A stretch of DNA of 64,000 nt from an uncultured virus (IMG/VR IMGVR_UViG_3300011258_000941) (taxonomy: Duplodnaviria > Heunggongvirae > Uroviricota > Caudoviricetes), in IMG/VR virus record IMGVR_UViG_3300011258_000941, one strand, 5' to 3'. The notes below the pieces were generated by a model, which was not told where the DNA came from, ran no database searches, and saw nothing but the letters and a program-made list of their open reading frames with translations. Made by a program: the position numbers and the translations under genes. Within the stretch, counting starts at the first letter, position 1. Each line of letters begins with the position of its first letter. Shown one piece after another: positions 1 through 64,000 of the stretch.

Positions 1-1827
1 TCATTTCTTCAAGTTCAGCACGAGCGAGAACCAATTCTGCTTGTAGTGATTCCATTTCACTTGCGGAAATGTTTTCTTCGTTGATAATTTCTTCATCGGA
101 CATATTCGTTATCTCCTTTCGGTATTCTGTCCAAGAAGCGGTTTGACTTATCAAGGTTTCTTCTGCCTTTGAAACTCGTTTTGCTCTTGGATGGCCTTTG
201 GGTAGTAGGTCATTGTCTTGCTTGTAGTTGGGGTTAGAGGGTCGGCCATTCCGTAAAAGGTAAAGGAAGGCATTGACTCTTGCGACTCCCCAACCGTTTC
301 TTGACATATTAGGGGCATGGCTTGTGGAAAAAGCACCTGCACCACGACGAAAAACAGTAAGAAGTGCGCCCATAGAGGCTTTACTTCCTTTTCCTTTCTT
401 ATTATGCTCTTGCATTTTAGTGGTGATAGTTTTTCTTGTTGCGGGGGAAACAACAATTGACTTATTGGGTTTCTTTGCGGAACCGGGTGGATTTTTCTTT
501 GAGCCTTTTCGTCGCTCATCCGGTTTAGCGGGAGTTTTTCGTGGGTCGTTTTTCTTTGGTTTTCCATATTGGACTGCCTCAGCATTTTCTTCAAGTTTTT
601 TAGCCGAATCAATTGTTGCTCTTTGGTAAGCCGGTTTGTGTACGATAGCCAAATGGTCAAATGTAAAGTCCATATCAAACACCATACCTTTTTCGTTTGC
701 GGATATAGGAATACCATATCCACCAATACTTACTCCATAATCAGCCTTTAACCAAAGACCGGACTCTAAAGCCTCAAACAATTCGGAACGGTTTACATGG
801 GCGGAATACTTTACTTCATATCCTTCTTCACCGATGTAATTCATACTTGCTTCTGTAACAATACCAACATTGGCTTCGTTTACTCCGCCATCAGTATTTC
901 GTTCAAAGCCAACATTTTTTGCCTTTGGGTGATTAAGTGTTAAATCAGCACCAAACATTTGTTTTACTGCGTTTTCAGCACCACGCTTTGTCAAAGCCCA
1001 CTTGTTTTTGTTAAATCCTTCGTGGAATGCAACACCTTTTATTTCCATAATAGTATTACCTGTTGAGGCTTCAACGGTGGCTGAAATAGTATCAATGTTA
1101 ATATCCATTGTAACATTTACAGGCTTACAAGAACCGGCAACCATTTCTTCTCCAACAGGACATTCACCAGCCATAGCCTTTTTGTCTTCATCTTTGTTGT
1201 ATGCTTTCTTAGGAATGTCTTTACCCTTATTTTTACTCATATACTCTTCATGAGTTTTTCCGGGCATGAATACTTTTTCACCGTCTTCATCATGGGAATG
1301 AATACCATCCAACCCCATTTCTTTTGCTCTTTTAGAGGCTTCGGCGGGATTATCGTAAACATCTTTGCGAATCATTTTGGCTTCAACGGCTTCGGTGCAA
1401 CCGCAACCACAACCGCCTTTTTCGGCTTCAACAATTTCTTCAATACCTTCAATAATTTCATCTTCGTTTTGCATCCATTCGTCGTAAGCAAGAAATTCAT
1501 TTTCTTCCGCTTCAACACGACTACCACCACGCCATTGTCGGCATGACCAATAGCCGGGTGTGGTACGGTCTTTNNNNNNNNNNNNNNNNNNNNNNNNNNN
1601 NNNNNNNNNNNNNNNNNNNNNNNNNNNNNNNNNNNNNNNNNNNNNNNNNNNNNNNNNNNNNNNNNNNNNNNNNNNNNNNNNNNNNNNNNNNNNNNNNNNN
1701 NNNNNNNNNNNNNNNNNNNNNNNNNNNNNNNNNNNNNNNNNNNNNNNNNNNNNNNNNNNNNNNNNNNNNNNNNNNNNNNNNNNNNNNNNNNNNNNNNACG
1801 GTTTTCACCTTCGCGAACATCGGGCAT
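1..1827 (-). CDS. Multi-domain prohead protease/scaffold (runs off left edge, interrupted by N gap)
   Basis: Not in the ORF track. I translated an open frame from 1573 to the left edge. It contains HK97-type protease motifs (LTLNHP; YGVSIGG with catalytic Ser; DHLAIVHKPAYQRATI), several basic/Cys-rich accessory domains and an acidic coiled-coil C-terminus (MSDEEIINEENISASEMESLQAEL). Likely start MPDVREGENR at 1827. The frame across the gap cannot be verified. Confidence 0.8.
1574..1797. other. Assembly gap (N run)
   Basis: Run of n characters. Confidence 1.
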
Positions 1828-1852
1828 ACGCTTAGGACATATGAATTGTCTT

Positions 1853-2293
1853 TTAATTCATTCGCCATATTTGTTGTTTTTCGTTAAGAATACTAATGTA
1901 TAAGTTATTACTCATAATATCTTGCACATCGTCATATGAGTTTACAGGTTCATACCCAAGTTTCTGTACTACTTTAACAAGGTGAAACATTTGCGAATCT
2001 TCTATTGGGTTAAGAATAGTTATTTTTGGCTTAAGAGGAAGGTGTTTGTTTCTTTCGGATAGTAAAAAGGAATGACCACCGTTTTTTCTATACTGTGGTA
2101 ATATGTATGTATTACCCACAAAATGAAATAACCCCATGTCTAAGGAGCCGGTATAACCTACACGAGCATTGTCATCATAAAGAATCCAATAGGTCATAAA
2201 GTCAAATACTTCGGGATAACCTTTTTCTATTGGAGTTTCAAAGGGATAAGGCCATATTTGACTTAATAGACCATGTTTTTCAACGCGCATCAT
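1853..2293 (-). CDS. GNAT-like acetyltransferase
   Basis: VGNTYILPQYRKNGGHSFLL resembles GNAT acetyl-CoA motif A; later VVQKLGYE resembles the KLGF motif. Confidence 0.55.
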   Translation of the reverse strand: MMRVEKHGLLSQIWPYPFETPIEKGYPEVFDFMTYWILYDDNARVGYTGSLDMGLFHFVGNTYILPQYRKNGGHSFLLSERNKHLPLKPKITILNPIEDSQMFHLVKVVQKLGYEPVNSYDDVQDIMSNNLYISILNEKQQIWRMN

Positions 2294-2297
2294 TTAC

Positions 2298-2720
2298 CTA
2301 TTCCTCTTTTTCGGGTAATTTAAAAACGGCTTTTCCTTCGGCAACAAGTTTAATCTTGGCTCGGCGTTCTTCGGCATCCATCATGTGCTTGTGTTCTTGA
2401 GCCTTAAGAGCCATCTGTCGTTCAATAGCGGCTCTTTCTTCCATAACACGAGTTTGAGACTCAATGACTGATGGGTGCAATTCTGTTTCAGTTTGTTGTT
2501 CAGCCTTCCACAATTCAAGCATTGTAGCAAATGCAGGTTGAGCAGTACCACCAATAATAGCGATAAGTGCAATAAATCCTTCAATGTTTTCAAGAACAAC
2601 ATCGGGCTTTAGTATTCCCATAGCGACGACTGCGCCCGAAGCGGCAAGCCATAGATAAACTGCGGGAAGTGCAGTCCATTTAATCATGCGGTCATTTACA
2701 GAATCTTTGTTATTTCTCAT
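2298..2720 (-). CDS. Membrane protein, two TM segments plus coiled coil
   Basis: Hydrophobic WTALPAVYLWLAASGAVVAMGIL and FIALIAIIGG; start MRNNKD just after the portal stop. Confidence 0.7.
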   Translation of the reverse strand: MRNNKDSVNDRMIKWTALPAVYLWLAASGAVVAMGILKPDVVLENIEGFIALIAIIGGTAQPAFATMLELWKAEQQTETELHPSVIESQTRVMEERAAIERQMALKAQEHKHMMDAEERRAKIKLVAEGKAVFKLPEKEE

Positions 2721-2721
2721 A

Positions 2722-4077
2722 TTATTCACCTTGTTGGTTTGTTCGGGGCAATTCGCCCATTGTTGGTTTTGAAGATTTGTCTAAGCGGTTATTACCTTCG
2801 CTTTCCGGTTGCATATTGATTAAGTCAAGTGATTGATTAAGGGTTAGTATTCCTGCTTGATAACCTAAGACTGACCGCTTCATTGATTCCATAGGTGATT
2901 CTTCGGCAATAGGTTCAAAGAAAAACTCCGGCAAGTCTTTCATTTGATGTGGAATACCAAGCAATTCTAATTGTTTAGAGAATAACTGCATAATACCCTG
3001 CTTTACAATAGATTGTAGGCGACTTATAGCAGTGTTAGCCCACATATTTGCGTTGTAGGTAGCGGCAAAGGTTGAACCTTTTTCTTGTCCGGCGGCTACA
3101 CGAGGTACATGGAGTACGGCGGCTACATTTGCACCTACCATATCAAGAAAACCGCTATTGTCGGGAATGGTGTTATTCAAATCAACATGGTGCAAAGAAA
3201 CATAGGAAGGTAAAATAGGCATTTGGTCGCCTCGTAGCCCTTCAAAGAGTTTTACTACTTCATCCATAATAATACCTAATCGCTCCGCCTGTTCGTCGGG
3301 GTCGGTAATGTGTTCAACGGCTGACTTGTCAATAGTAATAAATTGCTTTGTCATGCTATCTTCAAGGGCTATTCGGTTGTTCATGCTGTTGTATTTTACA
3401 CGGACAACCTGTTCAAGTGAAGAAAATCGGGATTGGCCCCATACACCGTAGGTTTGGCGAAGTTTGGTATCTTCGTACCAATTGCTACGGAAGTCGGTTC
3501 GGAAGTGAACAATTTCGCTACGAGGGAATACCATAGTGTCAATACCATTTTCACGAAGAATGTAAAAATCGTTTGTCATAATTGGGCTGTTTTCGTCGGC
3601 GGTAAAGGGTAGGCCGTTTGCACCTCGGTTATCAACAATAGTAATTTGTCGGATAGGTAGGCTTTGAATGTTAGTAATACCTACGCCTGTACGACCTACG
3701 AGTTTGTTAATATCGTTGCCGTAAACTTGTAGGTTTCGTAAAGCGTTAATTAGAAAGTCATCAAAGTCCACTTGCTCAACCATTTTCATAATAGCGTTGC
3801 GTATAGCGGCGTTCTTGGCCTTCTTGTAGTCTATACGGTAATTGTTAGCAGTAAGAGCAACGGAGCGCACAGCACCGTTCAATTCGGGGTCTAACTTAAC
3901 CATGTTATCATACAAGTCAAACTTGTTTACAAAGTTTGTATCACTTTGAAACTTTTCTGTATCTTCAAAAATGTTAGGTAATCCTGCGGCAACACTGAGG
4001 CTTACATTAGAGCCTACTCGCTCAACCGGCCTCTCGGCGGCTGTTGCGTTTCGCTTAAACCTATCAAAGATACCCAT
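2722..4077 (-). CDS. Portal protein
   Basis: 451 aa, MGIFDRFK start, LQVYGN, EIVHFR, VLHVP motifs typical of portals; directly upstream of the prohead protease. Confidence 0.85.
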   Translation of the reverse strand: MGIFDRFKRNATAAERPVERVGSNVSLSVAAGLPNIFEDTEKFQSDTNFVNKFDLYDNMVKLDPELNGAVRSVALTANNYRIDYKKAKNAAIRNAIMKMVEQVDFDDFLINALRNLQVYGNDINKLVGRTGVGITNIQSLPIRQITIVDNRGANGLPFTADENSPIMTNDFYILRENGIDTMVFPRSEIVHFRTDFRSNWYEDTKLRQTYGVWGQSRFSSLEQVVRVKYNSMNNRIALEDSMTKQFITIDKSAVEHITDPDEQAERLGIIMDEVVKLFEGLRGDQMPILPSYVSLHHVDLNNTIPDNSGFLDMVGANVAAVLHVPRVAAGQEKGSTFAATYNANMWANTAISRLQSIVKQGIMQLFSKQLELLGIPHQMKDLPEFFFEPIAEESPMESMKRSVLGYQAGILTLNQSLDLINMQPESEGNNRLDKSSKPTMGELPRTNQQGE

Positions 4078-4185
4078 GTGTTAATGCAGATGTTGTATGT
4101 TTTATCAATGTAGCGAATTATTTCTTTTTATTCTTTCAATTTTTACAAAAAGAATTAAATTAAGAGCAGTATATCGTTTTTTACT

Positions 4186-4320
4186 AATTCTTTTATTGTT
4201 TCTAAGGTGGGTAAGAAAAAGAAGTTATTATTATAATCAGTTAAGCCCCCATTACATACCTATGAAAGAAAAAAAGAATTGTTTGTTCATTGGAGCAGTC
4301 ACGCGTTTATTTCTTTTTGT
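4186..4320. repeat. AT-rich origin-like element, copy A (inverted plus direct arms)
   Basis: 4259-4320 matches 23178-23239 (20/22 left arm, 23/24 right arm, identical spacing); 4186-4207 is an inverted copy of the left arm. Confidence 0.75.
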
Positions 4321-4379
4321 TAGGTACATAATCAACAAAAAGATAAACCTTCATAAAGGGTTCATACATGGATTGGTTT

Positions 4380-5816
4380 ATGAGAAGTAAACCGGAATAC
4401 GGATATGATATAATACCGGAGCATTTTGATGCTTCTTTATCAGTTTTGGCTAACGCAAGAAAACTTAATTCTATTGACGATACTAAAAGTGTCAAGGGTT
4501 GGGAAATGTCAATCTATCGTTGGAAAAAAGGGGCGCATAAAAAAACACAAGCAAAAGAACCTAAGATTGAAAATAAGTTAGATTCTGTAAACGCTTCTTA
4601 TCATTTTGATGCTGTTAATGATGTTTATTACACATATTTGTCTATTGCTGACCAAATGGTGTCTGTTGCGGGTGACAAACACCGAGATATGAAAGAAGCA
4701 TACAGTAATATGGTAGGAAAACCGGCATCAATGAATGAAATTTGCCGAGACTTTGGTATTCCTCGTGCTTGGTTTGATGAGTACCGACGACGACACGGAT
4801 GGACACATGATATGTCACCGTACACCGATGAAGAAATTGCTACTACCGATGTTGAACAGTTAGTGCAAGACTTAGTTTTGCGAAACAAACATAGTCTCCA
4901 CAAGAAGTATGAACGCCGTAAGTGGAAGAATCTTGAAGAATCGGCTGAAAGATATGAAATGTTTAATACCTATGTGTTAAACGAGTTTAAACAATTGGTT
5001 GGAGAGGCAAAAAGTAATGTTCCTAAACTAAATATGGTTGAAGATGAAAGCGAGTATTCCCTTGTTATTAGTCCTACTGATTTTCATTGGGGTAAATATG
5101 GGTGGGTTGATGAAGTCGGAGAGACATATCACTTTGATGAAGCCCGTAAGCGATTGATGGAAAAGACCGAAGAATTGATTTGCAGGTTGCCTTCACGACC
5201 GGAACAAATTATTTTGGCTACGGGTAGCGATTGGTTTCATGTTGATACCGATGCAGGTACTACTACAAAGGGTACACCACAAGATATGTGCGGAAGTCCT
5301 GCTGAAATTTTGATGACAGGTTGTAAGTTAGCAAGAGAGCATATTGATTTGCTACGACAAGTCGCTCCTGTTAAGGTAGTGTTTATGCCGGGTAATCACG
5401 ATAGAATGTCGGCTATTGCTTTGATGATGTACCTATCAGCAGTTTACGAAGAAACAGAAGATTGCGAAGTGGTTGTTAGTCCATCTACACGACAATATGT
5501 TCACTACGGTAATAATCTTCTTGGGTTTATTCATGGTGACGGGGCTAAGAACCTTGAAGAGTTAATGTCATGTGAACAAAGAGAGTTATGGGGCAAGTGT
5601 GAGCATCATGTTTGGTTTCACGGACATTTGCATCATCGTAAAGTTTTAGAAAGCAAAGGTTGTTTGATTATCCAATTACCAAGTCTTGCAGGTCACGATA
5701 GATACCATGCACGACAAGGATATACAACAAGTAAAGCAGGATTGGCGGCTCATTTAATTGACAAACAAAAAGGACTTATTGCTACATACTTTGCGCCTGT
5801 GGAGGGTCAGCATTGA
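4380..5816 (+). CDS. Calcineurin-like metallophosphoesterase with N-terminal HTH-like region
   Basis: TDFHWG, GSDWFH, GNHD, HGD, GHLH motifs; TATA-like TTCATAAA near 4351 favours ATG 4380 over 4368. Confidence 0.85.
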   Translation: MRSKPEYGYDIIPEHFDASLSVLANARKLNSIDDTKSVKGWEMSIYRWKKGAHKKTQAKEPKIENKLDSVNASYHFDAVNDVYYTYLSIADQMVSVAGDKHRDMKEAYSNMVGKPASMNEICRDFGIPRAWFDEYRRRHGWTHDMSPYTDEEIATTDVEQLVQDLVLRNKHSLHKKYERRKWKNLEESAERYEMFNTYVLNEFKQLVGEAKSNVPKLNMVEDESEYSLVISPTDFHWGKYGWVDEVGETYHFDEARKRLMEKTEELICRLPSRPEQIILATGSDWFHVDTDAGTTTKGTPQDMCGSPAEILMTGCKLAREHIDLLRQVAPVKVVFMPGNHDRMSAIALMMYLSAVYEETEDCEVVVSPSTRQYVHYGNNLLGFIHGDGAKNLEELMSCEQRELWGKCEHHVWFHGHLHHRKVLESKGCLIIQLPSLAGHDRYHARQGYTTSKAGLAAHLIDKQKGLIATYFAPVEGQH

Positions 5817-5959
5817 ATCCACAGGTCAAAAAGTTTAGAGAATGTCAAAACTGCGGCCATAGATGTTATTCAAGATATACTTCCCATAAAAAATGGTGTA
5901 AAAAAGAAAAGAAAATGGTTTACTGTGGTTGTTTACGGGTGATTAGAAATGAAGCGTGA
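5813..5959 (+). CDS. Zn-finger microprotein (48 aa)
   Basis: TTG start after GGAGGG; CQNCG...H...YCG; paralog at 37664. Confidence 0.6.
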   Translation: MNPQVKKFRECQNCGHRCYSRYTSHKKWCKKEKKMVYCGCLRVIRNEA

Positions 5960-6068
5960 AAGTGTGGTTTGTGATAATTGTGGTTGGGCAAGTAAGGGTC
6001 TTTCTCAAGCAAAGGCTTTTACGAGAATTTGTCCTTACTGCAATATACGCTCTTTGCGTCCGTGGTAA
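5949..6068 (+). CDS. Zn-ribbon microprotein (39 aa)
   Basis: MKRESVVCDNCG...RICPYCNIRSLRPW, preceded by GGTGA. Confidence 0.6.
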   Translation: MKRESVVCDNCGWASKGLSQAKAFTRICPYCNIRSLRPW

Positions 6069-6128
6069 ATATGACTGTGATTATTGATGTGTTTTGGACT
6101 TTCCCGATAAATATGTATGTGATGCCTA

Positions 6129-7616
6129 ATGAGTCAAATAAAACAAGCGTTGGCCTTTGAGCGAGCAAGAACAGATGTTTCGTACTTTTATCGTTGGCTT
6201 GGTTATTCTTGGGGCGACCACATAGGCGAATGGATGAACATTTACAGTGATAGGAAAGGTAGCCATGTTCACCGCGTTTGTATTATTGCTCCGAGAAGTC
6301 ATTCAAAGAGTACGACGCTTGGAGTAAAACTGTTGCATATGTGCTTGTTCCAAAAGTTTAACGGTAAACCTATGGACATTTGGTTGTTTTCAGCGAGTCA
6401 AGATACGGCAGTAAGACGATTAGCCGAAATTAGAAAGGATTTAACAACACACAAGGAGTTGGCTCGGTACATTGACCCTAAGAAGGGTGGTAAGCGAGAG
6501 TTATGGTTGAACAACGGAGCAGTTATTCGCTGTTCTTCTGTTGGCTCCGCAATTCGTGGCGACCATCCTGCGGTTGTTGCTCTTGACGATGTGTTACTTG
6601 ACGCAAAAAAAGAATTAAATAATGAACAGTTAAGACATTGGTTGCGTAAAGTTGTTATGCCGATGCTTGACCCCGGCGCGTTTTTGTATTGTGTTGGTAC
6701 TCCAATGAGTATGGCGGATTTGTACCACACTGAAATGCTTGAAAATTCACAATGGAAAACGGGCGTTTGGTCTGCTATTCCCAATTGGGATGAAAATAAA
6801 CATGAGCCGGAAAAGTTAAAGGCGTTATGGCCGGAGTTTAGACCAATTGACTTTCTTTTAGAGCAAAAGAAAGTTACAGGTGACTTAGAGTTTGCACAAG
6901 AGTTTTTGTGTAAAGTTATTGACGATGAGGCGGCAGTGTACCCTCGCAAGTTTACACGAGCGAATATGGACTTAGAGCAGGTGTTTGACAAAGAAAAGCG
7001 TGAAGGTTGCCGATATGTGGTTGGGTTTGACCCATCACAAGGATTGGGTAAGGACTATTCCGTATTAGTTTTGGTTAGGCAAGAATCCGATGGTTCGTTG
7101 GTAGTAGCAAATGTATGGCGACGAAATGACTTTTCCCCCGATAGACAGGCTGACATGATAGGAGAATGGTGTAAAAAGTTTAGCGCACCTTTGGCGGCGG
7201 AAGATGTAGGATTTCAACGACTGTTCAAGAGTTTACTTGAGGCTAAAGGTATCAATGTTGAATATCGGGAATCAAGAGTAAGCAACAAGGGATTGAAGCA
7301 AGGATTGTTAAATCGGCTAAGAGTTTGGTTTGAACGAGGCAAAATTCAATTCCCCTATGGTAGCGACAGCACACGAAGGGTTATCAATGAAATGCTTGAA
7401 GAATTAGAAAGCCATGCTTGGAAATCCGGCGACATTGTAGATACGGGCAAACATAATGATTTGGTCATGGCGTTGGCTCATGCGATTGACCAATTTAGCC
7501 ACAACAAGGGAAGCGGTGTGTGGGCATCCGCAAGAACCGAAATGGGTGATTGGCTCGGAGGAAGAAGTAAATCTAAGGGCGGAAGTAAAATGTTCCGAAG
7601 TGTAAGGCGACGATGA
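6129..7616 (+). CDS. terL: Terminase large subunit
   Basis: Walker A-like APRSHSKST, Walker B VVALDD, motif III VGTP, RNase H-like VGFDP...HNDLVMALA. Confidence 0.92.
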   Translation: MSQIKQALAFERARTDVSYFYRWLGYSWGDHIGEWMNIYSDRKGSHVHRVCIIAPRSHSKSTTLGVKLLHMCLFQKFNGKPMDIWLFSASQDTAVRRLAEIRKDLTTHKELARYIDPKKGGKRELWLNNGAVIRCSSVGSAIRGDHPAVVALDDVLLDAKKELNNEQLRHWLRKVVMPMLDPGAFLYCVGTPMSMADLYHTEMLENSQWKTGVWSAIPNWDENKHEPEKLKALWPEFRPIDFLLEQKKVTGDLEFAQEFLCKVIDDEAAVYPRKFTRANMDLEQVFDKEKREGCRYVVGFDPSQGLGKDYSVLVLVRQESDGSLVVANVWRRNDFSPDRQADMIGEWCKKFSAPLAAEDVGFQRLFKSLLEAKGINVEYRESRVSNKGLKQGLLNRLRVWFERGKIQFPYGSDSTRRVINEMLEELESHAWKSGDIVDTGKHNDLVMALAHAIDQFSHNKGSGVWASARTEMGDWLGGRSKSKGGSKMFRSVRRR

Positions 7617-7965
7617 ATATAAAGTTGCTTTTTGAAAAATTTTATCGCAAATTTTGAACGGTGCTAAGCACTGCTATTGTGGGTGGCGGGTCGGATTTTT
7701 GGAGCCTATCATAAACGGGTTGCCCAATACGGCCCCACAAACGCACCTTCTCGGCATTTCATGGGGTGGGTGGTACGATGTGACCTTTTACCATACGCAA
7801 CGGCGTGGGAGGGGTGTTTATGTGGATTTAGGGGGGTATTTTGGGTGGTGGAATGGTCGGTTTTTCGGTCGGATTGGGTCGGGCCGGTTTGAATATCCTG
7901 ACCTTTTCAACCAAAAACGATAGACTGCGAGCCTATTTCAAAAAAAATCGATGATTTTCAAAATC

Positions 7966-8003
7966 AAAAAAGCCCCCCGCCCCGCCTAAGCGGGACGAGG
8001 GGC
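7966..8003 (-). terminator. Hairpin terminator of the 424-aa ORF
   Basis: Minus strand GCCCCTCGTCCCGC-TTAG-GCGGGGCGGGGGGC (14-bp stem, G:U pairs only on this strand) then TTTTTT. Confidence 0.8.
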
Positions 8004-8058
8004 GATGATACCTTTCATGATTGAACGGCGGTGTTGTGTCTATTGGTTTCGGGGTGCT

Positions 8059-9312
8059 TCAAAGTTCGCCGTGGTGCATGGTTTCAACCACGAGGCCGAA
8101 TTGGTCTTCTTTGTGGGTTGCATGAACGCACTCGTACCATGCGGGCTTCAACATGCCCTTGACCTTCACCGTTGAGGTGGTGGTCTTTCCGTTGGCTAAC
8201 TTTCGCTCCATTTGCTTACGGATTGCGACAGGGTAAGTAAGCAACACTTTCAACGCATCCGAAGGGGTGATGAGTCCTTTTGAGGCATCCATCAAGGCGT
8301 TGAATGCTGGCTTCCGAAGGATGAAGGACTTCATCAAAAGGCGGTGTCCTCCGACCATCTTCAAGCCCTCTTGATTTGACTCAATGAAAGGCAGGTGTGC
8401 GGTGTTGGAATTGTAGCCAAGGTTGCGCTTTGGGTTGCCGCACCGTGGGCACCCGTTAGCGGATTGTTGAACGCCGAAGGAGTCACCACATGGGGAGCAA
8501 TATCGGGCGGTCGGGAATACCGATGAACGGAACCATTGAATCAAGGTGTGAACATTCACGGTCAAGTGGCTGTCCTCGCTGTAATTTTCAAGGGTGGCGG
8601 TTCTCAAGGTGTGGCTTGAAACATCAATGAATTGCTTTCCTTCTTCTAGCAAGTCGGCCTTCATGCTACGGAAGGACTCCCTCAACATGGCGTGATTTTC
8701 CACTTCAAAGTAACGAACAGGTGAACCCACTTCAAGGTTGAAAGCGGCGGCGGCGACTGATGGAGTGAGTCGCATGCCTTCGGGTACTTCCTCAATGCTT
8801 TGGCCGGTTCGTTGTTGCATCAATCGGAACGCTTCTTCTCTTTGGGCGGTGCTTGTTTGGTTCCACTCTTGGAAGGCGATGTATGCGGCGGCGGCCCGTT
8901 GGAATTTTTTGGCCGTCTTGGAGTCACCCTTCAACATCTTGGCGATGAGTGGGGAACTCATGAGGATTCGTTGCGGTGGTTGTCCGTCATTGAAGTAGAC
9001 GGACAAATGAGAGACACCGGCGACGGTCAAATCATAGCCCATGATTTTCTTCTCATCGATTTTCATGAATTTAGCCATGCGGCCTAATTCTTGATGCTTG
9101 ACGGCTTCCTTCTTGAAGGTGTAATTTGCCGCCTTCCTTGTGTTGCGGAGGGTGTTCGTGTTGAACACATATCCTTCCTCAGTGGTAAGGAATGCAAGCA
9201 AGGTTTCAATCATGCTTGCGATGATGCCTCTCATCATTGTTTCATTGTCTCCTTCCGTGTCTCCACCGAAGGGGGCCGTCCCGTTAGGGTTGGGGGTTAT
9301 GTCGTCGGACAT
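8059..9312 (-). CDS. Hypothetical protein with CxxC...CxxC Zn finger (putative pre-early)
   Basis: Long ORF, higher GC than flanks, CSPC...CPRC; TTATATAC at 9341-9334 points to leaderless ATG 9312. Confidence 0.8.
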   Translation of the reverse strand: MSDDITPNPNGTAPFGGDTEGDNETMMRGIIASMIETLLAFLTTEEGYVFNTNTLRNTRKAANYTFKKEAVKHQELGRMAKFMKIDEKKIMGYDLTVAGVSHLSVYFNDGQPPQRILMSSPLIAKMLKGDSKTAKKFQRAAAAYIAFQEWNQTSTAQREEAFRLMQQRTGQSIEEVPEGMRLTPSVAAAAFNLEVGSPVRYFEVENHAMLRESFRSMKADLLEEGKQFIDVSSHTLRTATLENYSEDSHLTVNVHTLIQWFRSSVFPTARYCSPCGDSFGVQQSANGCPRCGNPKRNLGYNSNTAHLPFIESNQEGLKMVGGHRLLMKSFILRKPAFNALMDASKGLITPSDALKVLLTYPVAIRKQMERKLANGKTTTSTVKVKGMLKPAWYECVHATHKEDQFGLVVETMHHGEL

Positions 9313-9693
9313 ATTGCTTCGCACTTTTTTCAAGTATATAATTCGTTTAGGCGGTTTTCCATGAAACGGGCTGTTTTTGGTATTTTTTAGGCGGCGCGAT
9401 GTCGTTTTTTACCATCATTTTCCGTCCTCCGCTAATTTATGTTATTTTTTGAATCGTCTGGGTTTTCGGTGTATTTTCTACACCTATCATGAACGGGTCG
9501 ATTTTGACCCTATCATGAACGGTTTCATTTTGATACTAAGTGCGGAAAGTAAATTCCATTTAGTCGCGACTAAATTATCAGTCCTTGGATTTTTTTAGTC
9601 GGTCTTTTTAGTCGGAAAAAAAAAGATTTAGTCGGAAATGTTACCGAAAAAAAAAGCATTTTTTTAGTCGGAGTTACCGAAATTTAGTCGGGG

Positions 9694-9726
9694 GCATCCA
9701 CCCCCCGCCAAGGCGGGAGGCGGTGC
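9694..9726 (-). terminator. GC hairpin downstream of ORF 9780-10148
   Basis: Minus strand GCACCGCCTCCCGC-CTTG-GCGGGGGGTGGATGC. Confidence 0.6.
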
Positions 9727-9779
9727 GCTGTTCAAGATTGTGTTCAATCTTGGGTTGGTGAAAAATCGACGGAGCGGCG

Positions 9780-10148
9780 TTATTCCCACGCTTCCCAGTC
9801 ACACGAGGCCAATTCAGCCGACAATTCAAGGGCGGCATCGGCTTGGCGTTCTGCTTCTGCTTCTGCTTGCATCTCTCCTTCACATGAGCCGTCATCCTCG
9901 TCGATTTTTGCGGCTTGGATTTTGTCGGCCACGGTGAACACAGGGTTCACAATTTCTTCAACGCTGAAAGCCGTGTAAGCATCCCGAAGGGTAGCCATGA
10001 CTTCTTTCAAGGCGGGTTCATCGTGTCCTTGTCTGTCCTCTAATTCGTTGCGGAACTCATTCAAGCGGAGTATTGCTACCTCAAGGCATTGTCGGGTCAC
10101 GGAGGATTCTTCCTCAATAGGGCCGGTTTCGGTTGGGTTTTGTCCCAT
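9780..10148 (-). CDS. Acidic hypothetical protein (122 aa)
   Basis: D/E-rich; own promoter (motif 10190-10197, TATA 10171-10177) and hairpin. Confidence 0.75.
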   Translation of the reverse strand: MGQNPTETGPIEEESSVTRQCLEVAILRLNEFRNELEDRQGHDEPALKEVMATLRDAYTAFSVEEIVNPVFTVADKIQAAKIDEDDGSCEGEMQAEAEAERQADAALELSAELASCDWEAWE

Positions 10149-10170
10149 GATTTATTGTAGGGCTAACAGG

Positions 10171-10198
10171 TATATAACAGGTATTACGGCGACTAAAC
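10171..10198 (-). promoter_or_regulatory. Early promoter GTTTAGTCG-N12-TTATA
   Basis: Motif and TATA start 20 bp apart; ATG 29 nt after TATA start. Confidence 0.8.
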
Positions 10199-10472
10199 AG
10201 GAATCCGACTAAGCGGATTTAGTCGGAAGGGGGTAAGTATAATCTGTTAGTCGCGACTAACTGATAGGGTCTGCGTGGTGCGTTTAGTCGGAATTTTTAG
10301 GCGCGCCTAATTTTACCCCTACTTTTCGTGAAAGTTATTTAGTCGGATTATTTAGTCGTTAGTCGGGGCAGTTTAGTCGGACTTTTTTAGTCGGAAAAAA
10401 GAAAAATTAGTCGGAAAAATTACCTAAAGAAAAAAATAAATTTAGTCGGAAATTACCGAGTTTAGTCGGGAG

Positions 10473-10504
10473 GCCGCCGCGCCCTCCGAGGAAGGCGGGG
10501 CGGC
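10473..10504 (-). terminator. GC hairpin downstream of ORF 10559-10795
   Basis: Minus strand GCCGCCCCGCCTTC-CTCG-GAGGGCGCGGCGGC. Confidence 0.6.
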
Positions 10505-10558
10505 GTTGGTACGAGCCGTGACCGTTCGCAATTTTTGTGTCTAACAGTGGGAATAAGT

Positions 10559-10795
10559 TTAGTCGTCCGTTGGGTCGATAAGGTAGTTGTCAATCAGTAC
10601 CGCTGTAAGGGCGGGCCACTTAATTGCGAACTCCAAAGGGTTGCGTTGTAGCATGCGGAATTGTCGCATAGCGTAACCTTCCCGAAGGTTTTCTTCATCA
10701 GCCGCAATTTGAACGAAGGTGTCCCCGTCCGTCCATGTTGCAGTTTCGTACAGTGCTTTGTACGCCGCCGTTATTTCTTCTTCTTGTATTTTCAT
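10559..10795 (-). CDS. Hypothetical protein (78 aa)
   Basis: GAGGTGA RBS, promoter at 10829-10856; the stop codon lies inside a CGACTAAA motif. Confidence 0.75.
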   Translation of the reverse strand: MKIQEEEITAAYKALYETATWTDGDTFVQIAADEENLREGYAMRQFRMLQRNPLEFAIKWPALTAVLIDNYLIDPTDD

Positions 10796-10828
10796 CTTTT
10801 CACCTCAATATATCGTAGGGGGTGCTGG

Positions 10829-10856
10829 TATATAAGGCTGTCTACGCCGACTAAAC
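10829..10856 (-). promoter_or_regulatory. Early promoter GTTTAGTCG-N12-TTATA
   Basis: CGACTAAA 10848-10855, TATATAA 10829-10835. Confidence 0.8.
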
Positions 10857-11871
10857 GGGCATTTTCAATTTGTATTATTATTTAGTCGTGACTAATTAGG
10901 CGGGAATAGTTAGCGTTATTTTTATTATTTAGTCGGAATTGGGTGTTTTAGGGCGTTTAGTCGCGACTAATTTATGGGGTCGCAGTGTAGCGTTTAGTCG
11001 GAATTTTTTGGAAAAGTGTCGCGAGTGTAGCATATGAGGGGGATGAGATTTTTTTACGACTAAACAAGAGTAGGTCGTCACTTTTTTAGTCGGGGGCGAC
11101 CGACTAAAGTATCATAGCGCAGTCACGCGTTTAGTCGGAATTTTTTAGGAGGGTGTGTTTATGGGGGGTAGGAAGGAAATGGGTTTTAAATCCCGACTAA
11201 AAGGGGTACTGCAAGGCTGTTATTTAGTCGCGACTAGATGCACGAAAAAACCATATTCCGACTAAAACCCACCGACTAAAAAACAGGGCCACAGTCACGC
11301 GTTTAGTCGCAAAAAAATTTCAAAATCCTCGGAGTCTATGATAGATGAAAATGCGAAAAAAAATACGACTAAACGATGGACTGCAAGCATGGTTTTTAGT
11401 CGCGACTAGACGAGTGTTTTTGGCCTGTTCCGACTAAATCCATATAGGCCACCCACAAAACTGCGAGTCCGACTAAACAGTGGCTAAGTTTTCTAATCCC
11501 TTTTCGTACCGACTAAAAATATCTTGTCACCCATAATTTTTTAGGCGCGCCTAAACTTTTGCCCAAATTCCACCATCCAAAAAAAACTATTGACTACAAT
11601 AAATTCAGCCCCGACTAAATAAACCACCACCCTTCCGATTTTGGCGATTCCATCCCCTTTATTTAGTCGCACCTAAATTTGGCGTGGCGGGGGCCGGTTT
11701 AGTCGCTCCGTTTTAGTCGGCTTCGCCGCCCGTTTAGTCGCTCCATTTTAGTCGTCAAAAATCAAATTTAGTCGGTACGAAATCCCGACTCGGTTTAGTC
11801 GCTATCCCCCGTTTTAGTCGCATTCCTGTATCGCGCCCTTTTTTATTATAAGTATGACACGCAAGATGAGC

Positions 11872-11900
11872 GTTTAGTCGGCATAGAAAGGCTTATATAC
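11872..11900 (+). promoter_or_regulatory. Early promoter GTTTAGTCG-N12-TTATA
   Basis: Motif 11873, TTATATAC 11893; heads the rightward early genes. Confidence 0.85.
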
Positions 11901-11943
11901 TAGTAAGAATATGTATAAATAGAGCCGAAGGAGGCCAACAACA

Positions 11944-12090
11944 ATGATGCGAAACAAAGACGATATGATAACGATGAAGGGCGTGGCCTGTGACAAGTGC
12001 GGATGCAAAAAATTCCGTCCACTTGCTTCCGGCTCAAATGGAAACTGTGTCCACTGTGGCCGTTTCACCATCCTATGGAGTGCTTACTGA
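11944..12090 (+). CDS. Zn-ribbon microprotein (48 aa)
   Basis: GGAGG RBS; CDKC...CVHC. Confidence 0.65.
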   Translation: MMRNKDDMITMKGVACDKCGCKKFRPLASGSNGNCVHCGRFTILWSAY

Positions 12091-12211
12091 TGACTTGCTG
12101 TGAACCAATCCAAATTTTGACCTGCTCGGAACGCTCCGCCGTTCTCTTGTGTGCCGATTGCCGAAACCTACGGTTGAAAGTCCGAGTCCAAAAAGCGTTG
12201 GAGGCATCCGC

Positions 12212-12463
12212 ATGAGCCGAAGTGTTCACTGTGGAATTTGCATTGGGTGGTTTCGTCCCGTCCCGTCCGATGAGGACGAAGGCCAAAATTCCGACCCCAT
12301 AGCGTTCTCAAAACGCCCCTGTGAATACCCGTCATGCGAAAAATGGCGGGCAGGTCAAAGACACATTATACACACCGACCACACGATACCCCTGCCGCAT
12401 GGGACTCATCTTGAAGTGTGTGGCGATTGCTACTTGAAATTTCATGGGGTGTTTGAAGAATGA
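12212..12463 (+). CDS. Zn-finger protein, paralog of 13193-13378
   Basis: RPCEYPSC...HTDHTIPL...LEVCGDCY. Confidence 0.7.
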   Translation: MSRSVHCGICIGWFRPVPSDEDEGQNSDPIAFSKRPCEYPSCEKWRAGQRHIIHTDHTIPLPHGTHLEVCGDCYLKFHGVFEE

Positions 12464-12717
12464 GTAGTCACTTTCACGAATGCCCTATCTGTCAAAAATC
12501 CATATTGGATGCGGCAAACCTACATTATCACATGAAATTTTGTAGGAAGAAAAAATTCCAAAATATCGTTGATGCGGTCGTTTCTTTTGACTTAGCAATA
12601 AGTCAATGCGCCGAAGCCCCTTATCTGTTTGAAGACACCGACATCATACACATGAACACGGCAAAAATCTCAAACATTCTCATCCAAATCCAAAGGAGGC
12701 TTGAAAAATATGACTGA
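12460..12717 (+). CDS. C2H2-like Zn-finger protein
   Basis: CPIC...LHYHMKFC; ATGA coupling. Confidence 0.65.
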   Translation: MSSHFHECPICQKSILDAANLHYHMKFCRKKKFQNIVDAVVSFDLAISQCAEAPYLFEDTDIIHMNTAKISNILIQIQRRLEKYD

Positions 12718-12916
12718 ATGGGTTTCATATCCGAACCCCGACGCAGGTTTGAAATCCGCCTGTCGTCGTTTCCGCATCCGACCCTATGATACTTATCGCG
12801 GTCGCTTTTATGCGCTGATAGACTATGGGCATGAAGGTTACGACCGAAATTGGCCGCTTGACACGACTCATTCCACGATTGAAGAAGCGCAAATCGTCGC
12901 TGAAAGGAGGAATTGA
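12710..12916 (+). CDS. Hypothetical protein
   Basis: GGAGG RBS, coupled in operon. Confidence 0.6.
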   Translation: MTEWVSYPNPDAGLKSACRRFRIRPYDTYRGRFYALIDYGHEGYDRNWPLDTTHSTIEEAQIVAERRN

Positions 12917-12917
12917 A

Positions 12918-13196
12918 ATGAATGAAAAAACAAAAATGCACCCACGAAACCCAAAAATTAGACCGCCCGAAGGCCGACAAGAAATTACAGGCGAAGTCAT
13001 CACCATTCACGAACATGATGGGATTTACAATGGCTTGAATGTGATTTTAAAATGTGAAGGTTATCGTTTGTGGGGTAACCTTCCGAGAAAAATGAAGGCT
13101 AAAAAAGGCGAACTCATAACTTTCACGACTACCGTCAGTGTTTGGGGTGTCGGCTATGGCTTTTTCTATAACCCAACAGGAGGGCGAGTCCTATGA
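12918..13196 (+). CDS. Small OB-fold-like protein
   Basis: AGGAGG RBS; EGRQEITGEV...KKGELITFT beta pattern. Confidence 0.55.
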   Translation: MNEKTKMHPRNPKIRPPEGRQEITGEVITIHEHDGIYNGLNVILKCEGYRLWGNLPRKMKAKKGELITFTTTVSVWGVGYGFFYNPTGGRVL

Positions 13197-13378
13197 GCCA
13201 CGAAAAATACATAGGTCACTCAGCCAACCGACCTTGCGAATATCCATCATGCACAGTCGCCATTTACGGAAGAAGGTTCGTCATCCACAGTGACCACACC
13301 CTCCCTCTCACGCAAGGCACCCGCCTTGAAGTGTGTAGCAATTGTTACTCAAAGTTCTTCGGGGTGTTTGAAAAATGA
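13193..13378 (+). CDS. Zn-finger protein, paralog of 12212-12463
   Basis: RPCEYPSC...HSDHTLPL...LEVCSNCY. Confidence 0.7.
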   Translation: MSHEKYIGHSANRPCEYPSCTVAIYGRRFVIHSDHTLPLTQGTRLEVCSNCYSKFFGVFEK

Positions 13379-13815
13379 GCCACGATAAGTATTACCGAAA
13401 ATATGACCGAAAAAACGATTGGGCGGTTGATGAAGCACCGATTCCATGCCCATTTGGAACGACGCTCAAAAATCCACCCGTTGCTTTCCATGTGATTCTT
13501 CACCCGTTCAAAAGCGAATATCATTGGTCGCCCGATTGGAATTTTGTCGCCATGTATTTTTCATCATCACACGACCCCGCCGATTTATCCGACATTGAAC
13601 ACGCCAATATGAATGGATATGAAATGAAAATTCTCTATGAAATGGAAAATATCACGCCTAAAATATCGTACCGATTTGAACGGCTTGAAGGTACTTCCAT
13701 AGCAACGCGATATTGGCCGATTGCTCAAGGGGTAAAGCACCACAGGGGAAGCCTTGATGGTATCGCTATGACTCTAACGGGAAAACTAAGAAAAATGGTG
13801 GTTGATTTACAATGA
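13375..13815 (+). CDS. Hypothetical protein
   Basis: ATGA-coupled ORF. Confidence 0.65.
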   Translation: MSHDKYYRKYDRKNDWAVDEAPIPCPFGTTLKNPPVAFHVILHPFKSEYHWSPDWNFVAMYFSSSHDPADLSDIEHANMNGYEMKILYEMENITPKISYRFERLEGTSIATRYWPIAQGVKHHRGSLDGIAMTLTGKLRKMVVDLQ

Positions 13816-13994
13816 AAATCCGATGCGAAAAATGTCATGGCTATGGCCTCTTTGGTGGTCAAACCATCCATTCAAGAAATTTTACGGCAATAGTAATTTG
13901 CATAAAATGTCGGGAAGAGATGTGTGTGTTTAGTCGCCAACAAAAGACTTATAAACCTGCTCGTTCTAACAATAAACAGGAGAGGAAAAAATGA
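13812..13994 (+). CDS. Zn-ribbon microprotein
   Basis: CEKC...CIKC. Confidence 0.55.
   Translation: MKIRCEKCHGYGLFGGQTIHSRNFTAIVICIKCREEMCVFSRQQKTYKPARSNNKQERKK
13928..13956 (+). promoter_or_regulatory. Early promoter GTTTAGTCG-N12-TTATA
   Basis: Motif 13929, TTATAAA 13949. Confidence 0.8.
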
Positions 13995-14377
13995 AAACTA
14001 ACAAACAATACCGCAATAGCAAGCCAAATCAAGAAAAATGTATTTGTTGCTTCCGATGGCTTCCCAAATCAAGAATGCGAACTGTTTTCGGCGGGGGGTG
14101 GAAATGCAACCCGAAGGGTGGCTACAAAAATGCGATTGAATGCCTTCATCTTGATAATGACCAAATACACGGAATTGGTGCTTATCATAAACACGGCGGA
14201 AGTCTAAATTGGATTAAGCCGAAGGATAGAAAGTCTTTCGGATGGAAGGAAATTGAGAAGGCCGACCGATGGTTGCTTGAAGGTGAAATATCCGTGGAAG
14301 ACCACAAAAAAACCGTTTGGTATGTCCGTGAAGAAATCGCGCTTGTTGAAAAAGAAATGCAGGAGGATTCACAATGA
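13991..14377 (+). CDS. Hypothetical Cys-containing protein
   Basis: GAGG RBS downstream of a promoter. Confidence 0.7.
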   Translation: MKTNKQYRNSKPNQEKCICCFRWLPKSRMRTVFGGGWKCNPKGGYKNAIECLHLDNDQIHGIGAYHKHGGSLNWIKPKDRKSFGWKEIEKADRWLLEGEISVEDHKKTVWYVREEIALVEKEMQEDSQ

Positions 14378-14519
14378 CTGAAAAACCAAAAATGAACATC
14401 GTCCAACACCGCTTTTCATGCGGAAAATCCGTCAAGGGTATGCTCAAAATCCGACACGAAAAAGGCAAGGCTAATACTTTTGACCCAAAACTATTCCGAG
14501 AAAAATTGGAGGGGTCACA

Positions 14520-15050
14520 ATGACTGACGCAAGGAAAAAAAGCATCAAGGGTTCAAATAACTCCGAAAATCCGAATCAAAATATATGCGCTCGTGCCGTT
14601 GCGTACGCGCTTGATGTTGATAAGGAAGTGCGATATTTGCACACGCTCAACGATTTAATCAAGGCGGCTCGTAAAAAATGGACGGTACGCTCACGATTCA
14701 GCCTTTGGAATAAACATTTCAAAAATATACCCCTCACGGTGAATCAATTTATCAAAATGGTTCCCACCTTCACGATGAAATCCAATTCCCAAACTTCTTT
14801 TACCGAAAAAGAATTTTACGACCCCGACGAAAAAAGAAATTGGATAGAGTCAAAAACCTCATCACTTCGCACCCGCGCATATATCATTTATGTGAAGGGT
14901 CATGTCATGCTTATATCAAGCGACGGTACGGTTCACACCGACACCGCCCCCAAAGAAAACGCCGACCGCCGACAAATCAAAGCGATTTATGCGGTTGGTC
15001 ACTTAGATTCACACACAACGACCGAATGGGCCGACGAGGTGCAACAATAA
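14520..15050 (+). CDS. Hypothetical protein, possible papain-like Cys-His-Asp fold
   Basis: NICARAVA...YVKGHVML...HTDT. Confidence 0.55.
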   Translation: MTDARKKSIKGSNNSENPNQNICARAVAYALDVDKEVRYLHTLNDLIKAARKKWTVRSRFSLWNKHFKNIPLTVNQFIKMVPTFTMKSNSQTSFTEKEFYDPDEKRNWIESKTSSLRTRAYIIYVKGHVMLISSDGTVHTDTAPKENADRRQIKAIYAVGHLDSHTTTEWADEVQQ

Positions 15051-15063
15051 AAACGGTGTGTGT

Positions 15064-15092
15064 GTTTAGTCGCCACCGAAAGGCTTATATAC
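15064..15092 (+). promoter_or_regulatory. Early promoter GTTTAGTCG-N12-TTATA
   Basis: Motif 15065, TTATATAC 15085. Confidence 0.85.
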
Positions 15093-15157
15093 TACACCGT
15101 GTATGTATATTTAGAGCCGAGTAAGGCCGACAACCCAAACAATAGGAGGATAAAAAT

Positions 15158-15412
15158 ATGAAACAGGAAATAAACATTGGAGAAAAAACATACGCAATAG
15201 ATTACAGTATGGGCATGGAAGATTTATGCACAGACTGTTATGAGTATGATAGAAAATACTTTATCGGAAGCGTGGGCAACCTGCGGGTTTACCGCTTGTG
15301 CGCCCATGATTGCTACTTGGTTGAAAATTACTTTACCGATAGGAGTTATACAGAAGGAATTGCAGGTTATCCATACGAATGCGATTATGCCCATGAAGAG
15401 GTGAGCCAATGA
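15158..15412 (+). CDS. Hypothetical protein
   Basis: AGGAGG RBS. Confidence 0.7.
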   Translation: MKQEINIGEKTYAIDYSMGMEDLCTDCYEYDRKYFIGSVGNLRVYRLCAHDCYLVENYFTDRSYTEGIAGYPYECDYAHEEVSQ

Positions 15413-15981
15413 AAATCAAAACGACAGAAGAAATTGCACATAAAATATACGGCTTGAACGACCAACCAAGCGTGTATGTTGCCTGTCTCGGTTGCTACAA
15501 CGAAGGCCGACTTCATGGTAAATGGATGGATGCCGACGAATTGGAACAAAGATGGGAGTCTCCCCGACATTGGGATTCAAGCACAGGTTTGTCCCAATGC
15601 AAAAAACCGCACCACGATGAATGGGCGATTCACGATTATGACGGCGTTCCAAATTTGGGCGAGCATCCCGACATTCCGTATCTCATCAAGGTCATGCAAG
15701 CCGTTGAAGAACACGGCGAGCCGTTTCTTGAATGGTTCAACCTTGACCCTCACAACAAATCCCACCACGACGATTTGGGCGACGCGTTTGAAGAGGCGTA
15801 TGCCGGAGACTACGAATCAAAAGAAGAATTTGCGGAAGAATTTGCCGAAAGTTGCGGCTACATTGACTCCGCTTCAACCAATCCTCTTTGGCGATATATT
15901 GACTTTGAATGGTTTTGGAATGCCGAATTGAGGTATTCACACCACTATTCCAACGGTCATGTCTTTAGGAGTGATATTTGA
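15409..15981 (+). CDS. ardA: ArdA antirestriction protein (DNA mimic)
   Basis: VYVACLGCYNEGRLHGKWMD, EWAIHDYD, YAGDYESKEEFAEE, RYIDFE; strongly acidic. Confidence 0.9.
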   Translation: MKIKTTEEIAHKIYGLNDQPSVYVACLGCYNEGRLHGKWMDADELEQRWESPRHWDSSTGLSQCKKPHHDEWAIHDYDGVPNLGEHPDIPYLIKVMQAVEEHGEPFLEWFNLDPHNKSHHDDLGDAFEEAYAGDYESKEEFAEEFAESCGYIDSASTNPLWRYIDFEWFWNAELRYSHHYSNGHVFRSDI

Positions 15982-16364
15982 TGATTGACCTCGGCCCAAA
16001 AAAGGACATTATCACGGAAGCCGTCAGCGATGACGATTCAAAAAACAAATGGTATGGCCCGTTCAATGCCCACCATGAACCCGAAAAGGTGATTCAAGTC
16101 TTCAACAAACTCGCACGACAAAACCCGAAGGGGAGGAAGTCATCGGTTCTTGTTGGTATTGGTGGGGAAACCCATTGGCTTAGACCTACGGCAAAACTAA
16201 TTAGAGAAATGATTTGGAAGTCAAGTCACCACGCACAAAAATACAGAAATTGTGTTCAAACTACCGAATGGTGGTTTGACCCAAGCATTAGTCTTTCATG
16301 TTGGCCGAAAGCGCATAGCGACGCTTCTCTCAACGCTGAAAACAATTGGGGTGAGGAAGAATGA
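15978..16364 (+). CDS. Hypothetical protein
   Basis: Coupled ORF in operon. Confidence 0.65.
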   Translation: MMIDLGPKKDIITEAVSDDDSKNKWYGPFNAHHEPEKVIQVFNKLARQNPKGRKSSVLVGIGGETHWLRPTAKLIREMIWKSSHHAQKYRNCVQTTEWWFDPSISLSCWPKAHSDASLNAENNWGEEE

Positions 16365-16609
16365 GCGAAGCACCGAAAGAATACGAATTTAAACCCAAAA
16401 TGGCGCATGAAAAAACTCATGTGAATTGTTATCACAACAACAACTTTCATTCATGCAAAGGTGACATGATACAATTCCCAAAACACCCTTCGGGTCGGAT
16501 AGGTCAGCATTATTGTTGTCAAGGTCACGCATACATTTCATGGGCAGATTTGGGCGGTATAGACAAGCACTATAATTTCAAGCGGGTTTACAGGAAGGTG
16601 AGTCAATGA
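16361..16609 (+). CDS. Hypothetical Cys/His-rich protein
   Basis: Coupled ORF, GGTGAGG RBS. Confidence 0.65.
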   Translation: MSEAPKEYEFKPKMAHEKTHVNCYHNNNFHSCKGDMIQFPKHPSGRIGQHYCCQGHAYISWADLGGIDKHYNFKRVYRKVSQ

Positions 16610-16884
16610 GTGAAGAAATGGTAGGGATTTGCGGTTACTGTTCTTCTATGCAAGGCTACCACCCAAGCAATATGCTACTCATAGCACATCACCCAAGTCT
16701 TGCTGATGATTACTGCAAGGCATGTGATTCGCACCATCCCGATTACAAACCGACTGCTGATTGCGAAGACTTTAGACCTCGCAACCCCGATGTCTATGCG
16801 GGTGATACTTGGTTCTGTCAAGGATGCGGATGCGGTACAGAGTTTGAAGTCACTATGACGAAGGCACAGGAGATGATTGAATGA
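16606..16884 (+). CDS. Zn-binding hypothetical protein
   Basis: CGYC, CKAC, CQGC. Confidence 0.65.
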   Translation: MSEEMVGICGYCSSMQGYHPSNMLLIAHHPSLADDYCKACDSHHPDYKPTADCEDFRPRNPDVYAGDTWFCQGCGCGTEFEVTMTKAQEMIE

Positions 16885-17252
16885 AGAGAGCCGGAAGACC
16901 CCCACAAGGGCGCAAAATGAACATAGCCGTGTGCGAGGCCATTCGCGATATGTTGGCCTACCACTCCGCCGTTGCTAAGGAGCCGGTGTGGATGACATTC
17001 AATCAAATTTACGATATTATGGCCGCATCATGGAATTATTCTTTCCCTAAAAGAAACATAGGCCGATGCTTCCCTTCCGTAACACAGTGGGGTCAATGGG
17101 CCTCACAACAAGACAACCTAAAGACTGAATCAAGAAACTTTACGGAAAAAGCAATTGTCAATTTGAAGGTACAGACTTTCAAAACGGAGAAGCGGGCTTA
17201 CGCCTTCACAGGTAAGACCTACCGAGTAAAAACTGTTGGAGGTTCACAGTGA
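16881..17252 (+). CDS. Basic putative winged-helix DNA-binding protein
   Basis: Helix pattern WMTFNQIYDIM...PSVTQWGQW; basic. Confidence 0.55.
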   Translation: MKRAGRPPQGRKMNIAVCEAIRDMLAYHSAVAKEPVWMTFNQIYDIMAASWNYSFPKRNIGRCFPSVTQWGQWASQQDNLKTESRNFTEKAIVNLKVQTFKTEKRAYAFTGKTYRVKTVGGSQ

Positions 17253-17265
17253 GAGGGGTGTGTGT

Positions 17266-17294
17266 GTTTAGTCGCTACCGGAATCTTTATATAC
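17266..17294 (+). promoter_or_regulatory. Early promoter GTTTAGTCG-N12-TTATA
   Basis: Motif 17267, TTATATAC 17287. Confidence 0.85.
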
Positions 17295-17406
17295 TACTGC
17301 GTGTATGTATATTTGTAAGCGGGGACAGCCGACGACAACACGATACCCAACCCAAAGACAACCCAAAAACAAAAACAATGAAAACAAAAAAAATGGAAGT
17401 GAAAAA

Positions 17407-18369
17407 ATGATTGGAAGTTATATGCTGATGGGCCAAAAGGCTCAAGGAAACAATACGGAAGAGGTTTTGCGAAACGCAGGATTAGACTATGAGGTAAGGG
17501 CCGAATCCCTTTACACGGCGGCGGGCCGTGAAGTGCGGAGTAAATTTCAACGCATCGCTCGCACCGATAACGATGTGACGCTTGGTGTGGTTGGAAAGAC
17601 ATACAAGCCGATGCAAAACCGTGAATTGCTCGCGATTGCTGACTCACTCGTTCAAACCGACGACATAGCATGGGACAGAATAGGCATGGTTGGAGAAGGA
17701 GAAAAACTCTATGCTTCCTTCTCGTTGCCCGATTCGTTCCGCATTGATGGTTGGGATGACATAGACCAATACATTTACCTTACGAATACTCACGATGGCT
17801 CCGGTGGTGTGAAGTGCATCCCTGCGAACATTCGGTTCGGTTGTACCAACCAATTCGCATTCCATCGTAAGCAATTGGCGAAGGCGGGTATCAACCCTCG
17901 TGACCTCACGATTCGGCACTCTTCAAAGATGCACGACAGGGTGGCGCAATTCAAAAATGCAATCAACCTTGTGGACACGCTCAACAAAAACTTCGCTGAC
18001 ACGGCGGAGAATTTGCTTCGGGTGGAGATGACGGAAACGGACAAGGCCGAATACTACATTGATGTCCTCGGACTGACGACCGACAAGAAATTGGTATCGG
18101 AAGACAACGAGCATGGCCTCAAGACGCGTGGACTCAACACCTACAACCACTTGAAGGCTCTTGAATCCGCACCGACAAACAACACCGCCGCTATGCGTGA
18201 CACCGCTTGGGCATCGTTCAATGTCATTACGGAATACCTTGACCACGCTTGGGTTCACAATTCAAACGGAACCGTCAATGCGAAGCGCGCCGAATCCGCC
18301 ATTCTTGGAACGGGTTCACGCCAAAAGTCAAAGGCTTGGGACAACATCACCGCCCGTATGGTGGCTTGA
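17407..18369 (+). CDS. DUF932/DUF945 (TIGR03299-like) phage/plasmid protein
   Basis: AGLDYEV, RTDNDVTLGVVGKTYKPMQN, LTNTHDGS, IRFGCTNQ, TAWASFNVITEYLDH. Confidence 0.85.
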   Translation: MIGSYMLMGQKAQGNNTEEVLRNAGLDYEVRAESLYTAAGREVRSKFQRIARTDNDVTLGVVGKTYKPMQNRELLAIADSLVQTDDIAWDRIGMVGEGEKLYASFSLPDSFRIDGWDDIDQYIYLTNTHDGSGGVKCIPANIRFGCTNQFAFHRKQLAKAGINPRDLTIRHSSKMHDRVAQFKNAINLVDTLNKNFADTAENLLRVEMTETDKAEYYIDVLGLTTDKKLVSEDNEHGLKTRGLNTYNHLKALESAPTNNTAAMRDTAWASFNVITEYLDHAWVHNSNGTVNAKRAESAILGTGSRQKSKAWDNITARMVA

Positions 18370-18478
18370 GGGGTAGTCAAGAAGAATTATACTAACAGTG
18401 TTTCATCCCGTAAATGACGGACTCCCCATAGTGGGACTCCCGATGCGGAACGCAACATTACTTTTGGAGGAAAATAAA

Positions 18479-19033
18479 ATGGAAGAAGAAATTAACGAAA
18501 ACGAATTTGAACATTGGGTATTTGACAGGAGCGACGGAACCTTGCCGCTTGAAAACGGTACGGTCGCCTTTGTTGTTGCCGTACAAGAAAAGGTCACGAA
18601 ATACTACCGTGTGTACGGAGTAAAAACGAAACAGGAAGTCCGTGAACTTTACGAGTACGAAAATTTCGGTGAAGGCATCTTTGAAGGAAGAGGGTCTATT
18701 GAAAAAGACGGTTGGACTGAGTACGATGGGTCAAGAATTACAAGCATAGAGAAGCACACCTTCTCTCCCTGTGGTTTCTTTGACAAGTACCTCACGCCAC
18801 CTGCCGACGCTCCCGAATCAGTGACAAAATACCTCTCATCATCAACAGTGTTTGATGTGCAACCCGAAGGGAGTGGGCTTCTGTCGCCGTTCAGCAAGAA
18901 TCGCATCTATCGCAGGTATCACCAATGCAAACAATTAGTTAAGGGTAAAAATAATGTTGTCTGTGACGGTTGCATGAGAAGAATCAACAACGGTTGGTGC
19001 ATCATCAAACCTGTCAAGGAGGAATCACAATGA
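18479..19033 (+). CDS. Hypothetical protein
   Basis: GGAGG RBS before MEEEINE. Confidence 0.7.
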   Translation: MEEEINENEFEHWVFDRSDGTLPLENGTVAFVVAVQEKVTKYYRVYGVKTKQEVRELYEYENFGEGIFEGRGSIEKDGWTEYDGSRITSIEKHTFSPCGFFDKYLTPPADAPESVTKYLSSSTVFDVQPEGSGLLSPFSKNRIYRRYHQCKQLVKGKNNVVCDGCMRRINNGWCIIKPVKEESQ

Positions 19034-19326
19034 GCGAAGTCACCAAATGTTCAATTTGTCTTGCGCCTGTGCATGAGCATTCGCACAACGGCGAAGTGTA
19101 TTGGTCGGGCGGCCACAACGCTCAACCCATCAACGCCGGTCGGTGTTGTGATTCGTGCAACACCCACATAGTTTTAGTGCAAAGGTTCTGTAATATCGGT
19201 AGAGTCCCGATGGATTCTCAATTGCCGACAGGAAAAGAATTGACTAAATTCGCTCAAGCCATGCGGGTTCGCTACGATGAAACGACTGCCGACACAATAG
19301 CGAAAGTATTGGGGGATTTAAGATGA
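19030..19326 (+). CDS. Zn-binding hypothetical protein
   Basis: CSIC...GHNAQP...GRCCDSCN. Confidence 0.7.
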   Translation: MSEVTKCSICLAPVHEHSHNGEVYWSGGHNAQPINAGRCCDSCNTHIVLVQRFCNIGRVPMDSQLPTGKELTKFAQAMRVRYDETTADTIAKVLGDLR

Positions 19327-19489
19327 CTCGGTTCGGTTGGTACGATGTTCGCTATGCGATTTGTCCTTCATGTGGAAAAGTTTCTCCACCGTGGTTTTAC
19401 CTCAAAGATATTCAAGAGTGGTGCAACGACCACAAATCATCATGTGATGTAACTTCCTTCAAAGTGGAAGCATATTTGGAGGGGAACTG

Positions 19490-19789
19490 ATGGGTCGCGA
19501 TTTAACTTTAACTCAATTAGAAAACCTCGTTGTTGAAATGATTGGTGAAGATGCTACCTCCGAAGGTATCTTCTTGACCGACCGTAAGATTTGGGTTTCC
19601 AATATCAATGTTATGCGGGCCACCTGCCCCACCTGTGGACAGGAATTTGTCGGGCCGGACTACAATGTGTTTCACTTGCTCGCTACCCATGAGTACGGAC
19701 ACGCTAAGATGCTTGATATGGCTAAACAGGCGGCGTTCATGGAATACGATGATGAAGATGACGACAAAAAAGGTGGTGTGCCGATTTGA
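19490..19789 (+). CDS. C2H2-like Zn-finger protein
   Basis: CPTC...HEYGH, acidic tail. Confidence 0.65.
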   Translation: MGRDLTLTQLENLVVEMIGEDATSEGIFLTDRKIWVSNINVMRATCPTCGQEFVGPDYNVFHLLATHEYGHAKMLDMAKQAAFMEYDDEDDDKKGGVPI

Positions 19790-20295
19790 AGTGCTACATC
19801 TATTGTTGGAAAGACACCGAAGAACCAATCAACCCGTTGTTCTATGCGGGCTTGGGTTCACCATTCAAACTCTCCCCCGACTTTCAATTTGCCGAATCTG
19901 TTGATTTCGGTACTATTGGCTCAAACATACTTCACAACCAATTGGAAAAGACTTATCGTAAAGACTTTTATTTCGTACAGATTGAAGATGTTGTGAGCAA
20001 GCCCGACCACCGATGTTTCAAGTGTGGTTTGGGTTGGACAATAAAGGAATTGCGAGTGATTGCCGAAACTGACCCTCATGGTCACAAAACAACAATTTAC
20101 GATACGCACTTAGGTTCCCCACTGCGTCAAGATGAAAAAACTGCAAAAACCTTTAGCAAAAAGATATTTTACGCACGACGATGCAAAAATGAAGAATGTA
20201 TGACATTGTATTGTGCGGATTGCGCCCCACCAAACCGAGGCACAAATTCAAAGGCTTGTGATGATTGCCGACCCGCAAAGAGGTGGGAACGGTAA
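19786..20295 (+). CDS. Cys-rich hypothetical protein
   Basis: Multiple CxxC; TTG start overlapping the previous stop. Confidence 0.6.
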   Translation: MKCYIYCWKDTEEPINPLFYAGLGSPFKLSPDFQFAESVDFGTIGSNILHNQLEKTYRKDFYFVQIEDVVSKPDHRCFKCGLGWTIKELRVIAETDPHGHKTTIYDTHLGSPLRQDEKTAKTFSKKIFYARRCKNEECMTLYCADCAPPNRGTNSKACDDCRPAKRWER

Positions 20296-20297
20296 TC

Positions 20298-20332
20298 CGA
20301 CTAAAATTACCACTACCGACAAGTTTATATAC
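20298..20332 (+). promoter_or_regulatory. Promoter with inverted CGACTAAA site
   Basis: CGACTAAA 20298-20305, TTATATAC 20325. Confidence 0.65.
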
Positions 20333-20383
20333 AGGCATCGGTATGGGTAAACATGGGCGGAGTAGCCCGATGGAGGACTGAAA

Positions 20384-20965
20384 ATGATAAGAACAATTAA
20401 CGGAAAAGAATACGACACGAACAACCTTTGGTATGTGGGCGACCCATGCTATGTGGTTGCTGATGAACATTGGGGCGAGTTTTGCACAAGAACATATTGC
20501 GATGAAGCGAAAGCCTTCGCTCATTCCTATTGGGGTGACAACGGCCAACACTGCGATTCAATCATTGAGTGGGGTGGTGAGAAAATCACCATTTGGCGCA
20601 ACGGTGGCGACGGTACTTGGGAGTTTAGTTTTAGCGAAAGAAAAAAACCTCTCAACGGTCGCCGTTCTTCATTCGGTGTTGATGCGGGCATCTTTGCTAT
20701 TATGCCCCTAAAAATACTTGACATTGATATGATGACTACCGAGAGACTCATGAGATTAGGTTTGATATTTGACAAAGAACCCGACCTCCATGTGGAAGAC
20801 GATATAATCTATGTCAATGACCAACACGACGAGTCCGTGACCGAATGCCCCGATTTCCGGTGTCGTCGCCTCCTTACTTGGGATGAAATAGAAACCTGCG
20901 AGAACGGTACTTGTGAAGGTTGCTTCCAATGCTTTGATTGCGACTGTGTAGGTGAAGAAGAATGA
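20384..20965 (+). CDS. DUF4241-like protein with C-terminal Cys cluster
   Basis: VGDPCYV, GGDG, FGVDAG motifs. Confidence 0.55.
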   Translation: MIRTINGKEYDTNNLWYVGDPCYVVADEHWGEFCTRTYCDEAKAFAHSYWGDNGQHCDSIIEWGGEKITIWRNGGDGTWEFSFSERKKPLNGRRSSFGVDAGIFAIMPLKILDIDMMTTERLMRLGLIFDKEPDLHVEDDIIYVNDQHDESVTECPDFRCRRLLTWDEIETCENGTCEGCFQCFDCDCVGEEE

Positions 20966-21092
20966 AATGCGATATGTGCTTAGAAGAGAATGCTGAAACA
21001 AGAGGGCTAAGATGCGGGAAATACAAAGTGTGCGACCCATGTATTACAAAGTCCATTGAAGCAAGAATGTTTTTGATTGGGAGAGATAAACA

Positions 21093-21647
21093 ATGAACAT
21101 ATTCATACTTGACAACGACCCCGTAAAAGCGGCCCGCATGGTATGTGACTCTCACGCAAGCAAGATGTGTGTTGAAGGCGTACAGATGCTTGTTAGCGGC
21201 TTGCTCAACAACGGCGCACCTGCTGACCGAATGCCTCTCACCAAGACGACCGGCAAGCCCCACAAAGGCGGCTACAAGAATCATCCGGCGACCAAGTGGG
21301 CATCCGAAAATATCGCAAATTGGATTTGGCTTCTTAGCCACACCCAAGAATTGTGTCGTCAATTCAAGATACGGTTTGGTAAAATACATTTCGCACAAGA
21401 GCAAATTGATGGTCTGTACGGTGCTTGTGCGTGGGCGGACTACCTACCCGACTTGGAGGAAAAGACACCGTTTGCTCGTTGCCTCAACCAATCACAAGGT
21501 CGCAACCTTGACCTCTTGGATAGAGAAAAATACACAGATGTTCAAGCGTACCGAACCTTTTATATCCGAGAGAAGAGAGGGTTTGCTACTTGGGACAAGG
21601 GAGTACCCGCACCGTTATGGTGGCCCCAATCGGAGGAATTGAAATGA
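21093..21647 (+). CDS. Pyrimidine-dimer DNA glycosylase (T4 endonuclease V-like family)
   Basis: MNIFILDNDPVKAARMVCDSHASKMCVEGVQML, YKNHPATKW, AYRTFY...W. Confidence 0.85.
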   Translation: MNIFILDNDPVKAARMVCDSHASKMCVEGVQMLVSGLLNNGAPADRMPLTKTTGKPHKGGYKNHPATKWASENIANWIWLLSHTQELCRQFKIRFGKIHFAQEQIDGLYGACAWADYLPDLEEKTPFARCLNQSQGRNLDLLDREKYTDVQAYRTFYIREKRGFATWDKGVPAPLWWPQSEELK

Positions 21648-21952
21648 ATGTTATACCAAAACCATTTGAAGGAAAAGAATGCACCCACGAAGATTACGAA
21701 ACCGCTATGAGTTTTACCGGCGACACTTGGGAAATAGATTACCATTGTGATATTTGCGAGGGTTCCAATGCTTTCATTTTACCTGCTGACTCTTTCGTTA
21801 AAGTTAAGTTTGATTGGTACGAAGCAAAACCTATCTGTGTTGAATGCGAATTGACTCAAGAAAACTGCTGTTGTCAAGTGTGTGAAGACTGTGGAGCAGG
21901 AGAAGAACACCATTACGACATGAAATGTGAAATCTGTTTGGAGGAAGAATGA
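21644..21952 (+). CDS. Cys-rich hypothetical protein
   Basis: Several CxxC pairs. Confidence 0.65.
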   Translation: MNVIPKPFEGKECTHEDYETAMSFTGDTWEIDYHCDICEGSNAFILPADSFVKVKFDWYEAKPICVECELTQENCCCQVCEDCGAGEEHHYDMKCEICLEEE

Positions 21953-22254
21953 TGGGAAGAAAGAAACCAAGAAATTTACTCCTAAAACAAAGAGTCATCA
22001 AGATTCTCAAGGATAGCGACCGAGTTATTTCAGCCAATGAAATGATTACACTTCTCATCAATAGTGGACTCCACCAAATGTTCATACCATGCTCGTCAAA
22101 CTCCCTCGCTCAAATTCTAAGAGCGACAAAAGGAGTTTCCAAGTCCGACGAAGTATGGACTTCGGAAATGGGAAACAATTATGTTTCAGCCGGATATTAT
22201 CTTGAGAGTGAGGAAGCCTTCAATTCGTGGGTTGAATCAAAAATGGTGAATTGA
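21949..22254 (+). CDS. Winged-helix DNA-binding protein
   Basis: VIKILKDSDRVISANEMITLL...SNSLAQILR. Confidence 0.65.
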   Translation: MMGRKKPRNLLLKQRVIKILKDSDRVISANEMITLLINSGLHQMFIPCSSNSLAQILRATKGVSKSDEVWTSEMGNNYVSAGYYLESEEAFNSWVESKMVN

Positions 22255-23079
22255 TTGCGGATTGGTTCTTGGTTATTTTGTCGTCCTACTGATTTAGAAG
22301 TAACCTATTATTACCCCTATTCTAAAAAGGGTAAGAACCATGTCTTTCAACCGTACTTCGGATTAGAAACTCCAAGCGGTCATGTCGTCGTACACGGCAA
22401 ACGCTCCCTATGGTCACTGTTTGACTCTCTCTTCCCCGACAACCCATTACCACGCAACGCCGTTAATGATGACCTCAAAGACCCTATGGTTGGAAGGGAG
22501 GTTATCAATGGTCTTCTCAACGATTCGGAAGCATGGCCCCACCTACGACTTCAAGTTAGAACCGGAGATTGGAAAGACCATAGCGGAAGACCGACTAAAG
22601 GAACATTCGTTTTATCGGCATCACCCTCCGCTTCCGATTATGATATTACCCCAAATTTACTTTTGCTTGAGAAAACCACCAAAGAATCGTACACCATCCC
22701 AATTACTATTCACACAAAAACAAAACTAAGAACCATACCATCGGTAGTCATCCCGCTTGATAATGACCAAGATTACAAAGTTATAGTCACGGATTCTATC
22801 GGTGGGAATCACCTTATCTTTTCCATAATAGAAAAGTCGGGTTCCACTTTCCGTCCCCAAAGGATGAATAAATTTCCTGCTTCCGGTATTCAAGACCTAT
22901 GTTCCGACATTGAATCAAGGCTCGCACATCTAAAAAAATTGAGAAACGAAAGAATACTTTTCCCCGAAATGTCTCCACTTGATGCGGGGATGAGATTTTA
23001 CGAGCGTGACGATTTAGAGTTTCGTCGCTTCCAATCAATCAATTCTTTTTCTTCCTTACCTACCCCACAAAAAGAATAA
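22255..23079 (+). CDS. Hypothetical protein (274 aa)
   Basis: GGTGA RBS with TTG start; long ORF. Confidence 0.7.
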   Translation: MRIGSWLFCRPTDLEVTYYYPYSKKGKNHVFQPYFGLETPSGHVVVHGKRSLWSLFDSLFPDNPLPRNAVNDDLKDPMVGREVINGLLNDSEAWPHLRLQVRTGDWKDHSGRPTKGTFVLSASPSASDYDITPNLLLLEKTTKESYTIPITIHTKTKLRTIPSVVIPLDNDQDYKVIVTDSIGGNHLIFSIIEKSGSTFRPQRMNKFPASGIQDLCSDIESRLAHLKKLRNERILFPEMSPLDAGMRFYERDDLEFRRFQSINSFSSLPTPQKE

Positions 23080-23104
23080 ACCGCTTTACTGAAAGCCTAA
23101 TTTC

Positions 23105-23239
23105 TAATTCTTTCAATACTTCAAAGGTGTTTTAGTAAAGGCTTTCTATTATCTATACTACTACTTCTTCTTACAACCCTATGAAACAATAAAAGAATTA
23201 ACGCTTCCACCACTTAGTCATGCGTTTATTTCTTTTTGT
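23105..23239. repeat. AT-rich origin-like element, copy B
   Basis: Matches 4259-4320 with conserved spacing; immediately upstream of the replication operon. Confidence 0.75.
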
Positions 23240-23295
23240 CATCATGGAATTAACTGAAACAATTCCTTTATAGCCCTACAACCACAGGATAAGAT

Positions 23296-23703
23296 ATGGG
23301 AAGTAACACGACAGGAGCAAGAATGCTTGAACGAATATGGTTCTTTGTTGAACAGACGGGCGGAAGGATGCGTACTGATGAAATCCATCAGCACTACATC
23401 AACACCTACGATGACCTACCCCGTATGGCTGACATGACACAACGCTTGTTGAAGTCCGGTCTGTTCAAGCGGGTAGGATGGGAAAACCGAAAGACGGGAG
23501 AGTTTACAGAAACCTCTTTGGGTATCAAGGACTTGGCGAGAATCGGTCTTGTCAATTCAAATCTTGTCTGTGTCGTGGAGTCAAAACCAATTGACGAAAT
23601 CATTGATTCATACATGAACAACAAATCAACACTTCGCAAACTATCCCGCCAACCCTCCTTCGTCAAGGCGGCGGTCAAAGAAGCAAAGGCGGTGAACCAA
23701 TGA
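23296..23703 (+). CDS. Winged-helix-like protein
   Basis: TTATA 28 nt before ATG; MRTDEIHQHY...LLKSGLFKRVG. Confidence 0.65.
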   Translation: MGSNTTGARMLERIWFFVEQTGGRMRTDEIHQHYINTYDDLPRMADMTQRLLKSGLFKRVGWENRKTGEFTETSLGIKDLARIGLVNSNLVCVVESKPIDEIIDSYMNNKSTLRKLSRQPSFVKAAVKEAKAVNQ

Positions 23704-24446
23704 CACTAACACAAACAGGTACGGTGGATTTCTATTGGAACGGGCCTACACATAACTTTAACCCTAAAAATGTTCTCGTCTATGTTGAAGGTGAATATGG
23801 ATTCATCCCTCTTATTGTTGGGAAAGCACTTGAGGGTGAAAAGAAACCCTACATTGAAATCATGTCCGAGAAACAATCGGTTGAGGCTTTCAATCAAATG
23901 CCTAACACAATGAATCCGTCATGGACAATCACTCAATTGAACCGTGACACCGTTTCCGTCGCAATCAGTAATTGGTGGCCGATGGAAATTGATTTGGCTT
24001 CCAATCCCGATATGTGGTCAAAAGCCTACCCAATGCTTCGTGACATTATTCTTTTCTTAAAAGAACATGGCGCACAATCATTGACATTCTTTACTTGCAT
24101 GAACAATCAAGAAGCCGATGAAGTGGCCGAATTGCTTGTGTACGATATGCACAATGACTTCCGCCCAACACAAGATTTGATTCTCGCTCCGCCCGCTTGG
24201 ATTATGCCTTTCGTTGGGCATCGCATGGGACTGCGATGTAGTGTTGTCGCTACCACCCAAGATGAAGGGCTATTCGTTGATGATAAAGCCCTCTCTCTCG
24301 CAAAGGATTACTTCTTGGCTATCGGTTTAGCATGGGATGAAAACAAGGCCGAGAACACGCACGCAACGCTAAAAAACATGGAGGTTGATTTAACCTCCCA
24401 ACGCTTCTTAGTGGATGATGATGAAGAAGGAGGATGGCTCGCTTGA
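23700..24446 (+). CDS. PAC2-like (proteasome assembly chaperone fold) protein
   Basis: VYVEGEYGFIPLIVGKAL and the C-terminal GLRCSVVA...VDDKALSLAKDYFLAIGLAWD pattern resemble the PAC2 family. Confidence 0.5.
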   Translation: MTLTQTGTVDFYWNGPTHNFNPKNVLVYVEGEYGFIPLIVGKALEGEKKPYIEIMSEKQSVEAFNQMPNTMNPSWTITQLNRDTVSVAISNWWPMEIDLASNPDMWSKAYPMLRDIILFLKEHGAQSLTFFTCMNNQEADEVAELLVYDMHNDFRPTQDLILAPPAWIMPFVGHRMGLRCSVVATTQDEGLFVDDKALSLAKDYFLAIGLAWDENKAENTHATLKNMEVDLTSQRFLVDDDEEGGWLA

Positions 24447-25777
24447 CAAAAATTATTGACCGACTTATTTCTTTCGCAAAAGCAAATCACTATGTTGATG
24501 TTGAAGACAAAATCCCAATCTTTGCTTGTTCCATCGGAGCGCACATCTTTAACGCTATCAACAAATGTAGCCGGTGCGACTTTGACCCACTACACAACGC
24601 CGATTTCAATATCCCAAACTGCCCGCTACGACATAACTTCCCGCCCATCTACACCCCAATGTCACAATTGGCTGACACGAGGGTACATATTCTCATGCGT
24701 GGAGAAAAGGGTTCCGGTAAAAGTATGTTAATCAATATGTTTCTTTCCGAAGGCACAGGCATTCTTTACAGTCCAACGGCCTTCAACGAAGGCAACGGAT
24801 TCCGAACCATGCTTGGCCCTAACTCCATCACAGAAGCCGGTATGTTCGGGTCTGTTGATGAAGACGGTAACATAATGGGTCGCCCTCTCGCTCGTGATAT
24901 GTGCGGAGGATTTCTCGGCTTTGAGGAATCATCTTCTCTCACCGATGCAAACAAGAAAGACCACAGTACGGATATGAAAAACCAATTGCTCACTTCCCTT
25001 GACAACGGGCGCGTACAGAAAGCCATGCGAAGTGGGTGGGTACAATACAATACCCGTTATACTATGTGGGGCGGTACTCAACCTTCTCGTCTTGAAATGG
25101 AATCCGGTCTTGACCGTCGCCTGTTCATCATTGATATTGAAATGTCCCTTGAGAAAGAAGCACTTTACAAGGAGGCACAACACAAACAATCCAACATGAC
25201 TCGTGAAGAACGAGCCTTGCTCGCAAGCGAAGTCATCAACATTCGCTCTTGGATTAACACGCGAATGCTTGAAGCAATCTTTGACCCGCCAAGTGGTGTT
25301 CAATTCTCCGATGAATTGGGTGCGTGGCTTTCCCGTCCCGACCTCCGTTCTTTTGAGGTTGATTTATTCCGTCGCCTCGCCATAGGGTATGCTATGCTTA
25401 CCGATGAATGGGTAGGTAATACAGTGCTAAAAATAACTCTTGATGAGAAACTACTCGGCCTTCTTGAATCCGCTTTGATGATGCGTCGTTCCGTCATGGA
25501 CTCCGATGCTCGGCTCATCAAGGAAGCGTTTTGGATGCAAGACATAACCAAGTCCACCTTGCTAAAAGAAATCGCTCGTATCATTACTGCCGGAGATTAC
25601 ACGGCGGCAAAACGGTGGATTGATGATAACCTCGTCGGTCAATCGTGGTACTGTGAATATACTCCTAAAAGTAAGGGTCGTGGGCGGAAGGGTGTTATGT
25701 GCCGAATCGGAACCTTAACAGACCCAAACCAAGTGAAACAAAAGTGGGGTGAATCCGATGAAGAAACAAATGGTTGA
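24434..25777 (+). CDS. MCM-like AAA+ replicative helicase (short)
   Basis: VHILMRGEKGSGKS, SITEAGMFGSV, GGFLGFEE, LLTSLDNG, GLDRR. Confidence 0.75.
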   Translation: MARLTKIIDRLISFAKANHYVDVEDKIPIFACSIGAHIFNAINKCSRCDFDPLHNADFNIPNCPLRHNFPPIYTPMSQLADTRVHILMRGEKGSGKSMLINMFLSEGTGILYSPTAFNEGNGFRTMLGPNSITEAGMFGSVDEDGNIMGRPLARDMCGGFLGFEESSSLTDANKKDHSTDMKNQLLTSLDNGRVQKAMRSGWVQYNTRYTMWGGTQPSRLEMESGLDRRLFIIDIEMSLEKEALYKEAQHKQSNMTREERALLASEVINIRSWINTRMLEAIFDPPSGVQFSDELGAWLSRPDLRSFEVDLFRRLAIGYAMLTDEWVGNTVLKITLDEKLLGLLESALMMRRSVMDSDARLIKEAFWMQDITKSTLLKEIARIITAGDYTAAKRWIDDNLVGQSWYCEYTPKSKGRGRKGVMCRIGTLTDPNQVKQKWGESDEETNG

Positions 25778-26579
25778 TTTATTCTGTGGTGCAGGGGGAG
25801 TTACGGAAGGGGCTTTGCGGGCAGGTTTTGAAATAGTGCTTGCTATGGACAAGTGGCCCGAAGCGATACAAACATACCGATTAAACCACCCCGAAATAGA
25901 AACCTACTGCTTTGATTTGGACACATCGCCATCCATTGTGGCTCAAATGATTACTCCTTATCTTGACGACGACGCTCACTTTCACCTTCATGGTTCCCCA
26001 CCATGTCAAGCACTTTCAAACGCTTCATGGAACACCGAACCCGAAAATGGTCTTCGTATGGTCGTGTGGTTTTACGAATTGGTTGATATATTGAAACCGG
26101 ATTCATTTTCAATGGAAAGTGTTTGGGGAGTAAAGCCTTTCTTGGAAGAAAACAATAAGCGTTATAGTTTTGTGAACAGTGCTGATTACGGAGTACCCCA
26201 ACGAAGGAGAAGAATTTTTGCCGGTGAAGGTTGGAAACTTCACCCCTCCCATATGGGGCATTGGGTTTCAACGGCTGACGCATTACCTCACCATGAAGGC
26301 AAAGACTTCACTCCCGTTGAGTGTATGAAGAAACGATGGAAGATGACCATAAATGACCCGTACCCAACAATAACAACAAAAATACGAAGTCAAATTAAAA
26401 TTGGCGGCAAAACATTATCGCATAAGGATTTGGTCACGCTTCAAGGTTGGGAAGGTTTTATTTGGGATAAAAATACTAACCTTCTTGACATTGAGGTAAT
26501 GATTGGTAATATGGTCAATCCCCCTATCATTGAGAATATGCTAACCAATTTAGAACCAACAAATTACGAATGGGTGTGA
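25758..26579 (+). CDS. C5-cytosine DNA methyltransferase
   Basis: DLFCGAGG, GSPPCQ, MESV (ENV variant), YGVPQRRRRIF, IGNMV. Confidence 0.9.
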   Translation: MKKQMVDLFCGAGGVTEGALRAGFEIVLAMDKWPEAIQTYRLNHPEIETYCFDLDTSPSIVAQMITPYLDDDAHFHLHGSPPCQALSNASWNTEPENGLRMVVWFYELVDILKPDSFSMESVWGVKPFLEENNKRYSFVNSADYGVPQRRRRIFAGEGWKLHPSHMGHWVSTADALPHHEGKDFTPVECMKKRWKMTINDPYPTITTKIRSQIKIGGKTLSHKDLVTLQGWEGFIWDKNTNLLDIEVMIGNMVNPPIIENMLTNLEPTNYEWV

Positions 26580-26581
26580 AC

Positions 26582-27211
26582 ATGAGAACGAAGAAAGAAA
26601 TTGAACAACGGCTTGCCGGAGAAATGAATGCGCTAACGATTGACACCCTTCGGTGGGTTCTTGACACACCGATTTGTCCTATGTGTGGAATCAGCACACG
26701 GAAAGACCTTGAGGTTGAGGTTCACATTGGGAATGTTAGTACCGCATATTTAGAGGAAAAGTATTCTTGGCCCATCGGTACAGTGATGACCCACATGGAT
26801 GACCATGTGGATTATGACCCCGAAGAAGCGAAGCACATGGAATCCATGCGATACGAGAGCATAAACACACTTGATGCGGCACAGGACATTGTTAGCCGTC
26901 TTCTTGGGTGGCTTGATGAATTGGAAGCCGTCAAGGATAGCGAAGGAGGTATCACTTCGGAATGGGTAACTGATGCGGCTAAATTGGTTGCACAGGCAAA
27001 CACTTCTCTCCGACTCGTCGGACAATTGAAGAAAGAAATCGGTGTTGATTCTCAATTGCTTTTAGCACAAAAGCAAATGGATGGTGTCATGGGTGTGCTT
27101 GTCAATACCCTTCGTGACCAACCACAATTGCTTGACATGATAGAGTTACAGGTGGCCGCATTGAAGCCACCGACCCATGTTCAAGATGTTGATTTTGAGG
27201 TGATGGATTGA
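26582..27211 (+). CDS. Zn/HTH plus coiled-coil protein (possible terminase small subunit)
   Basis: CPMC...HMDDH followed by helical oligomerisation-like region; the function is a guess. Confidence 0.45.
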   Translation: MRTKKEIEQRLAGEMNALTIDTLRWVLDTPICPMCGISTRKDLEVEVHIGNVSTAYLEEKYSWPIGTVMTHMDDHVDYDPEEAKHMESMRYESINTLDAAQDIVSRLLGWLDELEAVKDSEGGITSEWVTDAAKLVAQANTSLRLVGQLKKEIGVDSQLLLAQKQMDGVMGVLVNTLRDQPQLLDMIELQVAALKPPTHVQDVDFEVMD

Positions 27212-27489
27212 AGAAGTGGAGAAGTGGCTCGGCCAAAACATTCTATGCTCGTCCTATCAAGAAGATAGAGTACCCAATACTCATCAAGGCTATGATTGAG
27301 GATGGACTAAATGCTGAAATTACTGATAAGGGAATAGTATGGTATCATGGTGATTACCAAATACAAACTAAGTCTGTGCGAAAGGTTTGGGGTCTAAGTA
27401 TTCACCAATTCCGAAGTTTCCAAAGCCACATTTTTGAAAAGAATCCGTTTGGTGGATATTATGAAGGGAATAATTATCTTAACGACTGA
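27208..27489 (+). CDS. Hypothetical protein
   Basis: GAGGTGA RBS, TTG start. Confidence 0.6.
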   Translation: MKKWRSGSAKTFYARPIKKIEYPILIKAMIEDGLNAEITDKGIVWYHGDYQIQTKSVRKVWGLSIHQFRSFQSHIFEKNPFGGYYEGNNYLND

Positions 27490-28132
27490 CGAGCGAGCAT
27501 ACCGTCAAGGTGCAGTCATTGAAACAGGTGCTTTCATTCATCCTCCGACAAGGGAAGACATAACCTACATCGTGCATTTGCGTAAAGTCACGGAGAAGGA
27601 AATCAAACGGTGGCTTGACATTGTGGGTTATCGTCTTGTCATCGTGATTGACAAACTCCCAACACTTTCAAAAGATATTAAGGAAGAAATAATAATTGAC
27701 AAATCTTTACTTGTCGGTAAACCGAATCACAAGAGACAGATTGACGCACTGTTCCGTTGGACAGACAGGCAACGGGTACACAATGCTTTCAAAGGAATGC
27801 CGATACCTCTTGCCGTATCATTTTTACGGGAAAACAAAAAGGATGATATGCACCTGTGGCGATTGCTCGCTGATGTGCAATACACCCTCCCGACAGAATA
27901 TGCGGAAGCCGTGATGGTTTACTCTATCAAGCCTTCAAGAGTCACTGTTAAGTGGCCTAAGAAGAAAGCCAAGCAGGATGAGCGACCAACCATCTTCCGT
28001 GAATCCGATGTGTATTGGAGAGAAATAATCAACGCCGACAAGAAGGTTCGCAACACCGTTAGGTCGGAAAACATTGAAAGGCTTCCTAAGTCCGTCAAGA
28101 AACGGAAAGAGAAGGTCTTGGAATGGTTATGA
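27461..28132 (+). CDS. Hypothetical protein ending KVLEWL
   Basis: GGTGG RBS; basic C-terminus. Confidence 0.7.
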   Translation: MKGIIILTTDERAYRQGAVIETGAFIHPPTREDITYIVHLRKVTEKEIKRWLDIVGYRLVIVIDKLPTLSKDIKEEIIIDKSLLVGKPNHKRQIDALFRWTDRQRVHNAFKGMPIPLAVSFLRENKKDDMHLWRLLADVQYTLPTEYAEAVMVYSIKPSRVTVKWPKKKAKQDERPTIFRESDVYWREIINADKKVRNTVRSENIERLPKSVKKRKEKVLEWL

Positions 28133-28323
28133 CATACGGTGACATTTCTTTTATTTTAACAGTATTATTTACTTATGGTTGCTACGCTTACACCAAGCGT
28201 CATAACCGAATCACCCGATGGAAAATTCAACAAATAGAGAACGGTAACTACGAAGGCTCTCCTACCTACGAAGGCCAACCGATGCCGCACGACATGAACG
28301 CTCTCATGTGGTATGACCTATAA
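28129..28323 (+). CDS. Small membrane protein
   Basis: N-terminal hydrophobic helix. Confidence 0.55.
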   Translation: MTYGDISFILTVLFTYGCYAYTKRHNRITRWKIQQIENGNYEGSPTYEGQPMPHDMNALMWYDL

Positions 28324-28365
28324 TTATTCGGTACGCTTAAATTAAGTGCAAAGATAAGGTTAAAC

Positions 28366-28767
28366 ATGAGCGCAACGAACAGTCGTATTCGGCGCGCTAT
28401 CCTTGACCTTTTGTGGGAGCATGGGCCGATGACCAAAGAAGAGGTTGCCGCTTGTCTTGGACAACATCGTGGTGTCGCACATATTCCTTCCCCGCATTCC
28501 CTATCGGCTCTATTGTGTAAATCTCACTCAATTATTGTTATCGGAAAAAAACAAGTGGAGAACATCGTCGGAGCGAAATCTAAACACGCTCTTTACGACA
28601 TTGACCGAGAGGTTGTTTTACACAAATCCGAAATCAAATACATTCGTGAACCTTCAACCATGACACCAAAAGAAAAAACTCTTTCTCTTAAATGTGAATG
28701 TGGGCGCACACGCATTTTCCCACCCAACAGTGATGAATGTTTGTCATGCGCCCGAACAGGCGTTTAG
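28366..28767 (+). CDS. Winged-helix regulator with C-terminal Zn ribbon
   Basis: AILDLLWEHGPMTKEEVA; CECG...CLSC. Confidence 0.75.
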   Translation: MSATNSRIRRAILDLLWEHGPMTKEEVAACLGQHRGVAHIPSPHSLSALLCKSHSIIVIGKKQVENIVGAKSKHALYDIDREVVLHKSEIKYIREPSTMTPKEKTLSLKCECGRTRIFPPNSDECLSCARTGV

Positions 28768-28790
28768 TCGCTACCGGAACCTTTATAAGC
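28762..28790 (+). promoter_or_regulatory. Promoter GTTTAGTCG-N12-TTATA
   Basis: Motif 28763, TTATAAG 28783. Confidence 0.8.
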
Positions 28791-28824
28791 CCTGCCGCCT
28801 ATTGGTATATAGAGGCAGAGAAAG

Positions 28825-29049
28825 ATGCGAGCGAAAACAGTACCCCATGTTGAATACGAAGTTTTGAAGGAAGTGTTGAATAACATTCCTTTGGAAGACC
28901 TACACGATGCTATGGTGGCTGACGAGACAAGCGAGAAGAGATTCAGTACCGGCGCAGGAAATGTAGCCAAACTGATTCGTAACCTTATGGTTCGTCGCCA
29001 ACACCGCTTGCCTCACGACCACGCCGAATACAAAGCAAAGGAGGAATGA
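28825..29049 (+). CDS. Hypothetical protein
   Basis: First gene after the motif promoter. Confidence 0.7.
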   Translation: MRAKTVPHVEYEVLKEVLNNIPLEDLHDAMVADETSEKRFSTGAGNVAKLIRNLMVRRQHRLPHDHAEYKAKEE

Positions 29050-29052
29050 AGA

Positions 29053-29298
29053 ATGATTGACACAGACAAATACGAAGGACATACACCTGCGCCGTGGGAT
29101 GGTATTCTTAGTGGTTACTTTACCATTGAGCAATTGAAAGGGATTGATAAGACCTTGATGCAAGACGCACCACTTCTCCTTGAAGAAGTCAAGCGGTTGC
29201 AGAAATACAAGCGGGCGTTTGACAGATTATACAAAATGGCTGACGCAGACCCCGATTGGAAAGAACTCACGGATGACATTTGGGAGATGGTTGAATGA
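29053..29298 (+). CDS. Hypothetical protein
   Basis: GAGG RBS; EGHTPAPW...DAPLLLEEVKRL. Confidence 0.7.
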   Translation: MIDTDKYEGHTPAPWDGILSGYFTIEQLKGIDKTLMQDAPLLLEEVKRLQKYKRAFDRLYKMADADPDWKELTDDIWEMVE

Positions 29299-29720
29299 CC
29301 GTCAAGAGAAGCCCATACCGAGTCGGACAAAAATTGTCCGTTGAACAATTCAAATCACAATCCCCACGATTTAACCACAAAGCCTTCCCAACAGGCACAG
29401 GTGGTTTTGTCGTAAAAGAAATTCACAAGACCAACCATGCAAGCGGCGGGTATTTGTTTACTGCCGAGTCGGTTCGTAATGTGGGTGGGGAGCGATTGAA
29501 GGCTTCGTGGATGGTGACATTCCCCTCCTTCGGACGAGCAACCGTCAAGACCGCTTACTACACCTCACTTCGCTTTTGGTCGGGTAATGGTTTCACAGAA
29601 AGCCAAGAAGAGAAACCTTTTAACCCCTCAATTGAAGCGTCAATCAGCGAGCAACGAAAACTTGTGGGTAGCGATGAACGACAACATAAGATGGTACTTG
29701 CTGACTTTTTGGAGGAATGA
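29295..29720 (+). CDS. Hypothetical protein
   Basis: ATGA-coupled. Confidence 0.65.
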   Translation: MTVKRSPYRVGQKLSVEQFKSQSPRFNHKAFPTGTGGFVVKEIHKTNHASGGYLFTAESVRNVGGERLKASWMVTFPSFGRATVKTAYYTSLRFWSGNGFTESQEEKPFNPSIEASISEQRKLVGSDERQHKMVLADFLEE

Positions 29721-29723
29721 AAA

Positions 29724-29948
29724 ATGACTACATATCTTGAATCCGTACTTGATGACCTCAAGTATCTTAACCGACTTAACCGCCATGAATTTTGCGAGTT
29801 ATTATTCCCTCAATCCGAAGAATACTACCAAAGGGAGAAGTGGGATTCTTGGACGGACAACCCACTTCATTTCCTATGGGGTTGTTCTTACGATAAGTTA
29901 GAAATCCTAATTGGTTACATCAATGAATGCAAAGGTGAGTCGGAATGA
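29724..29948 (+). CDS. Hypothetical protein
   Basis: GGAGG RBS. Confidence 0.65.
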   Translation: MTTYLESVLDDLKYLNRLNRHEFCELLFPQSEEYYQREKWDSWTDNPLHFLWGCSYDKLEILIGYINECKGESE

Positions 29949-30091
29949 AGAGAATAGCAATCACTTGTAAATCGTGTGAGCGAGGTGCTTTTTCGGTAAA
30001 ACTTGATATGTACGCTACAAAGAGAAATGAAATGGTTTTGACTTGTAATTACTGTGGTATCTGTTTGAAATTTAGAGTCGGTGATGAATGA
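29945..30091 (+). CDS. Zn-ribbon microprotein (48 aa)
   Basis: CKSC...CNYC, coupled at both ends. Confidence 0.6.
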   Translation: MKRIAITCKSCERGAFSVKLDMYATKRNEMVLTCNYCGICLKFRVGDE

Positions 30092-30237
30092 TGGGTAGAG
30101 TCTCTCGTTATTTTGCGCTAAAAGTATTGCGTAACAAAGGTTTGAAACTGTGTTCTCTATGTGATGAAGAAGTGATTTCAACACAGGAACATTCGTGTAT
30201 CTATTGTGAAATGTCGGCCAAGTGGGGTGTTGTTTGA
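30088..30237 (+). CDS. Zn-ribbon microprotein (49 aa)
   Basis: CSLC...CIYC; stop overlaps the RFC start. Confidence 0.55.
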   Translation: MMGRVSRYFALKVLRNKGLKLCSLCDEEVISTQEHSCIYCEMSAKWGVV

Positions 30238-31139
30238 TGATTTGGGCTAATGAATACAGACCTACTTCCCTTAACGCCATCGTCGGACAGGATGCCCTCG
30301 TTGCCGAGTTAATGCAAATCGTCGTCGGTGAAATGCCGATGCAACACTACATTTTCTATTCCCCCGAAGCCGGTACGGGAAAAACATCTGTTGCTAATTC
30401 CCTTGCCTCCGACTTGGGTTATCAATTGGTTGTGTTTAACGCTTCATCCAAGCGTGAGCGAGGAATTGAATTTGTTGAAGACACAATCATTCCCATGACC
30501 CGAAGTGGTATTAAGGAAAGAATCTTTTTGCTTGACGAGGCCGACCAATTGACCGATGCCGCACAGTCGGCACTGAAAGGTGTTATTGAAAACGCCAATG
30601 GTTACTTTATCCTTACTTGTAATCGTTTACCAAAGGTTTCCCGTTGGCTTCAATCACGGTGTCAAGTACGAACCTTCAACCCTATTCCTCATGGTGACAT
30701 GGTGAATCAATTGACAAAGATAGCCGTTGATAACACTCCCGAAATTTCCAAAGCATCGGTTAATGTTATCGCAAAAGCACATCAAGGTGATTTGCGAAAC
30801 GCCATAGGTGCGTTACAGACTTACTGTAACATGAAAGGTCGGGATGCCGAAATGTTCCTTGATTCTCTCACCGCGCCAAGCATTGATTTCAAAAGATTCT
30901 TGCGACTTTGTTTCGTTGAGAAGTCCTACGAAGATGCAGTCAAAATTTTCAAGGGAGAAGTCCGTCACCAAGTCCGTGACTGTTTTTCTTTTGCCGTAAA
31001 AGGAAGTGCGAATACTGATTCCAAGATGCAAGTTATTGAAGCCGCAATCACGGCTGAAAGAGACTTGATGAATGGTGTTGATGAAGAAGTGGTACGCCAT
31101 AACTTCGTTAGAATGTTGGTCAGTGGGGGCCAACAATAA
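30237..31139 (+). CDS. rfcS: Replication factor C small subunit (clamp loader)
   Basis: WANEYRP..L..IVGQ, GTGKTS, NASS, LDEAD, LQSRC, GDLRNAI. Confidence 0.92.
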   Translation: MIWANEYRPTSLNAIVGQDALVAELMQIVVGEMPMQHYIFYSPEAGTGKTSVANSLASDLGYQLVVFNASSKRERGIEFVEDTIIPMTRSGIKERIFLLDEADQLTDAAQSALKGVIENANGYFILTCNRLPKVSRWLQSRCQVRTFNPIPHGDMVNQLTKIAVDNTPEISKASVNVIAKAHQGDLRNAIGALQTYCNMKGRDAEMFLDSLTAPSIDFKRFLRLCFVEKSYEDAVKIFKGEVRHQVRDCFSFAVKGSANTDSKMQVIEAAITAERDLMNGVDEEVVRHNFVRMLVSGGQQ

Positions 31140-31187
31140 CCTTTATAACCCCTCAAGAAGACGACAAAATACACAGGAAATGATACA

Positions 31188-32420
31188 ATGGTAGCATACG
31201 AAGAAATGTTGAAGAAGGTGGCCTCACAGGTCAAAGCAGACGAAAGCGCACTTGCGGCAAAGGCCGACTTGGTACTCTCCCAAGAGGGTGCAGGTTGGGA
31301 AGCCGCCGGTAAGAATGAAGAACAACGAAAGACACTTGCCCTCCGTGTGGCGGCTCGTCAATTGGTTGCTGAAAAGGCTAAACTATCCCGAAGCGGTGCT
31401 ACGGCATACGAGGGAATGTTTGTTCATGTTCCACGAGAAAAGGATTGGGCTAAGATGGCTTACAACAAGATGAAGAAAACTCTATCCGCTATGCCGGACA
31501 TGGAGGCTCGTCTTGCTCTTGTCTCTCAAGGTGCTGTCGTTCTTTACGAGAACAACCATGACGGTACTTACACTCGTCACGCCAACCCATCTTTGCTCAA
31601 CCGTCAATCGTTTGAAGAAGGTATTTCGTCCACCGAAATTTCCTCAGTCCCACCACGACAAATTGAATTGGATGCTAACACGATGTTCTCTTTAATTTGG
31701 GATAAAGATAATATGCACTTCGCTAACGGTAATGACAATTTCAAGTACGGTTCAAACCGCCCACTTGAAGAACCCGACCGTTCTTGTTTGTTCATCGGAC
31801 GCAAAGCCGGAACCAACGATGCTCCTTCCATGCACGATTTCCGTTTCAATGGTGCTTTGGCTAAAGAGTCATGGCCTACCTTTGTCACCGGAACCATCGG
31901 TATGAAACCCGCTAACCGTGAAGGAATGGCTTACGGTACGAAGGTCACTGCTTTCTCCGCCGATGCTAACTTGTCCGGTATTTTCTCCGGCCCACCTCTC
32001 GCCATGAGCGACGATGGCCCAAGCGGTATTGTTGCTGATTGGCTCGGTGCTACCTTGCTCCCCTCTCTCTCGGAATGTCACACCGCATATGCGGCTCTCG
32101 GTGACAAAGAGAAGTGGAATACTGTTTTCGGTACTGTTGTTGAAGTGGTTCACATTGACCCACGAGACAAGGGCGGCTTCGTTATTACTCTCGGAGACAC
32201 GGATATTATGTCCGACGCTCCACCCATTGAATTGTATGTTTCCGCTAAAGAAGAAGGTGAAGTGGATTTCGGCGTTGGTTCGGAATTGCTCGTCATCGGC
32301 TCTCCGTGGATGACTCGTGATGGTGAGGCTCGCTTCATGTCATCCGCTTGGTGGTGCATGAACGGTATTGAATTGCTCTCCGACATACCATCCGAAGATG
32401 GTGACGGATGGGACGCTTGA
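31188..32420 (+). CDS. RPA-like single-stranded DNA-binding protein
   Basis: OB-like beta segments, acidic tail SEDGDGWDA, position in the replication module. Confidence 0.6.
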   Translation: MVAYEEMLKKVASQVKADESALAAKADLVLSQEGAGWEAAGKNEEQRKTLALRVAARQLVAEKAKLSRSGATAYEGMFVHVPREKDWAKMAYNKMKKTLSAMPDMEARLALVSQGAVVLYENNHDGTYTRHANPSLLNRQSFEEGISSTEISSVPPRQIELDANTMFSLIWDKDNMHFANGNDNFKYGSNRPLEEPDRSCLFIGRKAGTNDAPSMHDFRFNGALAKESWPTFVTGTIGMKPANREGMAYGTKVTAFSADANLSGIFSGPPLAMSDDGPSGIVADWLGATLLPSLSECHTAYAALGDKEKWNTVFGTVVEVVHIDPRDKGGFVITLGDTDIMSDAPPIELYVSAKEEGEVDFGVGSELLVIGSPWMTRDGEARFMSSAWWCMNGIELLSDIPSEDGDGWDA

Positions 32421-32440
32421 TTCTTTAGGGGGAATACTAC

Positions 32441-33964
32441 TTGGAAGACAATGTGATTCACGGAAAGGGTGCTAAGAAGGCGTTGCTAAAAGCAATTAAC
32501 CTTGTTGGTGATTCCGTCATAGGTACTCTTGGCCCTAATGCGAGAACAGTCCTTGTTCAACATGAAGGTCATCCTCCATCCGTTCTCAACGATGGTGTCA
32601 AAATTGTATCTTCTATCCGTTCATCCGACCCTGCCGTTCAAGTGGGAATTGAATTGTTTAGGCAGGTCGCTCTTGAGGCTCAACAGGCTTCGGGCGACGG
32701 GACGACGACCGCCACGCTTATTGCTCAAGCACTGTGCGAGCATTATATCAATTCGGAAGACCCTGTAAATGATGCCGAGGATTTGAAAACCTTTCTAAAA
32801 ATTGCCGTGGAAGACTTGAACAAGTTATCAACTCCTATTGATATGGACGACGATGAATTGGTTCAGTTAGAAGCAGTGGCTACAATCGCCGCTAACAACG
32901 ACAAGGAATTAGGCGTACTCATAACCGATATGTTCCAAACAATCGGTGCTGATGGCCTCGTCAATCTAAAGGTTGGTTCGGAAGAGTATTGTTATTGGGA
33001 AAGTGTTTCGGGAAGTGAAATGCCCTCACCTTATGTTTCTCCTATGATGTGTAATACAAACAAGAGAACATTTGAACAGGACAACCCACTTTTTATTATC
33101 ACAAAAGAAGTTATTGAAGACTTTGATGACTTGACACCTGCTCTTGAGGTAGCCATTGAAAACGGTCGCCCTCTCGTTATCATTTGTCAAGACATAAAGG
33201 GTGTCGCTCTATCTAATTTAATCGCAAATGTAGTGGGTGGTGTTGTGAATGCTTGTGCAATTCGCATCCCTCGTAACGACTCCGATGAATGGTTTGAGGA
33301 TTTGAACGCTCTTGTCGGTGGTAAGATTTTCTTTTCAAGTGAAAAGGGAACAGGTATCGCTAACGCCGTTGCCGGTGAAGGACAATTCGGTTCGGCTGAA
33401 CGCATCGTCGTCGGTCAAGACACGACAGTTATTGTTGCGGGAAAGAAAGGTGACGAATTAAAAAGTCACCTTGTCGGATTGAAAGAACAGGCTGAATCGG
33501 CTACTCATCCATTTTTACAGGAAAAGTTATTGACCCGTCATGCTCGTTTGGATAGCAACATGGCTTCAATTTACATCGGTGGTTTCTCCGAAGCGGAAAT
33601 CCGTGAAACAAGAGAACGGGTTGATGATGCAGTGAACGCAACACGCCTCGCCATCAAAAACGGCGTACTCGTTGGTGGTGGATGGTCACTATACCATGTA
33701 GCACAAAGCACTCTCTTTGACGAATCCTTTAGACACGCATTAGAAACACCGATGCGTACTCTTCGTGAGAACGGCAGTGGTTATGTATCAAACGGCGTGG
33801 GTTGGGAAAACCATTACCTCAATACTAAAACGGGAGAATTAGAAGAAGTGGCTAACGCTACCGTTCTTGACCCGACAAGTGTTGTTATCAATTCCTTGAA
33901 GGCGGCGGTGTCAATCGCTCGCCTCATGCTATTGACGGACACAATCATTCTAACAGGGGAATAA
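32441..33964 (+). CDS. groEL: Chaperonin, group I (GroEL)-like
   Basis: TLGP, NDGV, GDGTTTAT, RPLVII, YIGGFSEAEIRETRERVDDAVNATR, VGGG, VLDP. Confidence 0.9.
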   Translation: MEDNVIHGKGAKKALLKAINLVGDSVIGTLGPNARTVLVQHEGHPPSVLNDGVKIVSSIRSSDPAVQVGIELFRQVALEAQQASGDGTTTATLIAQALCEHYINSEDPVNDAEDLKTFLKIAVEDLNKLSTPIDMDDDELVQLEAVATIAANNDKELGVLITDMFQTIGADGLVNLKVGSEEYCYWESVSGSEMPSPYVSPMMCNTNKRTFEQDNPLFIITKEVIEDFDDLTPALEVAIENGRPLVIICQDIKGVALSNLIANVVGGVVNACAIRIPRNDSDEWFEDLNALVGGKIFFSSEKGTGIANAVAGEGQFGSAERIVVGQDTTVIVAGKKGDELKSHLVGLKEQAESATHPFLQEKLLTRHARLDSNMASIYIGGFSEAEIRETRERVDDAVNATRLAIKNGVLVGGGWSLYHVAQSTLFDESFRHALETPMRTLRENGSGYVSNGVGWENHYLNTKTGELEEVANATVLDPTSVVINSLKAAVSIARLMLLTDTIILTGE

Positions 33965-33998
33965 GAACCCTTATAAGGCTACAAAAGGAGACAATAAT

Positions 33999-34928
33999 AT
34001 GAGCAATTGGGGAAAGACCACAACAGAAGCGAGCGTCAAGAAGACGGGATTTGACAAAGAATACTACATGAATCAATTCAAGAACAACACGGCACAGTCC
34101 GTACCTGTTCGTATGGCTCTCGTAGCCAAAGAGAATTGTGCTAAGACAGGTCTTGCGATTTCTCTTTGCCGACAAGTTAAATCTACCGGAAAAATATATG
34201 TCTTTGATGTTGATAACTCCGCAAAGGCTACCATTGAAGCGGCTTACCCCGATGATAAAGAAATTATCGTACTACCTTTACTTGACGAAAGGGACGATTC
34301 AATCTTCAATGAAGACTCAAGCGTAAATTATGCGGCTCTCGTGGACAAGATGAATTTCTATGTCAATATCGTGGCTGATGTTACTAAGGATGAAGAGGTT
34401 GCCGGTATCGTCTTTGACGGTGGCTCAACCTTCCTCAAGTGGTGCGAGTTTGCTATGACTGATGTATTACTTCGTCGTGGTGTTATCAAGGAAGAAGGTG
34501 ACGGGTTCTCACAGAAAGAATGGCGTACTCGTAACCAATTGAACCGAGGTGTTCTAACACGCCTACACGGACTTCCCGTACCATGCGTCTTCTTTACTTT
34601 TCACCTAAAAGATGTTAGTAATTATGTGGACAACGGTTCCGGTGGTAAAGTCTTGATGAAGATTGGAGAACGCCCCGAATGGGACAAGGGTACTATGCGC
34701 TTGTTCTCCCAACAGATTTTCCTATCACGCTACATGAAGAAGGCCGATGCCGCCGCAGGTGTCAAGGCTGACCCTACGCTCAAGAATGCTGATGATTGGG
34801 TCGTCAAGGGGATGATTGAAGAAATCAAGGGTAAGTATATGGAAAGGGTCGGGGAGACTCACACTGTTCTATCTATCATTAAAGGCGAAGTAAAGTGGGA
34901 CGGACTACCGTTCTTGACATGGGGTTGA
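33999..34928 (+). CDS. RecA-fold ATPase (Sak4/AAA_24- or RadA-like recombinase)
   Basis: Degenerate Walker A AKENCAKT, YVFDVD, Walker B GIVFDG. Confidence 0.65.
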   Translation: MSNWGKTTTEASVKKTGFDKEYYMNQFKNNTAQSVPVRMALVAKENCAKTGLAISLCRQVKSTGKIYVFDVDNSAKATIEAAYPDDKEIIVLPLLDERDDSIFNEDSSVNYAALVDKMNFYVNIVADVTKDEEVAGIVFDGGSTFLKWCEFAMTDVLLRRGVIKEEGDGFSQKEWRTRNQLNRGVLTRLHGLPVPCVFFTFHLKDVSNYVDNGSGGKVLMKIGERPEWDKGTMRLFSQQIFLSRYMKKADAAAGVKADPTLKNADDWVVKGMIEEIKGKYMERVGETHTVLSIIKGEVKWDGLPFLTWG

Positions 34929-34932
34929 TTGA

Positions 34933-35238
34933 ATGGGTATTTACACAGGACACAACCCTTCATCCCAAGATGAAATAGATAATATGACTGACGCTGAATT
35001 GGCTGACCACCTCGGAGTACCCGAAGCGGTTGAAGACAATGCTGAATGGTGTTGCGATTGCTTCCCTCGCCTTGCGAAACTTGTTCTTGAATTGCAGTCC
35101 CGTATCGCTGACCTTGAAACAGTCGTTGATGAAATCCCTAACATGGGAGCATTGTTCGGTGCGGTACAAGAATTGCAGGAGCAACACGAAGCACCCGCCA
35201 ACACATTCACACACTACATTGGAGGGGCAAGAGTATGA
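34933..35238 (+). CDS. Hypothetical coiled-coil protein
   Basis: Coupled ORF. Confidence 0.6.
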   Translation: MGIYTGHNPSSQDEIDNMTDAELADHLGVPEAVEDNAEWCCDCFPRLAKLVLELQSRIADLETVVDEIPNMGALFGAVQELQEQHEAPANTFTHYIGGARV

Positions 35239-36053
35239 AGGTAAAAATAAGTAACACGGAATTGAAAAGAATGCTCAACATTAGTAAGCGCAAGCAAACG
35301 GTGAATGGTAAACAACAGGCACAGGTTGAATCGTGCGTCTTACTCGTTGATTTGCATGACGCTCGCATCACGAGTCTTACTCGTGATTTGACGGGACTTA
35401 CCGGCGTTGTCGCTCAATGCGAATCCGATAAATCATTCCTAATACCAATCCCCGACATTGATAGGGTTCTCGGAGTTATCGCTTTACACGGCGAGGTTCT
35501 AACTATTACTTATGGTGAAAACAAATTGTTGTTCAAGTCGGCAGGGAAAAGAACAACCCTTGACGCTTCTCTTGAGGCAAAGGCTTTCACCCACACCCAA
35601 GAAACTATTTCCGAGTTTTATGACAAGTCAATGAGTCTTGCCGTAAAAGTAGATGCGGAGAATGGTGTCTATCATGGAAATGACGGGAATGAGTACCCTG
35701 CCTTCTCTTCTTTTGAAGTCAATGTAAGGGACTTGTATGACGCTTGCCGATGCGACACCATCAACGGCCAACGACTCAACCGATACACGCTTGAGATGAG
35801 GGTCAATGGTTTCTATGTCACCGTTGGCGACCCTTCTCTTGGACAAACTGAGAGCAAGGTTGATGTTGAAACAACATTCCTATTCAACGACTTCAAGTGG
35901 GACTTTGACGGTGGGCTTGATGAATTATTCAAAGGTTTTACCGGCAAAGTAAAACTTAACTTTTTTGACTTCCGAGAACATGGACAAGGAATCCGCTTCT
36001 CCGCATCCTTTGGGAACGGAGAGTACGCATTCCAATCCGGTATGCTCGGTTGA
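35235..36053 (+). CDS. Sliding clamp (PCNA-like)
   Basis: 272 aa, repeated beta-alpha-beta pattern (MKVKISNTELKRML; FEVNVRDLYDAC), near RFC and PolB. Confidence 0.6.
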   Translation: MKVKISNTELKRMLNISKRKQTVNGKQQAQVESCVLLVDLHDARITSLTRDLTGLTGVVAQCESDKSFLIPIPDIDRVLGVIALHGEVLTITYGENKLLFKSAGKRTTLDASLEAKAFTHTQETISEFYDKSMSLAVKVDAENGVYHGNDGNEYPAFSSFEVNVRDLYDACRCDTINGQRLNRYTLEMRVNGFYVTVGDPSLGQTESKVDVETTFLFNDFKWDFDGGLDELFKGFTGKVKLNFFDFREHGQGIRFSASFGNGEYAFQSGMLG

Positions 36054-36190
36054 ACAACACACATGGGGGTTTCCGTAAATGAAAAAGATACAAAGCATTT
36101 TTTCTGTCTTCCTCCGCAGACTCGGTGATGGGGGTTCGGTTTCTCCCTCTCGTATCTTCCCCCGCCTGTGTTGTTTTGAGGTGGTTGTAA

Positions 36191-36523
36191 ATGACTAAAG
36201 CCATGCCTGTTAGAAATGGTATGTTAAAAATACTTTCATACGAAGAAACTCAAGTCTTGATTGATAGATTAGGGCCAAAGGTTTCTCATCGTCGTCTTTA
36301 CATCAAATTGGCTTGTCTTGCCGTATTGAAATACGATGCCGAAGGGCGTTACTTGAACGCAAGCCAAATATCGGAATTGGGTTCAAAGTATCTTGCTAAA
36401 ACTGTTGGTTTAACGGGACAAACCGTTGGTACTGTGTTGGGCATCCTTAGCCGTTATGGGGTAGTGAGTCGTTCTTACAACCGACCTCATATGTATTGGT
36501 GGAGAGAGCAAGATGAAGATTGA
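36191..36523 (+). CDS. Winged-helix DNA-binding protein
   Basis: YLNASQISEL...TGQTVGTVLGILSRYGVV. Confidence 0.65.
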   Translation: MTKAMPVRNGMLKILSYEETQVLIDRLGPKVSHRRLYIKLACLAVLKYDAEGRYLNASQISELGSKYLAKTVGLTGQTVGTVLGILSRYGVVSRSYNRPHMYWWREQDED

Positions 36524-37667
36524 CATACTTAATGGTGATTGCTTAGATATGATGGCGACCCTACCCGATGAATCGGTGGATATGTGCGTCACTTCTCCCC
36601 CCTATTGGGGTCTTCGTGACTACGGGGGCGACGGCAGGGTTTGGGGTAATCACCTTTGTATTAGAGATGATGATACTTATGTTAATCACGAATGGGAAGG
36701 GTACACACGACCAAGTGAAAATACTCGTAAAAATAATAATTCACTTCAATTGAAATCGGCTTATTGGAAGCCGCAAGAACAGGCTTTCTGTAAGCACTGT
36801 GATTCTTGGTTCGGTCAATTAGGACTTGAACCTACACCCGAACAATATGTCAAAAACATGGTTGAGATTTTCTCCGAAGTCAAGCGCGTACTGAAACCCG
36901 AAGGTACGCTATGGCTCAATCTTGGCGACTCCTATTGTGCGGGTTCAAGAAAGACAAGTACCCCTCAAAGTATGCACGATGGAGAAGAAAGAAATTTACC
37001 TCAAAAGCAAAGAAATCAAGCATCCGGTGATTTGAAGGGCAAGGATTTGGTAGGTATTCCGTGGATGGTTGCCTTCGCTTTAAGAGCCGATGGGTGGTAT
37101 TTGCGACAAGATATTATTTGGGCTAAACCTAACTGTATGCCCGAATCTGTCAAAGACCGTTGTACTAAGAATCACGAATACATCTTCCTTTTGTCAAAGA
37201 GCAAAGATTACTTTTACGACAATGAAGCCATCAAGGAAGATACTGTAACTAAAGCCGACAAAAATAAATCGGCATTCACATATGCTGACAATGAAGATTG
37301 GGCTAAAGATAAAGACGCTTCACGAATCAGCAAGGCTAAAGGTATTGCCGAAGCCCGTACTAAGAATTACGCTAAAAGAAATAAGCGTAGTGTTTGGTGG
37401 GTCGGGCCTAAACCGTTTCCCGAAGCCCACTTTGCCGTATTCCCCATTGAATTGATTGAGCCTTGCATCCTTGCGGGTTCTCCTGTCGGTGGTACTGTTC
37501 TTGACCCCTTCGGTGGTTCGGGAACCACAGGTATCGTCGCCATCAAGCATGGTCGGAATGCTATTCTAACAGAATTAAGCGAAAAGTATGTTGAGATTGC
37601 GGAGGCGAGAATTGCATCCTTTCGTGCTGAAACAGGGATGGATAAAGAGGCAGTGGAATGGCTATGA
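36513..37667 (+). CDS. Beta-class N4-cytosine/N6-adenine DNA methyltransferase (SPPY)
   Basis: TSPPYW, WAKPN, HFAVFP, DPFGGSGTT. Confidence 0.92.
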   Translation: MKIDILNGDCLDMMATLPDESVDMCVTSPPYWGLRDYGGDGRVWGNHLCIRDDDTYVNHEWEGYTRPSENTRKNNNSLQLKSAYWKPQEQAFCKHCDSWFGQLGLEPTPEQYVKNMVEIFSEVKRVLKPEGTLWLNLGDSYCAGSRKTSTPQSMHDGEERNLPQKQRNQASGDLKGKDLVGIPWMVAFALRADGWYLRQDIIWAKPNCMPESVKDRCTKNHEYIFLLSKSKDYFYDNEAIKEDTVTKADKNKSAFTYADNEDWAKDKDASRISKAKGIAEARTKNYAKRNKRSVWWVGPKPFPEAHFAVFPIELIEPCILAGSPVGGTVLDPFGGSGTTGIVAIKHGRNAILTELSEKYVEIAEARIASFRAETGMDKEAVEWL

Positions 37668-37804
37668 GTAGGACTCCACGCAAATGTCTTAGAAAGTGTA
37701 CCGGATGCGGTCGTGAAATGTTCACAAGTACGAATAATCATAAGATACGGATTGATGGGAAGCGCATTCAGTGTGGTATTTTTAGGGTAAACGATAAGGA
37801 CTGA
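37664..37804 (+). CDS. Zn-finger microprotein (46 aa), paralog of 5813-5959
   Basis: RKCTGCG...H...QCG.FRV. Confidence 0.6.
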   Translation: MSRTPRKCLRKCTGCGREMFTSTNNHKIRIDGKRIQCGIFRVNDKD

Positions 37805-37845
37805 CTATCAATGGTTTTATATGCCTTGCATTCGTGGTTCATGAC

Positions 37846-38151
37846 ATGGTAAAGGTACTTGACCCCAACACAGGCGAAATGATAACAATTGCGGAGCCTA
37901 AATTTAACGAAGAAGGGAAGCAACGGTTTGAAGTTATTTCCGGCAACGATGTTTTGGTTGCGGAAGTAAAGTATTGGATTAAGCCTAATAAAAGAATGTA
38001 CCATGACAAAGATTGGTTGCATGAAGAATATGTTGTCAAGGGTCGCACTATGGCTGACATAGCCAACCAATTCAGTATCACCCCAATGAGTATTCATCAA
38101 TGGCTCGGCAAGCACGATATTGCTACCCGTAGCCGTGGTCGTCGTAAGTAA
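37846..38151 (+). CDS. HTH protein
   Basis: YHDKDWLHEEYVVKGRTMADIANQFSITPMSIHQWL. Confidence 0.75.
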   Translation: MVKVLDPNTGEMITIAEPKFNEEGKQRFEVISGNDVLVAEVKYWIKPNKRMYHDKDWLHEEYVVKGRTMADIANQFSITPMSIHQWLGKHDIATRSRGRRK

Positions 38152-38182
38152 CCTTTATATTCCTCCAACCGTAGGGGTAAAT

Positions 38183-40408
38183 ATGATTGTTGAGGCAGTG
38201 GGTAGGAACGATGTATTGGTTCGTCACCGTGATTCTAACGGTAAAAGAAAACTAACCAAGATAACAGATTACCTTCCCTATTGTTATGTCACCGACAAAT
38301 CAGCCGAATGGATTCACGCCAAGAAGACGGGTGGATTTACGGGTGTTTTTGGTGAATCAATAACTAAGGTTGAATGTTTCACGCCATACGAAGTGCGTGA
38401 TTTGGCTAAGACCGGCATAACATGGGAAGGGAATGTACCGTTCACGAATCAAGTCCTAACGGCGAGAGTCAAGGCGGGTGAGAAGCCGTTTGAACCCTAT
38501 CATCATAGGGTTTGGTATCTTGACGGTGAATGGAAAACCGACAGTGGCGAAATAACAATGCTAACTGTTTACGATAACTTTACCGATAATACTTATTCTT
38601 GGGCGGTCATGCCGAATGGTATCGCTAAGGGAAAATACAAGATGCTGATTGACGCAAATGGAAATGAATGTCACTACGATGTTCCCGTCATTGTGTTTGA
38701 TACAGAAGCGGAATTGTTGAAACACTTTACTCTTTTTATGGGAAAACAAGACCCCGACATTATCACAGGTTGGTATGTGACGGGTGCTGACATAAAGCAA
38801 ATTATTGAACGGTGTGGTAAGGTTGGTGTTCGTGCGTCTGTTATGTCTCCCCTCAACCGCTTGAGGTATGATTTCGGGGATTGGGCGCAACCCATCGTCG
38901 GTAGAAATATCATTGACTTGCGACTCGCCTTCCCTAAACTGTATGAATTGAAGAATGGTAAACTTCCTAACTACAAATTGGATGATGTTTCTTGGGAAGC
39001 ATTAGGGGAAAAGAAAACAGAATTGCCCGATGGTCACGACACATATTATTCCGACCCCGTTCTCTATCTTGAATACAACCGACAAGATGTTGCACTGTTG
39101 CCCCGACTCAATTCTTTGGTTAATGCTATTGAGTATTTTATTGCGGTTCAAGATATTGCTCAATGTGAAATACGAAGCACTCCGCACATAACTCAAGTGT
39201 TTACCTGCCTCGCTTTGAGCGACCCTAAATTCAAAAAACAATTGCCTTCCAAGCCACAATTTGACAAAGTGGATTATGATGGCGGAATCGTCATGGATGG
39301 AGAACAAGGAATCTATGACAACATAGGTATTTTTGATGTAAAGGCTATGTACCACAGCAACGCCGACCTCCACAACATATCGTGGGACACCTTGAGCGAC
39401 GGCGGTAAGGATTGTGGGAATGGTACTTGTTTCTCGCAGGATGAAAAGGGTTTGCTTGTCCGACAGATGGACAACATGACCGTCCTCCGTGACCACTACA
39501 AGGGCTTGATGCGTGACGCTAAGACGGATGCTGAACGCGTACGCTACGACGCTCTCCAATACGCTACAAAGTCCCTTGTCGCATCAATGTACGGTGTGGC
39601 GGGTGATGCTAAATACAGTCTCTATCACCCCGAAATCGCCGCCGCTATTACTTTTACCTCAAGACAAACATTGTTGAAATTGAAAGAGGTGGCCGAAGAT
39701 TTGGGTCATCCGGTAGTCTATGGACACACCGACTCGGTGATGTGTAGGGTCAAGTCACCTGCTGACGGCGAGGCTTCTTTGGCCGAAATGAATCGTCGTA
39801 TGCACCCCATCATCGTGCAGTTTGAGAAGTGGTCAAAGTCTTTTATCCTCATGCAAAAGAACCGCTATTGTGGTCTTGTGTGTTGGACTGACGGGGAGGC
39901 ACATGAACCTAAGCGTTATGTTAAGGGAATAGAATTGAAGCAATCCCGAATGCCTACGGTGATGAAATCATCAATGGGAAATGTCATTGATGGTATTCTC
40001 AACGGTCATGAAGAACACCAAGTCACCACACCTCTCGTTGGTTTGATTGAGAGTATCATTGAGGGAAAGGTAAACCCTATGGATTTGTGTATGAAGGGTA
40101 AACTTTCCCGTAATCTAAACCAATACAAGAGCGTTAGTGGTGTTGCGGCGGGCGCACAGTGGGCCAACCGTACACTCGGCAAAGGGTATCGTGCGGGTGA
40201 TTATTTCCTTGTTACGATTGACCCGAATGGGAATTATATCGCCTTTGATGACCCAACCGAAATTGAAGGTATCGTTAAAATCGGCTACCGCACAATGGTT
40301 GAACGGTTCATCATCAAGAAAGTTTTACCGTATTATGAAGTGGCTAAATGGGATGCCTCACCACTGTTTAGGGCGGTTGAGGGGAAGTCAAAGGTGGCTT
40401 GGTTATGA
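38183..40408 (+). CDS. polB: Family B DNA polymerase
   Basis: ExoI YLDGE, ExoIII YNRQD, DVKAMYHS, KSLVASMYG, YGHTDS, KNRY; TTATA 28 nt before ATG 38183. Confidence 0.93.
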   Translation: MIVEAVGRNDVLVRHRDSNGKRKLTKITDYLPYCYVTDKSAEWIHAKKTGGFTGVFGESITKVECFTPYEVRDLAKTGITWEGNVPFTNQVLTARVKAGEKPFEPYHHRVWYLDGEWKTDSGEITMLTVYDNFTDNTYSWAVMPNGIAKGKYKMLIDANGNECHYDVPVIVFDTEAELLKHFTLFMGKQDPDIITGWYVTGADIKQIIERCGKVGVRASVMSPLNRLRYDFGDWAQPIVGRNIIDLRLAFPKLYELKNGKLPNYKLDDVSWEALGEKKTELPDGHDTYYSDPVLYLEYNRQDVALLPRLNSLVNAIEYFIAVQDIAQCEIRSTPHITQVFTCLALSDPKFKKQLPSKPQFDKVDYDGGIVMDGEQGIYDNIGIFDVKAMYHSNADLHNISWDTLSDGGKDCGNGTCFSQDEKGLLVRQMDNMTVLRDHYKGLMRDAKTDAERVRYDALQYATKSLVASMYGVAGDAKYSLYHPEIAAAITFTSRQTLLKLKEVAEDLGHPVVYGHTDSVMCRVKSPADGEASLAEMNRRMHPIIVQFEKWSKSFILMQKNRYCGLVCWTDGEAHEPKRYVKGIELKQSRMPTVMKSSMGNVIDGILNGHEEHQVTTPLVGLIESIIEGKVNPMDLCMKGKLSRNLNQYKSVSGVAAGAQWANRTLGKGYRAGDYFLVTIDPNGNYIAFDDPTEIEGIVKIGYRTMVERFIIKKVLPYYEVAKWDASPLFRAVEGKSKVAWL

Positions 40409-41406
40409 GATTGTTTGAAGGCGATTGCTTGAGCGTATTGAAAGGACTTCCCGATAACTCGGTTGATTCTATCGTGACTGACCCACCATACGGACTTTCT
40501 TTTATGGGCAAGAAATGGGACTACGAGGTTCCCTCGGTGAAGATATGGCGTGAATGCCTCCGTGTGTTGAAATCCGGTGGACACCTGCTGGCCTTTGCTG
40601 GTTCTCGCACATATCACCGCATGGCTGTGAACATTGAGGACGCTGGCTTTGAGATTCGTGACCAAATCATGTGGGTCTATGGTTCGGGCTTCCCGAAGTC
40701 GCACAACATCAGCAAAGCGATAGACAAGGCCGCAGGTGCGGAACGAGAAGTGATAGGAGAAAGGGTTGTGAGAGGGTTGAATAGCGGGCATTTGAATACA
40801 AGCGGTGGTTCATTAGTCGGGAGTGTGGTTGAAGATAAGGTTTCAAACATCACGAAACCCGCCACACCCGAAGCCCAACAATGGGAGGGTTGGGGTTCAG
40901 CCCTCAAACCCGCCCATGAGCCTATCGTGGTCGCCCGTAAGCCCCTCATCGGCACTATCGTTGAGAATGTGCTTGAGCATGGGACGGGTGGCTTGAACAT
41001 TGATGAAAGCCGAACAGAAGGTGGTCGCTTCCCCGCCAATTTCATTCACGATGGCTCGGATGAAGTCGTGAGCCTGTTTCCCGAATCAGCCCGATTCTTT
41101 TACTGCGCTAAGGCGAGCCAACAAGAGAAACATTTGGGGCTTGAGGGTGAGGACTTAAACATACACCCAACTGTCAAACCTGTGGACTTGATGAAATACC
41201 TTTGTCGTTTGGTCACGCCACCGGAAGGTCTTGTGCTTGACCCATTCATGGGAAGCGGGACTACGGGCATAGCCGCCAAGGTTGAAGGGTTTGATTTTAT
41301 CGGAATAGAAATGGATGCCGAATACCTTGAGATTGCAGAAGCCCGAATCGGACATTGGGTTGAGGAAGTGGAGACTACCTACAAGTCGCTTTACGAATGG
41401 GTTTAA
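40405..41406 (+). CDS. Beta-class N6-adenine DNA methyltransferase (DPPY)
   Basis: TDPPY, HPTVKP, DPFMGSGTT. Confidence 0.92.
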   Translation: MRLFEGDCLSVLKGLPDNSVDSIVTDPPYGLSFMGKKWDYEVPSVKIWRECLRVLKSGGHLLAFAGSRTYHRMAVNIEDAGFEIRDQIMWVYGSGFPKSHNISKAIDKAAGAEREVIGERVVRGLNSGHLNTSGGSLVGSVVEDKVSNITKPATPEAQQWEGWGSALKPAHEPIVVARKPLIGTIVENVLEHGTGGLNIDESRTEGGRFPANFIHDGSDEVVSLFPESARFFYCAKASQQEKHLGLEGEDLNIHPTVKPVDLMKYLCRLVTPPEGLVLDPFMGSGTTGIAAKVEGFDFIGIEMDAEYLEIAEARIGHWVEEVETTYKSLYEWV

Positions 41407-41449
41407 ACACCTTTATATCCTGTGTCGTAGTGGTTAGGAATGAAGGGAT

Positions 41450-41761
41450 ATGTCCAACGGTGTTCGTCCAATGAAAAAAATGAGCCAAAACCAATTGACG
41501 CAAGCATTGGTTGAATTAAACTCACGCCTACACGGTCTTTCAATGGCCGTTAGCAACGATATGCAACGACTCAACATTCTTATGTTCACTTTGTTGAAGG
41601 ACTTGGGTAAGGCTGATGAGAAGACTTGTCCCGAATGTGAGACAGTGAATATGCGACCTATTCTTGACGGAATAGAAGTTAATCCTATGTGTGTTGAATG
41701 TGGCGCACGAATTGACCCACTTCCCGAATCAGCGTTTCAAGGAAACCTTGAGGAAGAATGA
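41450..41761 (+). CDS. Coiled-coil plus Zn-ribbon protein
   Basis: CPEC...CVEC. Confidence 0.65.
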   Translation: MSNGVRPMKKMSQNQLTQALVELNSRLHGLSMAVSNDMQRLNILMFTLLKDLGKADEKTCPECETVNMRPILDGIEVNPMCVECGARIDPLPESAFQGNLEEE

Positions 41762-41795
41762 AACTTTTAAACAACAACAAATTGGTGGTTAATAT

Positions 41796-42059
41796 ATGCG
41801 TCAAATTGTAGGCTCACAAAAAATTGAAGATTTAGAGGCGGCTGTTAAGGAATACGGCGGCGAAAATGTGTATTGGCTTTCGGACAGTACGAGCGAAAGG
41901 GTGGCTATGCGAGCAGGACTTCCTCGCAACCATATTCTTTCAATTCAAAATCTTCAAAGTATGAAGAATGCGCTTGAATTGCTCGGTGAAGGGTGGGCTG
42001 AATACAAGGTTACTTCTAAGCCAAAACCAAAGGCAAAGAAGGCTGAAAAGTCCGAGTAG
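41796..42059 (+). CDS. Hypothetical protein with basic tail
   Basis: Own TTTTAAA promoter, leaderless. Confidence 0.7.
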   Translation: MRQIVGSQKIEDLEAAVKEYGGENVYWLSDSTSERVAMRAGLPRNHILSIQNLQSMKNALELLGEGWAEYKVTSKPKPKAKKAEKSE

Positions 42060-42093
42060 TAAGGTTTATAAGCCCTCAAACCTATGGTAAAAC

Positions 42094-43008
42094 ATGGGCG
42101 AGAAGAAGCGGTCAGTGTATGACCCAACCAAAGTTACGGATGAATTAGTGCTACGCGTTAGCAAGTCGTCGTACACACAGTATGCTATGTGTCCCCGTCA
42201 GTATTGGTGGAATAAGATTGCACTTCCCGACATGGACATTCCTTCAAGTGATGCCGCTATTCGTGGTACTGCGATACATCAAGTCATGGAAGATGGACTG
42301 CGTGAGGTTTCCGAGAATAAGAAGGCAAACATTGTTCACTCAATCAACAGCGATTTGTCCGTTGTGTTTGACCGACACGCAATCGCTCAAGGTGTTCAAA
42401 GTGAAGCCGGTGTTGATGCCCTCCGTGAAATCCTTGAATCGGTTGCTGAGGATTGGGGTCACATTGAAATCGTTGAATTAGAAGACAAGCATGTTATTCC
42501 TTCAACGGTTGAAGTCCTCATTGACAACGAAGCGGGTGATGGTGCGGAAACCATCGTTTATCCCGTTGAGTTTGTCGGTATGATTGACGGTGTGTTCCGT
42601 CATCCCGATGGACACCTTGTTGTGGTTGAATTGAAGACAGGGAATGCTAACCAAAGTAAACTTTCACGGACAAGAGGTGAATTGTGCTTTTATCGTAAAC
42701 TTCTTATGTTGGCCGGATATGACGAACCTACTCACTTCTTGACCATCTTCCCCGATGCGGATAATCCCGAATTTCTTCTCAAGATGATGGAGAAGCGTAA
42801 CTGCGAGACATACATTGGAGACTTCATGGGTGTTGCTATTTACGAGAAGGTTGGGAAAAGAAGTATCACCGCTATGGAGAAAAAGTTAAGCAACAGTGTT
42901 CATGGTATTATGACCCAAGAATGGCCGATGAAGTGGAATGACTACTTTTGTACCCAATGGTGTGAGTTCCACTTATCATGCAACGAAGAATTGATAGGAG
43001 TTAATTAG
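42094..43008 (+). CDS. Cas4-like PD-(D/E)XK exonuclease with Fe-S cysteines
   Basis: CPRQY, GTAIH, GMIDG, VELKTG, CTQWCEFHLSC. Confidence 0.85.
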   Translation: MGEKKRSVYDPTKVTDELVLRVSKSSYTQYAMCPRQYWWNKIALPDMDIPSSDAAIRGTAIHQVMEDGLREVSENKKANIVHSINSDLSVVFDRHAIAQGVQSEAGVDALREILESVAEDWGHIEIVELEDKHVIPSTVEVLIDNEAGDGAETIVYPVEFVGMIDGVFRHPDGHLVVVELKTGNANQSKLSRTRGELCFYRKLLMLAGYDEPTHFLTIFPDADNPEFLLKMMEKRNCETYIGDFMGVAIYEKVGKRSITAMEKKLSNSVHGIMTQEWPMKWNDYFCTQWCEFHLSCNEELIGVN

Positions 43009-43009
43009 A

Positions 43010-43153
43010 ATGAGTAAAGGATGCGAGAAGTGTGACAGTGGTAACATTGTTGTTGAAGTGATGTGGAGCGTTACCGGACAAGAAGGCCATGTCCCCTCAC
43101 AAATAGATGTATTCAATTGTAGAGGTTGTGGACACCGATGGACGGTAAAGTAA
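43010..43153 (+). CDS. Zn-ribbon microprotein (47 aa), TFS/Rpb9 C-ribbon-like
   Basis: CEKC...VFNCRGCGHRW; AGGAG RBS. Confidence 0.6.
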   Translation: MSKGCEKCDSGNIVVEVMWSVTGQEGHVPSQIDVFNCRGCGHRWTVK

Positions 43154-44154
43154 AACTATTCCCAATGCCTCGTGAAATTGGCTTGAAGCGAGTCATGTGT
43201 AAAGACAGAAACCAAGCCACAAAGTATATTGCTAAACTTAACGGTAAAAGTAATCTATACACATCGTTGTATTCCTTTCGTGATACAGACCACACGGCTT
43301 CGTGGAAGTTTGATACGACGACAGCCATAATTGATAGAGCATGGTGGGACTTTGACGCTGGTGAACGGGGAGGCATTGAAGAGGTCAAACGCGATGTTCG
43401 TGAATTGCTCACCCGCTTACAAGGTGATGTACGGGTCGTTGCGACGGGTCGTGGATTTCATGTTCATCAATTATTCAAGCGAGCAGTTATGGGAGCATCT
43501 TTTCATAATCATTTGGCCCGATACCAAAGAAGAATGAGCGACGGGTTGAAGACTCTTGACGGCTTCGCTTTTCCCGCAAAACTAACTCGTATTCCTAACA
43601 CATACAATGTCACCCGAAAGCGTTGGGCGGTTGTAATACCTTCCGAGCATATGATGGACGATGATTTCCAAATCCCCAAAAGCCCTGTCAAGGAATGGGA
43701 AGAACATTGTCCGTTCTTTGGTAAACCAAACGAAAGCGATTTTGACTTTGTTCTTTGGGTGAACAGCAATCCCGAACCAAAGGTTGAGTTACACAAGTTT
43801 ACCGGAGAAGTGGGTTTGGCCGGTGATGTACCAATCATGCCTTGTTTGGAAAAGGCGGTAAAGGCCGACAACCCACCTCACGCTATACGGGTTGCTCTTG
43901 TTCAACATATGTCACAAGAACTGCGATGGTTCGCTGACCCCAAGAGCCTAAGCCAAGAACAGAAGGTGGAAATTGAAAACACAATTTTTGATTACCTTAA
44001 AAGTCTTAATTGGTCAAATTGGAACGAGTACCGAAGTCGTCAAGGAATACGAAGTACGATTGGGTACGGTAATGCTCCTTCCTGCCGATGGTTCAACCTG
44101 CGTGGTATGTGTGCGGGCAAATGTTGGCGTTATGATGGAACGATAGGTGATTGA
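43138..44154 (+). CDS. Archaeo-eukaryotic primase, PriS-PriL fusion
   Basis: WWDFD, TGRGFHVH, LTRIPNT; C-terminal MPCL...H..R...PSC..C..C PriL Fe-S-like domain. Confidence 0.88.
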   Translation: MDGKVKLFPMPREIGLKRVMCKDRNQATKYIAKLNGKSNLYTSLYSFRDTDHTASWKFDTTTAIIDRAWWDFDAGERGGIEEVKRDVRELLTRLQGDVRVVATGRGFHVHQLFKRAVMGASFHNHLARYQRRMSDGLKTLDGFAFPAKLTRIPNTYNVTRKRWAVVIPSEHMMDDDFQIPKSPVKEWEEHCPFFGKPNESDFDFVLWVNSNPEPKVELHKFTGEVGLAGDVPIMPCLEKAVKADNPPHAIRVALVQHMSQELRWFADPKSLSQEQKVEIENTIFDYLKSLNWSNWNEYRSRQGIRSTIGYGNAPSCRWFNLRGMCAGKCWRYDGTIGD

Positions 44155-44434
44155 TATGGAGACTAAACCACACATTGTAGATGTTATTTTTAAAATTATT
44201 ATGTTTCCGTATTATTCGCTCGTTATGGGATTACAGTTTCTATGTTTGCTAATAAGTCCATTTTTATTTTTGGCGGCTATGTATTCAATACCCATTGACA
44301 TCTTGCTATTCCCCTTCGTTAAGAAAAAGTGGGGAGCAACTAAGTGGGTGTATGAAGACTTGTTCATGCTGATTTGGGACTCCACGATTAGGGACATTAA
44401 AGAAATCAATCAATGGTACGACACGATATATTGA
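44147..44434 (+). CDS. Membrane protein
   Basis: Long hydrophobic stretch. Confidence 0.6.
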   Translation: MIDMETKPHIVDVIFKIIMFPYYSLVMGLQFLCLLISPFLFLAAMYSIPIDILLFPFVKKKWGATKWVYEDLFMLIWDSTIRDIKEINQWYDTIY

Positions 44435-44459
44435 TAAAACGAAGTACCAATTCACCACC

Positions 44460-45176
44460 ATGCTTCTCATAGACCATCGGGAAAACGACAAATTGATTCA
44501 TAAATTACTCGTAAAGTTAGGTGACGCTGACAAGAACCCAAAGGGACAGGCTCGCATTCTTCAATTGAAAAGTGGAGATTATGTGCTTGGTGATTGGGGA
44601 ATTGAGGCAAAAGAAATCAATGACCTTTACCGTAGTATTCTTGGGATTGGGAGAAGCCGAACCATCGTTGGTCAATTGAATGATTTGTGCGAGAAGTTTG
44701 AAAAGCCATTTCTTGTAGTTTACAATACGGAATTGAAACCGTGGTTCCACGGTCGCCGCCCATCAGCAAGAGAAGTTTCCGATGAGCGAAGGAAAATGTT
44801 GGCCGTCATCAATTCGTTTAAGATGACAATGCACCACCGATTTCCCAACCTACACTTCCTCCAATTGACTACTATGGATGATTTCGTGGAATGGCTCTAC
44901 ACCAATCACCGACAAAATGTTATCGCAAAAATAAAACCACCAAAGGCACACGAGCCGGAGCAGGTTGTCATTGAAGAAACTGATGACCGCATCAAAGCGT
45001 TGATGGGTTGCGGAATCTTGAGAGAACAAGCCGTTGCACTTCTTCAACACTACGGCTCCCTTTCTTGCCTCCTACAAAAGAAAACACGACAAAAAGAAAT
45101 GGTAAAAGTAAGTGGTATTAAAAACAAGCAAGCCAAGCGTGTATTATCTTTAAGGAAAGACTTTACTCATCAGTAA
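44460..45176 (+). CDS. ERCC4/XPF-family nuclease with HhH (putative resolvase)
   Basis: LIDHRE, GDY, IEAKEINDL, C-terminal HhH (VSGIKNKQA). Confidence 0.85.
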   Translation: MLLIDHRENDKLIHKLLVKLGDADKNPKGQARILQLKSGDYVLGDWGIEAKEINDLYRSILGIGRSRTIVGQLNDLCEKFEKPFLVVYNTELKPWFHGRRPSAREVSDERRKMLAVINSFKMTMHHRFPNLHFLQLTTMDDFVEWLYTNHRQNVIAKIKPPKAHEPEQVVIEETDDRIKALMGCGILREQAVALLQHYGSLSCLLQKKTRQKEMVKVSGIKNKQAKRVLSLRKDFTHQ

Positions 45177-48100
45177 GGTTTGAATCCTAATGAAGATGTT
45201 CCACTTCCAAACACACTGAACCGTTGGAAATTGACCGAAAGGTTGTGTAGGATAAGGGACGAGAAACTTGCGTCGTCGTCGCCCGTTGCCGGTGTACGCT
45301 TCATAGTGACCTTGATGGTGTTCCCTTGCGTAGAAGCACCGTTTAAAGCGGAGGAAACGATAGGGAATGCTTCTCGCTCCGCATCCCCACTTAGATTTAT
45401 TGTTCTCGTGATGCTTGCCCCTGTCTCAACACATTCAATCGTGGCTGTTATGACGGCCTTTGTAGTACCGTCACCACCAAGAGAGTAATACCCTGCAACA
45501 CCGAACATTTCATTGGCTACATCGTCAGGTACTTTTACCGTTATACTATGTGTCTGTGTGTAGCGGTCGCTTGATTCGGGATTGACAATTCCTGTGAACA
45601 CCATACCTTCGCTTGAAATAGTTGATGTTCCCGATGTTGGTTGTTGGTTGTCACCGATACCATCAACGGCTCGTTGGGTGTTCAAAGGTGGCGGGGTTCT
45701 CTTTTGTCCAAGTATGCCGAAGTTTGAACCGGAGACACCCATTTCTAAAAAGTCCATGCGACCGTTCATGTTTCCATAAGAAGTGGAAGACATACTGTTG
45801 GCCGTACTCTTTTTGAGGAATGCTCCCCCAATATCGGGGTTTTTCGCTCCTTCGGGAATAGATACATCGGGCGTACTCGTGCCTTCCGGCTTTTGTGGTG
45901 GCGGTAGCGGGCCGGGATTTCGGGGTCTTGGTTTAAAGCCACTACTACCCCCACCAACAGAACCACTTGATGCTTGTTGTCCACGACCACGAGAAACAGA
46001 CGGGTAAAGATAACCTGCTAACCCTCCGGCATCCTTTGTTTGGTCACGCTCAAGTGCAAGATTAACGGATTCAATATCGCGCCCATCAACCCGCCAATCA
46101 ATTCGTGTGATAACCATAGGTTCGGAAGTAAGACCCAATCCGCTATCGCTGAATGTGACTGTTGTAGCAGGTCGCCATCGCAAGTCTTCAACGATGTGTA
46201 GGCGAGGCGCATACCACCCCGCCCTAATACCCATGAGTCCCGACATATTATCGTACTTCCTTGCACCGAGAGGGAAGATGCTATCGGCGTTGGTTGCTGC
46301 CCATGCACTCGGCCCGAAGTCTGTTATGTTGTGTGCGTTGTGTAGAATACCGGAAGCCGAAGGGTCGCCGCATCGGTGATACAGCAAAGCCTTTAGGTAA
46401 TCTACATTTACCGAAAGAGTAAATTTAGCACCGGAAGGTTTGCCCGACCAATATGTTGAAGGAATATCAATTTCATAAAACCCATTTCGGCTTACATTTA
46501 ACGCTATATGCGAATCATCGCTTGCCTCAAAAGTCGGGGAATAAGTGCTTGTTCCTCCTGTGTAATTTGTAAACGAAGATACTCCCGTATTGAATGACAT
46601 ATCCGTTAGCCCAATAGTAAATTCAGCGTTTTCAATATCTGTTCCCGATTGCCCGTCTTTCAAAGCAACCCAAACTCTCAATTCATTTCCGTCGCCGTCG
46701 CTAACCAAAGGACAACCGCTTGGTATGTTCACCACTTGAACGGCGTGACTAACGCTCGCCGCACCAACCCACCAATAATTATTGTAATACTGTTCTGTTT
46801 GGTCGGCGGCGGTTCCGGTTGCCGAAATGAACCCCTTACCGAATCGGTCACGATAAAATGCGTCACTACCTGTTTGCCTTCCCATGTTTCCATCTAAAGC
46901 GTTTGTCATTCCCGACATAAATGTTCCTTGTGTGGATGCCCATGTGTGGTTATTTGCCGCCGTTACTGCGGCGTAGGAAGGGCCAAGTACCACTTGTTGA
47001 GCAACACCTCGCTCACCATGTCGGGTCGGGTCAGCGATATATCCGTAGCGTCCTTTGTCAAGCATTTTATCATCATGGGTTAAGTCACGAAGGACTTCAC
47101 CTTTGATTTTTATTGCTTTAGTTTTAGCCTTGTAGTATTCTTCTTTGGCTACACTTAGTGCTTCATCCGCAAAAGTAATTTCCGGCACTTCAACAATTTT
47201 CCATCGGTAGGTTTGGTTAAGTGTTGGTTCGGGGAAGTCACTAAAAGATGAACCGTTGTTATAGTAAACACGAACATTTGTAATCTGTCCCGACATTTGA
47301 GCATCAAGATTTGAAACCGAAAGGATATCGCGATTGACAACCTCACCACTGTTGTATGTTGGTCGGATTTCTAACTTGTTGTCTCTTCCGACTTGGTAGG
47401 TTATAGGCAATCGCTTACTATTCTCATATCCAAATCCGGTAGCCTCAACCGATTCACGAAGGATTGAGAACATAGACTTTCCACCTCTCGCATCGTAGGC
47501 TGTTCCGAATGAATCAAAATTTGCGTTGGTTCCATCGGTAGTCATGTTGTTTGTCATAGGGATTGAGCCAATATCAAACCATGAAGAAATTGAGGATTGG
47601 GCGAGCCATGTCTTAGACAAGTTTAGTGACCAAAGGAAGCGGGCTTTGTCGCTCATCCAATAAGTACCAATGTTAGGGGAAACTACATTACCTTCAATGT
47701 TCATCATAAACCTAAGAGCGTATCGTGGACTTATACTTCCGACAATAATAACTTCATCAAACGCACCTGCGGTCGTTGTTGCTCCCGATGAGGTTATGTC
47801 AATTTCCACTGTTGAACCATTAGCCTTACGGGTAGGGTCTAAAAGAATGCCCTGCAAAAGAGTTTCCGCTTGTTCAACACTGTTAATTCCTGTTTCGGGA
47901 AGTATGTAAACACCGTACAATTGCTGAGGGATGCTGATGCTATCACCGATTTGAACATCTTGTCTTGTGCTACCTGTTTCTGCTCCTGCTACGCTATCAT
48001 CAACAACAATTGTTGTTGCTGTCAAAGAAGTAATTTGTGCTACCCATTTAGCGGTCACATTTCTAACTCTCATACCTACTTTTACGCCATCATTAACAAA

Positions 48101-51100
48101 GTCTGCACCGCTACAAGTAATCGTCAAAGCCCCCGCTACTGCGGCGTTAGAGGTTGCCGTTTCAACAATTGCTGAATCTAATTTAGCGTCATAAGTATAA
48201 TAGAAATTTTGGAAGGATGGCGTTTGGCCGTTTATTCCACGAGAGGCTTTCATTTTCCCAAAACCGTTTTCGGGAAAATCTGTTATCAAAGTGGAAGAAG
48301 GTTTTGTTTCAATAACAGTATCACCGACTTCAATTTTGCGATTTAATTCTCCCGAAGCACCAACCCACTTTCGGAAATTTTCATGGAAGCCGTAAGGAGA
48401 AGCGTTGTTAGAGTTTGTGCTTGCCGCTTGCGCCCAATAATTATCCATTAACACAGGGAAGCCGTGAAATTCTGTTTCGTAGTCTCCAACATTTCTTGTC
48501 CCACCGCTTCGTTGTCCGTAGGTTCCACCGTTAATAAAAGTATTAAGGTTAAAGAACTTTGAGCAATCGTAGATAAGCAAAGAACCCGCTTTGTCTTCCC
48601 ATCCTCTCAAAACCGATTCGCGATTATCAGCATCGGCATTTTTAATGAATGGGCCTGTTGCCGTATATGGGTCGGGGGCAGTATAAGCAGTAGTTAAAAC
48701 TATTACCGTATAAGTACCTCCTGCTGTCACACTATGGATTGTGTGTATGCCGTTGTAAAACGCACTGTTCATAATGTATATTTTGTCACCTGCGGCAACG
48801 GTTGTTATTTTTTGAGTACCGCTACCAATACTTGCGTTTGGTATTCTAAATTCCGCAAAGGTACTACCTCCACCCACCGCTTTGATTGCTGTTCCACCAT
48901 TGTTGTTTATTTGCACACAACCGGCATCCTGCTTAACACTTCCACCGGCAAGAGTATTTGACCACGGAGCATTTGTGGATGGGTCAATTTCAGCATCTAA
49001 TTCCCAAATATCAACATCTGTTCCAATTTTTAAATCTGTAAAATTATCATAACTTCCGTCATCATTTAATTGGTCAGTAAAGGCAATACTAACATTGTAA
49101 TTTTCAGCAACAGGTTTCATTAAGCCAAAACTTTTCTTTCGGAAGCCACCGTCAGCGTCAGCGTCAGCGTTGTTTCTCATGTCAGCCCATTGTACCCATA
49201 TGTGCTTGTAGTCTTGGCTTGTCGTAAGGAAGTAAATTTCGTCACCGTTTGACGAATGCCCATAGTGGTCAAGAGAAAGACCATTGACCCCAACAAGATA
49301 TGTGTTACCGTCTAAGGCGGGACTGATATATCCTTCGTAGGTAAATGTGTCCAAGAACCCATCGGAGGTTTTAATTTGTGCAACACCGTTACTCATAGCA
49401 TCTTCATTAAAAAGACTTGTTTCTATTTGCATAACGGTAGCGTCAGCAGTTATGCTTGCTTGAAGAATTGACCTATCGGTACGGTTGTAATCAAACACAC
49501 CAAAATGTTTCTTAAACCACGGACTTTTTGCTAACTGTCGCATCCAAACGGCGTGAGAATCTCTTAGCACTAAATTTTCTGTCGTGTCCGAAATAAAACC
49601 CTTTTCAATTGTGTAATCAACAGTTTTACCTGTGCTTGTTGTTATTGCAGTTTGGGTACTATTAGTTTTAACATAAGACTTACCACCATACGAGATAATT
49701 GCATTTACCGTATAAAATCCCGAAGCAGGGATTCCGGTTCCCGATTCCGATTCGGGAATAGTGATAACATCTCCTGTTGTCAATGCGCTACCATCACTTC
49801 GCAAAGGTAATGTGCTAAAAGTAAATACTTTGTAGCCGGTTTCCGCTTGTGTTCTTGGGTGCTTACTTCCATATCCCTCAAGAACACCGGAACCAACAGA
49901 AGCATTAGGAACATAAGTTAATCCTGTTATCTCAAGTACCTGTTCTCCCGTAGCAACACCAAAGGGGCTTGTGCTTACTCCGTTAATAGTAACATTGTTT
50001 TTGTTGTGGTCAAGGAAGCCGAACAAGTCCGGCGTACTTGATGTAGTGTAGGAAGTGCCGGTGTAAGCAAGAATAACTTCGGTAGCCCCTCCACCTGTTT
50101 TATTGACTCCTTTAATCCAATATCCCGACCATTCTTCTTCAACATTATTTGGCCCCGACACATCTTCATTGTTATACATTTGAATTGGGTGGGCGGAATT
50201 AAGTTTGGTTCGTTGGGAAGAAAATTCCTTGTATGAAGTCGCTGATTCGTAACCAAGTGAAGGTTGTGTTTCTTCAAACTTTTTAACACCCATAAACATT
50301 GAATCTGTTAGCGTTGCTATTTCTCCTGTGCGAGCAAGCACTTTATCTTCTGTACCTACACCGATTTGACCTATTTCCCAAGAAGTAATCTGTCGGTCAA
50401 GTAATGAAAGTGAATCGCGAGCCTGTACTACGATTTTTCGTGTACGGTCGCTTGCAGTTTGTGTGATATTTACTTTTTCAATAATACCATTCCACAACGG
50501 CCTATCAATGCCTCCGCTAAACATGAGAAGTCGCCAATCGGTAATGTCGTCGCTTGTAAACCACGGAGTAAGATTTTGTTCGGTATCATCATCAAGTATT
50601 GAAATTTGTGCTTGACTAACACCATTAACGGGCATAGTACAAGTCCATGAATCAACGGGGGCGGGAAGTAATGTACCATCGGGAATGTCTGTTAAGGGCC
50701 GATAAAGAGCCACACGGTCAATCATTGTAGCCACTACTACATTGTTGTAGATTGATGAATTAGGAGTCACAAATAACTCCCATCCGGTCATCTCCGATGG
50801 TAAAAAAGCGGCACTTGTTTGTGTGTTGTTGGCGATAGTATAACCGGAAGAATAAGCACCTGCCGTTGGATTAGTGGCCGTGACTTCTGTTCCATCGTGA
50901 TACACCTTAAACTTATTATTAGTGTAATCTAATTTAAAATCCAAGTCAAACCAAACATCAGCAGTTTCGCTACCTACTTTTAGTCCGGCAACCCATAGGG
51001 AGTGATATGTGCTAACTACGGCACTAAGCCCTGTTCCATCATGAGGTCGTATTGTCCAATTGATTGCGGGAGTACCACCACCACTACCTGTCGTTCCCCA

Positions 51101-52069
51101 AGAAGTATTTACGGGAAAACCAACCTTTAGAACATACTCAACCTGTGCGCTTGAGTCAGCCGTTTCGTTGGGGATGACTGCTGAATATCCCATCATGGCT
51201 TGAGCCGACATTCTTATTGTAAAAAAATCATTGTCGGACTTGCTGTTTAAAGATGTAGATGATGCAATCACAGGACGGTAAGCACCGCTTGGTGTTTGGT
51301 TGTCTAACTGATGTGCCGTATTATCTTTAAGATAGGTTGTGACACACAAAAAGGGTTTTTTTGACTTGCTTTTTATTGGAATAAAATGCCCTTCGGGAGT
51401 ATTTTCATGCGTTGTTGCCGCACCCGTAGTACCGTTATATGCACCTAATTGGGTACGCTCTCCCATCCAAACTCCGGTTAGATGCGCCCACTGCATAAAG
51501 TCGGGTGTATTGTATTCGGTATTAAGTCCCGATTGACCCTTAAACCAATTTTTACCATTATAGGAATAAGTAAGAGAGCGACCATAGGAAGCATCTGTGT
51601 CGCCGTTAGGAATGTAGTATCGTATAGATGAATCGGATGAACCCGACATTAGCATATACGCATCGTCGGTTGAGGCAGTATCGGCTTGTCTAAACCTTAC
51701 ACGGTTGGAATTAAAATTTGAATTTGGGTATTGTATCTGTGAACGACCGGCCCAATGCACACCTTTGCCCAATCGGTTTTTGTCAAGAGTGGCCCAACGA
51801 GCGATACCGTCATTGTTTAAGAGGTAGGAAGAAGCCGATGAAAATTCATTGTTGTTGGCTCTATCACGAACAGACCAACGATAACGGGGATTTAGTATAG
51901 CCTCGCCATTGAGAGTATTTCCATGATGCGTACTGTCGGCATTGTACGCTCCATCCGTTGATGGAGCATTGTCATCATCGGCTATTACACGAGAGCCGAG
52001 CCAATCCTCATAGTACCCTGCGAGCCAAAACCCGTATTTGCTTGTTGCTGTTCTTGACATTTTCTTCAC
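45170..52069 (-). CDS. Very large tail tip/host-attachment protein (2299 aa)
   Basis: Directly after the tape measure gene; G/S/T/N-rich beta composition; hub-like segments. Confidence 0.75.
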   Translation of the reverse strand: MKKMSRTATSKYGFWLAGYYEDWLGSRVIADDDNAPSTDGAYNADSTHHGNTLNGEAILNPRYRWSVRDRANNNEFSSASSYLLNNDGIARWATLDKNRLGKGVHWAGRSQIQYPNSNFNSNRVRFRQADTASTDDAYMLMSGSSDSSIRYYIPNGDTDASYGRSLTYSYNGKNWFKGQSGLNTEYNTPDFMQWAHLTGVWMGERTQLGAYNGTTGAATTHENTPEGHFIPIKSKSKKPFLCVTTYLKDNTAHQLDNQTPSGAYRPVIASSTSLNSKSDNDFFTIRMSAQAMMGYSAVIPNETADSSAQVEYVLKVGFPVNTSWGTTGSGGGTPAINWTIRPHDGTGLSAVVSTYHSLWVAGLKVGSETADVWFDLDFKLDYTNNKFKVYHDGTEVTATNPTAGAYSSGYTIANNTQTSAAFLPSEMTGWELFVTPNSSIYNNVVVATMIDRVALYRPLTDIPDGTLLPAPVDSWTCTMPVNGVSQAQISILDDDTEQNLTPWFTSDDITDWRLLMFSGGIDRPLWNGIIEKVNITQTASDRTRKIVVQARDSLSLLDRQITSWEIGQIGVGTEDKVLARTGEIATLTDSMFMGVKKFEETQPSLGYESATSYKEFSSQRTKLNSAHPIQMYNNEDVSGPNNVEEEWSGYWIKGVNKTGGGATEVILAYTGTSYTTSSTPDLFGFLDHNKNNVTINGVSTSPFGVATGEQVLEITGLTYVPNASVGSGVLEGYGSKHPRTQAETGYKVFTFSTLPLRSDGSALTTGDVITIPESESGTGIPASGFYTVNAIISYGGKSYVKTNSTQTAITTSTGKTVDYTIEKGFISDTTENLVLRDSHAVWMRQLAKSPWFKKHFGVFDYNRTDRSILQASITADATVMQIETSLFNEDAMSNGVAQIKTSDGFLDTFTYEGYISPALDGNTYLVGVNGLSLDHYGHSSNGDEIYFLTTSQDYKHIWVQWADMRNNADADADGGFRKKSFGLMKPVAENYNVSIAFTDQLNDDGSYDNFTDLKIGTDVDIWELDAEIDPSTNAPWSNTLAGGSVKQDAGCVQINNNGGTAIKAVGGGSTFAEFRIPNASIGSGTQKITTVAAGDKIYIMNSAFYNGIHTIHSVTAGGTYTVIVLTTAYTAPDPYTATGPFIKNADADNRESVLRGWEDKAGSLLIYDCSKFFNLNTFINGGTYGQRSGGTRNVGDYETEFHGFPVLMDNYWAQAASTNSNNASPYGFHENFRKWVGASGELNRKIEVGDTVIETKPSSTLITDFPENGFGKMKASRGINGQTPSFQNFYYTYDAKLDSAIVETATSNAAVAGALTITCSGADFVNDGVKVGMRVRNVTAKWVAQITSLTATTIVVDDSVAGAETGSTRQDVQIGDSISIPQQLYGVYILPETGINSVEQAETLLQGILLDPTRKANGSTVEIDITSSGATTTAGAFDEVIIVGSISPRYALRFMMNIEGNVVSPNIGTYWMSDKARFLWSLNLSKTWLAQSSISSWFDIGSIPMTNNMTTDGTNANFDSFGTAYDARGGKSMFSILRESVEATGFGYENSKRLPITYQVGRDNKLEIRPTYNSGEVVNRDILSVSNLDAQMSGQITNVRVYYNNGSSFSDFPEPTLNQTYRWKIVEVPEITFADEALSVAKEEYYKAKTKAIKIKGEVLRDLTHDDKMLDKGRYGYIADPTRHGERGVAQQVVLGPSYAAVTAANNHTWASTQGTFMSGMTNALDGNMGRQTGSDAFYRDRFGKGFISATGTAADQTEQYYNNYWWVGAASVSHAVQVVNIPSGCPLVSDGDGNELRVWVALKDGQSGTDIENAEFTIGLTDMSFNTGVSSFTNYTGGTSTYSPTFEASDDSHIALNVSRNGFYEIDIPSTYWSGKPSGAKFTLSVNVDYLKALLYHRCGDPSASGILHNAHNITDFGPSAWAATNADSIFPLGARKYDNMSGLMGIRAGWYAPRLHIVEDLRWRPATTVTFSDSGLGLTSEPMVITRIDWRVDGRDIESVNLALERDQTKDAGGLAGYLYPSVSRGRGQQASSGSVGGGSSGFKPRPRNPGPLPPPQKPEGTSTPDVSIPEGAKNPDIGGAFLKKSTANSMSSTSYGNMNGRMDFLEMGVSGSNFGILGQKRTPPPLNTQRAVDGIGDNQQPTSGTSTISSEGMVFTGIVNPESSDRYTQTHSITVKVPDDVANEMFGVAGYYSLGGDGTTKAVITATIECVETGASITRTINLSGDAEREAFPIVSSALNGASTQGNTIKVTMKRTPATGDDDASFSSLILHNLSVNFQRFSVFGSGTSSLGFKPY

Positions 52070-52077
52070 TTCTCTAT

Positions 52078-55000
52078 CTATGCGTTAGGGATATTAAGTC
52101 CCAACCCATTCAAATTCTCTACTACTTGCTTTGTAATTTCATTTGCGGCTTGGGTTGTTGTCATTCCCGTAAAGTTATTTGTCATAATAACTTCCGTAGT
52201 GTTAATGAGCGTTTCCACGCCCTTGTTCACTACTTGCTTCACCATGTCTCCTGTGATATTACCTTTACTCATACCGAAGAACATTTCTTCACGAGCGTTG
52301 CTAAATTCAAACGCCGCTTCCTTAGCGGCTTCAATCGGCCCAATAAAGTTTTCAGTAACATTTGCGTTAAAACCTTCAAGTGAGCCACCATCTTTTAGTG
52401 CCTCATTGACTTTTTCCATAAATTGTTCAAAGGTTGAAGACGCATTAGCCATTTCTTGTATCGCTCCCTTGTATTCTTCGGGTACTCTATCAGCAAACCC
52501 CCTTGTTGCCGCTTCTAATGCGGCTAATTCTTCTCTTGGAGTTAGGTTCTTTGCTTGTGCGCCCGGTATTACTCCCAAAAATCCTTCTGTTATTTGCATT
52601 CCTACATCACGCATACGACCGCCCATTGTTTTTGTTTTGGCTCTAAACGCATCTTCGGCGGCCTGTGCTTCGGACTTTTGTTGTGCTTCTTTCATAGTTT
52701 CATACATACTATAAGAAAAACCACCACTAAGACCGGATTCGGATATTGCTTCAAGGGACTTTATAGTTTGTATGTCTCGGCTTATTGCTAACTCTTCTCT
52801 TAGACTTGCTAACTTTGCGTCTTGTTGGTCTTTTATGATTCCTTCGGAAGTTATCCGGTTATCTAAAATATCTTGAATTTGTGTTTCAAGAGTAATCATG
52901 TCACGGTAAATTTGTACGCCCGATGTATTGCTCATTGTTTCAGCAAGGGCATTATATGAATCTTGGGAGTATGTAACGACTTCGTTCATGTTAGAAATTG
53001 AATCAGTCGTTGCATCAAAAGATTCTTTCGCATCGGGCATCAATTGGTAAACAAGGAAGGTTAATGCCGCTACGCCCGCACCAATCATACTAAACTTTGT
53101 CACTTTTTGAAACCTTGTCATGCTAACAGTGGCGGCATTGGTGGCGGTGGCTACACCTGTCATCCCTGTCATTAACTTTACAGAAGAACCTGTCATTGTA
53201 ATCATTTGAATTGTCATTGGAATCATACTAAGATTCATCAAAATCATACCCATTCTTGCCGATTTAGCGTTATCCCCAAACATAGAAAAGCCCATTGACA
53301 TAGCACCTAAAGTACCCGATAATTGCATCATTCTCATATTTAGCATCATAGCGCGATTCACTACATTTTCTGATTTTTGCGCTACTTTATCTAATGAACC
53401 TGTAAACATAGTTAATGTTGGAATTAACCCTCTTAGCACTTGTTCGTCCATTTGATATGCAATTGCTAATTCACGAGCAACCCGTTCCGCTACTTCCATA
53501 ATAGCAACATTTTGGGTTTCAGTGTTAGAAAGACCGGCGGTAATTGTTGTCAATTCTACCTTTGCCGCACCTAATATCTTATGTGCTTCGGTGGTTCCTT
53601 TTACTGCATCAGTATGCGCCATTGTCATTAGGATAGCGATACCTTCGGCTTGCATTTGTTCGCTTGCGTGTTGAACACCTTGTCTTGATAACTCAAGAAA
53701 GAGTTTTTCCGATTTAGTTAATTCTCCTTGTAATACTAATTGCCTTTCTTTAAGTGAAACCAACGCTCTGTCGTTTGTAGCGATATTGTTTTTTACTGTG
53801 TTAGTTTGCTTCATAAGCATTAGTTCATCTATGCGAGTTCTTGTGCTATGTTGGTCGGCTTTGTTTTTGTCTATTAAAACTTGCAGGTTTCCTTGTTCAA
53901 GAGAAATTTCTAAAGAAGTCGCTTTCATTTGTCTTTGCTTTGTAGTTAATCGTTGGACTTCAAGCATATGCAATTGTTGTTTCTTTCTAAAAAGACCTAC
54001 ATTGTTTGTTAATTCAAGATTACTCATAAAAGTAATATGTTCTTGTTCAGCACCATAGGATTTATTGAAACTTAACTGCGAGGCTAATATCATCGCTTTC
54101 TTTGATTCAGCCGTAGCCTGTTCATTGATAAGACCAAGATTGGTTCTCAATTGTGCCGCCTGTCCACCATACGCACTTGCTCGTACTAAGTCTTGTCCCG
54201 AAAGGGCGCGTTGAATCTGTAACTGTGTTTGAAGGGACACAGTAAGGCTCATCATGTTTAGGTTGGCTTCAACAAGGGGAGCGTACATTTTTCCAAACTG
54301 TTGAACACTAAACAAAATATCTAACATTTTTCCTAATGCCGGTGATGATTCCGCCATATCCGCCAATGCAAAGTTAAGGTCGGCTTGTGCTTTTGTAGCC
54401 CTAATAACGGCAGGAGTAAATATGTCACCTACTGCCGCCTTTGAATTTTTTAGTCGGGCTTCTTGTTGAGTCAAAAGAAAGGCATTATCTTCAAAACGCT
54501 TATTTAATTCATCCTGTGCAGTGTCTAATTCATTGACTGCATCAGTTTGTAATTGCATGGTTCGGTTAAACCCTTCCATCAATTTGATAGCACGAACATA
54601 GTGGTCGTTTCCGGCCATAGCCTGTGAGATTTGTAATTGTTGTTCGTTTGACAAGTGAGGATAAATTTTTGATAGGTCAGTAAGTATTTCCTCAAGACTG
54701 CGAAGTGAGCCATTAGCGTTTTTAGTTTCAACACCAAACTTACGAAGGATTTCGGAATTTTTGCCTGTGTCAGCACCAAGACGGGCGTAAATCATTTTGA
54801 GCGCACGACCGGCCTTACCTTGTTCTTCACCGGCTTCAATCAGTGTGGCTGATGCCGCCGCCATAAAGGAAGTTTCGTCACCGGCCAATTTTGCCGACGA
54901 AGCGAATTGGTTCATAACATGGGTCATTTGAGCCATTGTTGCGGATGAACGGTTTTCAATTGTGTTCAATTGGTTGAGCATTTTTACGCTTTCGTAACCA

Positions 55001-55611
55001 ACAAGATTTGCTTTTTCTTGTGCCGATAATCTTTCAAACTGTGCTTTTGTCAAACCACCATACATAAACATAGTTTGTTGTTGTAAGGAAATTAACTTTT
55101 TCATAGCATCTTCTGTTTCCATACCACCGACTAAACCAAACTGAATACCTACTTCGGTAGCGACTCCGGTTGCCTCTCCACCACCAACAATTTGTGATAA
55201 CTGCGCCATTTTTGCACCTGCCGAAAGTGCTTGGTCGGCGGCAAACCCGTAGGTTTCACCAATTTCAATTATTCTGTCACCAATTTCTTGTGACTCGGCA
55301 AAGTTAGCAAACTTTTCAAACTCAATACGAGCAAACCCAATTTCTTTTGATAAAGGAACGGTACTGTCTACTAAGTTTTGCATCTGTTCGCCAATCAACC
55401 CTACTCCTTCGGTAATACCCGAAAGACCGTCAAGAACCAATCCCTGCAACACAGTAATTTTTGCTTGAGCATCACCAATCAATCGCGTGGCTTGGAACGA
55501 GCCGACAACATCAAAGAAAATACGGGATGCACCGGCTCGGAGTACGAGCATGGTAACAGTGGCGAATAAGGCCACTACGGGCATAAGGGAGGTGAACAAA
55601 TGTGCAATCAC
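52078..55611 (-). CDS. Tail tape measure protein
   Basis: 1177 aa helical; TP901-type core AASATLIEAGEEQGKAGRALKMIYARL; follows tail chaperones. Confidence 0.88.
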   Translation of the reverse strand: MIAHLFTSLMPVVALFATVTMLVLRAGASRIFFDVVGSFQATRLIGDAQAKITVLQGLVLDGLSGITEGVGLIGEQMQNLVDSTVPLSKEIGFARIEFEKFANFAESQEIGDRIIEIGETYGFAADQALSAGAKMAQLSQIVGGGEATGVATEVGIQFGLVGGMETEDAMKKLISLQQQTMFMYGGLTKAQFERLSAQEKANLVGYESVKMLNQLNTIENRSSATMAQMTHVMNQFASSAKLAGDETSFMAAASATLIEAGEEQGKAGRALKMIYARLGADTGKNSEILRKFGVETKNANGSLRSLEEILTDLSKIYPHLSNEQQLQISQAMAGNDHYVRAIKLMEGFNRTMQLQTDAVNELDTAQDELNKRFEDNAFLLTQQEARLKNSKAAVGDIFTPAVIRATKAQADLNFALADMAESSPALGKMLDILFSVQQFGKMYAPLVEANLNMMSLTVSLQTQLQIQRALSGQDLVRASAYGGQAAQLRTNLGLINEQATAESKKAMILASQLSFNKSYGAEQEHITFMSNLELTNNVGLFRKKQQLHMLEVQRLTTKQRQMKATSLEISLEQGNLQVLIDKNKADQHSTRTRIDELMLMKQTNTVKNNIATNDRALVSLKERQLVLQGELTKSEKLFLELSRQGVQHASEQMQAEGIAILMTMAHTDAVKGTTEAHKILGAAKVELTTITAGLSNTETQNVAIMEVAERVARELAIAYQMDEQVLRGLIPTLTMFTGSLDKVAQKSENVVNRAMMLNMRMMQLSGTLGAMSMGFSMFGDNAKSARMGMILMNLSMIPMTIQMITMTGSSVKLMTGMTGVATATNAATVSMTRFQKVTKFSMIGAGVAALTFLVYQLMPDAKESFDATTDSISNMNEVVTYSQDSYNALAETMSNTSGVQIYRDMITLETQIQDILDNRITSEGIIKDQQDAKLASLREELAISRDIQTIKSLEAISESGLSGGFSYSMYETMKEAQQKSEAQAAEDAFRAKTKTMGGRMRDVGMQITEGFLGVIPGAQAKNLTPREELAALEAATRGFADRVPEEYKGAIQEMANASSTFEQFMEKVNEALKDGGSLEGFNANVTENFIGPIEAAKEAAFEFSNAREEMFFGMSKGNITGDMVKQVVNKGVETLINTTEVIMTNNFTGMTTTQAANEITKQVVENLNGLGLNIPNA

Positions 55612-55625
55612 TACTAAACCCTCTC

Positions 55626-55934
55626 TTACTTCGCACTACGCTCTATGGGCAAGCCTAAGCCCTGTAAAAATGCTACACTCTCGTTGTCGTTTAATAATTG
55701 GCGTTGCTCTTGTCTTTGCTTGCGACGAGCCGCCATACCTTTACCGTCAAATTTCTTCTTTGATTTTTGTGTAGCGTCGTTAATTTTATCGGACATATCC
55801 ATAGCAACCAATAAGTCAATTGTCATTTGCTCTTGACCGCCTTCGCAGTCGTACCTGTCCCATAATTCCGAGGGGAGCGTTCCCTTGTACGCCATGCAAA
55901 GCGTTGGGGCTACTCGGAAGAATTGTCCAAAGGG
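55626..55934 (-). CDS. Tail assembly chaperone T part (via -1 frameshift)
   Basis: -1 frame from C CCT TTG reads FGQFFRVAPTLCMAYKG... Confidence 0.75.
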   Translation of the reverse strand, partial: PFGQFFRVAPTLCMAYKGTLPSELWDRYDCEGGQEQMTIDLLVAMDMSDKINDATQKSKKKFDGKGMAARRKQRQEQRQLLNDNESVAFLQGLGLPIERSAK

Positions 55935-56272
55935 GGCGCACCATCCGGGTCATCCCCACGCACAAAGCCAAGAACCATTCGCAATTCTTCGCTTGTCAAT
56001 GAATCAATGTCAAAATCCTTTGGTTCAATAACACACTTAGGAATCCATGCTTTAATTTGGTCTTCCATACCTGCGCCTTCTTTTTCCAAAGCGTCAGCAA
56101 ATGTTTTTTGTTGTTCGGCAGTCCATTCGGTTGTGTCCAAACCGAAGTGCATATGGTCGCGAAAAACTCTTGCTTGGATATTTTCAATCCGAAGTTTAGT
56201 CATACCACCTGCTTGTCGGCAGGTGATTTTTGTTCCATCGTCTAATTCAAACTCTTTCTTCAATACGGGCAT
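55910..56272 (-). CDS. Tail assembly chaperone G
   Basis: Between tail tube and tape measure genes; slippery heptamer near 3' end. Confidence 0.8.
   Translation of the reverse strand: MPVLKKEFELDDGTKITCRQAGGMTKLRIENIQARVFRDHMHFGLDTTEWTAEQQKTFADALEKEGAGMEDQIKAWIPKCVIEPKDFDIDSLTSEELRMVLGFVRGDDPDGAPPLDNSSE
55928..55934 (-). other. -1 ribosomal frameshift site CCCTTTG
   Basis: X XXY YYZ in the G frame joins G to the downstream ORF. Confidence 0.8.
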
Positions 56273-56312
56273 ATATCTTTCACTTCTCTTTCCTTTTAGG
56301 GGAATACTATTC

Positions 56313-56507
56313 TCATGCTATGATAGCAACAACCGTACAGGTTATGTGGTTGCTATCCTTCTTTCTTGTTGTTGAGCAATTGATGATAACATCATCATTT
56401 GCTATTGCGGCCCGTAGAGCCGTTTGCACTGCGGCGGCAGTACCTTCAAAATGCAAAACATTTAGTTTTGTTTTGTCGGGAATTACTGTTCCACCATTAT
56501 TAGCCAT
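56313..56507 (-). CDS. Small virion-associated protein
   Basis: GAGGTG RBS, inside the tail operon. Confidence 0.65.
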   Translation of the reverse strand: MANNGGTVIPDKTKLNVLHFEGTAAAVQTALRAAIANDDVIINCSTTRKKDSNHITCTVVAIIA

Positions 56508-56516
56508 TTAAACACC

Positions 56517-57515
56517 TCAGTATGCGGATGATTGGGCATTTCGCAAAGTAATATCCATCATTTTGCTATCATCGGGGCTGAAAAGAGCAACAAAGGGAAC
56601 AGTCATGGTTTGTGTGTCACGACCGGAAACATTTGCGTCGGGTGCTTCAAAGCGAATTTTGTAAAAGTTAAATGTTAGAACATCTGCAACGGTTTCGTCG
56701 CCAAACTGAACCTTCAATTCAATTCCACTACCGGACAATTCCAATCCATCAGCCTCAATCAATTGAGAGTAAGCGGGTTCATCAACCGGCCCTGCCGTAG
56801 CAGGTAGTACATTGTTAATAATCTTGTTAAACTCAATTGTTCCGGTAACTTCACGGCGTTGGAATGGTGGCGCACGAACATATGTTGCATCACCAAGTCC
56901 ACAAGCGTTGTCTCCATCACGGTTCATGTTAATGTCAAAGGAAATTGACTTTACAAGGTTAGAAGCCGTTGCGTTGCTGTTAAAGAAAACCTTTGCATCC
57001 GAGAAATACAAAGCATCATTTGTGTTAAAAGAAGGAGTTGCGAGGGCGGCTACTGCGCTTTCTGCTTTACCCATAAAGGATGCTGAAACCATAGCGTACT
57101 CATTTAGATTTGCACTGACTGAAAGACTGTCCACAACAACACCTGTGTAGGTGTGTTGCTTTTCTTCACGACCTACTTTCATGGTAAAAGAACGGTCTGT
57201 TCCTGCTTCGGTGTAAACATGGGGATAAAGACCGGATGCAACAGTACCCACTGTGTCGGTTGGAAAAAGACCTGTTAGAACAAGCCCTGTAAAGTTATCA
57301 GCAAGCATAGCCATGTTAATGTCGCCTTCGGAATACTCTTTTCCTGTGTTTGACTTGGCCGCACCATATCGGCTCATGTCGGTTCGTTGTAGCACATCAT
57401 AGTTGTGCTTCATAGATTCGTCATCAACCTCTCCATAAACATAGGCTGAACCGGGGTCGGTTCCATAGGTTGATTCTTTAACAAGTCCGACATATCTGTT
57501 TGTAAATCCACTCAT
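56517..57515 (-). CDS. Major tail tube protein
   Basis: RYVGLVKESTYGT, YTGVVVDSLSVS, REVTGTIEF; synteny. Confidence 0.82.
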   Translation of the reverse strand: MSGFTNRYVGLVKESTYGTDPGSAYVYGEVDDESMKHNYDVLQRTDMSRYGAAKSNTGKEYSEGDINMAMLADNFTGLVLTGLFPTDTVGTVASGLYPHVYTEAGTDRSFTMKVGREEKQHTYTGVVVDSLSVSANLNEYAMVSASFMGKAESAVAALATPSFNTNDALYFSDAKVFFNSNATASNLVKSISFDINMNRDGDNACGLGDATYVRAPPFQRREVTGTIEFNKIINNVLPATAGPVDEPAYSQLIEADGLELSGSGIELKVQFGDETVADVLTFNFYKIRFEAPDANVSGRDTQTMTVPFVALFSPDDSKMMDITLRNAQSSAY

Positions 57516-57567
57516 AGTAATCACTTCTCGGTGTTTACACTACCAATGCGTTGTTATTTAAGCATTC

Positions 57568-58623
57568 TCAACGATGACGCATATTTAAGCGGCGCATATA
57601 AGTTAGCGTCAATAAATGTGTGCAAATTGTGACTTCATCATCTAATCGGGACTGCAATTCTAATTGGTACTCATACAAACTATCAGTTGTTCCATTTAGA
57701 CCTGTTGTGGTGTATAACTCATCAAAGCATTCTCCTAAAATGTTCAACCCTAATCGGTAAGCATCTTCATAGGTTGTACCCCTTGTTGTGACATAGATGA
57801 GAACATCGTATTCTTGGTCAATACGACCGCCTCCAAGAGCCGCAAAGGTAGGTGACCCTAATCCACGCAATAAGACATGAATAAAGGGCGGAATTGAGCG
57901 TGTAAGCATTTCTTGGGATATGTCATAACCATAACGAATTGACCCTGCATCTAAGTGTGTTTTCAAATGCGCCCTTCGGCTATTCCTTAAACTTTCAACA
58001 ATTGATAGACCCATACGAAGCAAAGTGTCGGTAGCCAAGTCGGAAGGGGCCAATTCAAGGGGAGAGAATGCTCCCATGTCGGTCATGTAAACGGAAGCCC
58101 ACTTAACCGTACCTGTGTTGTTTCCCCAAGCCACATTTCGGCTTGAGCCTGTTGCACCTGCTACGCTTAGGTAAGCCGTTTGTGCGTCATCATCCTCAAT
58201 AATTTCACGCAAGTACAAACGAGCGTTGCCCGAAGCATCAAGAGTCAAGCGCAACGAAAGGGGAACGGGGTTATCTTCCGCCATTGAAATGTCTAAGTCA
58301 TCACTTGTAACAGTCGTTGCACCGACAAGTTTTACTTTTTGTCCAAAGGCTTTTACTTCCACTTTTTTAGAACCGTTATCAAGGGAAAGCAATACTTCGT
58401 CATTATCGGGTACTCCTGTGTATTGTATAACGGTAAAAATAGTATATTCGTTTGTTGTTGGTGTGACATTGTAGCGAGCATCAGTGACTACCCAATACTT
58501 GTCCACTTCGCTTGCACCGCTTCCTGTTGCACTCCAAGCAGTATTGTTTTCACCTGTCGGACTTGTTGGGTCTTCACCGTTTAGTCGGTGGTTCCAAAAT
58601 TCTTCTGTCTTTGCTATCGTCAT
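57568..58623 (-). CDS. Tail terminator-like protein with extra N-terminal beta domain
   Basis: C-terminal PPFIHV...EYDVLIYV pattern; directly upstream of the tail tube gene. Confidence 0.55.
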   Translation of the reverse strand: MTIAKTEEFWNHRLNGEDPTSPTGENNTAWSATGSGASEVDKYWVVTDARYNVTPTTNEYTIFTVIQYTGVPDNDEVLLSLDNGSKKVEVKAFGQKVKLVGATTVTSDDLDISMAEDNPVPLSLRLTLDASGNARLYLREIIEDDDAQTAYLSVAGATGSSRNVAWGNNTGTVKWASVYMTDMGAFSPLELAPSDLATDTLLRMGLSIVESLRNSRRAHLKTHLDAGSIRYGYDISQEMLTRSIPPFIHVLLRGLGSPTFAALGGGRIDQEYDVLIYVTTRGTTYEDAYRLGLNILGECFDELYTTTGLNGTTDSLYEYQLELQSRLDDEVTICTHLLTLTYMRRLNMRHR

Positions 58624-59267
58624 TACTCTAACTTCCTTTTCATGCTTCTTTTTACTGCGGTATCTATTCTCGCATCAAAAATTCTCATGGCGAAATCTAT
58701 GTAGTCTGCACCAATAATACCTAAAAATTCTGCTTGTCCTGTTCCTTTACCGGCGTACCATGCTGAATTACCATGCTTAGTCTTAACTTGACGGCTATGT
58801 TCCTGCGCCCCACTTGATTTCCAAGAGAATGTTCTTGGGCTTATGCCTTCTTCAACGGCCCAACCAATGTTAAATGTCCCTCCGTTATCATCGGGACTTG
58901 TATGAACACCAAAACCAATTTCACCGTTTCTTTTATCCGGCCCACGGCTACCAAACATGGCTTCAATTGTTACTTCATTATCAGTAATTTTAATTGATTT
59001 TCTTCTTTCAGCACTTTGAGTATAATCCAACGAATCGGCTACCTTTTTTGCTTGTGGGGTGTGTGCTACCCTACCACGCAAATATCTGTCCGTTCTATCT
59101 TTAGCGGCGGCAAAAGCAATTCCGCTACCTTCAAACATAGCGTCTGAAATATCTTTTTGCGCTTTATCCATAGCCCTATTAAATTCTCTCATATCAACGG
59201 AAATTTTAGTTTTTCCGCCACCACCACTGCTAACTATTCTGTCAGCAATACGAATAGGGCGCATCAA
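58623..59267 (-). CDS. Neck/tail-completion (HK97 gp10-like) protein
   Basis: Basic, VEEG motif, synteny. Confidence 0.5.
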   Translation of the reverse strand: MMRPIRIADRIVSSGGGGKTKISVDMREFNRAMDKAQKDISDAMFEGSGIAFAAAKDRTDRYLRGRVAHTPQAKKVADSLDYTQSAERRKSIKITDNEVTIEAMFGSRGPDKRNGEIGFGVHTSPDDNGGTFNIGWAVEEGISPRTFSWKSSGAQEHSRQVKTKHGNSAWYAGKGTGQAEFLGIIGADYIDFAMRIFDARIDTAVKRSMKRKLE

Positions 59268-59803
59268 TCAACACTTCCTAAGTGAGCCAACCTCTTAAGG
59301 TTTTCAAATCCACGCTCTCTTAGGTTGTTGCCTCTAATGCTACCTTTGGTGTCAGCAGTTTGAAAAACCGCTTCGTCTTCAAGATAATACCCTGCGGCAA
59401 TATCAGCGCAAATTTCACGCAATACATGAGCAAACTCTCCTTCTTGAACAGTCACACCTGTTGCATGGTCAAAAGAAATACCCGTACAACCCGTAAGGTC
59501 ATTTGATGATTTTCCCGTCCAAGAGAATGAATCACCATCAATGTTTCCGTTTCCCGCAGTGGTAAATGAGGATGCGGAAGTTAATGTAATCGTTGTTGCA
59601 CCCGCACTAATAGAGCCGTTAAGTGTTGTTTCCGCAATACTTTTACTCGGAACATCTCGCCCGTAATCACGAAACATTTGGTCAATATCAATCGTAGCCC
59701 GACGAATAACACTTGTTAGTCGGGATGCGGCTCTTGTGCGCTGTGCGCTATCAAGAGCAAGGCGTGAACCTACATCGGAAGTGGTGCAATAGTAAACCAT
59801 CAC
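59264..59803 (-). CDS. Head-tail adaptor
   Basis: YCTTSDV...IRRATIDID...LREICADIAAGY, with an inserted beta-rich domain. Confidence 0.7.
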   Translation of the reverse strand: MMVYYCTTSDVGSRLALDSAQRTRAASRLTSVIRRATIDIDQMFRDYGRDVPSKSIAETTLNGSISAGATTITLTSASSFTTAGNGNIDGDSFSWTGKSSNDLTGCTGISFDHATGVTVQEGEFAHVLREICADIAAGYYLEDEAVFQTADTKGSIRGNNLRERGFENLKRLAHLGSVD

Positions 59804-59952
59804 ATCACACCCTGCACATCAACGCCAAGCGAAGCGAACAGGGCAATTGCGGCGTACTTTAGGTACTTCGCCATCGTGGACAATTCAAGAACCGCTTGCT
59901 CAAGCAAACGGGTTCTTTCTTCCAACGAATCTATTCGCTCATCGGGACTCAT
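59800..59952 (-). CDS. Small coiled-coil plus TM protein (holin/XhlA-like)
   Basis: MSPDERIDSLEERTRLLEQAV...YAAIALFASLGV. Confidence 0.55.
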   Translation of the reverse strand: MSPDERIDSLEERTRLLEQAVLELSTMAKYLKYAAIALFASLGVDVQGVM

Positions 59953-60164
59953 TCTTCTTCGCCACCTAATTTGTCTTTAACATCTTTGATGGTGTCAATG
60001 ACTTCTTCTACACCGTCCACGATTTCGTCGGCGGTAATTTTACCATCAGCGTTAATCTTACGCCAAAAAGCCAACAAACGCTTACCTGCATATGCAATAA
60101 TTAAAATATCAACGATAACAGCAGTTATAATAAATAGTATTGTTTCAATGTCCATGTTTCTCAA
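59949..60164 (-). CDS. Small membrane protein with EF-hand-like loop
   Basis: TM helix then INADGKITADE. Confidence 0.6.
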   Translation of the reverse strand: MRNMDIETILFIITAVIVDILIIAYAGKRLLAFWRKINADGKITADEIVDGVEEVIDTIKDVKDKLGGEEE

Positions 60165-60343
60165 TCCTTACTGTATAATACTTCTTTGGTGGAAGATAGA
60201 GGAATGACTGTGAAATGACGCGTTTCCCCTATCCGATAAACCTTGTAGCCGTGGGGTGTCTCTTCAATGTTTACATTCGTATAGCATCTTTCGGGAGGTT
60301 GATACACAATTTTTCCTTTTCTTTTTTCACTCATTTTTTTCAC
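60161..60343 (-). CDS. Hypothetical protein
   Basis: Coupled ORF. Confidence 0.55.
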   Translation of the reverse strand: MKKMSEKRKGKIVYQPPERCYTNVNIEETPHGYKVYRIGETRHFTVIPLSSTKEVLYSKD

Positions 60344-60433
60344 CTGTTATCAAATCTTTTTTTTCTGTCTTTTCTTTTTTGTCAAGTTTTTTTGACTCAA
60401 CATCAAACCAAGCATCTAATAAATTACATCTTG

Positions 60434-60607
60434 TCATTCTAACCAACCTTTTATTTCATCCGATGAGGGGACATTGGGGTATGTATCGCTAGGCCAAAGG
60501 GCTTCATTGACCCTGTATTCGCCACTTCCCGATATGTGGATAATGGGTAGTATTTCCATAGCATCCCAATCATGGTCGGGGTATCGTGTTTTTAATTGTG
60601 TTAGCAT
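60434..60607 (-). CDS. Small protein, possible fibre chaperone (57 aa)
   Basis: MLTQLKTRYPD...W...PSSDEIKGW right after the fibre gene. Confidence 0.5.
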   Translation of the reverse strand: MLTQLKTRYPDHDWDAMEILPIIHISGSGEYRVNEALWPSDTYPNVPSSDEIKGWLE

Positions 60608-62823
60608 CAATTAACCCTCCTTACATCAAGAAATGTTCGGATTTCGGGGCCAACAATTGTTCCGCCGACTTGGTAGGTGTTTCCTCCACCCTTAAATACG
60701 CTAAAATAAACCGTGTCCCCTGTCGTCAAATAAACCGTGGTTGAACCGTTGCCTGTGTAGCGGTCAATGTATGATGTCCTATTGCGGAAAGAAAGCAAGT
60801 CGCCGGTAAGCGATGAAGTGCTTGAAATTGTTATGCGATAGTCGGCTTGAGAAGTTCCAAGTGAGGCTATGAACGCCACAAAATTAAAGTCATACAGCCC
60901 ATCTTCTAAAATGTCAATATGAGTACCTGTTAAATTGACGGCCCAAGAGGTCAAAGTTGTGCCGTAGGTAGGGACTAAGGTAGCACCCGAAGTACCGAAT
61001 GTAAGTTGTGTTGTTACTCCGTTGGCGATAGTTCCTGTGTCGCTAGCAAGCGCATATTTTTCGTATTGGAGGACTGCTGATTTTACTGAGCCGTTAGCCA
61101 TTAAAAACTCAGTTGAAGTACCTCCACTTTTAATAAATTCTGTGGAGGTTGTTGTTCCTGCTACCGTTATGTCTGTTGAACCATTCGCAATAGTAATAGC
61201 CGTCGCCCCACTACTTGAACCCGTTCCCGTTCCTAACTTTAGACCATCATTGTAAGCGTAAAGATAACCGCCACCATCAATTATTATTTCTTTATTGAAA
61301 TAAAAACGGCTTCGGTCTGTTTGAATGTGACAATACCCGCTATTATTTGGGCCTATTTGCACATAGCCGTCATTAGTGCGGATTTGAAACATATTGGTTG
61401 TTCCTCCCGATTCACCGATGCGAACCTTATCATCGGTAGCGGGGTCAGCAGGAACGGCATTAAGCGTAATTGTTGTTGCCTCAATCTCACCTGTCATTGT
61501 ACCTCCGGCCTTTGGTAAAGCACCGTCAATTTTAGCAAGCGTTGTATTGGCTAATTTATCATCATTAACTGAATCATTAGCAATAGTAGCGGCTACTGAA
61601 CCGGAGCCGCTTGCTGTTACATCACCTGTAAGAGCAGTGATACCAGCACTACCACCGACTTCGCTTGAACCGTGATATAATTTGTTGTTGTCACCACTGT
61701 TAAGCCAAAGAGTGTTTGCGGTCACACCACCCGGATTTGAACCAACGGGATTTAACTCAAGTCCTGTTGGGTCAATCAATCCGTCCACATCTAATTTTCC
61801 GGTAATATGAAAATTACCATTTACTTTAGGCATTGGGCCGGAAGCGTGGCGTGGACTTCGGTAAATACCTTGTGATATTTGACTAAATGACCATGTACCT
61901 CTAATCTTAGGAGTTTGTATGCTTCGTATATCGGCTCCTTGTGAAATAGCATCAACCGGCCCCTTCAAAACTACTCCATCGCCAATTTCAAATTCTTCAA
62001 CGGATATAAATGTATTATCAGCCATTAAACATTTATGTCCTGCCGTATTTGCCTTTAAAACAATTTTACGATGATATGCAGTAAAGCCGGTAGGATAACC
62101 CGAAGCCCCTTCTGTGGGAATGTAAAATCCACCACTTGTTGCGTAGTATTCAGCAGTGGCTAAACCAAAATCAAGTGTTGTTTCCGTTGTTGTAAACGCT
62201 TGCATTGAAAATACTTTTAGCCTATCATTATCTACCAAATCACCATCGGGAGCAAATGTGATTGTGCTACCACTTCCACCATCATTTAATGCAAGAGAAA
62301 CAAAAGATGCCTTGCCGCTTGTACCTGTGGGTGCTACATAATCGGGTGCAAATTTTCCTTCTCCTAATGTGACGGTAGGGTGTGGCCCATCGTCAAACTT
62401 TGTAACTTGTGTTCCATCACCATAAAAGTTAAAGTCAAAACCTGTTGTAACGGCATTATCACCTAAAAGAACAAATCTTTCAGCATATGATTTGTATGTA
62501 CCATAAAAATTAGGGGATGAACCAATTTGAAATTCTATCCTTGTTGCGCCGCCGCTTGGGGTTAATGTTCCATCAAGAAAAAGACCTTTAATCCGAGGTA
62601 CAGTAGAAAAGGATAATGTTTGAGAAAAACCGGATTCAACAATAATTTCATCTACGGATAAAGTAGTTCCTCCGGGAATGGGAATGTCCCAAACACAATT
62701 TCCTGCGGCGGGAGTGTCAAAAAGAGCAACATCACCTGCGGCGGGTACAGCAATAGGCGGTAGCCAATTATTTGCATTGTTAGCACTTGTGCTTATTGCG
62801 CCTATCCATGTAATTGTAGCCAT
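60607..62823 (-). CDS. Tail fibre/spike with C1q-like C-terminal domain
   Basis: G/T-rich shaft; IDILEDGLYDFNF...TVYLTTGDTVYF. Confidence 0.7.
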   Translation of the reverse strand: MATITWIGAISTSANNANNWLPPIAVPAAGDVALFDTPAAGNCVWDIPIPGGTTLSVDEIIVESGFSQTLSFSTVPRIKGLFLDGTLTPSGGATRIEFQIGSSPNFYGTYKSYAERFVLLGDNAVTTGFDFNFYGDGTQVTKFDDGPHPTVTLGEGKFAPDYVAPTGTSGKASFVSLALNDGGSGSTITFAPDGDLVDNDRLKVFSMQAFTTTETTLDFGLATAEYYATSGGFYIPTEGASGYPTGFTAYHRKIVLKANTAGHKCLMADNTFISVEEFEIGDGVVLKGPVDAISQGADIRSIQTPKIRGTWSFSQISQGIYRSPRHASGPMPKVNGNFHITGKLDVDGLIDPTGLELNPVGSNPGGVTANTLWLNSGDNNKLYHGSSEVGGSAGITALTGDVTASGSGSVAATIANDSVNDDKLANTTLAKIDGALPKAGGTMTGEIEATTITLNAVPADPATDDKVRIGESGGTTNMFQIRTNDGYVQIGPNNSGYCHIQTDRSRFYFNKEIIIDGGGYLYAYNDGLKLGTGTGSSSGATAITIANGSTDITVAGTTTSTEFIKSGGTSTEFLMANGSVKSAVLQYEKYALASDTGTIANGVTTQLTFGTSGATLVPTYGTTLTSWAVNLTGTHIDILEDGLYDFNFVAFIASLGTSQADYRITISSTSSLTGDLLSFRNRTSYIDRYTGNGSTTVYLTTGDTVYFSVFKGGGNTYQVGGTIVGPEIRTFLDVRRVN

Positions 62824-62826
62824 TAT

Positions 62827-63216
62827 TCACAACCTCGTTTTGGTTTGACTGAACTTTACTGCCGTTCCGCCAACCTCCGAGATAAGTGCTAACAATTCTT
62901 CACCACGCTTGTTAAATCCACGCAATTGTGCGGTTAGGCGTATGTCTTGCTCTTTCTTTTCGTTCTCATTGACATAGGATGGAAGGGTATCAATCATAAC
63001 TTGAAGGCAGTCAGCACAAACAAGAGCCTTAATTGCACTTTCTTTTTGTGCGGTTGTAACAACATTTACTGAATCAGTAGCAAGAAACGCATTATTTCGT
63101 GCTGATTTGTTTACTTGTTCGGTACGAATACTAATGTATTCAGTAATAGTAGCGTCATTTAGACCACGAGGGCGATTTAACAAATCACGAATGTTGTCGT
63201 TTGTAACCGCCATCAT
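62827..63216 (-). CDS. Head completion-like protein
   Basis: Helical, MAVTNDNIRDLL; synteny. Confidence 0.5.
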   Translation of the reverse strand: MMAVTNDNIRDLLNRPRGLNDATITEYISIRTEQVNKSARNNAFLATDSVNVVTTAQKESAIKALVCADCLQVMIDTLPSYVNENEKKEQDIRLTAQLRGFNKRGEELLALISEVGGTAVKFSQTKTRL

Positions 63217-63563
63217 TCTTCACCTAATTCCGATACAGGCCATTTGTCGTTATAATCTTTCGGGACTTCTATAACTTTTGTACCTTTTGGGGCTTTGGGT
63301 GTACGACCAAGAACAAAAACCAATTGTGTTTCTATTATATCACGAGCCATGCGGCTATCGGGCAACCAATAGGTATTTGTGTCGGGAATTAAAGAAAGTG
63401 GACTGTTAGGTTTGCGTGACGCAGGTTTAGCCAAGCGAATAAGCCATCCTTTACAGGATAACCAATGTTTAGCACGATGGCGAAGGTCAGCGAGTTTCGC
63501 TCCTTCGGGTATTTCAATGCTTTTTTTGTTTAATTGCTTGACTAATTTTGCCTTCTCGCTCAT
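63213..63563 (-). CDS. Basic hypothetical protein
   Basis: N-terminus resembles a HeH/SAP motif. Confidence 0.6.
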   Translation of the reverse strand: MSEKAKLVKQLNKKSIEIPEGAKLADLRHRAKHWLSCKGWLIRLAKPASRKPNSPLSLIPDTNTYWLPDSRMARDIIETQLVFVLGRTPKAPKGTKVIEVPKDYNDKWPVSELGEE

Positions 63564-63565
63564 CT

Positions 63566-63727
63566 TTATTCCTTCTTACTCTTACTCTTACTCTTACTTT
63601 TCTTTGCGGGGGCTTTAGCCTTAGCAGGTGCTTTCGCTTTCTTTACAAGAAGATAGCGAACAACACCTTCGGGTGCATCTGCATCCAAACGGTAAACATC
63701 ACCGTTTTTGTCAGTCCATTCATCCAT
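63566..63727 (-). CDS. Lys/Ala-rich microprotein (53 aa)
   Basis: GAGGTGA RBS; KKAKAPAKAKAPAKKSKSKSKSKKE. Confidence 0.65.
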   Translation of the reverse strand: MDEWTDKNGDVYRLDADAPEGVVRYLLVKKAKAPAKAKAPAKKSKSKSKSKKE

Positions 63728-63737
63728 TTAATTCACC

Positions 63738-64000
63738 TCAAGCCAAGACGGATTCGGTGTATTCAATGATAATTCGGAATTTACCACCAATAAGTGCGGC
63801 GGTAGCAATTGTACCAAGTACGCTTACTGCGGCGGCTCCGACCTTAAGTGGAATTTCGTTGTGCATATGGGTAGCATTTGCGGTATATGCGGCATTGTCA
63901 AAAGCAGTAGCGGCTTTGAATGCGTCAGTGTTTCCTGTGACACCTAAAGCAATAGTAGCGGAACCAACGGAAGCAGGTGCTTGTAGATTATCGTAAGTCA
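63738..64000 (-). CDS. Capsid decoration-like protein (5' end outside window)
   Basis: Open frame ...SATIALGV...TAALIGGKFRIIIEY; A/T/G-rich beta sandwich. Confidence 0.6.
   Translation of the reverse strand, partial: TYDNLQAPASVGSATIALGVTGNTDAFKAATAFDNAAYTANATHMHNEIPLKVGAAAVSVLGTIATAALIGGKFRIIIEYTESVLA

What the first reader, a model, noticed from the sequence alone, without database searches (positions are those of the whole stretch)
9558..11880. About 50-copy TTTAGTCG binding-site platform in the divergent control region
Seen: 52 exact TTAGTCG/CGACTAA 7-mers in 2.3 kb, against a handful in the other 60 kb. They are separated by non-repetitive, often A/T-tract spacers. Orientation runs in blocks: mostly forward to about 11140, mostly reverse 11190-11620, forward again 11660-11880. 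The region sits where early transcription diverges and next to terL. It is not a CRISPR array or a simple tandem repeat. Inference: a high-occupancy nucleoprotein platform for one sequence-specific protein, the same one that marks the early promoters. Possible roles are an enhancer/sponge that captures a host or virion-borne activator on entry, a ratchet for DNA injection at the genome end, a parS-like centromere, or an iteron origin/pac region. I know of no description of such a system in archaeal tailed viruses.
Basis: partly seen in the sequence, partly recalled or inferred. Interest (0 to 1): 0.9.

Follow-up and report, generated by a model that had tools for sequence, protein, structure and literature searches.

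The report
Virus-private DNA word array at early control region
An ocean virus of archaea carries about fifty copies of one seven-letter DNA word packed beside its earliest genes, the same word sits in front of every early promoter, and related viruses keep the same structure but each uses a word of its own, which points to an undescribed virus-encoded recognition system.

Summary
In detail: 52 of the window's 63 exact TTAGTCG/CGACTAA words lie in 9560-11880 (5.7 expected in the whole window). The region is three site clusters separated by two small leftward genes, each with its own promoter and hairpin. The word also sits 11-12 nt upstream of the TATA box at eight places (0 expected), seven of them in front of early genes. 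Independent assemblies reproduce the region. In 34 of 39 related viral loci a comparable array lies downstream of terL, but the word is lineage-specific: TTAGTCG, TTAGACG, TTAGCCG, ATAGTCG, TTTGTAAC and others. It differs even between viruses whose terL is 92-96% identical. In every lineage checked, the array word is also the promoter word. Words are 97-100% conserved against 66-89% for spacers, and spacing follows fixed classes (7, 14, 20, 30, 63 nt). This argues against a conserved host factor and for a virus-encoded, co-evolving reader. My best reading (0.45) is an immunity-like early-transcription control hub; an iteron origin (0.25) and a packaging or entry signal (0.1) remain open. The hypervariable zinc-ribbon protein gene that always flanks the array (8059-9312) is the positional candidate. 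I found no published description.

The parts
6129..7616 (+). terL (large terminase); anchor used to find related loci
   Evidence: Pfam Terminase_6C E=6e-8 and Terminase_6N. 452 relatives in viral contigs.
8059..9312 (-). P0003: 417-aa hypervariable protein with a CxxC...CxxC zinc ribbon. It always flanks the array and is the positional candidate for the word reader.
   Evidence: No Pfam, PHROG or NCBIfam hit. Homologs are 24-40% identical in viruses with terL 86-96% identical. 46 of 53 sources have an ORF of at least 250 aa at this position. Tree. C-terminal domain model pLDDT 90.3, without a fold match.
9335..9353 (-). P0003 promoter: TTATATA box with a variant word (TTAGGCG, inverted) 5 nt upstream, where a BRE would sit
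   Evidence: The same design is seen with a one-mismatch word in relative L116.
9483..9534 (.). 26-nt direct repeat x2 between the palindrome and the P0003 promoter. Its sequence is lineage-specific.
   Evidence: L116 has a different 22-nt x2 repeat at the same place.
9558..9690 (.). Site cluster 1: 7 words including the palindrome TTAGTCG.CGACTAA (9560-9573); 6 forward, with A/T-tract spacers
9688..9779 (-). Two hairpins ending the P0001 unit
   Evidence: RNA fold -35.6 kcal/mol, z -2.87
9780..10148 (-). P0001: 122-aa protein rich in Asp/Glu, embedded in the array
   Evidence: Homologs lie at the same place in 8 related loci. No family hit.
10173..10196 (-). P0001 promoter: word-N12-TTATATA
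10190..10468 (.). Site cluster 2: 14 words, including the palindrome 10247-10260 and the composite unit 10247-10290
10466..10558 (-). GC-rich hairpin ending the P0002 unit
   Evidence: RNA fold -34 kcal/mol, z -2.29
10559..10795 (-). P0002: 78-aa protein embedded in the array
   Evidence: Homologs in 4 related loci.
10831..10854 (-). P0002 promoter: word-N11-TTATATA, the mirror image of the rightward promoter at 11874
   Evidence: (inverted repeat I3)
10848..11880 (.). Site cluster 3: about 1 kb without a gene and with 30 words. Composite units [palindrome]-N23-[word]-A/T tract occur in both orientations (10957-11000, 11101-11137, 11194-11237, 11273-11309, 11366-11409). Pairs are separated by 56 nt and form dyad units of about 145-170 nt. 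The cluster ends with 9 forward words.
11874..11897 (+). First rightward early promoter: word-N11-TTATATA
11944..12090 (+). P0004: 48-aa zinc-ribbon protein, the first rightward early gene
   Evidence: Conserved 58-80% in 14 related loci, but its identity does not track the word.
13930..13953 (+). Dispersed early promoter with the word at N11
15066..15089 (+). Dispersed early promoter with the word at N11, upstream of the operon that holds ArdA (15409-15981)
17268..17291 (+). Dispersed early promoter with the word at N11, upstream of the DUF932 gene
28764..28787 (+). Dispersed early promoter with the word at N11, upstream of the 74-aa gene 28825-29049. The homologous promoter in an ATAGTCG virus carries ATAGTCG.

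Best explanation
The array is the cis-acting hub of a virus-private recognition system. An unidentified, virus-encoded, sequence-specific DNA-binding protein reads a 7-8-nt word. In this virus the word is T-TTAGTCG.

The word labels the early promoters at a fixed distance, and so a fixed helical face, upstream of the BRE/TATA. About 45 further copies are packed, in a conserved geometry, into the control region where leftward and rightward early transcription diverge.

I read the region as an immunity-like early-transcription control hub. Many cooperatively spaced sites would collect or titrate the regulator next to the promoters it governs. This would set the level and timing of early (anti-defence) gene expression. 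It would also make the control private to the lineage, so that co-infecting relatives with another word are neither served nor shut off.

Shown here:
- the enrichment and strictness of the word;
- purifying selection on words relative to spacers;
- the spacing rules;
- the link between word and promoters;
- the family-wide conservation of the array;
- the concerted switch of word in array and promoters between lineages.

Inferred:
- that a protein binds the word;
- that the protein is viral;
- whether it activates or represses;
For: 1. Enrichment: 52 words in 2.3 kb against 5.7 expected in 64 kb. There are 52 exact words against 11 one-mismatch variants.

2. Promoter link: TTAGTCG-N11-12-TTATA occurs 8 times against 0 expected. 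Seven of these lie 28-75 nt upstream of ORF starts in 9.3-29 kb, including the ArdA and DUF932 operons. Promoters at 33971, 37817 and 42066 lack the word.

3. Selection: aligned words are 97-100% identical against 66-89% for spacers in 9 related loci.

3a. Geometry, from the window plus 12 loci: start-to-start distances of 7 (palindrome, 52 cases), 28-31 (96), 62-63 (29), 14, 20 and 28. There are 60 composite units CGACTAA-N23-TTAGTCG in two mirror classes. There are 32 convergent pairs with a 55-57-nt spacer.

4. Family-wide: 34 of 39 loci with at least 3.5 kb downstream of terL hold a 7-mer in 15 or more copies. None of 46 upstream controls does (largest 12).

5. Private words: TTAGTCG, TTAGACG, TTAGCCG, ATAGTCG, TTAGTCA, TTTGTAAC, TTTTGTCC, TTTGTAGC and TTTTGGCC. 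They differ even where terL is 92-96% identical.

6. Array word equals promoter word in each lineage checked: TTAGACG-N22 x2, ATAGTCG-N22 x3, TTAGCCG-N22 x2, GTTACAAA-N9 x2 in each of two loci, GCTACAAA-N6 x3. N11 and N22 differ by one helical turn.

7. The TTAGACG and ATAGTCG arrays keep the 7, 29-30 and 63 spacing classes.

8. Precedent: early and anti-defence genes of other archaeal viruses share virus-specific regulatory sequences around a strong promoter, ascribed to virus-encoded regulators (PMC11065993, passages read).

9. P0003 flanks the array in 46 of 53 sources. It is hypervariable. Its supported clades each carry one word. Its own promoter has a variant word at the BRE position.
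Against: - The octamer TTTAGTCG occurs with three deeply different P0003 clades, so the match between clade and word may be shared ancestry only.
- A word centred near -45, upstream of the BRE, is where archaeal activators usually sit (recalled). A virus-encoded activator of the very first promoters needs either delivery in the virion or a basal start.
- About 44 words have no TATA box behind them. The dyad units with A/T-rich flanks look as much like an origin as like operators.
- Most words in clusters 1 and 2 point against the local leftward transcription.
- There are no transcript, terminus or replication data: all 21 listed runs were kept as contigs.
- The host test was incomplete. Only the 16-nt palindrome was scanned in genomes, and no Poseidoniales genome could be reached.
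Confidence: 0.45

Rival explanations
1. Replication origin. The words are iterons for a virus-encoded initiator (possibly P0003). The dyad units with A/T-rich flanks are the melting or loading sites. The promoter-proximal copies couple early transcription to initiation, as viral initiators that double as transcription regulators do.
For: - The cluster is large, in both orientations, and lies in about 1 kb of gene-free DNA, with dyad units [palindrome]-N23-[word]-N56-[word]-N23-[palindrome] and A/T tracts beside the words.
- The site spacings of 30 and 63 nt are close to whole numbers of helical turns.
- A hypervariable gene always sits next to the array, with a variant word on its own promoter. 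This is the classic rep-iteron layout.
- Lineage-specific words are what initiator-iteron pairs show.
- The virus encodes its own replication proteins: PolB, an RFC-like ATPase, and a 447-aa ATPase with a faint P4-primase C-terminal hit.
- Weak, non-significant fold rows for P0003 are dominated by MCM N-terminal and SSB OB folds.
- From recall: euryarchaeal oriC regions hold many short ORB boxes, and EBV oriP has a family of repeats plus a dyad element.
Against: - The fixed, helix-phased position of the word upstream of TATA at seven or more dispersed promoters is not needed for an origin.
- No long A/T-rich unwinding stretch stands out. The 55-57-nt spacers are 43-73% A+T.
- The cumulative GC skew turns near 2 kb and 45 kb, where the gene strand changes, not at the array.
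- The fold hints are far below significance.
- There are several dyad units in tandem rather than one.
Confidence: 0.25
2. Packaging or entry signal. The array is the recognition region (pac/cosB-like) for a small-terminase-like protein, possibly P0003, or the leading-end structure that holds or paces the DNA during ejection.
For: - The array lies 1.9 kb from terL, with only P0003 between.
- No small terminase was recognised among the ORFs around terL.
- Recognition subunits and their sites differ between close relatives in lambdoid phages (recalled).
- The genes next to the array are typical first-entry genes such as ArdA and DUF932.
- In T5-like phages a large untranslated region beside the pre-early genes, full of repeats and palindromes with 8 DnaA boxes, is the proposed injection stop signal (bioRxiv 10.1101/866236, abstract read).
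Against: - The promoter-linked copies up to 17 kb away are unexplained.
- Two long relatives are collinear with the window but circularly permuted, with contig ends in the early genes and not in the array.
- Contig ends are not concentrated downstream of terL more than upstream: 61 against 58 of 80 loci end within 8 kb.
- P0003 (417 aa) has no terminase family hit.
Confidence: 0.1
3. Host-factor enhancer or sponge. The word is the site of a host transcription factor or chromatin protein that the virus recruits to its early promoters and soaks up with the array.
For: - Early promoters must fire before any viral protein is made.
- The word lies where upstream activating sites lie.
- A host activator of viral promoters is known in Sulfolobus (Sta1, recalled).
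Against: - Words differ by single bases between viruses with terL 92-96% identical, and array and promoters switch together. A host factor with many genomic targets should not change this fast.
- Some genomes carry a second, interleaved word differing at position 5.
- The 16-nt palindrome was found in 59 loci of genome contigs, all bacterial by title and none archaeal.
Confidence: 0.07
4. No platform at all. The copies are debris or linkers left by repeated recombination and duplication at the shared early-promoter element, as in PeSL-like cassette shuffling.
For: - The leftward units are promoter-gene-hairpin cassettes.
- In three of the four laid runs (X1, X2, X5) a variant joins the promoter at 13953 to the one near 15090, deleting the genes between.
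- Cluster 1 and 2 words are often followed by TTACCGA-like remnants of the promoter's BRE region.
- Earlier notes of this scan describe cassette shuffling at promoter-linked palindromes in other magroviruses.
Against: - Words are kept at 97-100% while spacers drift.
- Spacing classes and composite units are conserved in divergent relatives and across word switches.
- Arrays of 15-87 copies are kept in 34 of 39 loci.
Confidence: 0.06

Closest known systems
Consensus early/anti-defence-gene regulatory sequences of archaeal viruses (SIRV2 and others; PMC11065993, passages read)
   Same: Several early genes of one virus share a virus-specific conserved sequence around a strong BRE/TATA core. A virus-encoded regulator (Aca8-like) is proposed. 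Anti-defence genes lie downstream; here that is ArdA.
   Different: Those motifs occur once per promoter. Here about 44 further copies without a promoter form a structured 2.3-kb array. The element lies upstream of the BRE at a helix-phased distance. The host is a marine Poseidoniales-type archaeon and the virus is tailed.
Intergenic repeats of halovirus HF2 and its complex bidirectional promoter region (PMC8707807; abstract and section 3.7 read)
   Same: It is an archaeal tailed virus. Repeated intergenic sequences carry promoters and are conserved in place and orientation among relatives. A bidirectional promoter region holds three 12-bp direct repeats.
   Different: HF2 repeats are 58- or 29-bp whole promoter modules, present in about a dozen copies and dispersed. 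No dense array of a short word and no lineage-specific switching of a word are reported there.
Stoperators and immunity repressor of Cluster A mycobacteriophages (PMC6550527, passages read; PMC9283540, listing only)
   Same: A strict, asymmetric, virus-private site occurs in tens of copies. One copy is a true operator at the early promoter. Site consensus and repressor differ between subclusters and decide homo- or hetero-immunity.
   Different: Stoperators are 13 bp, spread over the whole genome and oriented with transcription. Here the copies are clustered in one region, many point against local transcription, and there are palindromes and dyad units.
Injection stop signal region of T5-like phages (bioRxiv 10.1101/866236, abstract read)
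   Same: [quoted passage not shown]
   Different: There the boxes are 8 DnaA boxes for a host protein and are the same in all relatives. Here there are about 50 boxes and the word is private to each lineage.
EBV oriP (family of repeats plus dyad-symmetry element, bound by EBNA1); lambdoid immunity, ori-O and cosB-Nu1 specificity modules
   Same: A virus-encoded reader has tens of sites, split into direct-repeat blocks and dyad elements, and acts as enhancer and origin. Protein and sites co-vary between otherwise similar viruses.
   Different: There is no sequence or fold relation, function here is untested, and the domain of life differs.
Promoter-palindrome-hairpin gene cassettes noted in other magroviruses by this scan (PeSL-like)
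   Same: Small accessory genes are promoter-gene-hairpin units with one shared signal, and units are lost at that signal.
   Different: Those notes describe one palindrome per cassette joint (another word, CCATATGG), not a 50-copy array.

Membership tests
Shared early-gene regulatory sequence of archaeal viruses (PMC11065993) | Several genes of one virus preceded by the same conserved sequence around a BRE/TATA core | tested here: met
   8 matches of TTAGTCG-N11-12-TTATA against 0 expected. Seven lie in front of ORFs.
Shared early-gene regulatory sequence of archaeal viruses (PMC11065993) | Genes behind it are early or anti-defence genes | tested here: inconclusive
   ArdA (E=4.5e-27) and DUF932 lie in such operons. 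Timing of expression is not known.
Shared early-gene regulatory sequence of archaeal viruses (PMC11065993) | Bound by a virus-encoded regulator | not testable with these tools
   Only indirect evidence: the word switches between lineages in array and promoters together.
Iteron-type replication origin | Repeated binding sites for an initiator next to its gene | tested here: inconclusive
   The repeats and an always-adjacent hypervariable gene are present. The gene has no initiator family or fold match.
Iteron-type replication origin | A/T-rich unwinding element; replication starts there | tested here: inconclusive
   Short A/T tracts flank the words. Spacers are 43-73% A+T. GC skew does not turn at the array. 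The replication start is not testable here.
Stoperator/immunity system (Cluster A mycobacteriophages) | Tens of strict asymmetric sites with a lineage-specific consensus, one at the early promoter | tested here: met
Stoperator/immunity system (Cluster A mycobacteriophages) | Sites dispersed through the genome and oriented with transcription | tested here: not met
   52 of 63 sites lie in 2.3 kb. Most words in clusters 1 and 2 point against the leftward genes.
parS-type centromere | Partner partition genes (ParA/ParB or equivalents) in the element | tested here: not met
   No such family appeared among 66 ORFs scanned with Pfam. About 3 kb of the genome lies outside the window.
pac/cos terminase recognition region | Near the terminase genes and bound by the small subunit; genome ends generated there | tested here: inconclusive
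   The array is 1.9 kb from terL. No small terminase was recognised. Ends are not testable, because all runs are contigs. Permuted contigs do not end in the array.
CRISPR array / simple tandem repeat | Regular repeat-spacer period | tested here: not met
   No periodic array was found by Tandem Repeats Finder. Distances between sites are variable.

The most novel reading that the evidence does not exclude
A whole family of abundant marine archaeal tailed viruses uses a private-word self-recognition code. Each lineage owns a 7-8-nt word, read by its own allele of a fast-evolving zinc-ribbon protein of unknown fold (the P0003 family).

The word tags all early promoters on one helical face and is amplified to 20-90 copies in a structured hub next to that gene. 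The hub would work as a titration timer for the early (anti-defence) burst. It would also act as an exclusion or incompatibility device against co-infecting relatives, and perhaps as the origin too. That makes it an archaeal counterpart of phage immunity groups, in viruses thought to be purely lytic.
Probability: 0.3. Interest if true: 0.85.

Novelty: new variant of a known kind. Interest (0 to 1): 0.72.

Why it matters
Magrovirus-like viruses are among the most abundant viruses of the surface ocean, yet nothing is known of how they control their genes. Three things follow from this finding.

- It gives a sequence rule that finds their early promoters (word-N-TATA), and so their early and anti-defence genes, in any related contig.
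- It shows that a large, structured control region is conserved across the family, while its word switches between near-identical genomes. That is the signature of competition between co-infecting relatives: immunity, incompatibility or private packaging.
- It names a concrete pair to test, the P0003 alleles against cognate and non-cognate words. A hit would define a new DNA-reading protein family and a set of orthogonal protein-site pairs for archaeal genetics.

Tried and rejected
1. Whole-genome context. The window's own assembly is not held. The nearest record, G001, is a 9.5-kb fragment with one word.

2. The phage collection gave no match to 9300-12100 in blastn 'distant' mode.

3. Host test. 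The genome search would not take a taxon name and I had no Poseidoniales handle. The single genome-contig scan, with the 16-nt palindrome, gave 59 loci, all bacterial by title. Fourteen of them came from one unrelated MAG. So word usage at host promoters remains untested.

4. Termini, depth and RNA. All 21 listed runs are Logan contigs, so read laying could show only continuity and variants, not molecule ends ('places where many molecules begin or end: none', which says nothing for contigs). A depth step in X2 (about 37 against 23) is absent in X1, and I do not interpret it.

5. P0003 function.
- No Pfam, PHROG or NCBIfam hit, and no usable ESM Atlas hit.
- The recurring MCM-N and SSB rows are leads only.

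6. P0004 as reader. Its identity to homologs (58-80% in 14 loci) does not follow the word, and it was not found in ATAGTCG or TTTGTAAC loci.

7. The wHTH protein 28366-28767 as reader. It is 66-72% identical in four genomes, including an ATAGTCG virus, which neither supports nor excludes it. It was not found in G009, G010, G012 or G013, which are fragments.

8. The 447-aa ATPase had no PDB sequence match.

9. Rfam and tRNA scans of the region were empty.

10. The population variants seen in the array (12 places) avoid the words, but with about 1.9 hits expected by chance this is not significant.

11. Earlier notes of this scan gave nothing for this place or this sequence.


Full report
WHAT IS THERE

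The window is a magrovirus-like archaeal tailed virus. It encodes a portal, terL, tail tube and tape-measure proteins, PolB, an RFC-like ATPase, a chaperonin, ArdA, DUF932 and several DNA methylases.

The heptamer TTAGTCG and its complement occur 63 times against 5.7 expected. Of these, 52 lie between 9560 and 11880. The word is strict: 52 exact copies stand against 11 one-mismatch variants in the array, seven of which are the single variant TTAGGCG. The context is T-TTAGTCG-[G/C]-[A/G]-A, commonly followed by an A/T tract.

The region is not a periodic repeat and matches no RNA family or tRNA. It is also not a misassembly. A 5,550-nt contig of run X1 covers 9158-14708 with 4 differences and one gap, and a run from another study covers it in two contigs.

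ANATOMY

The 2.3 kb is modular. Reading leftward from the centre, three units each consist of a site cluster, a TATA promoter, a gene and (for the two small genes) strong hairpins:
- P0002, 78 aa, 10795-10559;
- P0001, 122 aa, 10148-9780;
- P0003, 417 aa, 9312-8059.

The rightward early operon starts at 11944 behind the mirror-image promoter (inverted repeat I3). Between the two innermost promoters lies about 1 kb without a gene, holding 30 words.

Distances between neighbouring words fall in classes. The count covers the window plus 12 related loci. These are 12 of the 17 array-bearing contigs; I left out five that had the same site counts as ones already used. The classes are:
- 7 nt, the abutting palindrome TTAGTCG.CGACTAA (52 cases);
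- 28-31 nt for divergent pairs (96 cases);
- 62-63 nt for convergent pairs (29 cases);
- 14, 20 and 28 nt for direct pairs.

The 30-nt pairs belong to a composite unit: [palindrome]-N11-GCAGT-N7-[word]-A/T tract. It occurs in both orientations, 60 instances in all. Two units facing each other across a 55-57-nt spacer (32 instances) form dyad units of about 145-170 nt. In one relative these units repeat in tandem every 145-151 nt.

THE PROMOTER LINK

TTAGTCG-N11-12-TTATA occurs eight times in the window against none in 100 shuffles. Seven of these lie just upstream of ORFs between 9.3 and 29 kb. They include the three promoters inside the array and the operons with ArdA and DUF932. TATA-type promoters further on, at 33971, 37817 and 42066, lack the word.

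In relative G002 the same promoters carry two words 12 nt apart, followed by N11-TTATATA. The word is therefore a class-specific element centred near -45, upstream of the BRE. The P0003 promoter is different: a variant word in the opposite orientation lies 5 nt from its TATA box, and relative L116 has the same design.

RELATIVES

A scan for the 15-nt palindrome found 43 loci on 30 viral contigs. Seventeen of these contigs hold 35-65 words within 2-5 kb, with the same order of P0003-type gene, clusters, small genes and early operon.

Two long relatives (68.6 and 59.8 kb) are collinear with the window but circularly permuted. Their contig ends fall in the early genes, not in the array.

In alignable stretches of nine relatives the words are 97-100% identical, against 66-89% for spacers and 73-87% for the embedded genes. 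One caveat applies: words help to seed such alignments.

THE KEY RESULT

Using a terL alignment I fetched the best 80 of 452 related loci. Of 39 loci that hold at least 3.5 kb downstream of terL, 34 have one 7-mer in 15-65 copies within 6 kb. The five exceptions are L174, L190, L193, L196 and L200. None of 46 upstream control stretches reaches 15; the largest count is 12.

The word, however, depends on the lineage:
- TTAGTCG, with a lineage-specific base in front (T, C, A or G);
- TTAGACG;
- TTAGCCG;
- ATAGTCG(C);
- TTAGTCA;
- TTTGTAAC, up to 87 copies;
- TTTTGTCC;
- TTTGTAGC;
- TTTTGGCC.

Viruses with GTTAGTCG, CTTAGTCG, GTTAGACG and GTTAGCCG have terL proteins 92-96% identical to one another. 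The TTAGACG and ATAGTCG arrays keep the 7, 29-30 and 63 spacing classes.

In every lineage I checked, the array word is also the word upstream of TATA boxes outside or at the edge of the array:
- TTAGACG-N22, twice;
- ATAGTCG-N22, three times, one at the promoter homologous to window 28764;
- TTAGCCG-N22, twice;
- GTTACAAA-N9, twice in each of two loci;
- GCTACAAA-N6, three times.

N11 and N22 differ by one helical turn, so the word keeps its face relative to the TATA box. Some genomes carry a second, interleaved word that differs at position 5:
- TTAGGCG in the window, 9 copies;
- ATAGGCG in L152, 9 copies;
- TTAGCCG beside TTAGACG in L138, 18 against 37 copies.

WHAT THIS MEANS

Tens of sites plus the dispersed promoter sites change together between near-identical viruses. 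That is the behaviour of a virus-encoded reader co-evolving with its sites, as in phage immunity, initiator-iteron or terminase-cos pairs. A conserved host factor would not behave this way. The 16-nt palindrome is also absent from archaeal genome contigs: the 59 loci found are all bacterial by title. I could not scan Poseidoniales genomes for the short word.

The helix-phased position in front of the BRE/TATA argues for a direct role in transcription initiation. I therefore rank an immunity-like early-control hub first (0.45).

The dyad units, the gene-free kilobase and the rep-like position of P0003 keep an origin reading alive (0.25). The two readings are not exclusive.

Packaging or entry (0.1), a host-factor sponge (0.07) and recombination debris (0.06) follow. 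For the last, a deletion variant joining the promoters at 13953 and about 15090 does exist in three of the four laid runs (X1, X2, X5). So the shared promoter element is recombinogenic. But the conservation of words and geometry argues that the array itself is functional.

P0003 is the only gene found beside the array throughout. In 46 of 53 sources an ORF of at least 250 aa lies on the opposite strand within 1.5 kb of terL. The seven without one are L170, L174, L190, L192, L196, L200 and L201.

P0003 is exceptionally variable, 24-40% identical where terL is 86-96% identical. In all four runs laid, its gene is broken into short variant contigs.

In a maximum-likelihood tree of the 46 ORFs (34 distinct) each supported clade carries one word. 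TTTAGTCG, however, occurs in three separate clades, and kinship alone can produce such a pattern.

P0003 has a conserved CxxC...CxxC motif and several invariant arginines. Neither the full model (pLDDT 76.7) nor the confident C-terminal domain model (pLDDT 90.3) matches a solved fold. P0004 does not track the word, and the wHTH protein 28366-28767 gives no evidence either way.

LITERATURE

Term searches found no mention of repeats, promoters or motifs:
- in Philosof et al. 2017 (PMC5434244: 'repeat' 0, 'promoter' 0, 'motif' 0, 'intergenic' 0);
- in PMC10160649;
- of promoter, intergenic or non-coding elements in PMC11706807.

The other magrovirus papers I saw only as a listing, and supplements were not read.

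The nearest published concepts are these:
- the virus-specific consensus regulatory sequences of early anti-defence genes in crenarchaeal viruses (PMC11065993);
- the promoter-carrying intergenic repeats of halovirus HF2 (PMC8707807);
- stoperators (PMC6550527);
- the T5 injection-stop region (bioRxiv 10.1101/866236, abstract).

None of them describes a dense array of about 50 copies of a private word in an archaeal tailed virus.

VERDICT

The interpretation as a one-protein platform that also marks early promoters is supported indirectly. The host-factor version is disfavoured. Function and reader remain open.

Noticed in passing
window 13953 to about 15090: In runs X1, X2 and X5 a contig variant leaves the promoter at 13930-13953 and continues with the sequence that follows the promoter at 15066-15089. 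This deletes the genes between (13991-15050). It looks like recombination between two copies of the early-promoter element.
   Followed up: partly
window 8076-9158 (inside P0003): In all four runs laid, this gene is assembled only as short contigs (146-394 nt) with many differences, while the flanks are in long contigs. This means strong population microdiversity in exactly the gene that is hypervariable between relatives.
   Followed up: partly
window 9483-9534; L116 541-584: A direct repeat x2 (26 nt here; 22 nt and a different sequence in the relative) sits between the palindrome and the P0003 promoter. It may be a second, allele-specific operator.
   Followed up: partly
window 11944-12090: The first rightward early gene encodes a 48-aa basic zinc-ribbon protein. 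It has a sub-threshold hit to the TFIIB-like Rrn7 zinc ribbon (E=0.005, 16.8 bits against a cutoff of 27.1). It could touch the transcription machinery.
   Followed up: partly
window 9780-10148 and 10559-10795: The two genes embedded in the array encode small proteins visibly rich in Asp/Glu and have no family hit. By placement they may be very early, DNA-mimic-like anti-defence proteins. This is untested.
   Followed up: no
[not shown]
   Followed up: yes
L138 11223-13810: One relative interleaves two words, TTAGACG (37 copies) and TTAGCCG (18), in a single array. The window and L152 have a minor G variant at the same position 5. Either there are two readers or that base is read loosely.
   Followed up: partly
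L052, L061, L066, L074, L076, L079, L085, L095-L097, L099, L105, L106, L108 (one bacterial MAG): Fourteen of the 59 genome hits to the 16-nt palindrome come from one unrelated uncultured-bacterium MAG, mostly at contig ends. It is probably the end of a repeated mobile element there, with no link to the virus.
   Followed up: no
window 25749-26579: The C5 cytosine methylase gene has no counterpart in the four relatives that cover this stretch (G002, G003, G007, G011). It is an accessory insertion in the conserved replication block.
   Followed up: no

Follow-up and report, generated by a model that had tools for sequence, protein, structure and literature searches.

The closest known kind of regulatory arrangement is that of Sulfolobales viruses, in which virus-specific regulatory sequences precede early anti-defence genes, as described in the available text of Bhoobalan-Chitty et al. 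2024 (PMC11065993), where the term 'Magrovirus' occurs 0 times. In those viruses, as in the virus analyzed here, one shared sequence per genome stands before genes that are small and poorly conserved, anti-defence genes among them. In their set as in ours, viruses resemble one another in the core promoter but not in the flanks, implying different virus-encoded regulators (PMC11065993). Among archaeal activators, Ptr2 and TFB-RF1 have sites immediately upstream of the BRE, as here, with TBP or TFB recruitment proposed in the available part of a 2017 review (PMC5569661), and EarA likewise has a site just upstream of BRE/TATA (PMC5512572). Short repeated words at viral early-gene promoters, seen here at promoters of putatively early genes, are known from the F55 system of SSV1 and the Sta1 system of SIRV1 (PMC5569661, PMC1635249). 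The available accounts of F55 and Sta1 describe neither a multi-kilobase site array nor a fixed upstream geometry; the locus analyzed here has both.

The window is a stretch of 64,000 nucleotides. Judged by its gene content, the window virus is a magrovirus-like tailed archaeal virus of marine origin. Magroviruses are tailed viruses of Poseidoniales, recovered from marine metagenomes, that encode a PolB, a clamp loader and a chaperonin of their own, and the gene set of the window agrees with this description, the comparison being with the description rather than with a named magrovirus genome (PMC5434244). The window encodes a portal, TerL, a tail tube and a tape measure, together with PolB, an RFC-like clamp loader and a Cpn60/GroEL-family chaperonin. 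PolB is closest to that of haloarchaeal tailed viruses (22-24% identity). Bacterial-type promoters show no excess in the window (16 observed versus 15.1 expected). The words 'promoter' and 'TATA' are absent from the magrovirus papers searched, including PMC5434244. Compared with the Sulfolobales system, the window virus is tailed and its host lineage marine euryarchaeal. Its element, a discrete word of 9 bp, stands upstream of the BRE at a fixed helical phase, is amplified to a ~60-copy array and is respaced by one turn between lineages.

Table 1. Features of the locus in window coordinates, and promoter words of relatives. At the sites with a 12-nt spacer, the word starts at the first coordinate on the + strand, and its 5' base is the last coordinate on the - strand.
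Feature	Coordinates	Strand	Description
424-aa orphan protein gene	8059..9333	-	Basic, pI 9.1, four conserved Cys; adjoins array
424-aa gene promoter	9334..9353	-	TTATATAC at 9341-9334 on minus strand, 29 nt before ATG
Array block 0	9540..9700	.	7 TTAGTCG cores, one palindromic pair, A-tracts, then GC-rich hairpin
Array-embedded gene	9780..10148	-	122-aa acidic protein, pI 4.1; predicted to be driven by P1
P1	10171..10198	-	Word 10198-10190, 12-nt spacer, TTATATA 10177-10171
Array block 1	10200..10570	.	TTTAGTCGG direct repeats with A-tracts
Array-embedded gene	10559..10795	-	78-aa acidic protein, pI 4.3; predicted to be driven by P2
P2	10829..10856	-	Word 10856-10848, 12-nt spacer, TTATATA 10835-10829
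Array block 2	10880..11880	.	Inverted word pairs 63 bp apart, then 30-bp steps; palindromes TTAGTCGCGACTAA
Second array element TTGACTACAA	11590..11599	+	Unchanged in relatives with other class word
P3	11872..11899	+	Word, 12 nt, TTATATA; first gene of block encodes 48-aa zinc-ribbon microprotein (11944-12090)
P4	13928..13955	+	Word, 12 nt, TTATAAA; block 13991-15050
P5	15064..15091	+	Word, 12 nt, TTATATA; block 15158-17252, ArdA at 15409-15981
P6	17266..17293	+	Word, 12 nt, TTATATA; heads DUF932 block
P8	20298..20331	+	TTTATATA at 20324; inverted 8/9 word CGACTAAA 19 nt upstream; status uncertain
P7	28762..28789	+	Word, 12 nt, TTATAAG; block from 28825 to clamp-loader gene
L123			G/TCTTAGTCG; 6 sites at 12 nt
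L125			5 sites at 13 nt
L121 and L122			GGTTAGACG; 4 each at 22 nt, plus one each at 23 and 24 nt
L130			GGTTAGCCG/GGTTAGCGG; 3 sites at 22 nt
L138			AGTTAGTCG; 2 sites at 12 nt
G004			AAATAGTCG; 4 sites at 22 nt

The word GTTTAGTCG is present in 23 copies on both strands of the window, against an expectation of 0.43 and a shuffle maximum of 3, and 17 of them fall within 10100-11900. Seven copies are separated from TTATA by exactly 12 nt, or 21 bp from start to start, a distance of two helical turns, and all seven are co-oriented with the downstream genes. The preliminary description had placed seven sites at one fixed distance of 20 bp. The seven sites and their TTATA positions are right; the motif starts were off by one, and a pattern with an 11-nt spacer gives 0 sites in the window. 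With a TTATA frequency of 6e-4 per position, the probability that 7 of 23 copies share one given TTATA offset is ~7e-18, or ~3e-16 after correction for 41 offsets. The TTATATA heptamer occurs only 7 times on both strands, five times with the word at -21. The other two belong to the promoter at 20325 and that of the array-adjacent gene at 9341(-), and the remaining word-bearing promoters use TTATAAA (13949) and TTATAAG (28783). Mean pairwise identity over the seven sites is 100% in the word, 90% in the TATA octamer, 45% in the spacer and 31% in the 20 nt upstream. The 7-nt core has 6 other copies within coding regions; by simple arithmetic, ~8 copies of a 7-mer are expected by chance in 64 kb on both strands.

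All seven sites possess a (C/T)TTATA(T/A)(A/G) box, 29-73 nt upstream of the next start codon in the ORF listing. At P6, the doubtful ATG 17305 was replaced by the first later one, 17378 (91 nt); since ATG 17305 falls inside the promoter, the DUF932 block probably starts at one of the ATGs 17378-17408. Before the TATA octamer, five of the seven sites have G at -6 and six have A at -3; the BRE criterion (purine-rich, G -6, A -3) is quoted in PMC11065993 and derives from Sulfolobus, so that it may not transfer to the host here. The seven promoters support the earlier suggestion that these are promoters of archaeal type with an upstream element of their own. The word overlaps neither BRE, TATA nor start site, ending 12 nt short of TTATA; it adjoins the BRE on its upstream side, on one fixed face of the helix, as for Ptr2 and TFB-RF1.

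We tentatively favour, at somewhat less than an even chance, the reading that one virus-encoded DNA-binding protein recognises the word, exerts positive control and has the array as its main platform. A sequence-specific protein of the virus would bind the 9-bp word, and single co-oriented words at fixed helical phase just upstream of BRE/TATA would place it at ~-50 to -42 from the predicted start. The bound protein would most likely contact the TFB/TBP-promoter complex and aid its assembly. Activators of the Ptr2, TFB-RF1 and EarA type work at promoters with weak core elements. They are cellular regulators of few operons, whereas the factor here is putatively viral and the BRE/TATA cores of the word-bearing promoters look strong, so that an activator may not be needed.

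The strong-looking cores also fit negative control by the same viral factor through the same sites. Strong host-read promoters would fire at once and later be shut off together, with the array buffering or timing free factor, a scheme likened to Aca/anti-CRISPR promoters and to the early promoters of F55/SSV1. ArdA-type anti-restriction genes need expression first. In the available text, early anti-defence genes of Sulfolobales viruses are preceded by strong promoters whose flanks are virus-specific, some of these flanks being interpreted as repressor sites (PMC11065993). Archaeal viral regulators are mostly autoregulating repressors in the available part of the 2017 review, where the F55 sites that repress overlap BRE and start site (PMC5569661). 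The words at the seven window promoters, however, are clear of BRE, TATA and start site, and in relatives with a 22-nt spacer the word lies ~15 bp upstream of the BRE, too distant for simple occlusion. Strict orientation and helical phasing are also more typical of contact with the initiation complex. On balance, negative control appears somewhat unlikely.

The word-bearing promoters precede ArdA (Pfam E 4.5e-27), DUF932 (Pfam E 3.4e-36) and many small Cys-rich proteins, in agreement with the preliminary description. The early class proposed there for these genes is a putative one. The promoters head anti-defence and other non-structural blocks, which would form one regulon under positive control by a viral factor. 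The P7 block consists of overlapping or abutting ORFs, the last being the clamp-loader gene (30222-31139). The HTH_20 gene 28366-28767 has its stop codon, TAG, within the P7 word. Replication promoters had been said to lack the word. This is true of 5 TATA-like candidates in the replication module, but the run headed by 28762 ends at the clamp-loader gene. The inverted eighth site is also present, as an 8/9 match at 20298-20305 in a single case; the orthologous promoter of L125 carries a forward word with a 13-nt spacer.

The array spans 2.3 kb, holds ~52 further core copies and has about 60 sites. The segment 10395-10444 of block 1 is 84% A+T, and a credible ORF was not found in block 2 (10880..11880). 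Relatives carry a small minus-strand gene at the same place as the window gene 9780..10148. The second element, TTGACTACAA, is present in the window, L071, L123, L121, L122, L130, L131 and L185, and has no match in L032, L036, L135 and L184. In the favoured reading, the array would be either an origin-like or hub element or a sink that sets the level of free protein. Initiator or maintenance proteins that regulate promoters via the same word include plasmid Rep with iterons, DnaA with its boxes, EBV EBNA1 with its family of repeats, and SV40 T antigen. Such systems combine a dense one-word array beside the gene of the binding protein, isolated copies at promoters, and inverted copies at its own promoter that mediate autorepression; none of those named is archaeal. 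Iteron-type origins have clustered direct and inverted repeats next to the initiator gene, and an A+T-rich unwinding region. The locus here contains direct and inverted repeats and A-tracts; the 424-aa candidate encoded beside the array lacks a recognisable initiator fold, and the array is a putative origin.

These features could also mean that the array serves in replication, as an origin, or in packaging and has no transcriptional role, and that the promoter words are copies from duplicated cassettes. Besides its iteron-like direct repeats, palindromes and A-tracts, the array contains the class-independent core TTGACTACAA, and P3, P5 and P6 (11872, 15064, 17266) are similar downstream of TATA too. 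Yet the word is fully identical where spacers and flanks fall to 31-45%, and orthologous promoters bear the own word of each relative, which duplication alone cannot yield. A purely non-transcriptional array is thus very improbable.

The relatives carry five other words (Table 1), with arrays captured for four of them. In every relative with a captured array (L123, L121, L122, L130 and G004, plus the same-word L071/L032/L036), the top 8-mer of the array is the promoter word. The preliminary description had tied the array to a transcriptional activator; the word indeed changes in both places together, which ties array and promoters to one recognition specificity. This joint change implies one fast-evolving, virus-encoded DNA-binding factor. 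Within each genome the spacing is near-constant, at 12, 13 or 22 nt. Alignment of orthologous promoters traces the change from 12 to 22 nt to an A-rich insertion of 10 bp that lies between the word and the BRE; as this is one helical turn, the helix face is kept. The more distant G002/G003 lineage uses one word in its array (GTTACATAA, 40 copies) and another at its promoters (CTCACGAT, 9 nt before TATA), so one protein for both jobs is not universal. A relation of the syntenic 466-aa gene of G002 to the 424-aa family was not demonstrable.

The word might instead be read by a transcription factor of the Poseidoniales host, with the array recruiting or soaking up host protein. A pre-existing protein would explain simultaneous firing of all early-side promoters, and the host-encoded Sta1, which activates SIRV1 promoters, is a precedent (PMC1635249). 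However, viruses with 77-90% identity in the 447-aa ATPase carry at least 6 different words. The relatives with words of their own share 86-90% identity in this ATPase and 72-75% in DUF932. The word changes faster than these core genes, which fits viral rather than host specificity; a host factor would have to vary as fast. A fast-diverging gene on the array side points in the same direction, and from the viral sequences we regard a host reader as quite improbable.

The best candidate for the word-reading protein is the product of that gene, a 424-aa orphan and putative zinc-ribbon protein whose gene adjoins the array in both the window and its relatives. Its identity is 53-95% among same-word viruses and 23-33% between classes. 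The protein has no match in Pfam, PHROGs, NCBIfam or PDB sequences. Its 20 homologues are all metagenomic, and the family has 29 cluster representatives among 1.84 billion proteins. Five residues do not vary in alignment A1: C279, C282, C295, C298 and M8. The best Foldseek hit is the MCM N-terminal domain (E 0.03, TM 0.16), with no fold assigned, and VIA gave Z <= 4.6 with no recognisable DNA-binding fold. Conservation places the start at ATG 9312; given the short distance from TATA (Table 1), a leaderless mRNA is probable.

An inverted one-mismatch word, GTTTAGGCG, lies at 9345-9353 on the + strand of the 424-aa gene promoter, 3 nt from TATA and over the BRE position. The same arrangement is found in L123, L131/L133/L135 and L134. 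An inverted near-consensus word abuts the TATA of this gene also in classes B and C, and is degenerate in D (L130). Overlap with core promoter elements, the placement of a repressor-type operator, occurs only at this promoter. F55 similarly autoregulates its own promoter in the available part of the review (PMC5569661). The inverted site is in the classical repressor position and speaks for negative control. In the favoured reading, with positive control elsewhere, the protein would use this site to repress the gene that encodes it. An activator needed at every early-side promoter must itself be made first, and the word-variant promoter of the 424-aa gene would be the only early-side route.

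It is possible, though unlikely, that one orphan family serves two roles, array binding as an origin or genome hub and a word-specific anti-defence switch, and is recoded in each lineage with array, promoters and own operator changing together. If so, the family would be the equivalent in archaea of EBNA1, E2 or T antigen, and the ~60-site array, as a sink sensitive to copy number, would time the passage from early to replicative genes.

In any related contig, the 9-bp word points out the candidate anti-defence genes. The word and its putative reader would form a defined protein-DNA pair with natural specificity variants, which could be studied in vitro without culture. The 12- and 22-nt spacings offer a natural experiment on communication between a factor bound upstream and the initiation complex of archaea. 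A layout that is kept among related viruses while the word changes points to a virus-made DNA-binding switch.

The 9-nt word GTTTAGTCG is present in 23 copies in the window, compared with 0.43 expected by chance. Its shorter core, TTAGTCG, is present in 63 copies, 52 of which are concentrated within 9500-11900 and form an array of about 2.3 kb. Seven full copies of the word lie exactly 12 nt before TTATA, and all seven face the next ORF on the same strand. The chance that 7 of the 23 copies share one given offset is about 7e-18. The preliminary description had placed the motif start 20 bp before TTATA. The fixed spacing and the TTATA positions hold, but the motif starts were one too high: the start-to-start distance is 21 bp, and a search of the window for the pattern with an 11-nt spacer found zero sites. 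Of the seven TTATATA heptamers in the whole window, five have the word at -21; one of the remaining two belongs to the promoter at 20325 and one to that of the array-adjoining gene.

Compared pairwise, the seven sites are on average 100% identical in the word, 90% in the TATA octamer, 45% in the spacer, and 31% in the 20 nt upstream. Selection therefore keeps the word and its distance rather than the entire cassette. The proposed regulon with a shared word is borne out by the exact spacing at seven co-oriented promoters and by a word conserved while its flanks drift. Pure duplication without function is contradicted by the same contrast and by the orthologous promoters of relatives, and is very improbable. 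The base preceding the core is always G at the promoter copies; over all 63 core copies (52 in the array), the same position is G in 23, A in 15, and T in 15. At three internal promoters, a G/T-rich run, GGTGTGTGT, immediately precedes the word (13918-13927, 15054-15063, and 17256-17265); relatives have GGTGGTG or GGTAGGTAGG at this position. The run could be a site extension or an end signal of the upstream block. At 28762-28770, the TAG within the promoter word is also the stop codon of an HTH_20/zinc-ribbon gene (28366-28767).

The six bases 5′ of the TATA octamer are purine-rich, with G at -6 in five of seven sites and A at -3 in six of seven. These positions fit the strong-BRE rule given in PMC11065993, a rule that comes from Sulfolobus and may not transfer to this host. 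On the 3′ side of TATA, several promoters have a common A/T-rich stretch and a AGAGCCGAAGGAGG-like start region, which are also kept in relatives. An orphan gene beside the array (8059-9333, minus strand), encoding a 424-residue protein, has TTATATAC 29 nt upstream of its conserved ATG, suggesting that its mRNA is leaderless. Applied to the other promoters, this distance would put the word between about -50 and -42. The ATG at 17305, with which the 354-residue DUF932 ORF opens, is 18 nt downstream of the first TATA base and precedes the predicted transcript start; the true start is thus probably among the ATGs at 17378-17408. A second promoter type, ccTTTATAnCCC, has short leaders and lacks the word. 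It is found upstream of 23296, 31188, 33999, 41450, and 42094, at a distance of 28-46 nt from the start codon, where it heads replication-module genes.

Relatives were gathered by a pattern scan and through the DUF932 protein (5 loci), the 424-residue family (10 loci), and a 447-residue ATPase (48 loci). A 26-nt pattern scan of the collection returned 119 stretches, of which core density singled out only L071, L036, and L032. These three viruses have the same word and retain both array-embedded promoters with the 12-nt spacer. A further stretch, L013, shares 97-100% identity with the window over all 14 ORFs in 25749-30237, and the rest are single chance matches. Other lineages carry different words, at spacings of 12, 13, or 22 nt, with isolated sites at 23 and 24 nt. 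In alignments of the orthologous promoters that precede the zinc-ribbon gene, the ArdA block, and DUF932, the 22-nt spacing differs from the 12/13-nt form by 10 A-rich bp inserted between the word and the BRE, which amounts to one helical turn.

In the TTAGNCG/ATAGTCG group, the commonest 8-mer of each array captured is the promoter-proximal word. Lineages with TTAGNCG words are 86-90% identical to the window in the ATPase and 72-75% in DUF932; the corresponding values for the record G004 are 77% and 41%. Given these identities despite changed words, word turnover is therefore much faster than that of the core genes. A host factor reading the word fits poorly with such turnover and is an unlikely explanation. 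In 10 of the 48 ATPase loci, three or more promoters carry a 7-mer at one fixed distance from TATA; L138, L163, and L169 were inspected, and L166, L167, and L182 were left out. Most other ATPase loci have few such promoters inside their 10-kb flanks.

Positions of words, array elements, and viral genes in the window and related records
Feature	Record	Position	Strand	Sequence or spacing
Word, 5′ base, 12-nt spacing	window	11872, 13928, 15064, 17266, 28762	+	GTTTAGTCG
Word, 5′ base, 12-nt spacing	window	10856, 10198	-	GTTTAGTCG
Promoter word	L123			(G/T)CTTAGTCG, 6 sites at 12 nt
Promoter word	L124			(G/T)CTTAGTCG, 2 sites at 12 nt
Promoter word	L125			(G/T)CTTAGTCG, 5 sites at 13 nt
Promoter word	L121, L122			GGTTAGACG, minor GGTTAGCCG; 4 each at 22 nt, one each at 23 and 24 nt
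Promoter word	L130			GGTTAGCCG / GGTTAGCGG, 3 sites at 22 nt
Promoter word	L138			AGTTAGTCG, 2 sites at 12 nt
Promoter word	G004			AAATAGTCG, 4 sites at 22 nt
24-copy array	G004	8916-10829		
Array element	window	11590-11599		TTGACTACAA
Array element	L121	4678, 4696		TTGACTACAA
Array element	L123	3916, 3934		TTGACTACAA
Array element	L130	2908, 2926		TTGACTACAA
Variant word	window	9345-9353, 9385-9396, 10296-10310, 11540-11554		TTTAGGCG, TTTAGGCGCGCCTAA
424-residue gene promoter	window			CGCCTAAAC-gaa-TTATATAC
424-residue gene promoter	L131, L133, L135			CGGCTAAC-TTGATATAC
424-residue gene promoter	L134			CGCCTAAC-TTGATAAG
424-residue gene promoter	L123			TGACTAAGAC-TTGATATAG
Portal	window	2722-4077	-	
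Large terminase	window	6129-7616		
RFC-like clamp loader	window	30222-31139		
Cpn60/GroEL-family chaperonin	window	32441-33964		
Family B polymerase	window	38120-40408		
Tape measure	window	52078-55611	-	
Tail tube	window	56517-57524	-	
PD-(D/E)XK nuclease, ERCC4 nuclease, three DNA methylases	window			

The identity of array word and promoter word holds for the TTAGNCG/ATAGTCG group, not for all relatives, because the array of the distant record G002 differs in word from its promoters. The ATPases of G002 and G003 are 62-64% identical to that of the window. The G002 promoter word is AACTCACGAT, followed by 9 nt and then TATA; in the L169 piece of this record (459-13800), five of eight CTCACGA copies lie exactly 9 nt before a TATA box. 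G003 has four promoters with this word at one fixed offset. The G002 array contains 40 copies of GTTACATAA at 19446-23002 (L186/L187) and adjoins a syntenic minus-strand gene of 466 codons. An HMM search of its product against the 424-residue family gave no match and no significant similarity, and the hhalign probability was only 20-27%, across a short CPxCG knuckle. Elsewhere in G002 (1299-4872), 49 copies of the 8-mer GGTCCTGT lie on a single strand, spaced by multiples of 9, probably the mark of a collagen-like repeat protein.

The array of the window includes palindromes whose arms start 7 bp from each other, inverted word pairs at a distance of 63 bp, steps of 30 bp, and direct repeats at 14 and 20 bp together with A-tracts. 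Two small acidic genes inside it are driven by word-bearing promoters. A class-independent element, TTGACTACAA, keeps its sequence across lineages with different class words. Arrays contain it once or twice, and it lies between palindromic word pairs in 8 of 12 records searched. A conserved protein may bind there, or the element may be an origin core. Taken together, these features are compatible with an origin-like or hub element. Graded affinity classes are suggested by TTTAGGCG, which differs from the word by one letter: it is found singly near the promoter of the 424-residue gene and, within the array, in two perfect palindromes, TTTAGGCGCGCCTAA. Between that promoter and the first array block, two 26-bp repeats (CCTATCATGAACGG...) stand in tandem at 9483-9534.

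The 424-residue gene, which would encode the candidate word-reading factor, directly abuts the array in the window and in every relative with the region captured. Its product is basic (pI 9.1), and C279, C282, C295, and C298 are invariant in the family alignment. The family comprises 20 homologues, with 29 representatives among 1.84 billion proteins; a pattern-based scan of cellular genomes, of limited sensitivity, found no homologue. Pfam returned zero families for 20 members and the syntenic G002 protein, and neither PDB sequences nor the ESM Atlas gave a match to the 424-residue protein. The models have a pLDDT of 71 for the full chain and 84.6 for the C-terminal domain. Their best Foldseek match was an MCM N-terminal domain (E 0.07 and 0.03, TM at most 0.17), and VIA-wide Z values were at most 4.6 and 3.5, so no fold was assignable. 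Identity is 53-95% within same-word viruses and 23-33% across word classes. In the window and relatives, the promoter of the gene carries, directly against the TATA box, an inverted class word with one mismatch; this is the classical position for autorepression. Candidacy as the word-reading factor is weakened because no DNA-binding fold is assignable and any fast-evolving neighbour would co-diverge likewise. In classes B-D, the leader of the gene contains a 5-codon upstream ORF that doubles as a hairpin, ATGCCGCGTAGCGGCTGA (L131/L133/L135 and L134); in L123 (about 1190-1290, minus strand), the two arms of the stem have changed places in a compensatory way, ATGCGGCATAGCCGCTGA. Both ORF and hairpin are missing from the leaderless version in the window.

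The window encodes a tailed-virus morphogenesis set and its own replication set. The closest relatives of its polymerase are from haloarchaeal tailed viruses, at 22-24% identity. Bacterial-type promoters show no excess in the window (16 compared with 15.1 expected), near-complete related records are 60-67 kb, and the gene set agrees with the magrovirus description in PMC5434244. On these four grounds, we infer that the virus is magrovirus-like and infects marine Poseidoniales. No known RNA came out of Rfam and tRNA scans of the window, and megablast of 10100-18400 against public phage records gave no match. Contigs of relatives at 90-99% identity were recovered from two sequencing runs.

A private word stands in fixed phase upstream of BRE/TATA and is amplified into an array, and array and promoter words change jointly between lineages. 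This bears out the link with the array in the earlier proposal; its activator and early-class parts are not borne out. In the mechanism we propose, one virus-encoded protein would read the word, touch the initiation complex from one helix face at seven promoters, and repress its own gene. Positive control by this factor is tentatively favoured, since the word keeps clear of the core elements, has one strict orientation, and can be moved by a full helical turn. Negative control at the word-bearing promoters is a rather unlikely rival: the core promoters appear strong, and genes against restriction have to be the first expressed. In addition, PMC11065993 interprets comparable virus-specific flanks of Sulfolobales viruses in part as repressor sites, and most known archaeal viral regulators are repressors according to PMC5569661.

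Among known systems, the closest kind is described in PMC11065993 for Sulfolobales viruses, in which virus-specific regulatory sequences surround the strong promoters of early anti-defence genes. The upstream-site activators Ptr2 and TFB-RF1 (PMC5569661) and the regulators of viral promoters F55 and Sta1 (PMC5569661 and PMC1635249) are mechanistic analogues. In the main texts of two magrovirus papers, 'promoter' and 'TATA' were not found, and 'motif' was absent from one and occurred in the other only within 'HTH motif'; a full-text literature search on the words returned unrelated primer-like matches only. What is new here is the host group, together with a discrete word placed upstream in an exact helical register, the expansion of that word into an array, no fewer than six naturally occurring variants of its specificity, and an orphan protein as the candidate factor.
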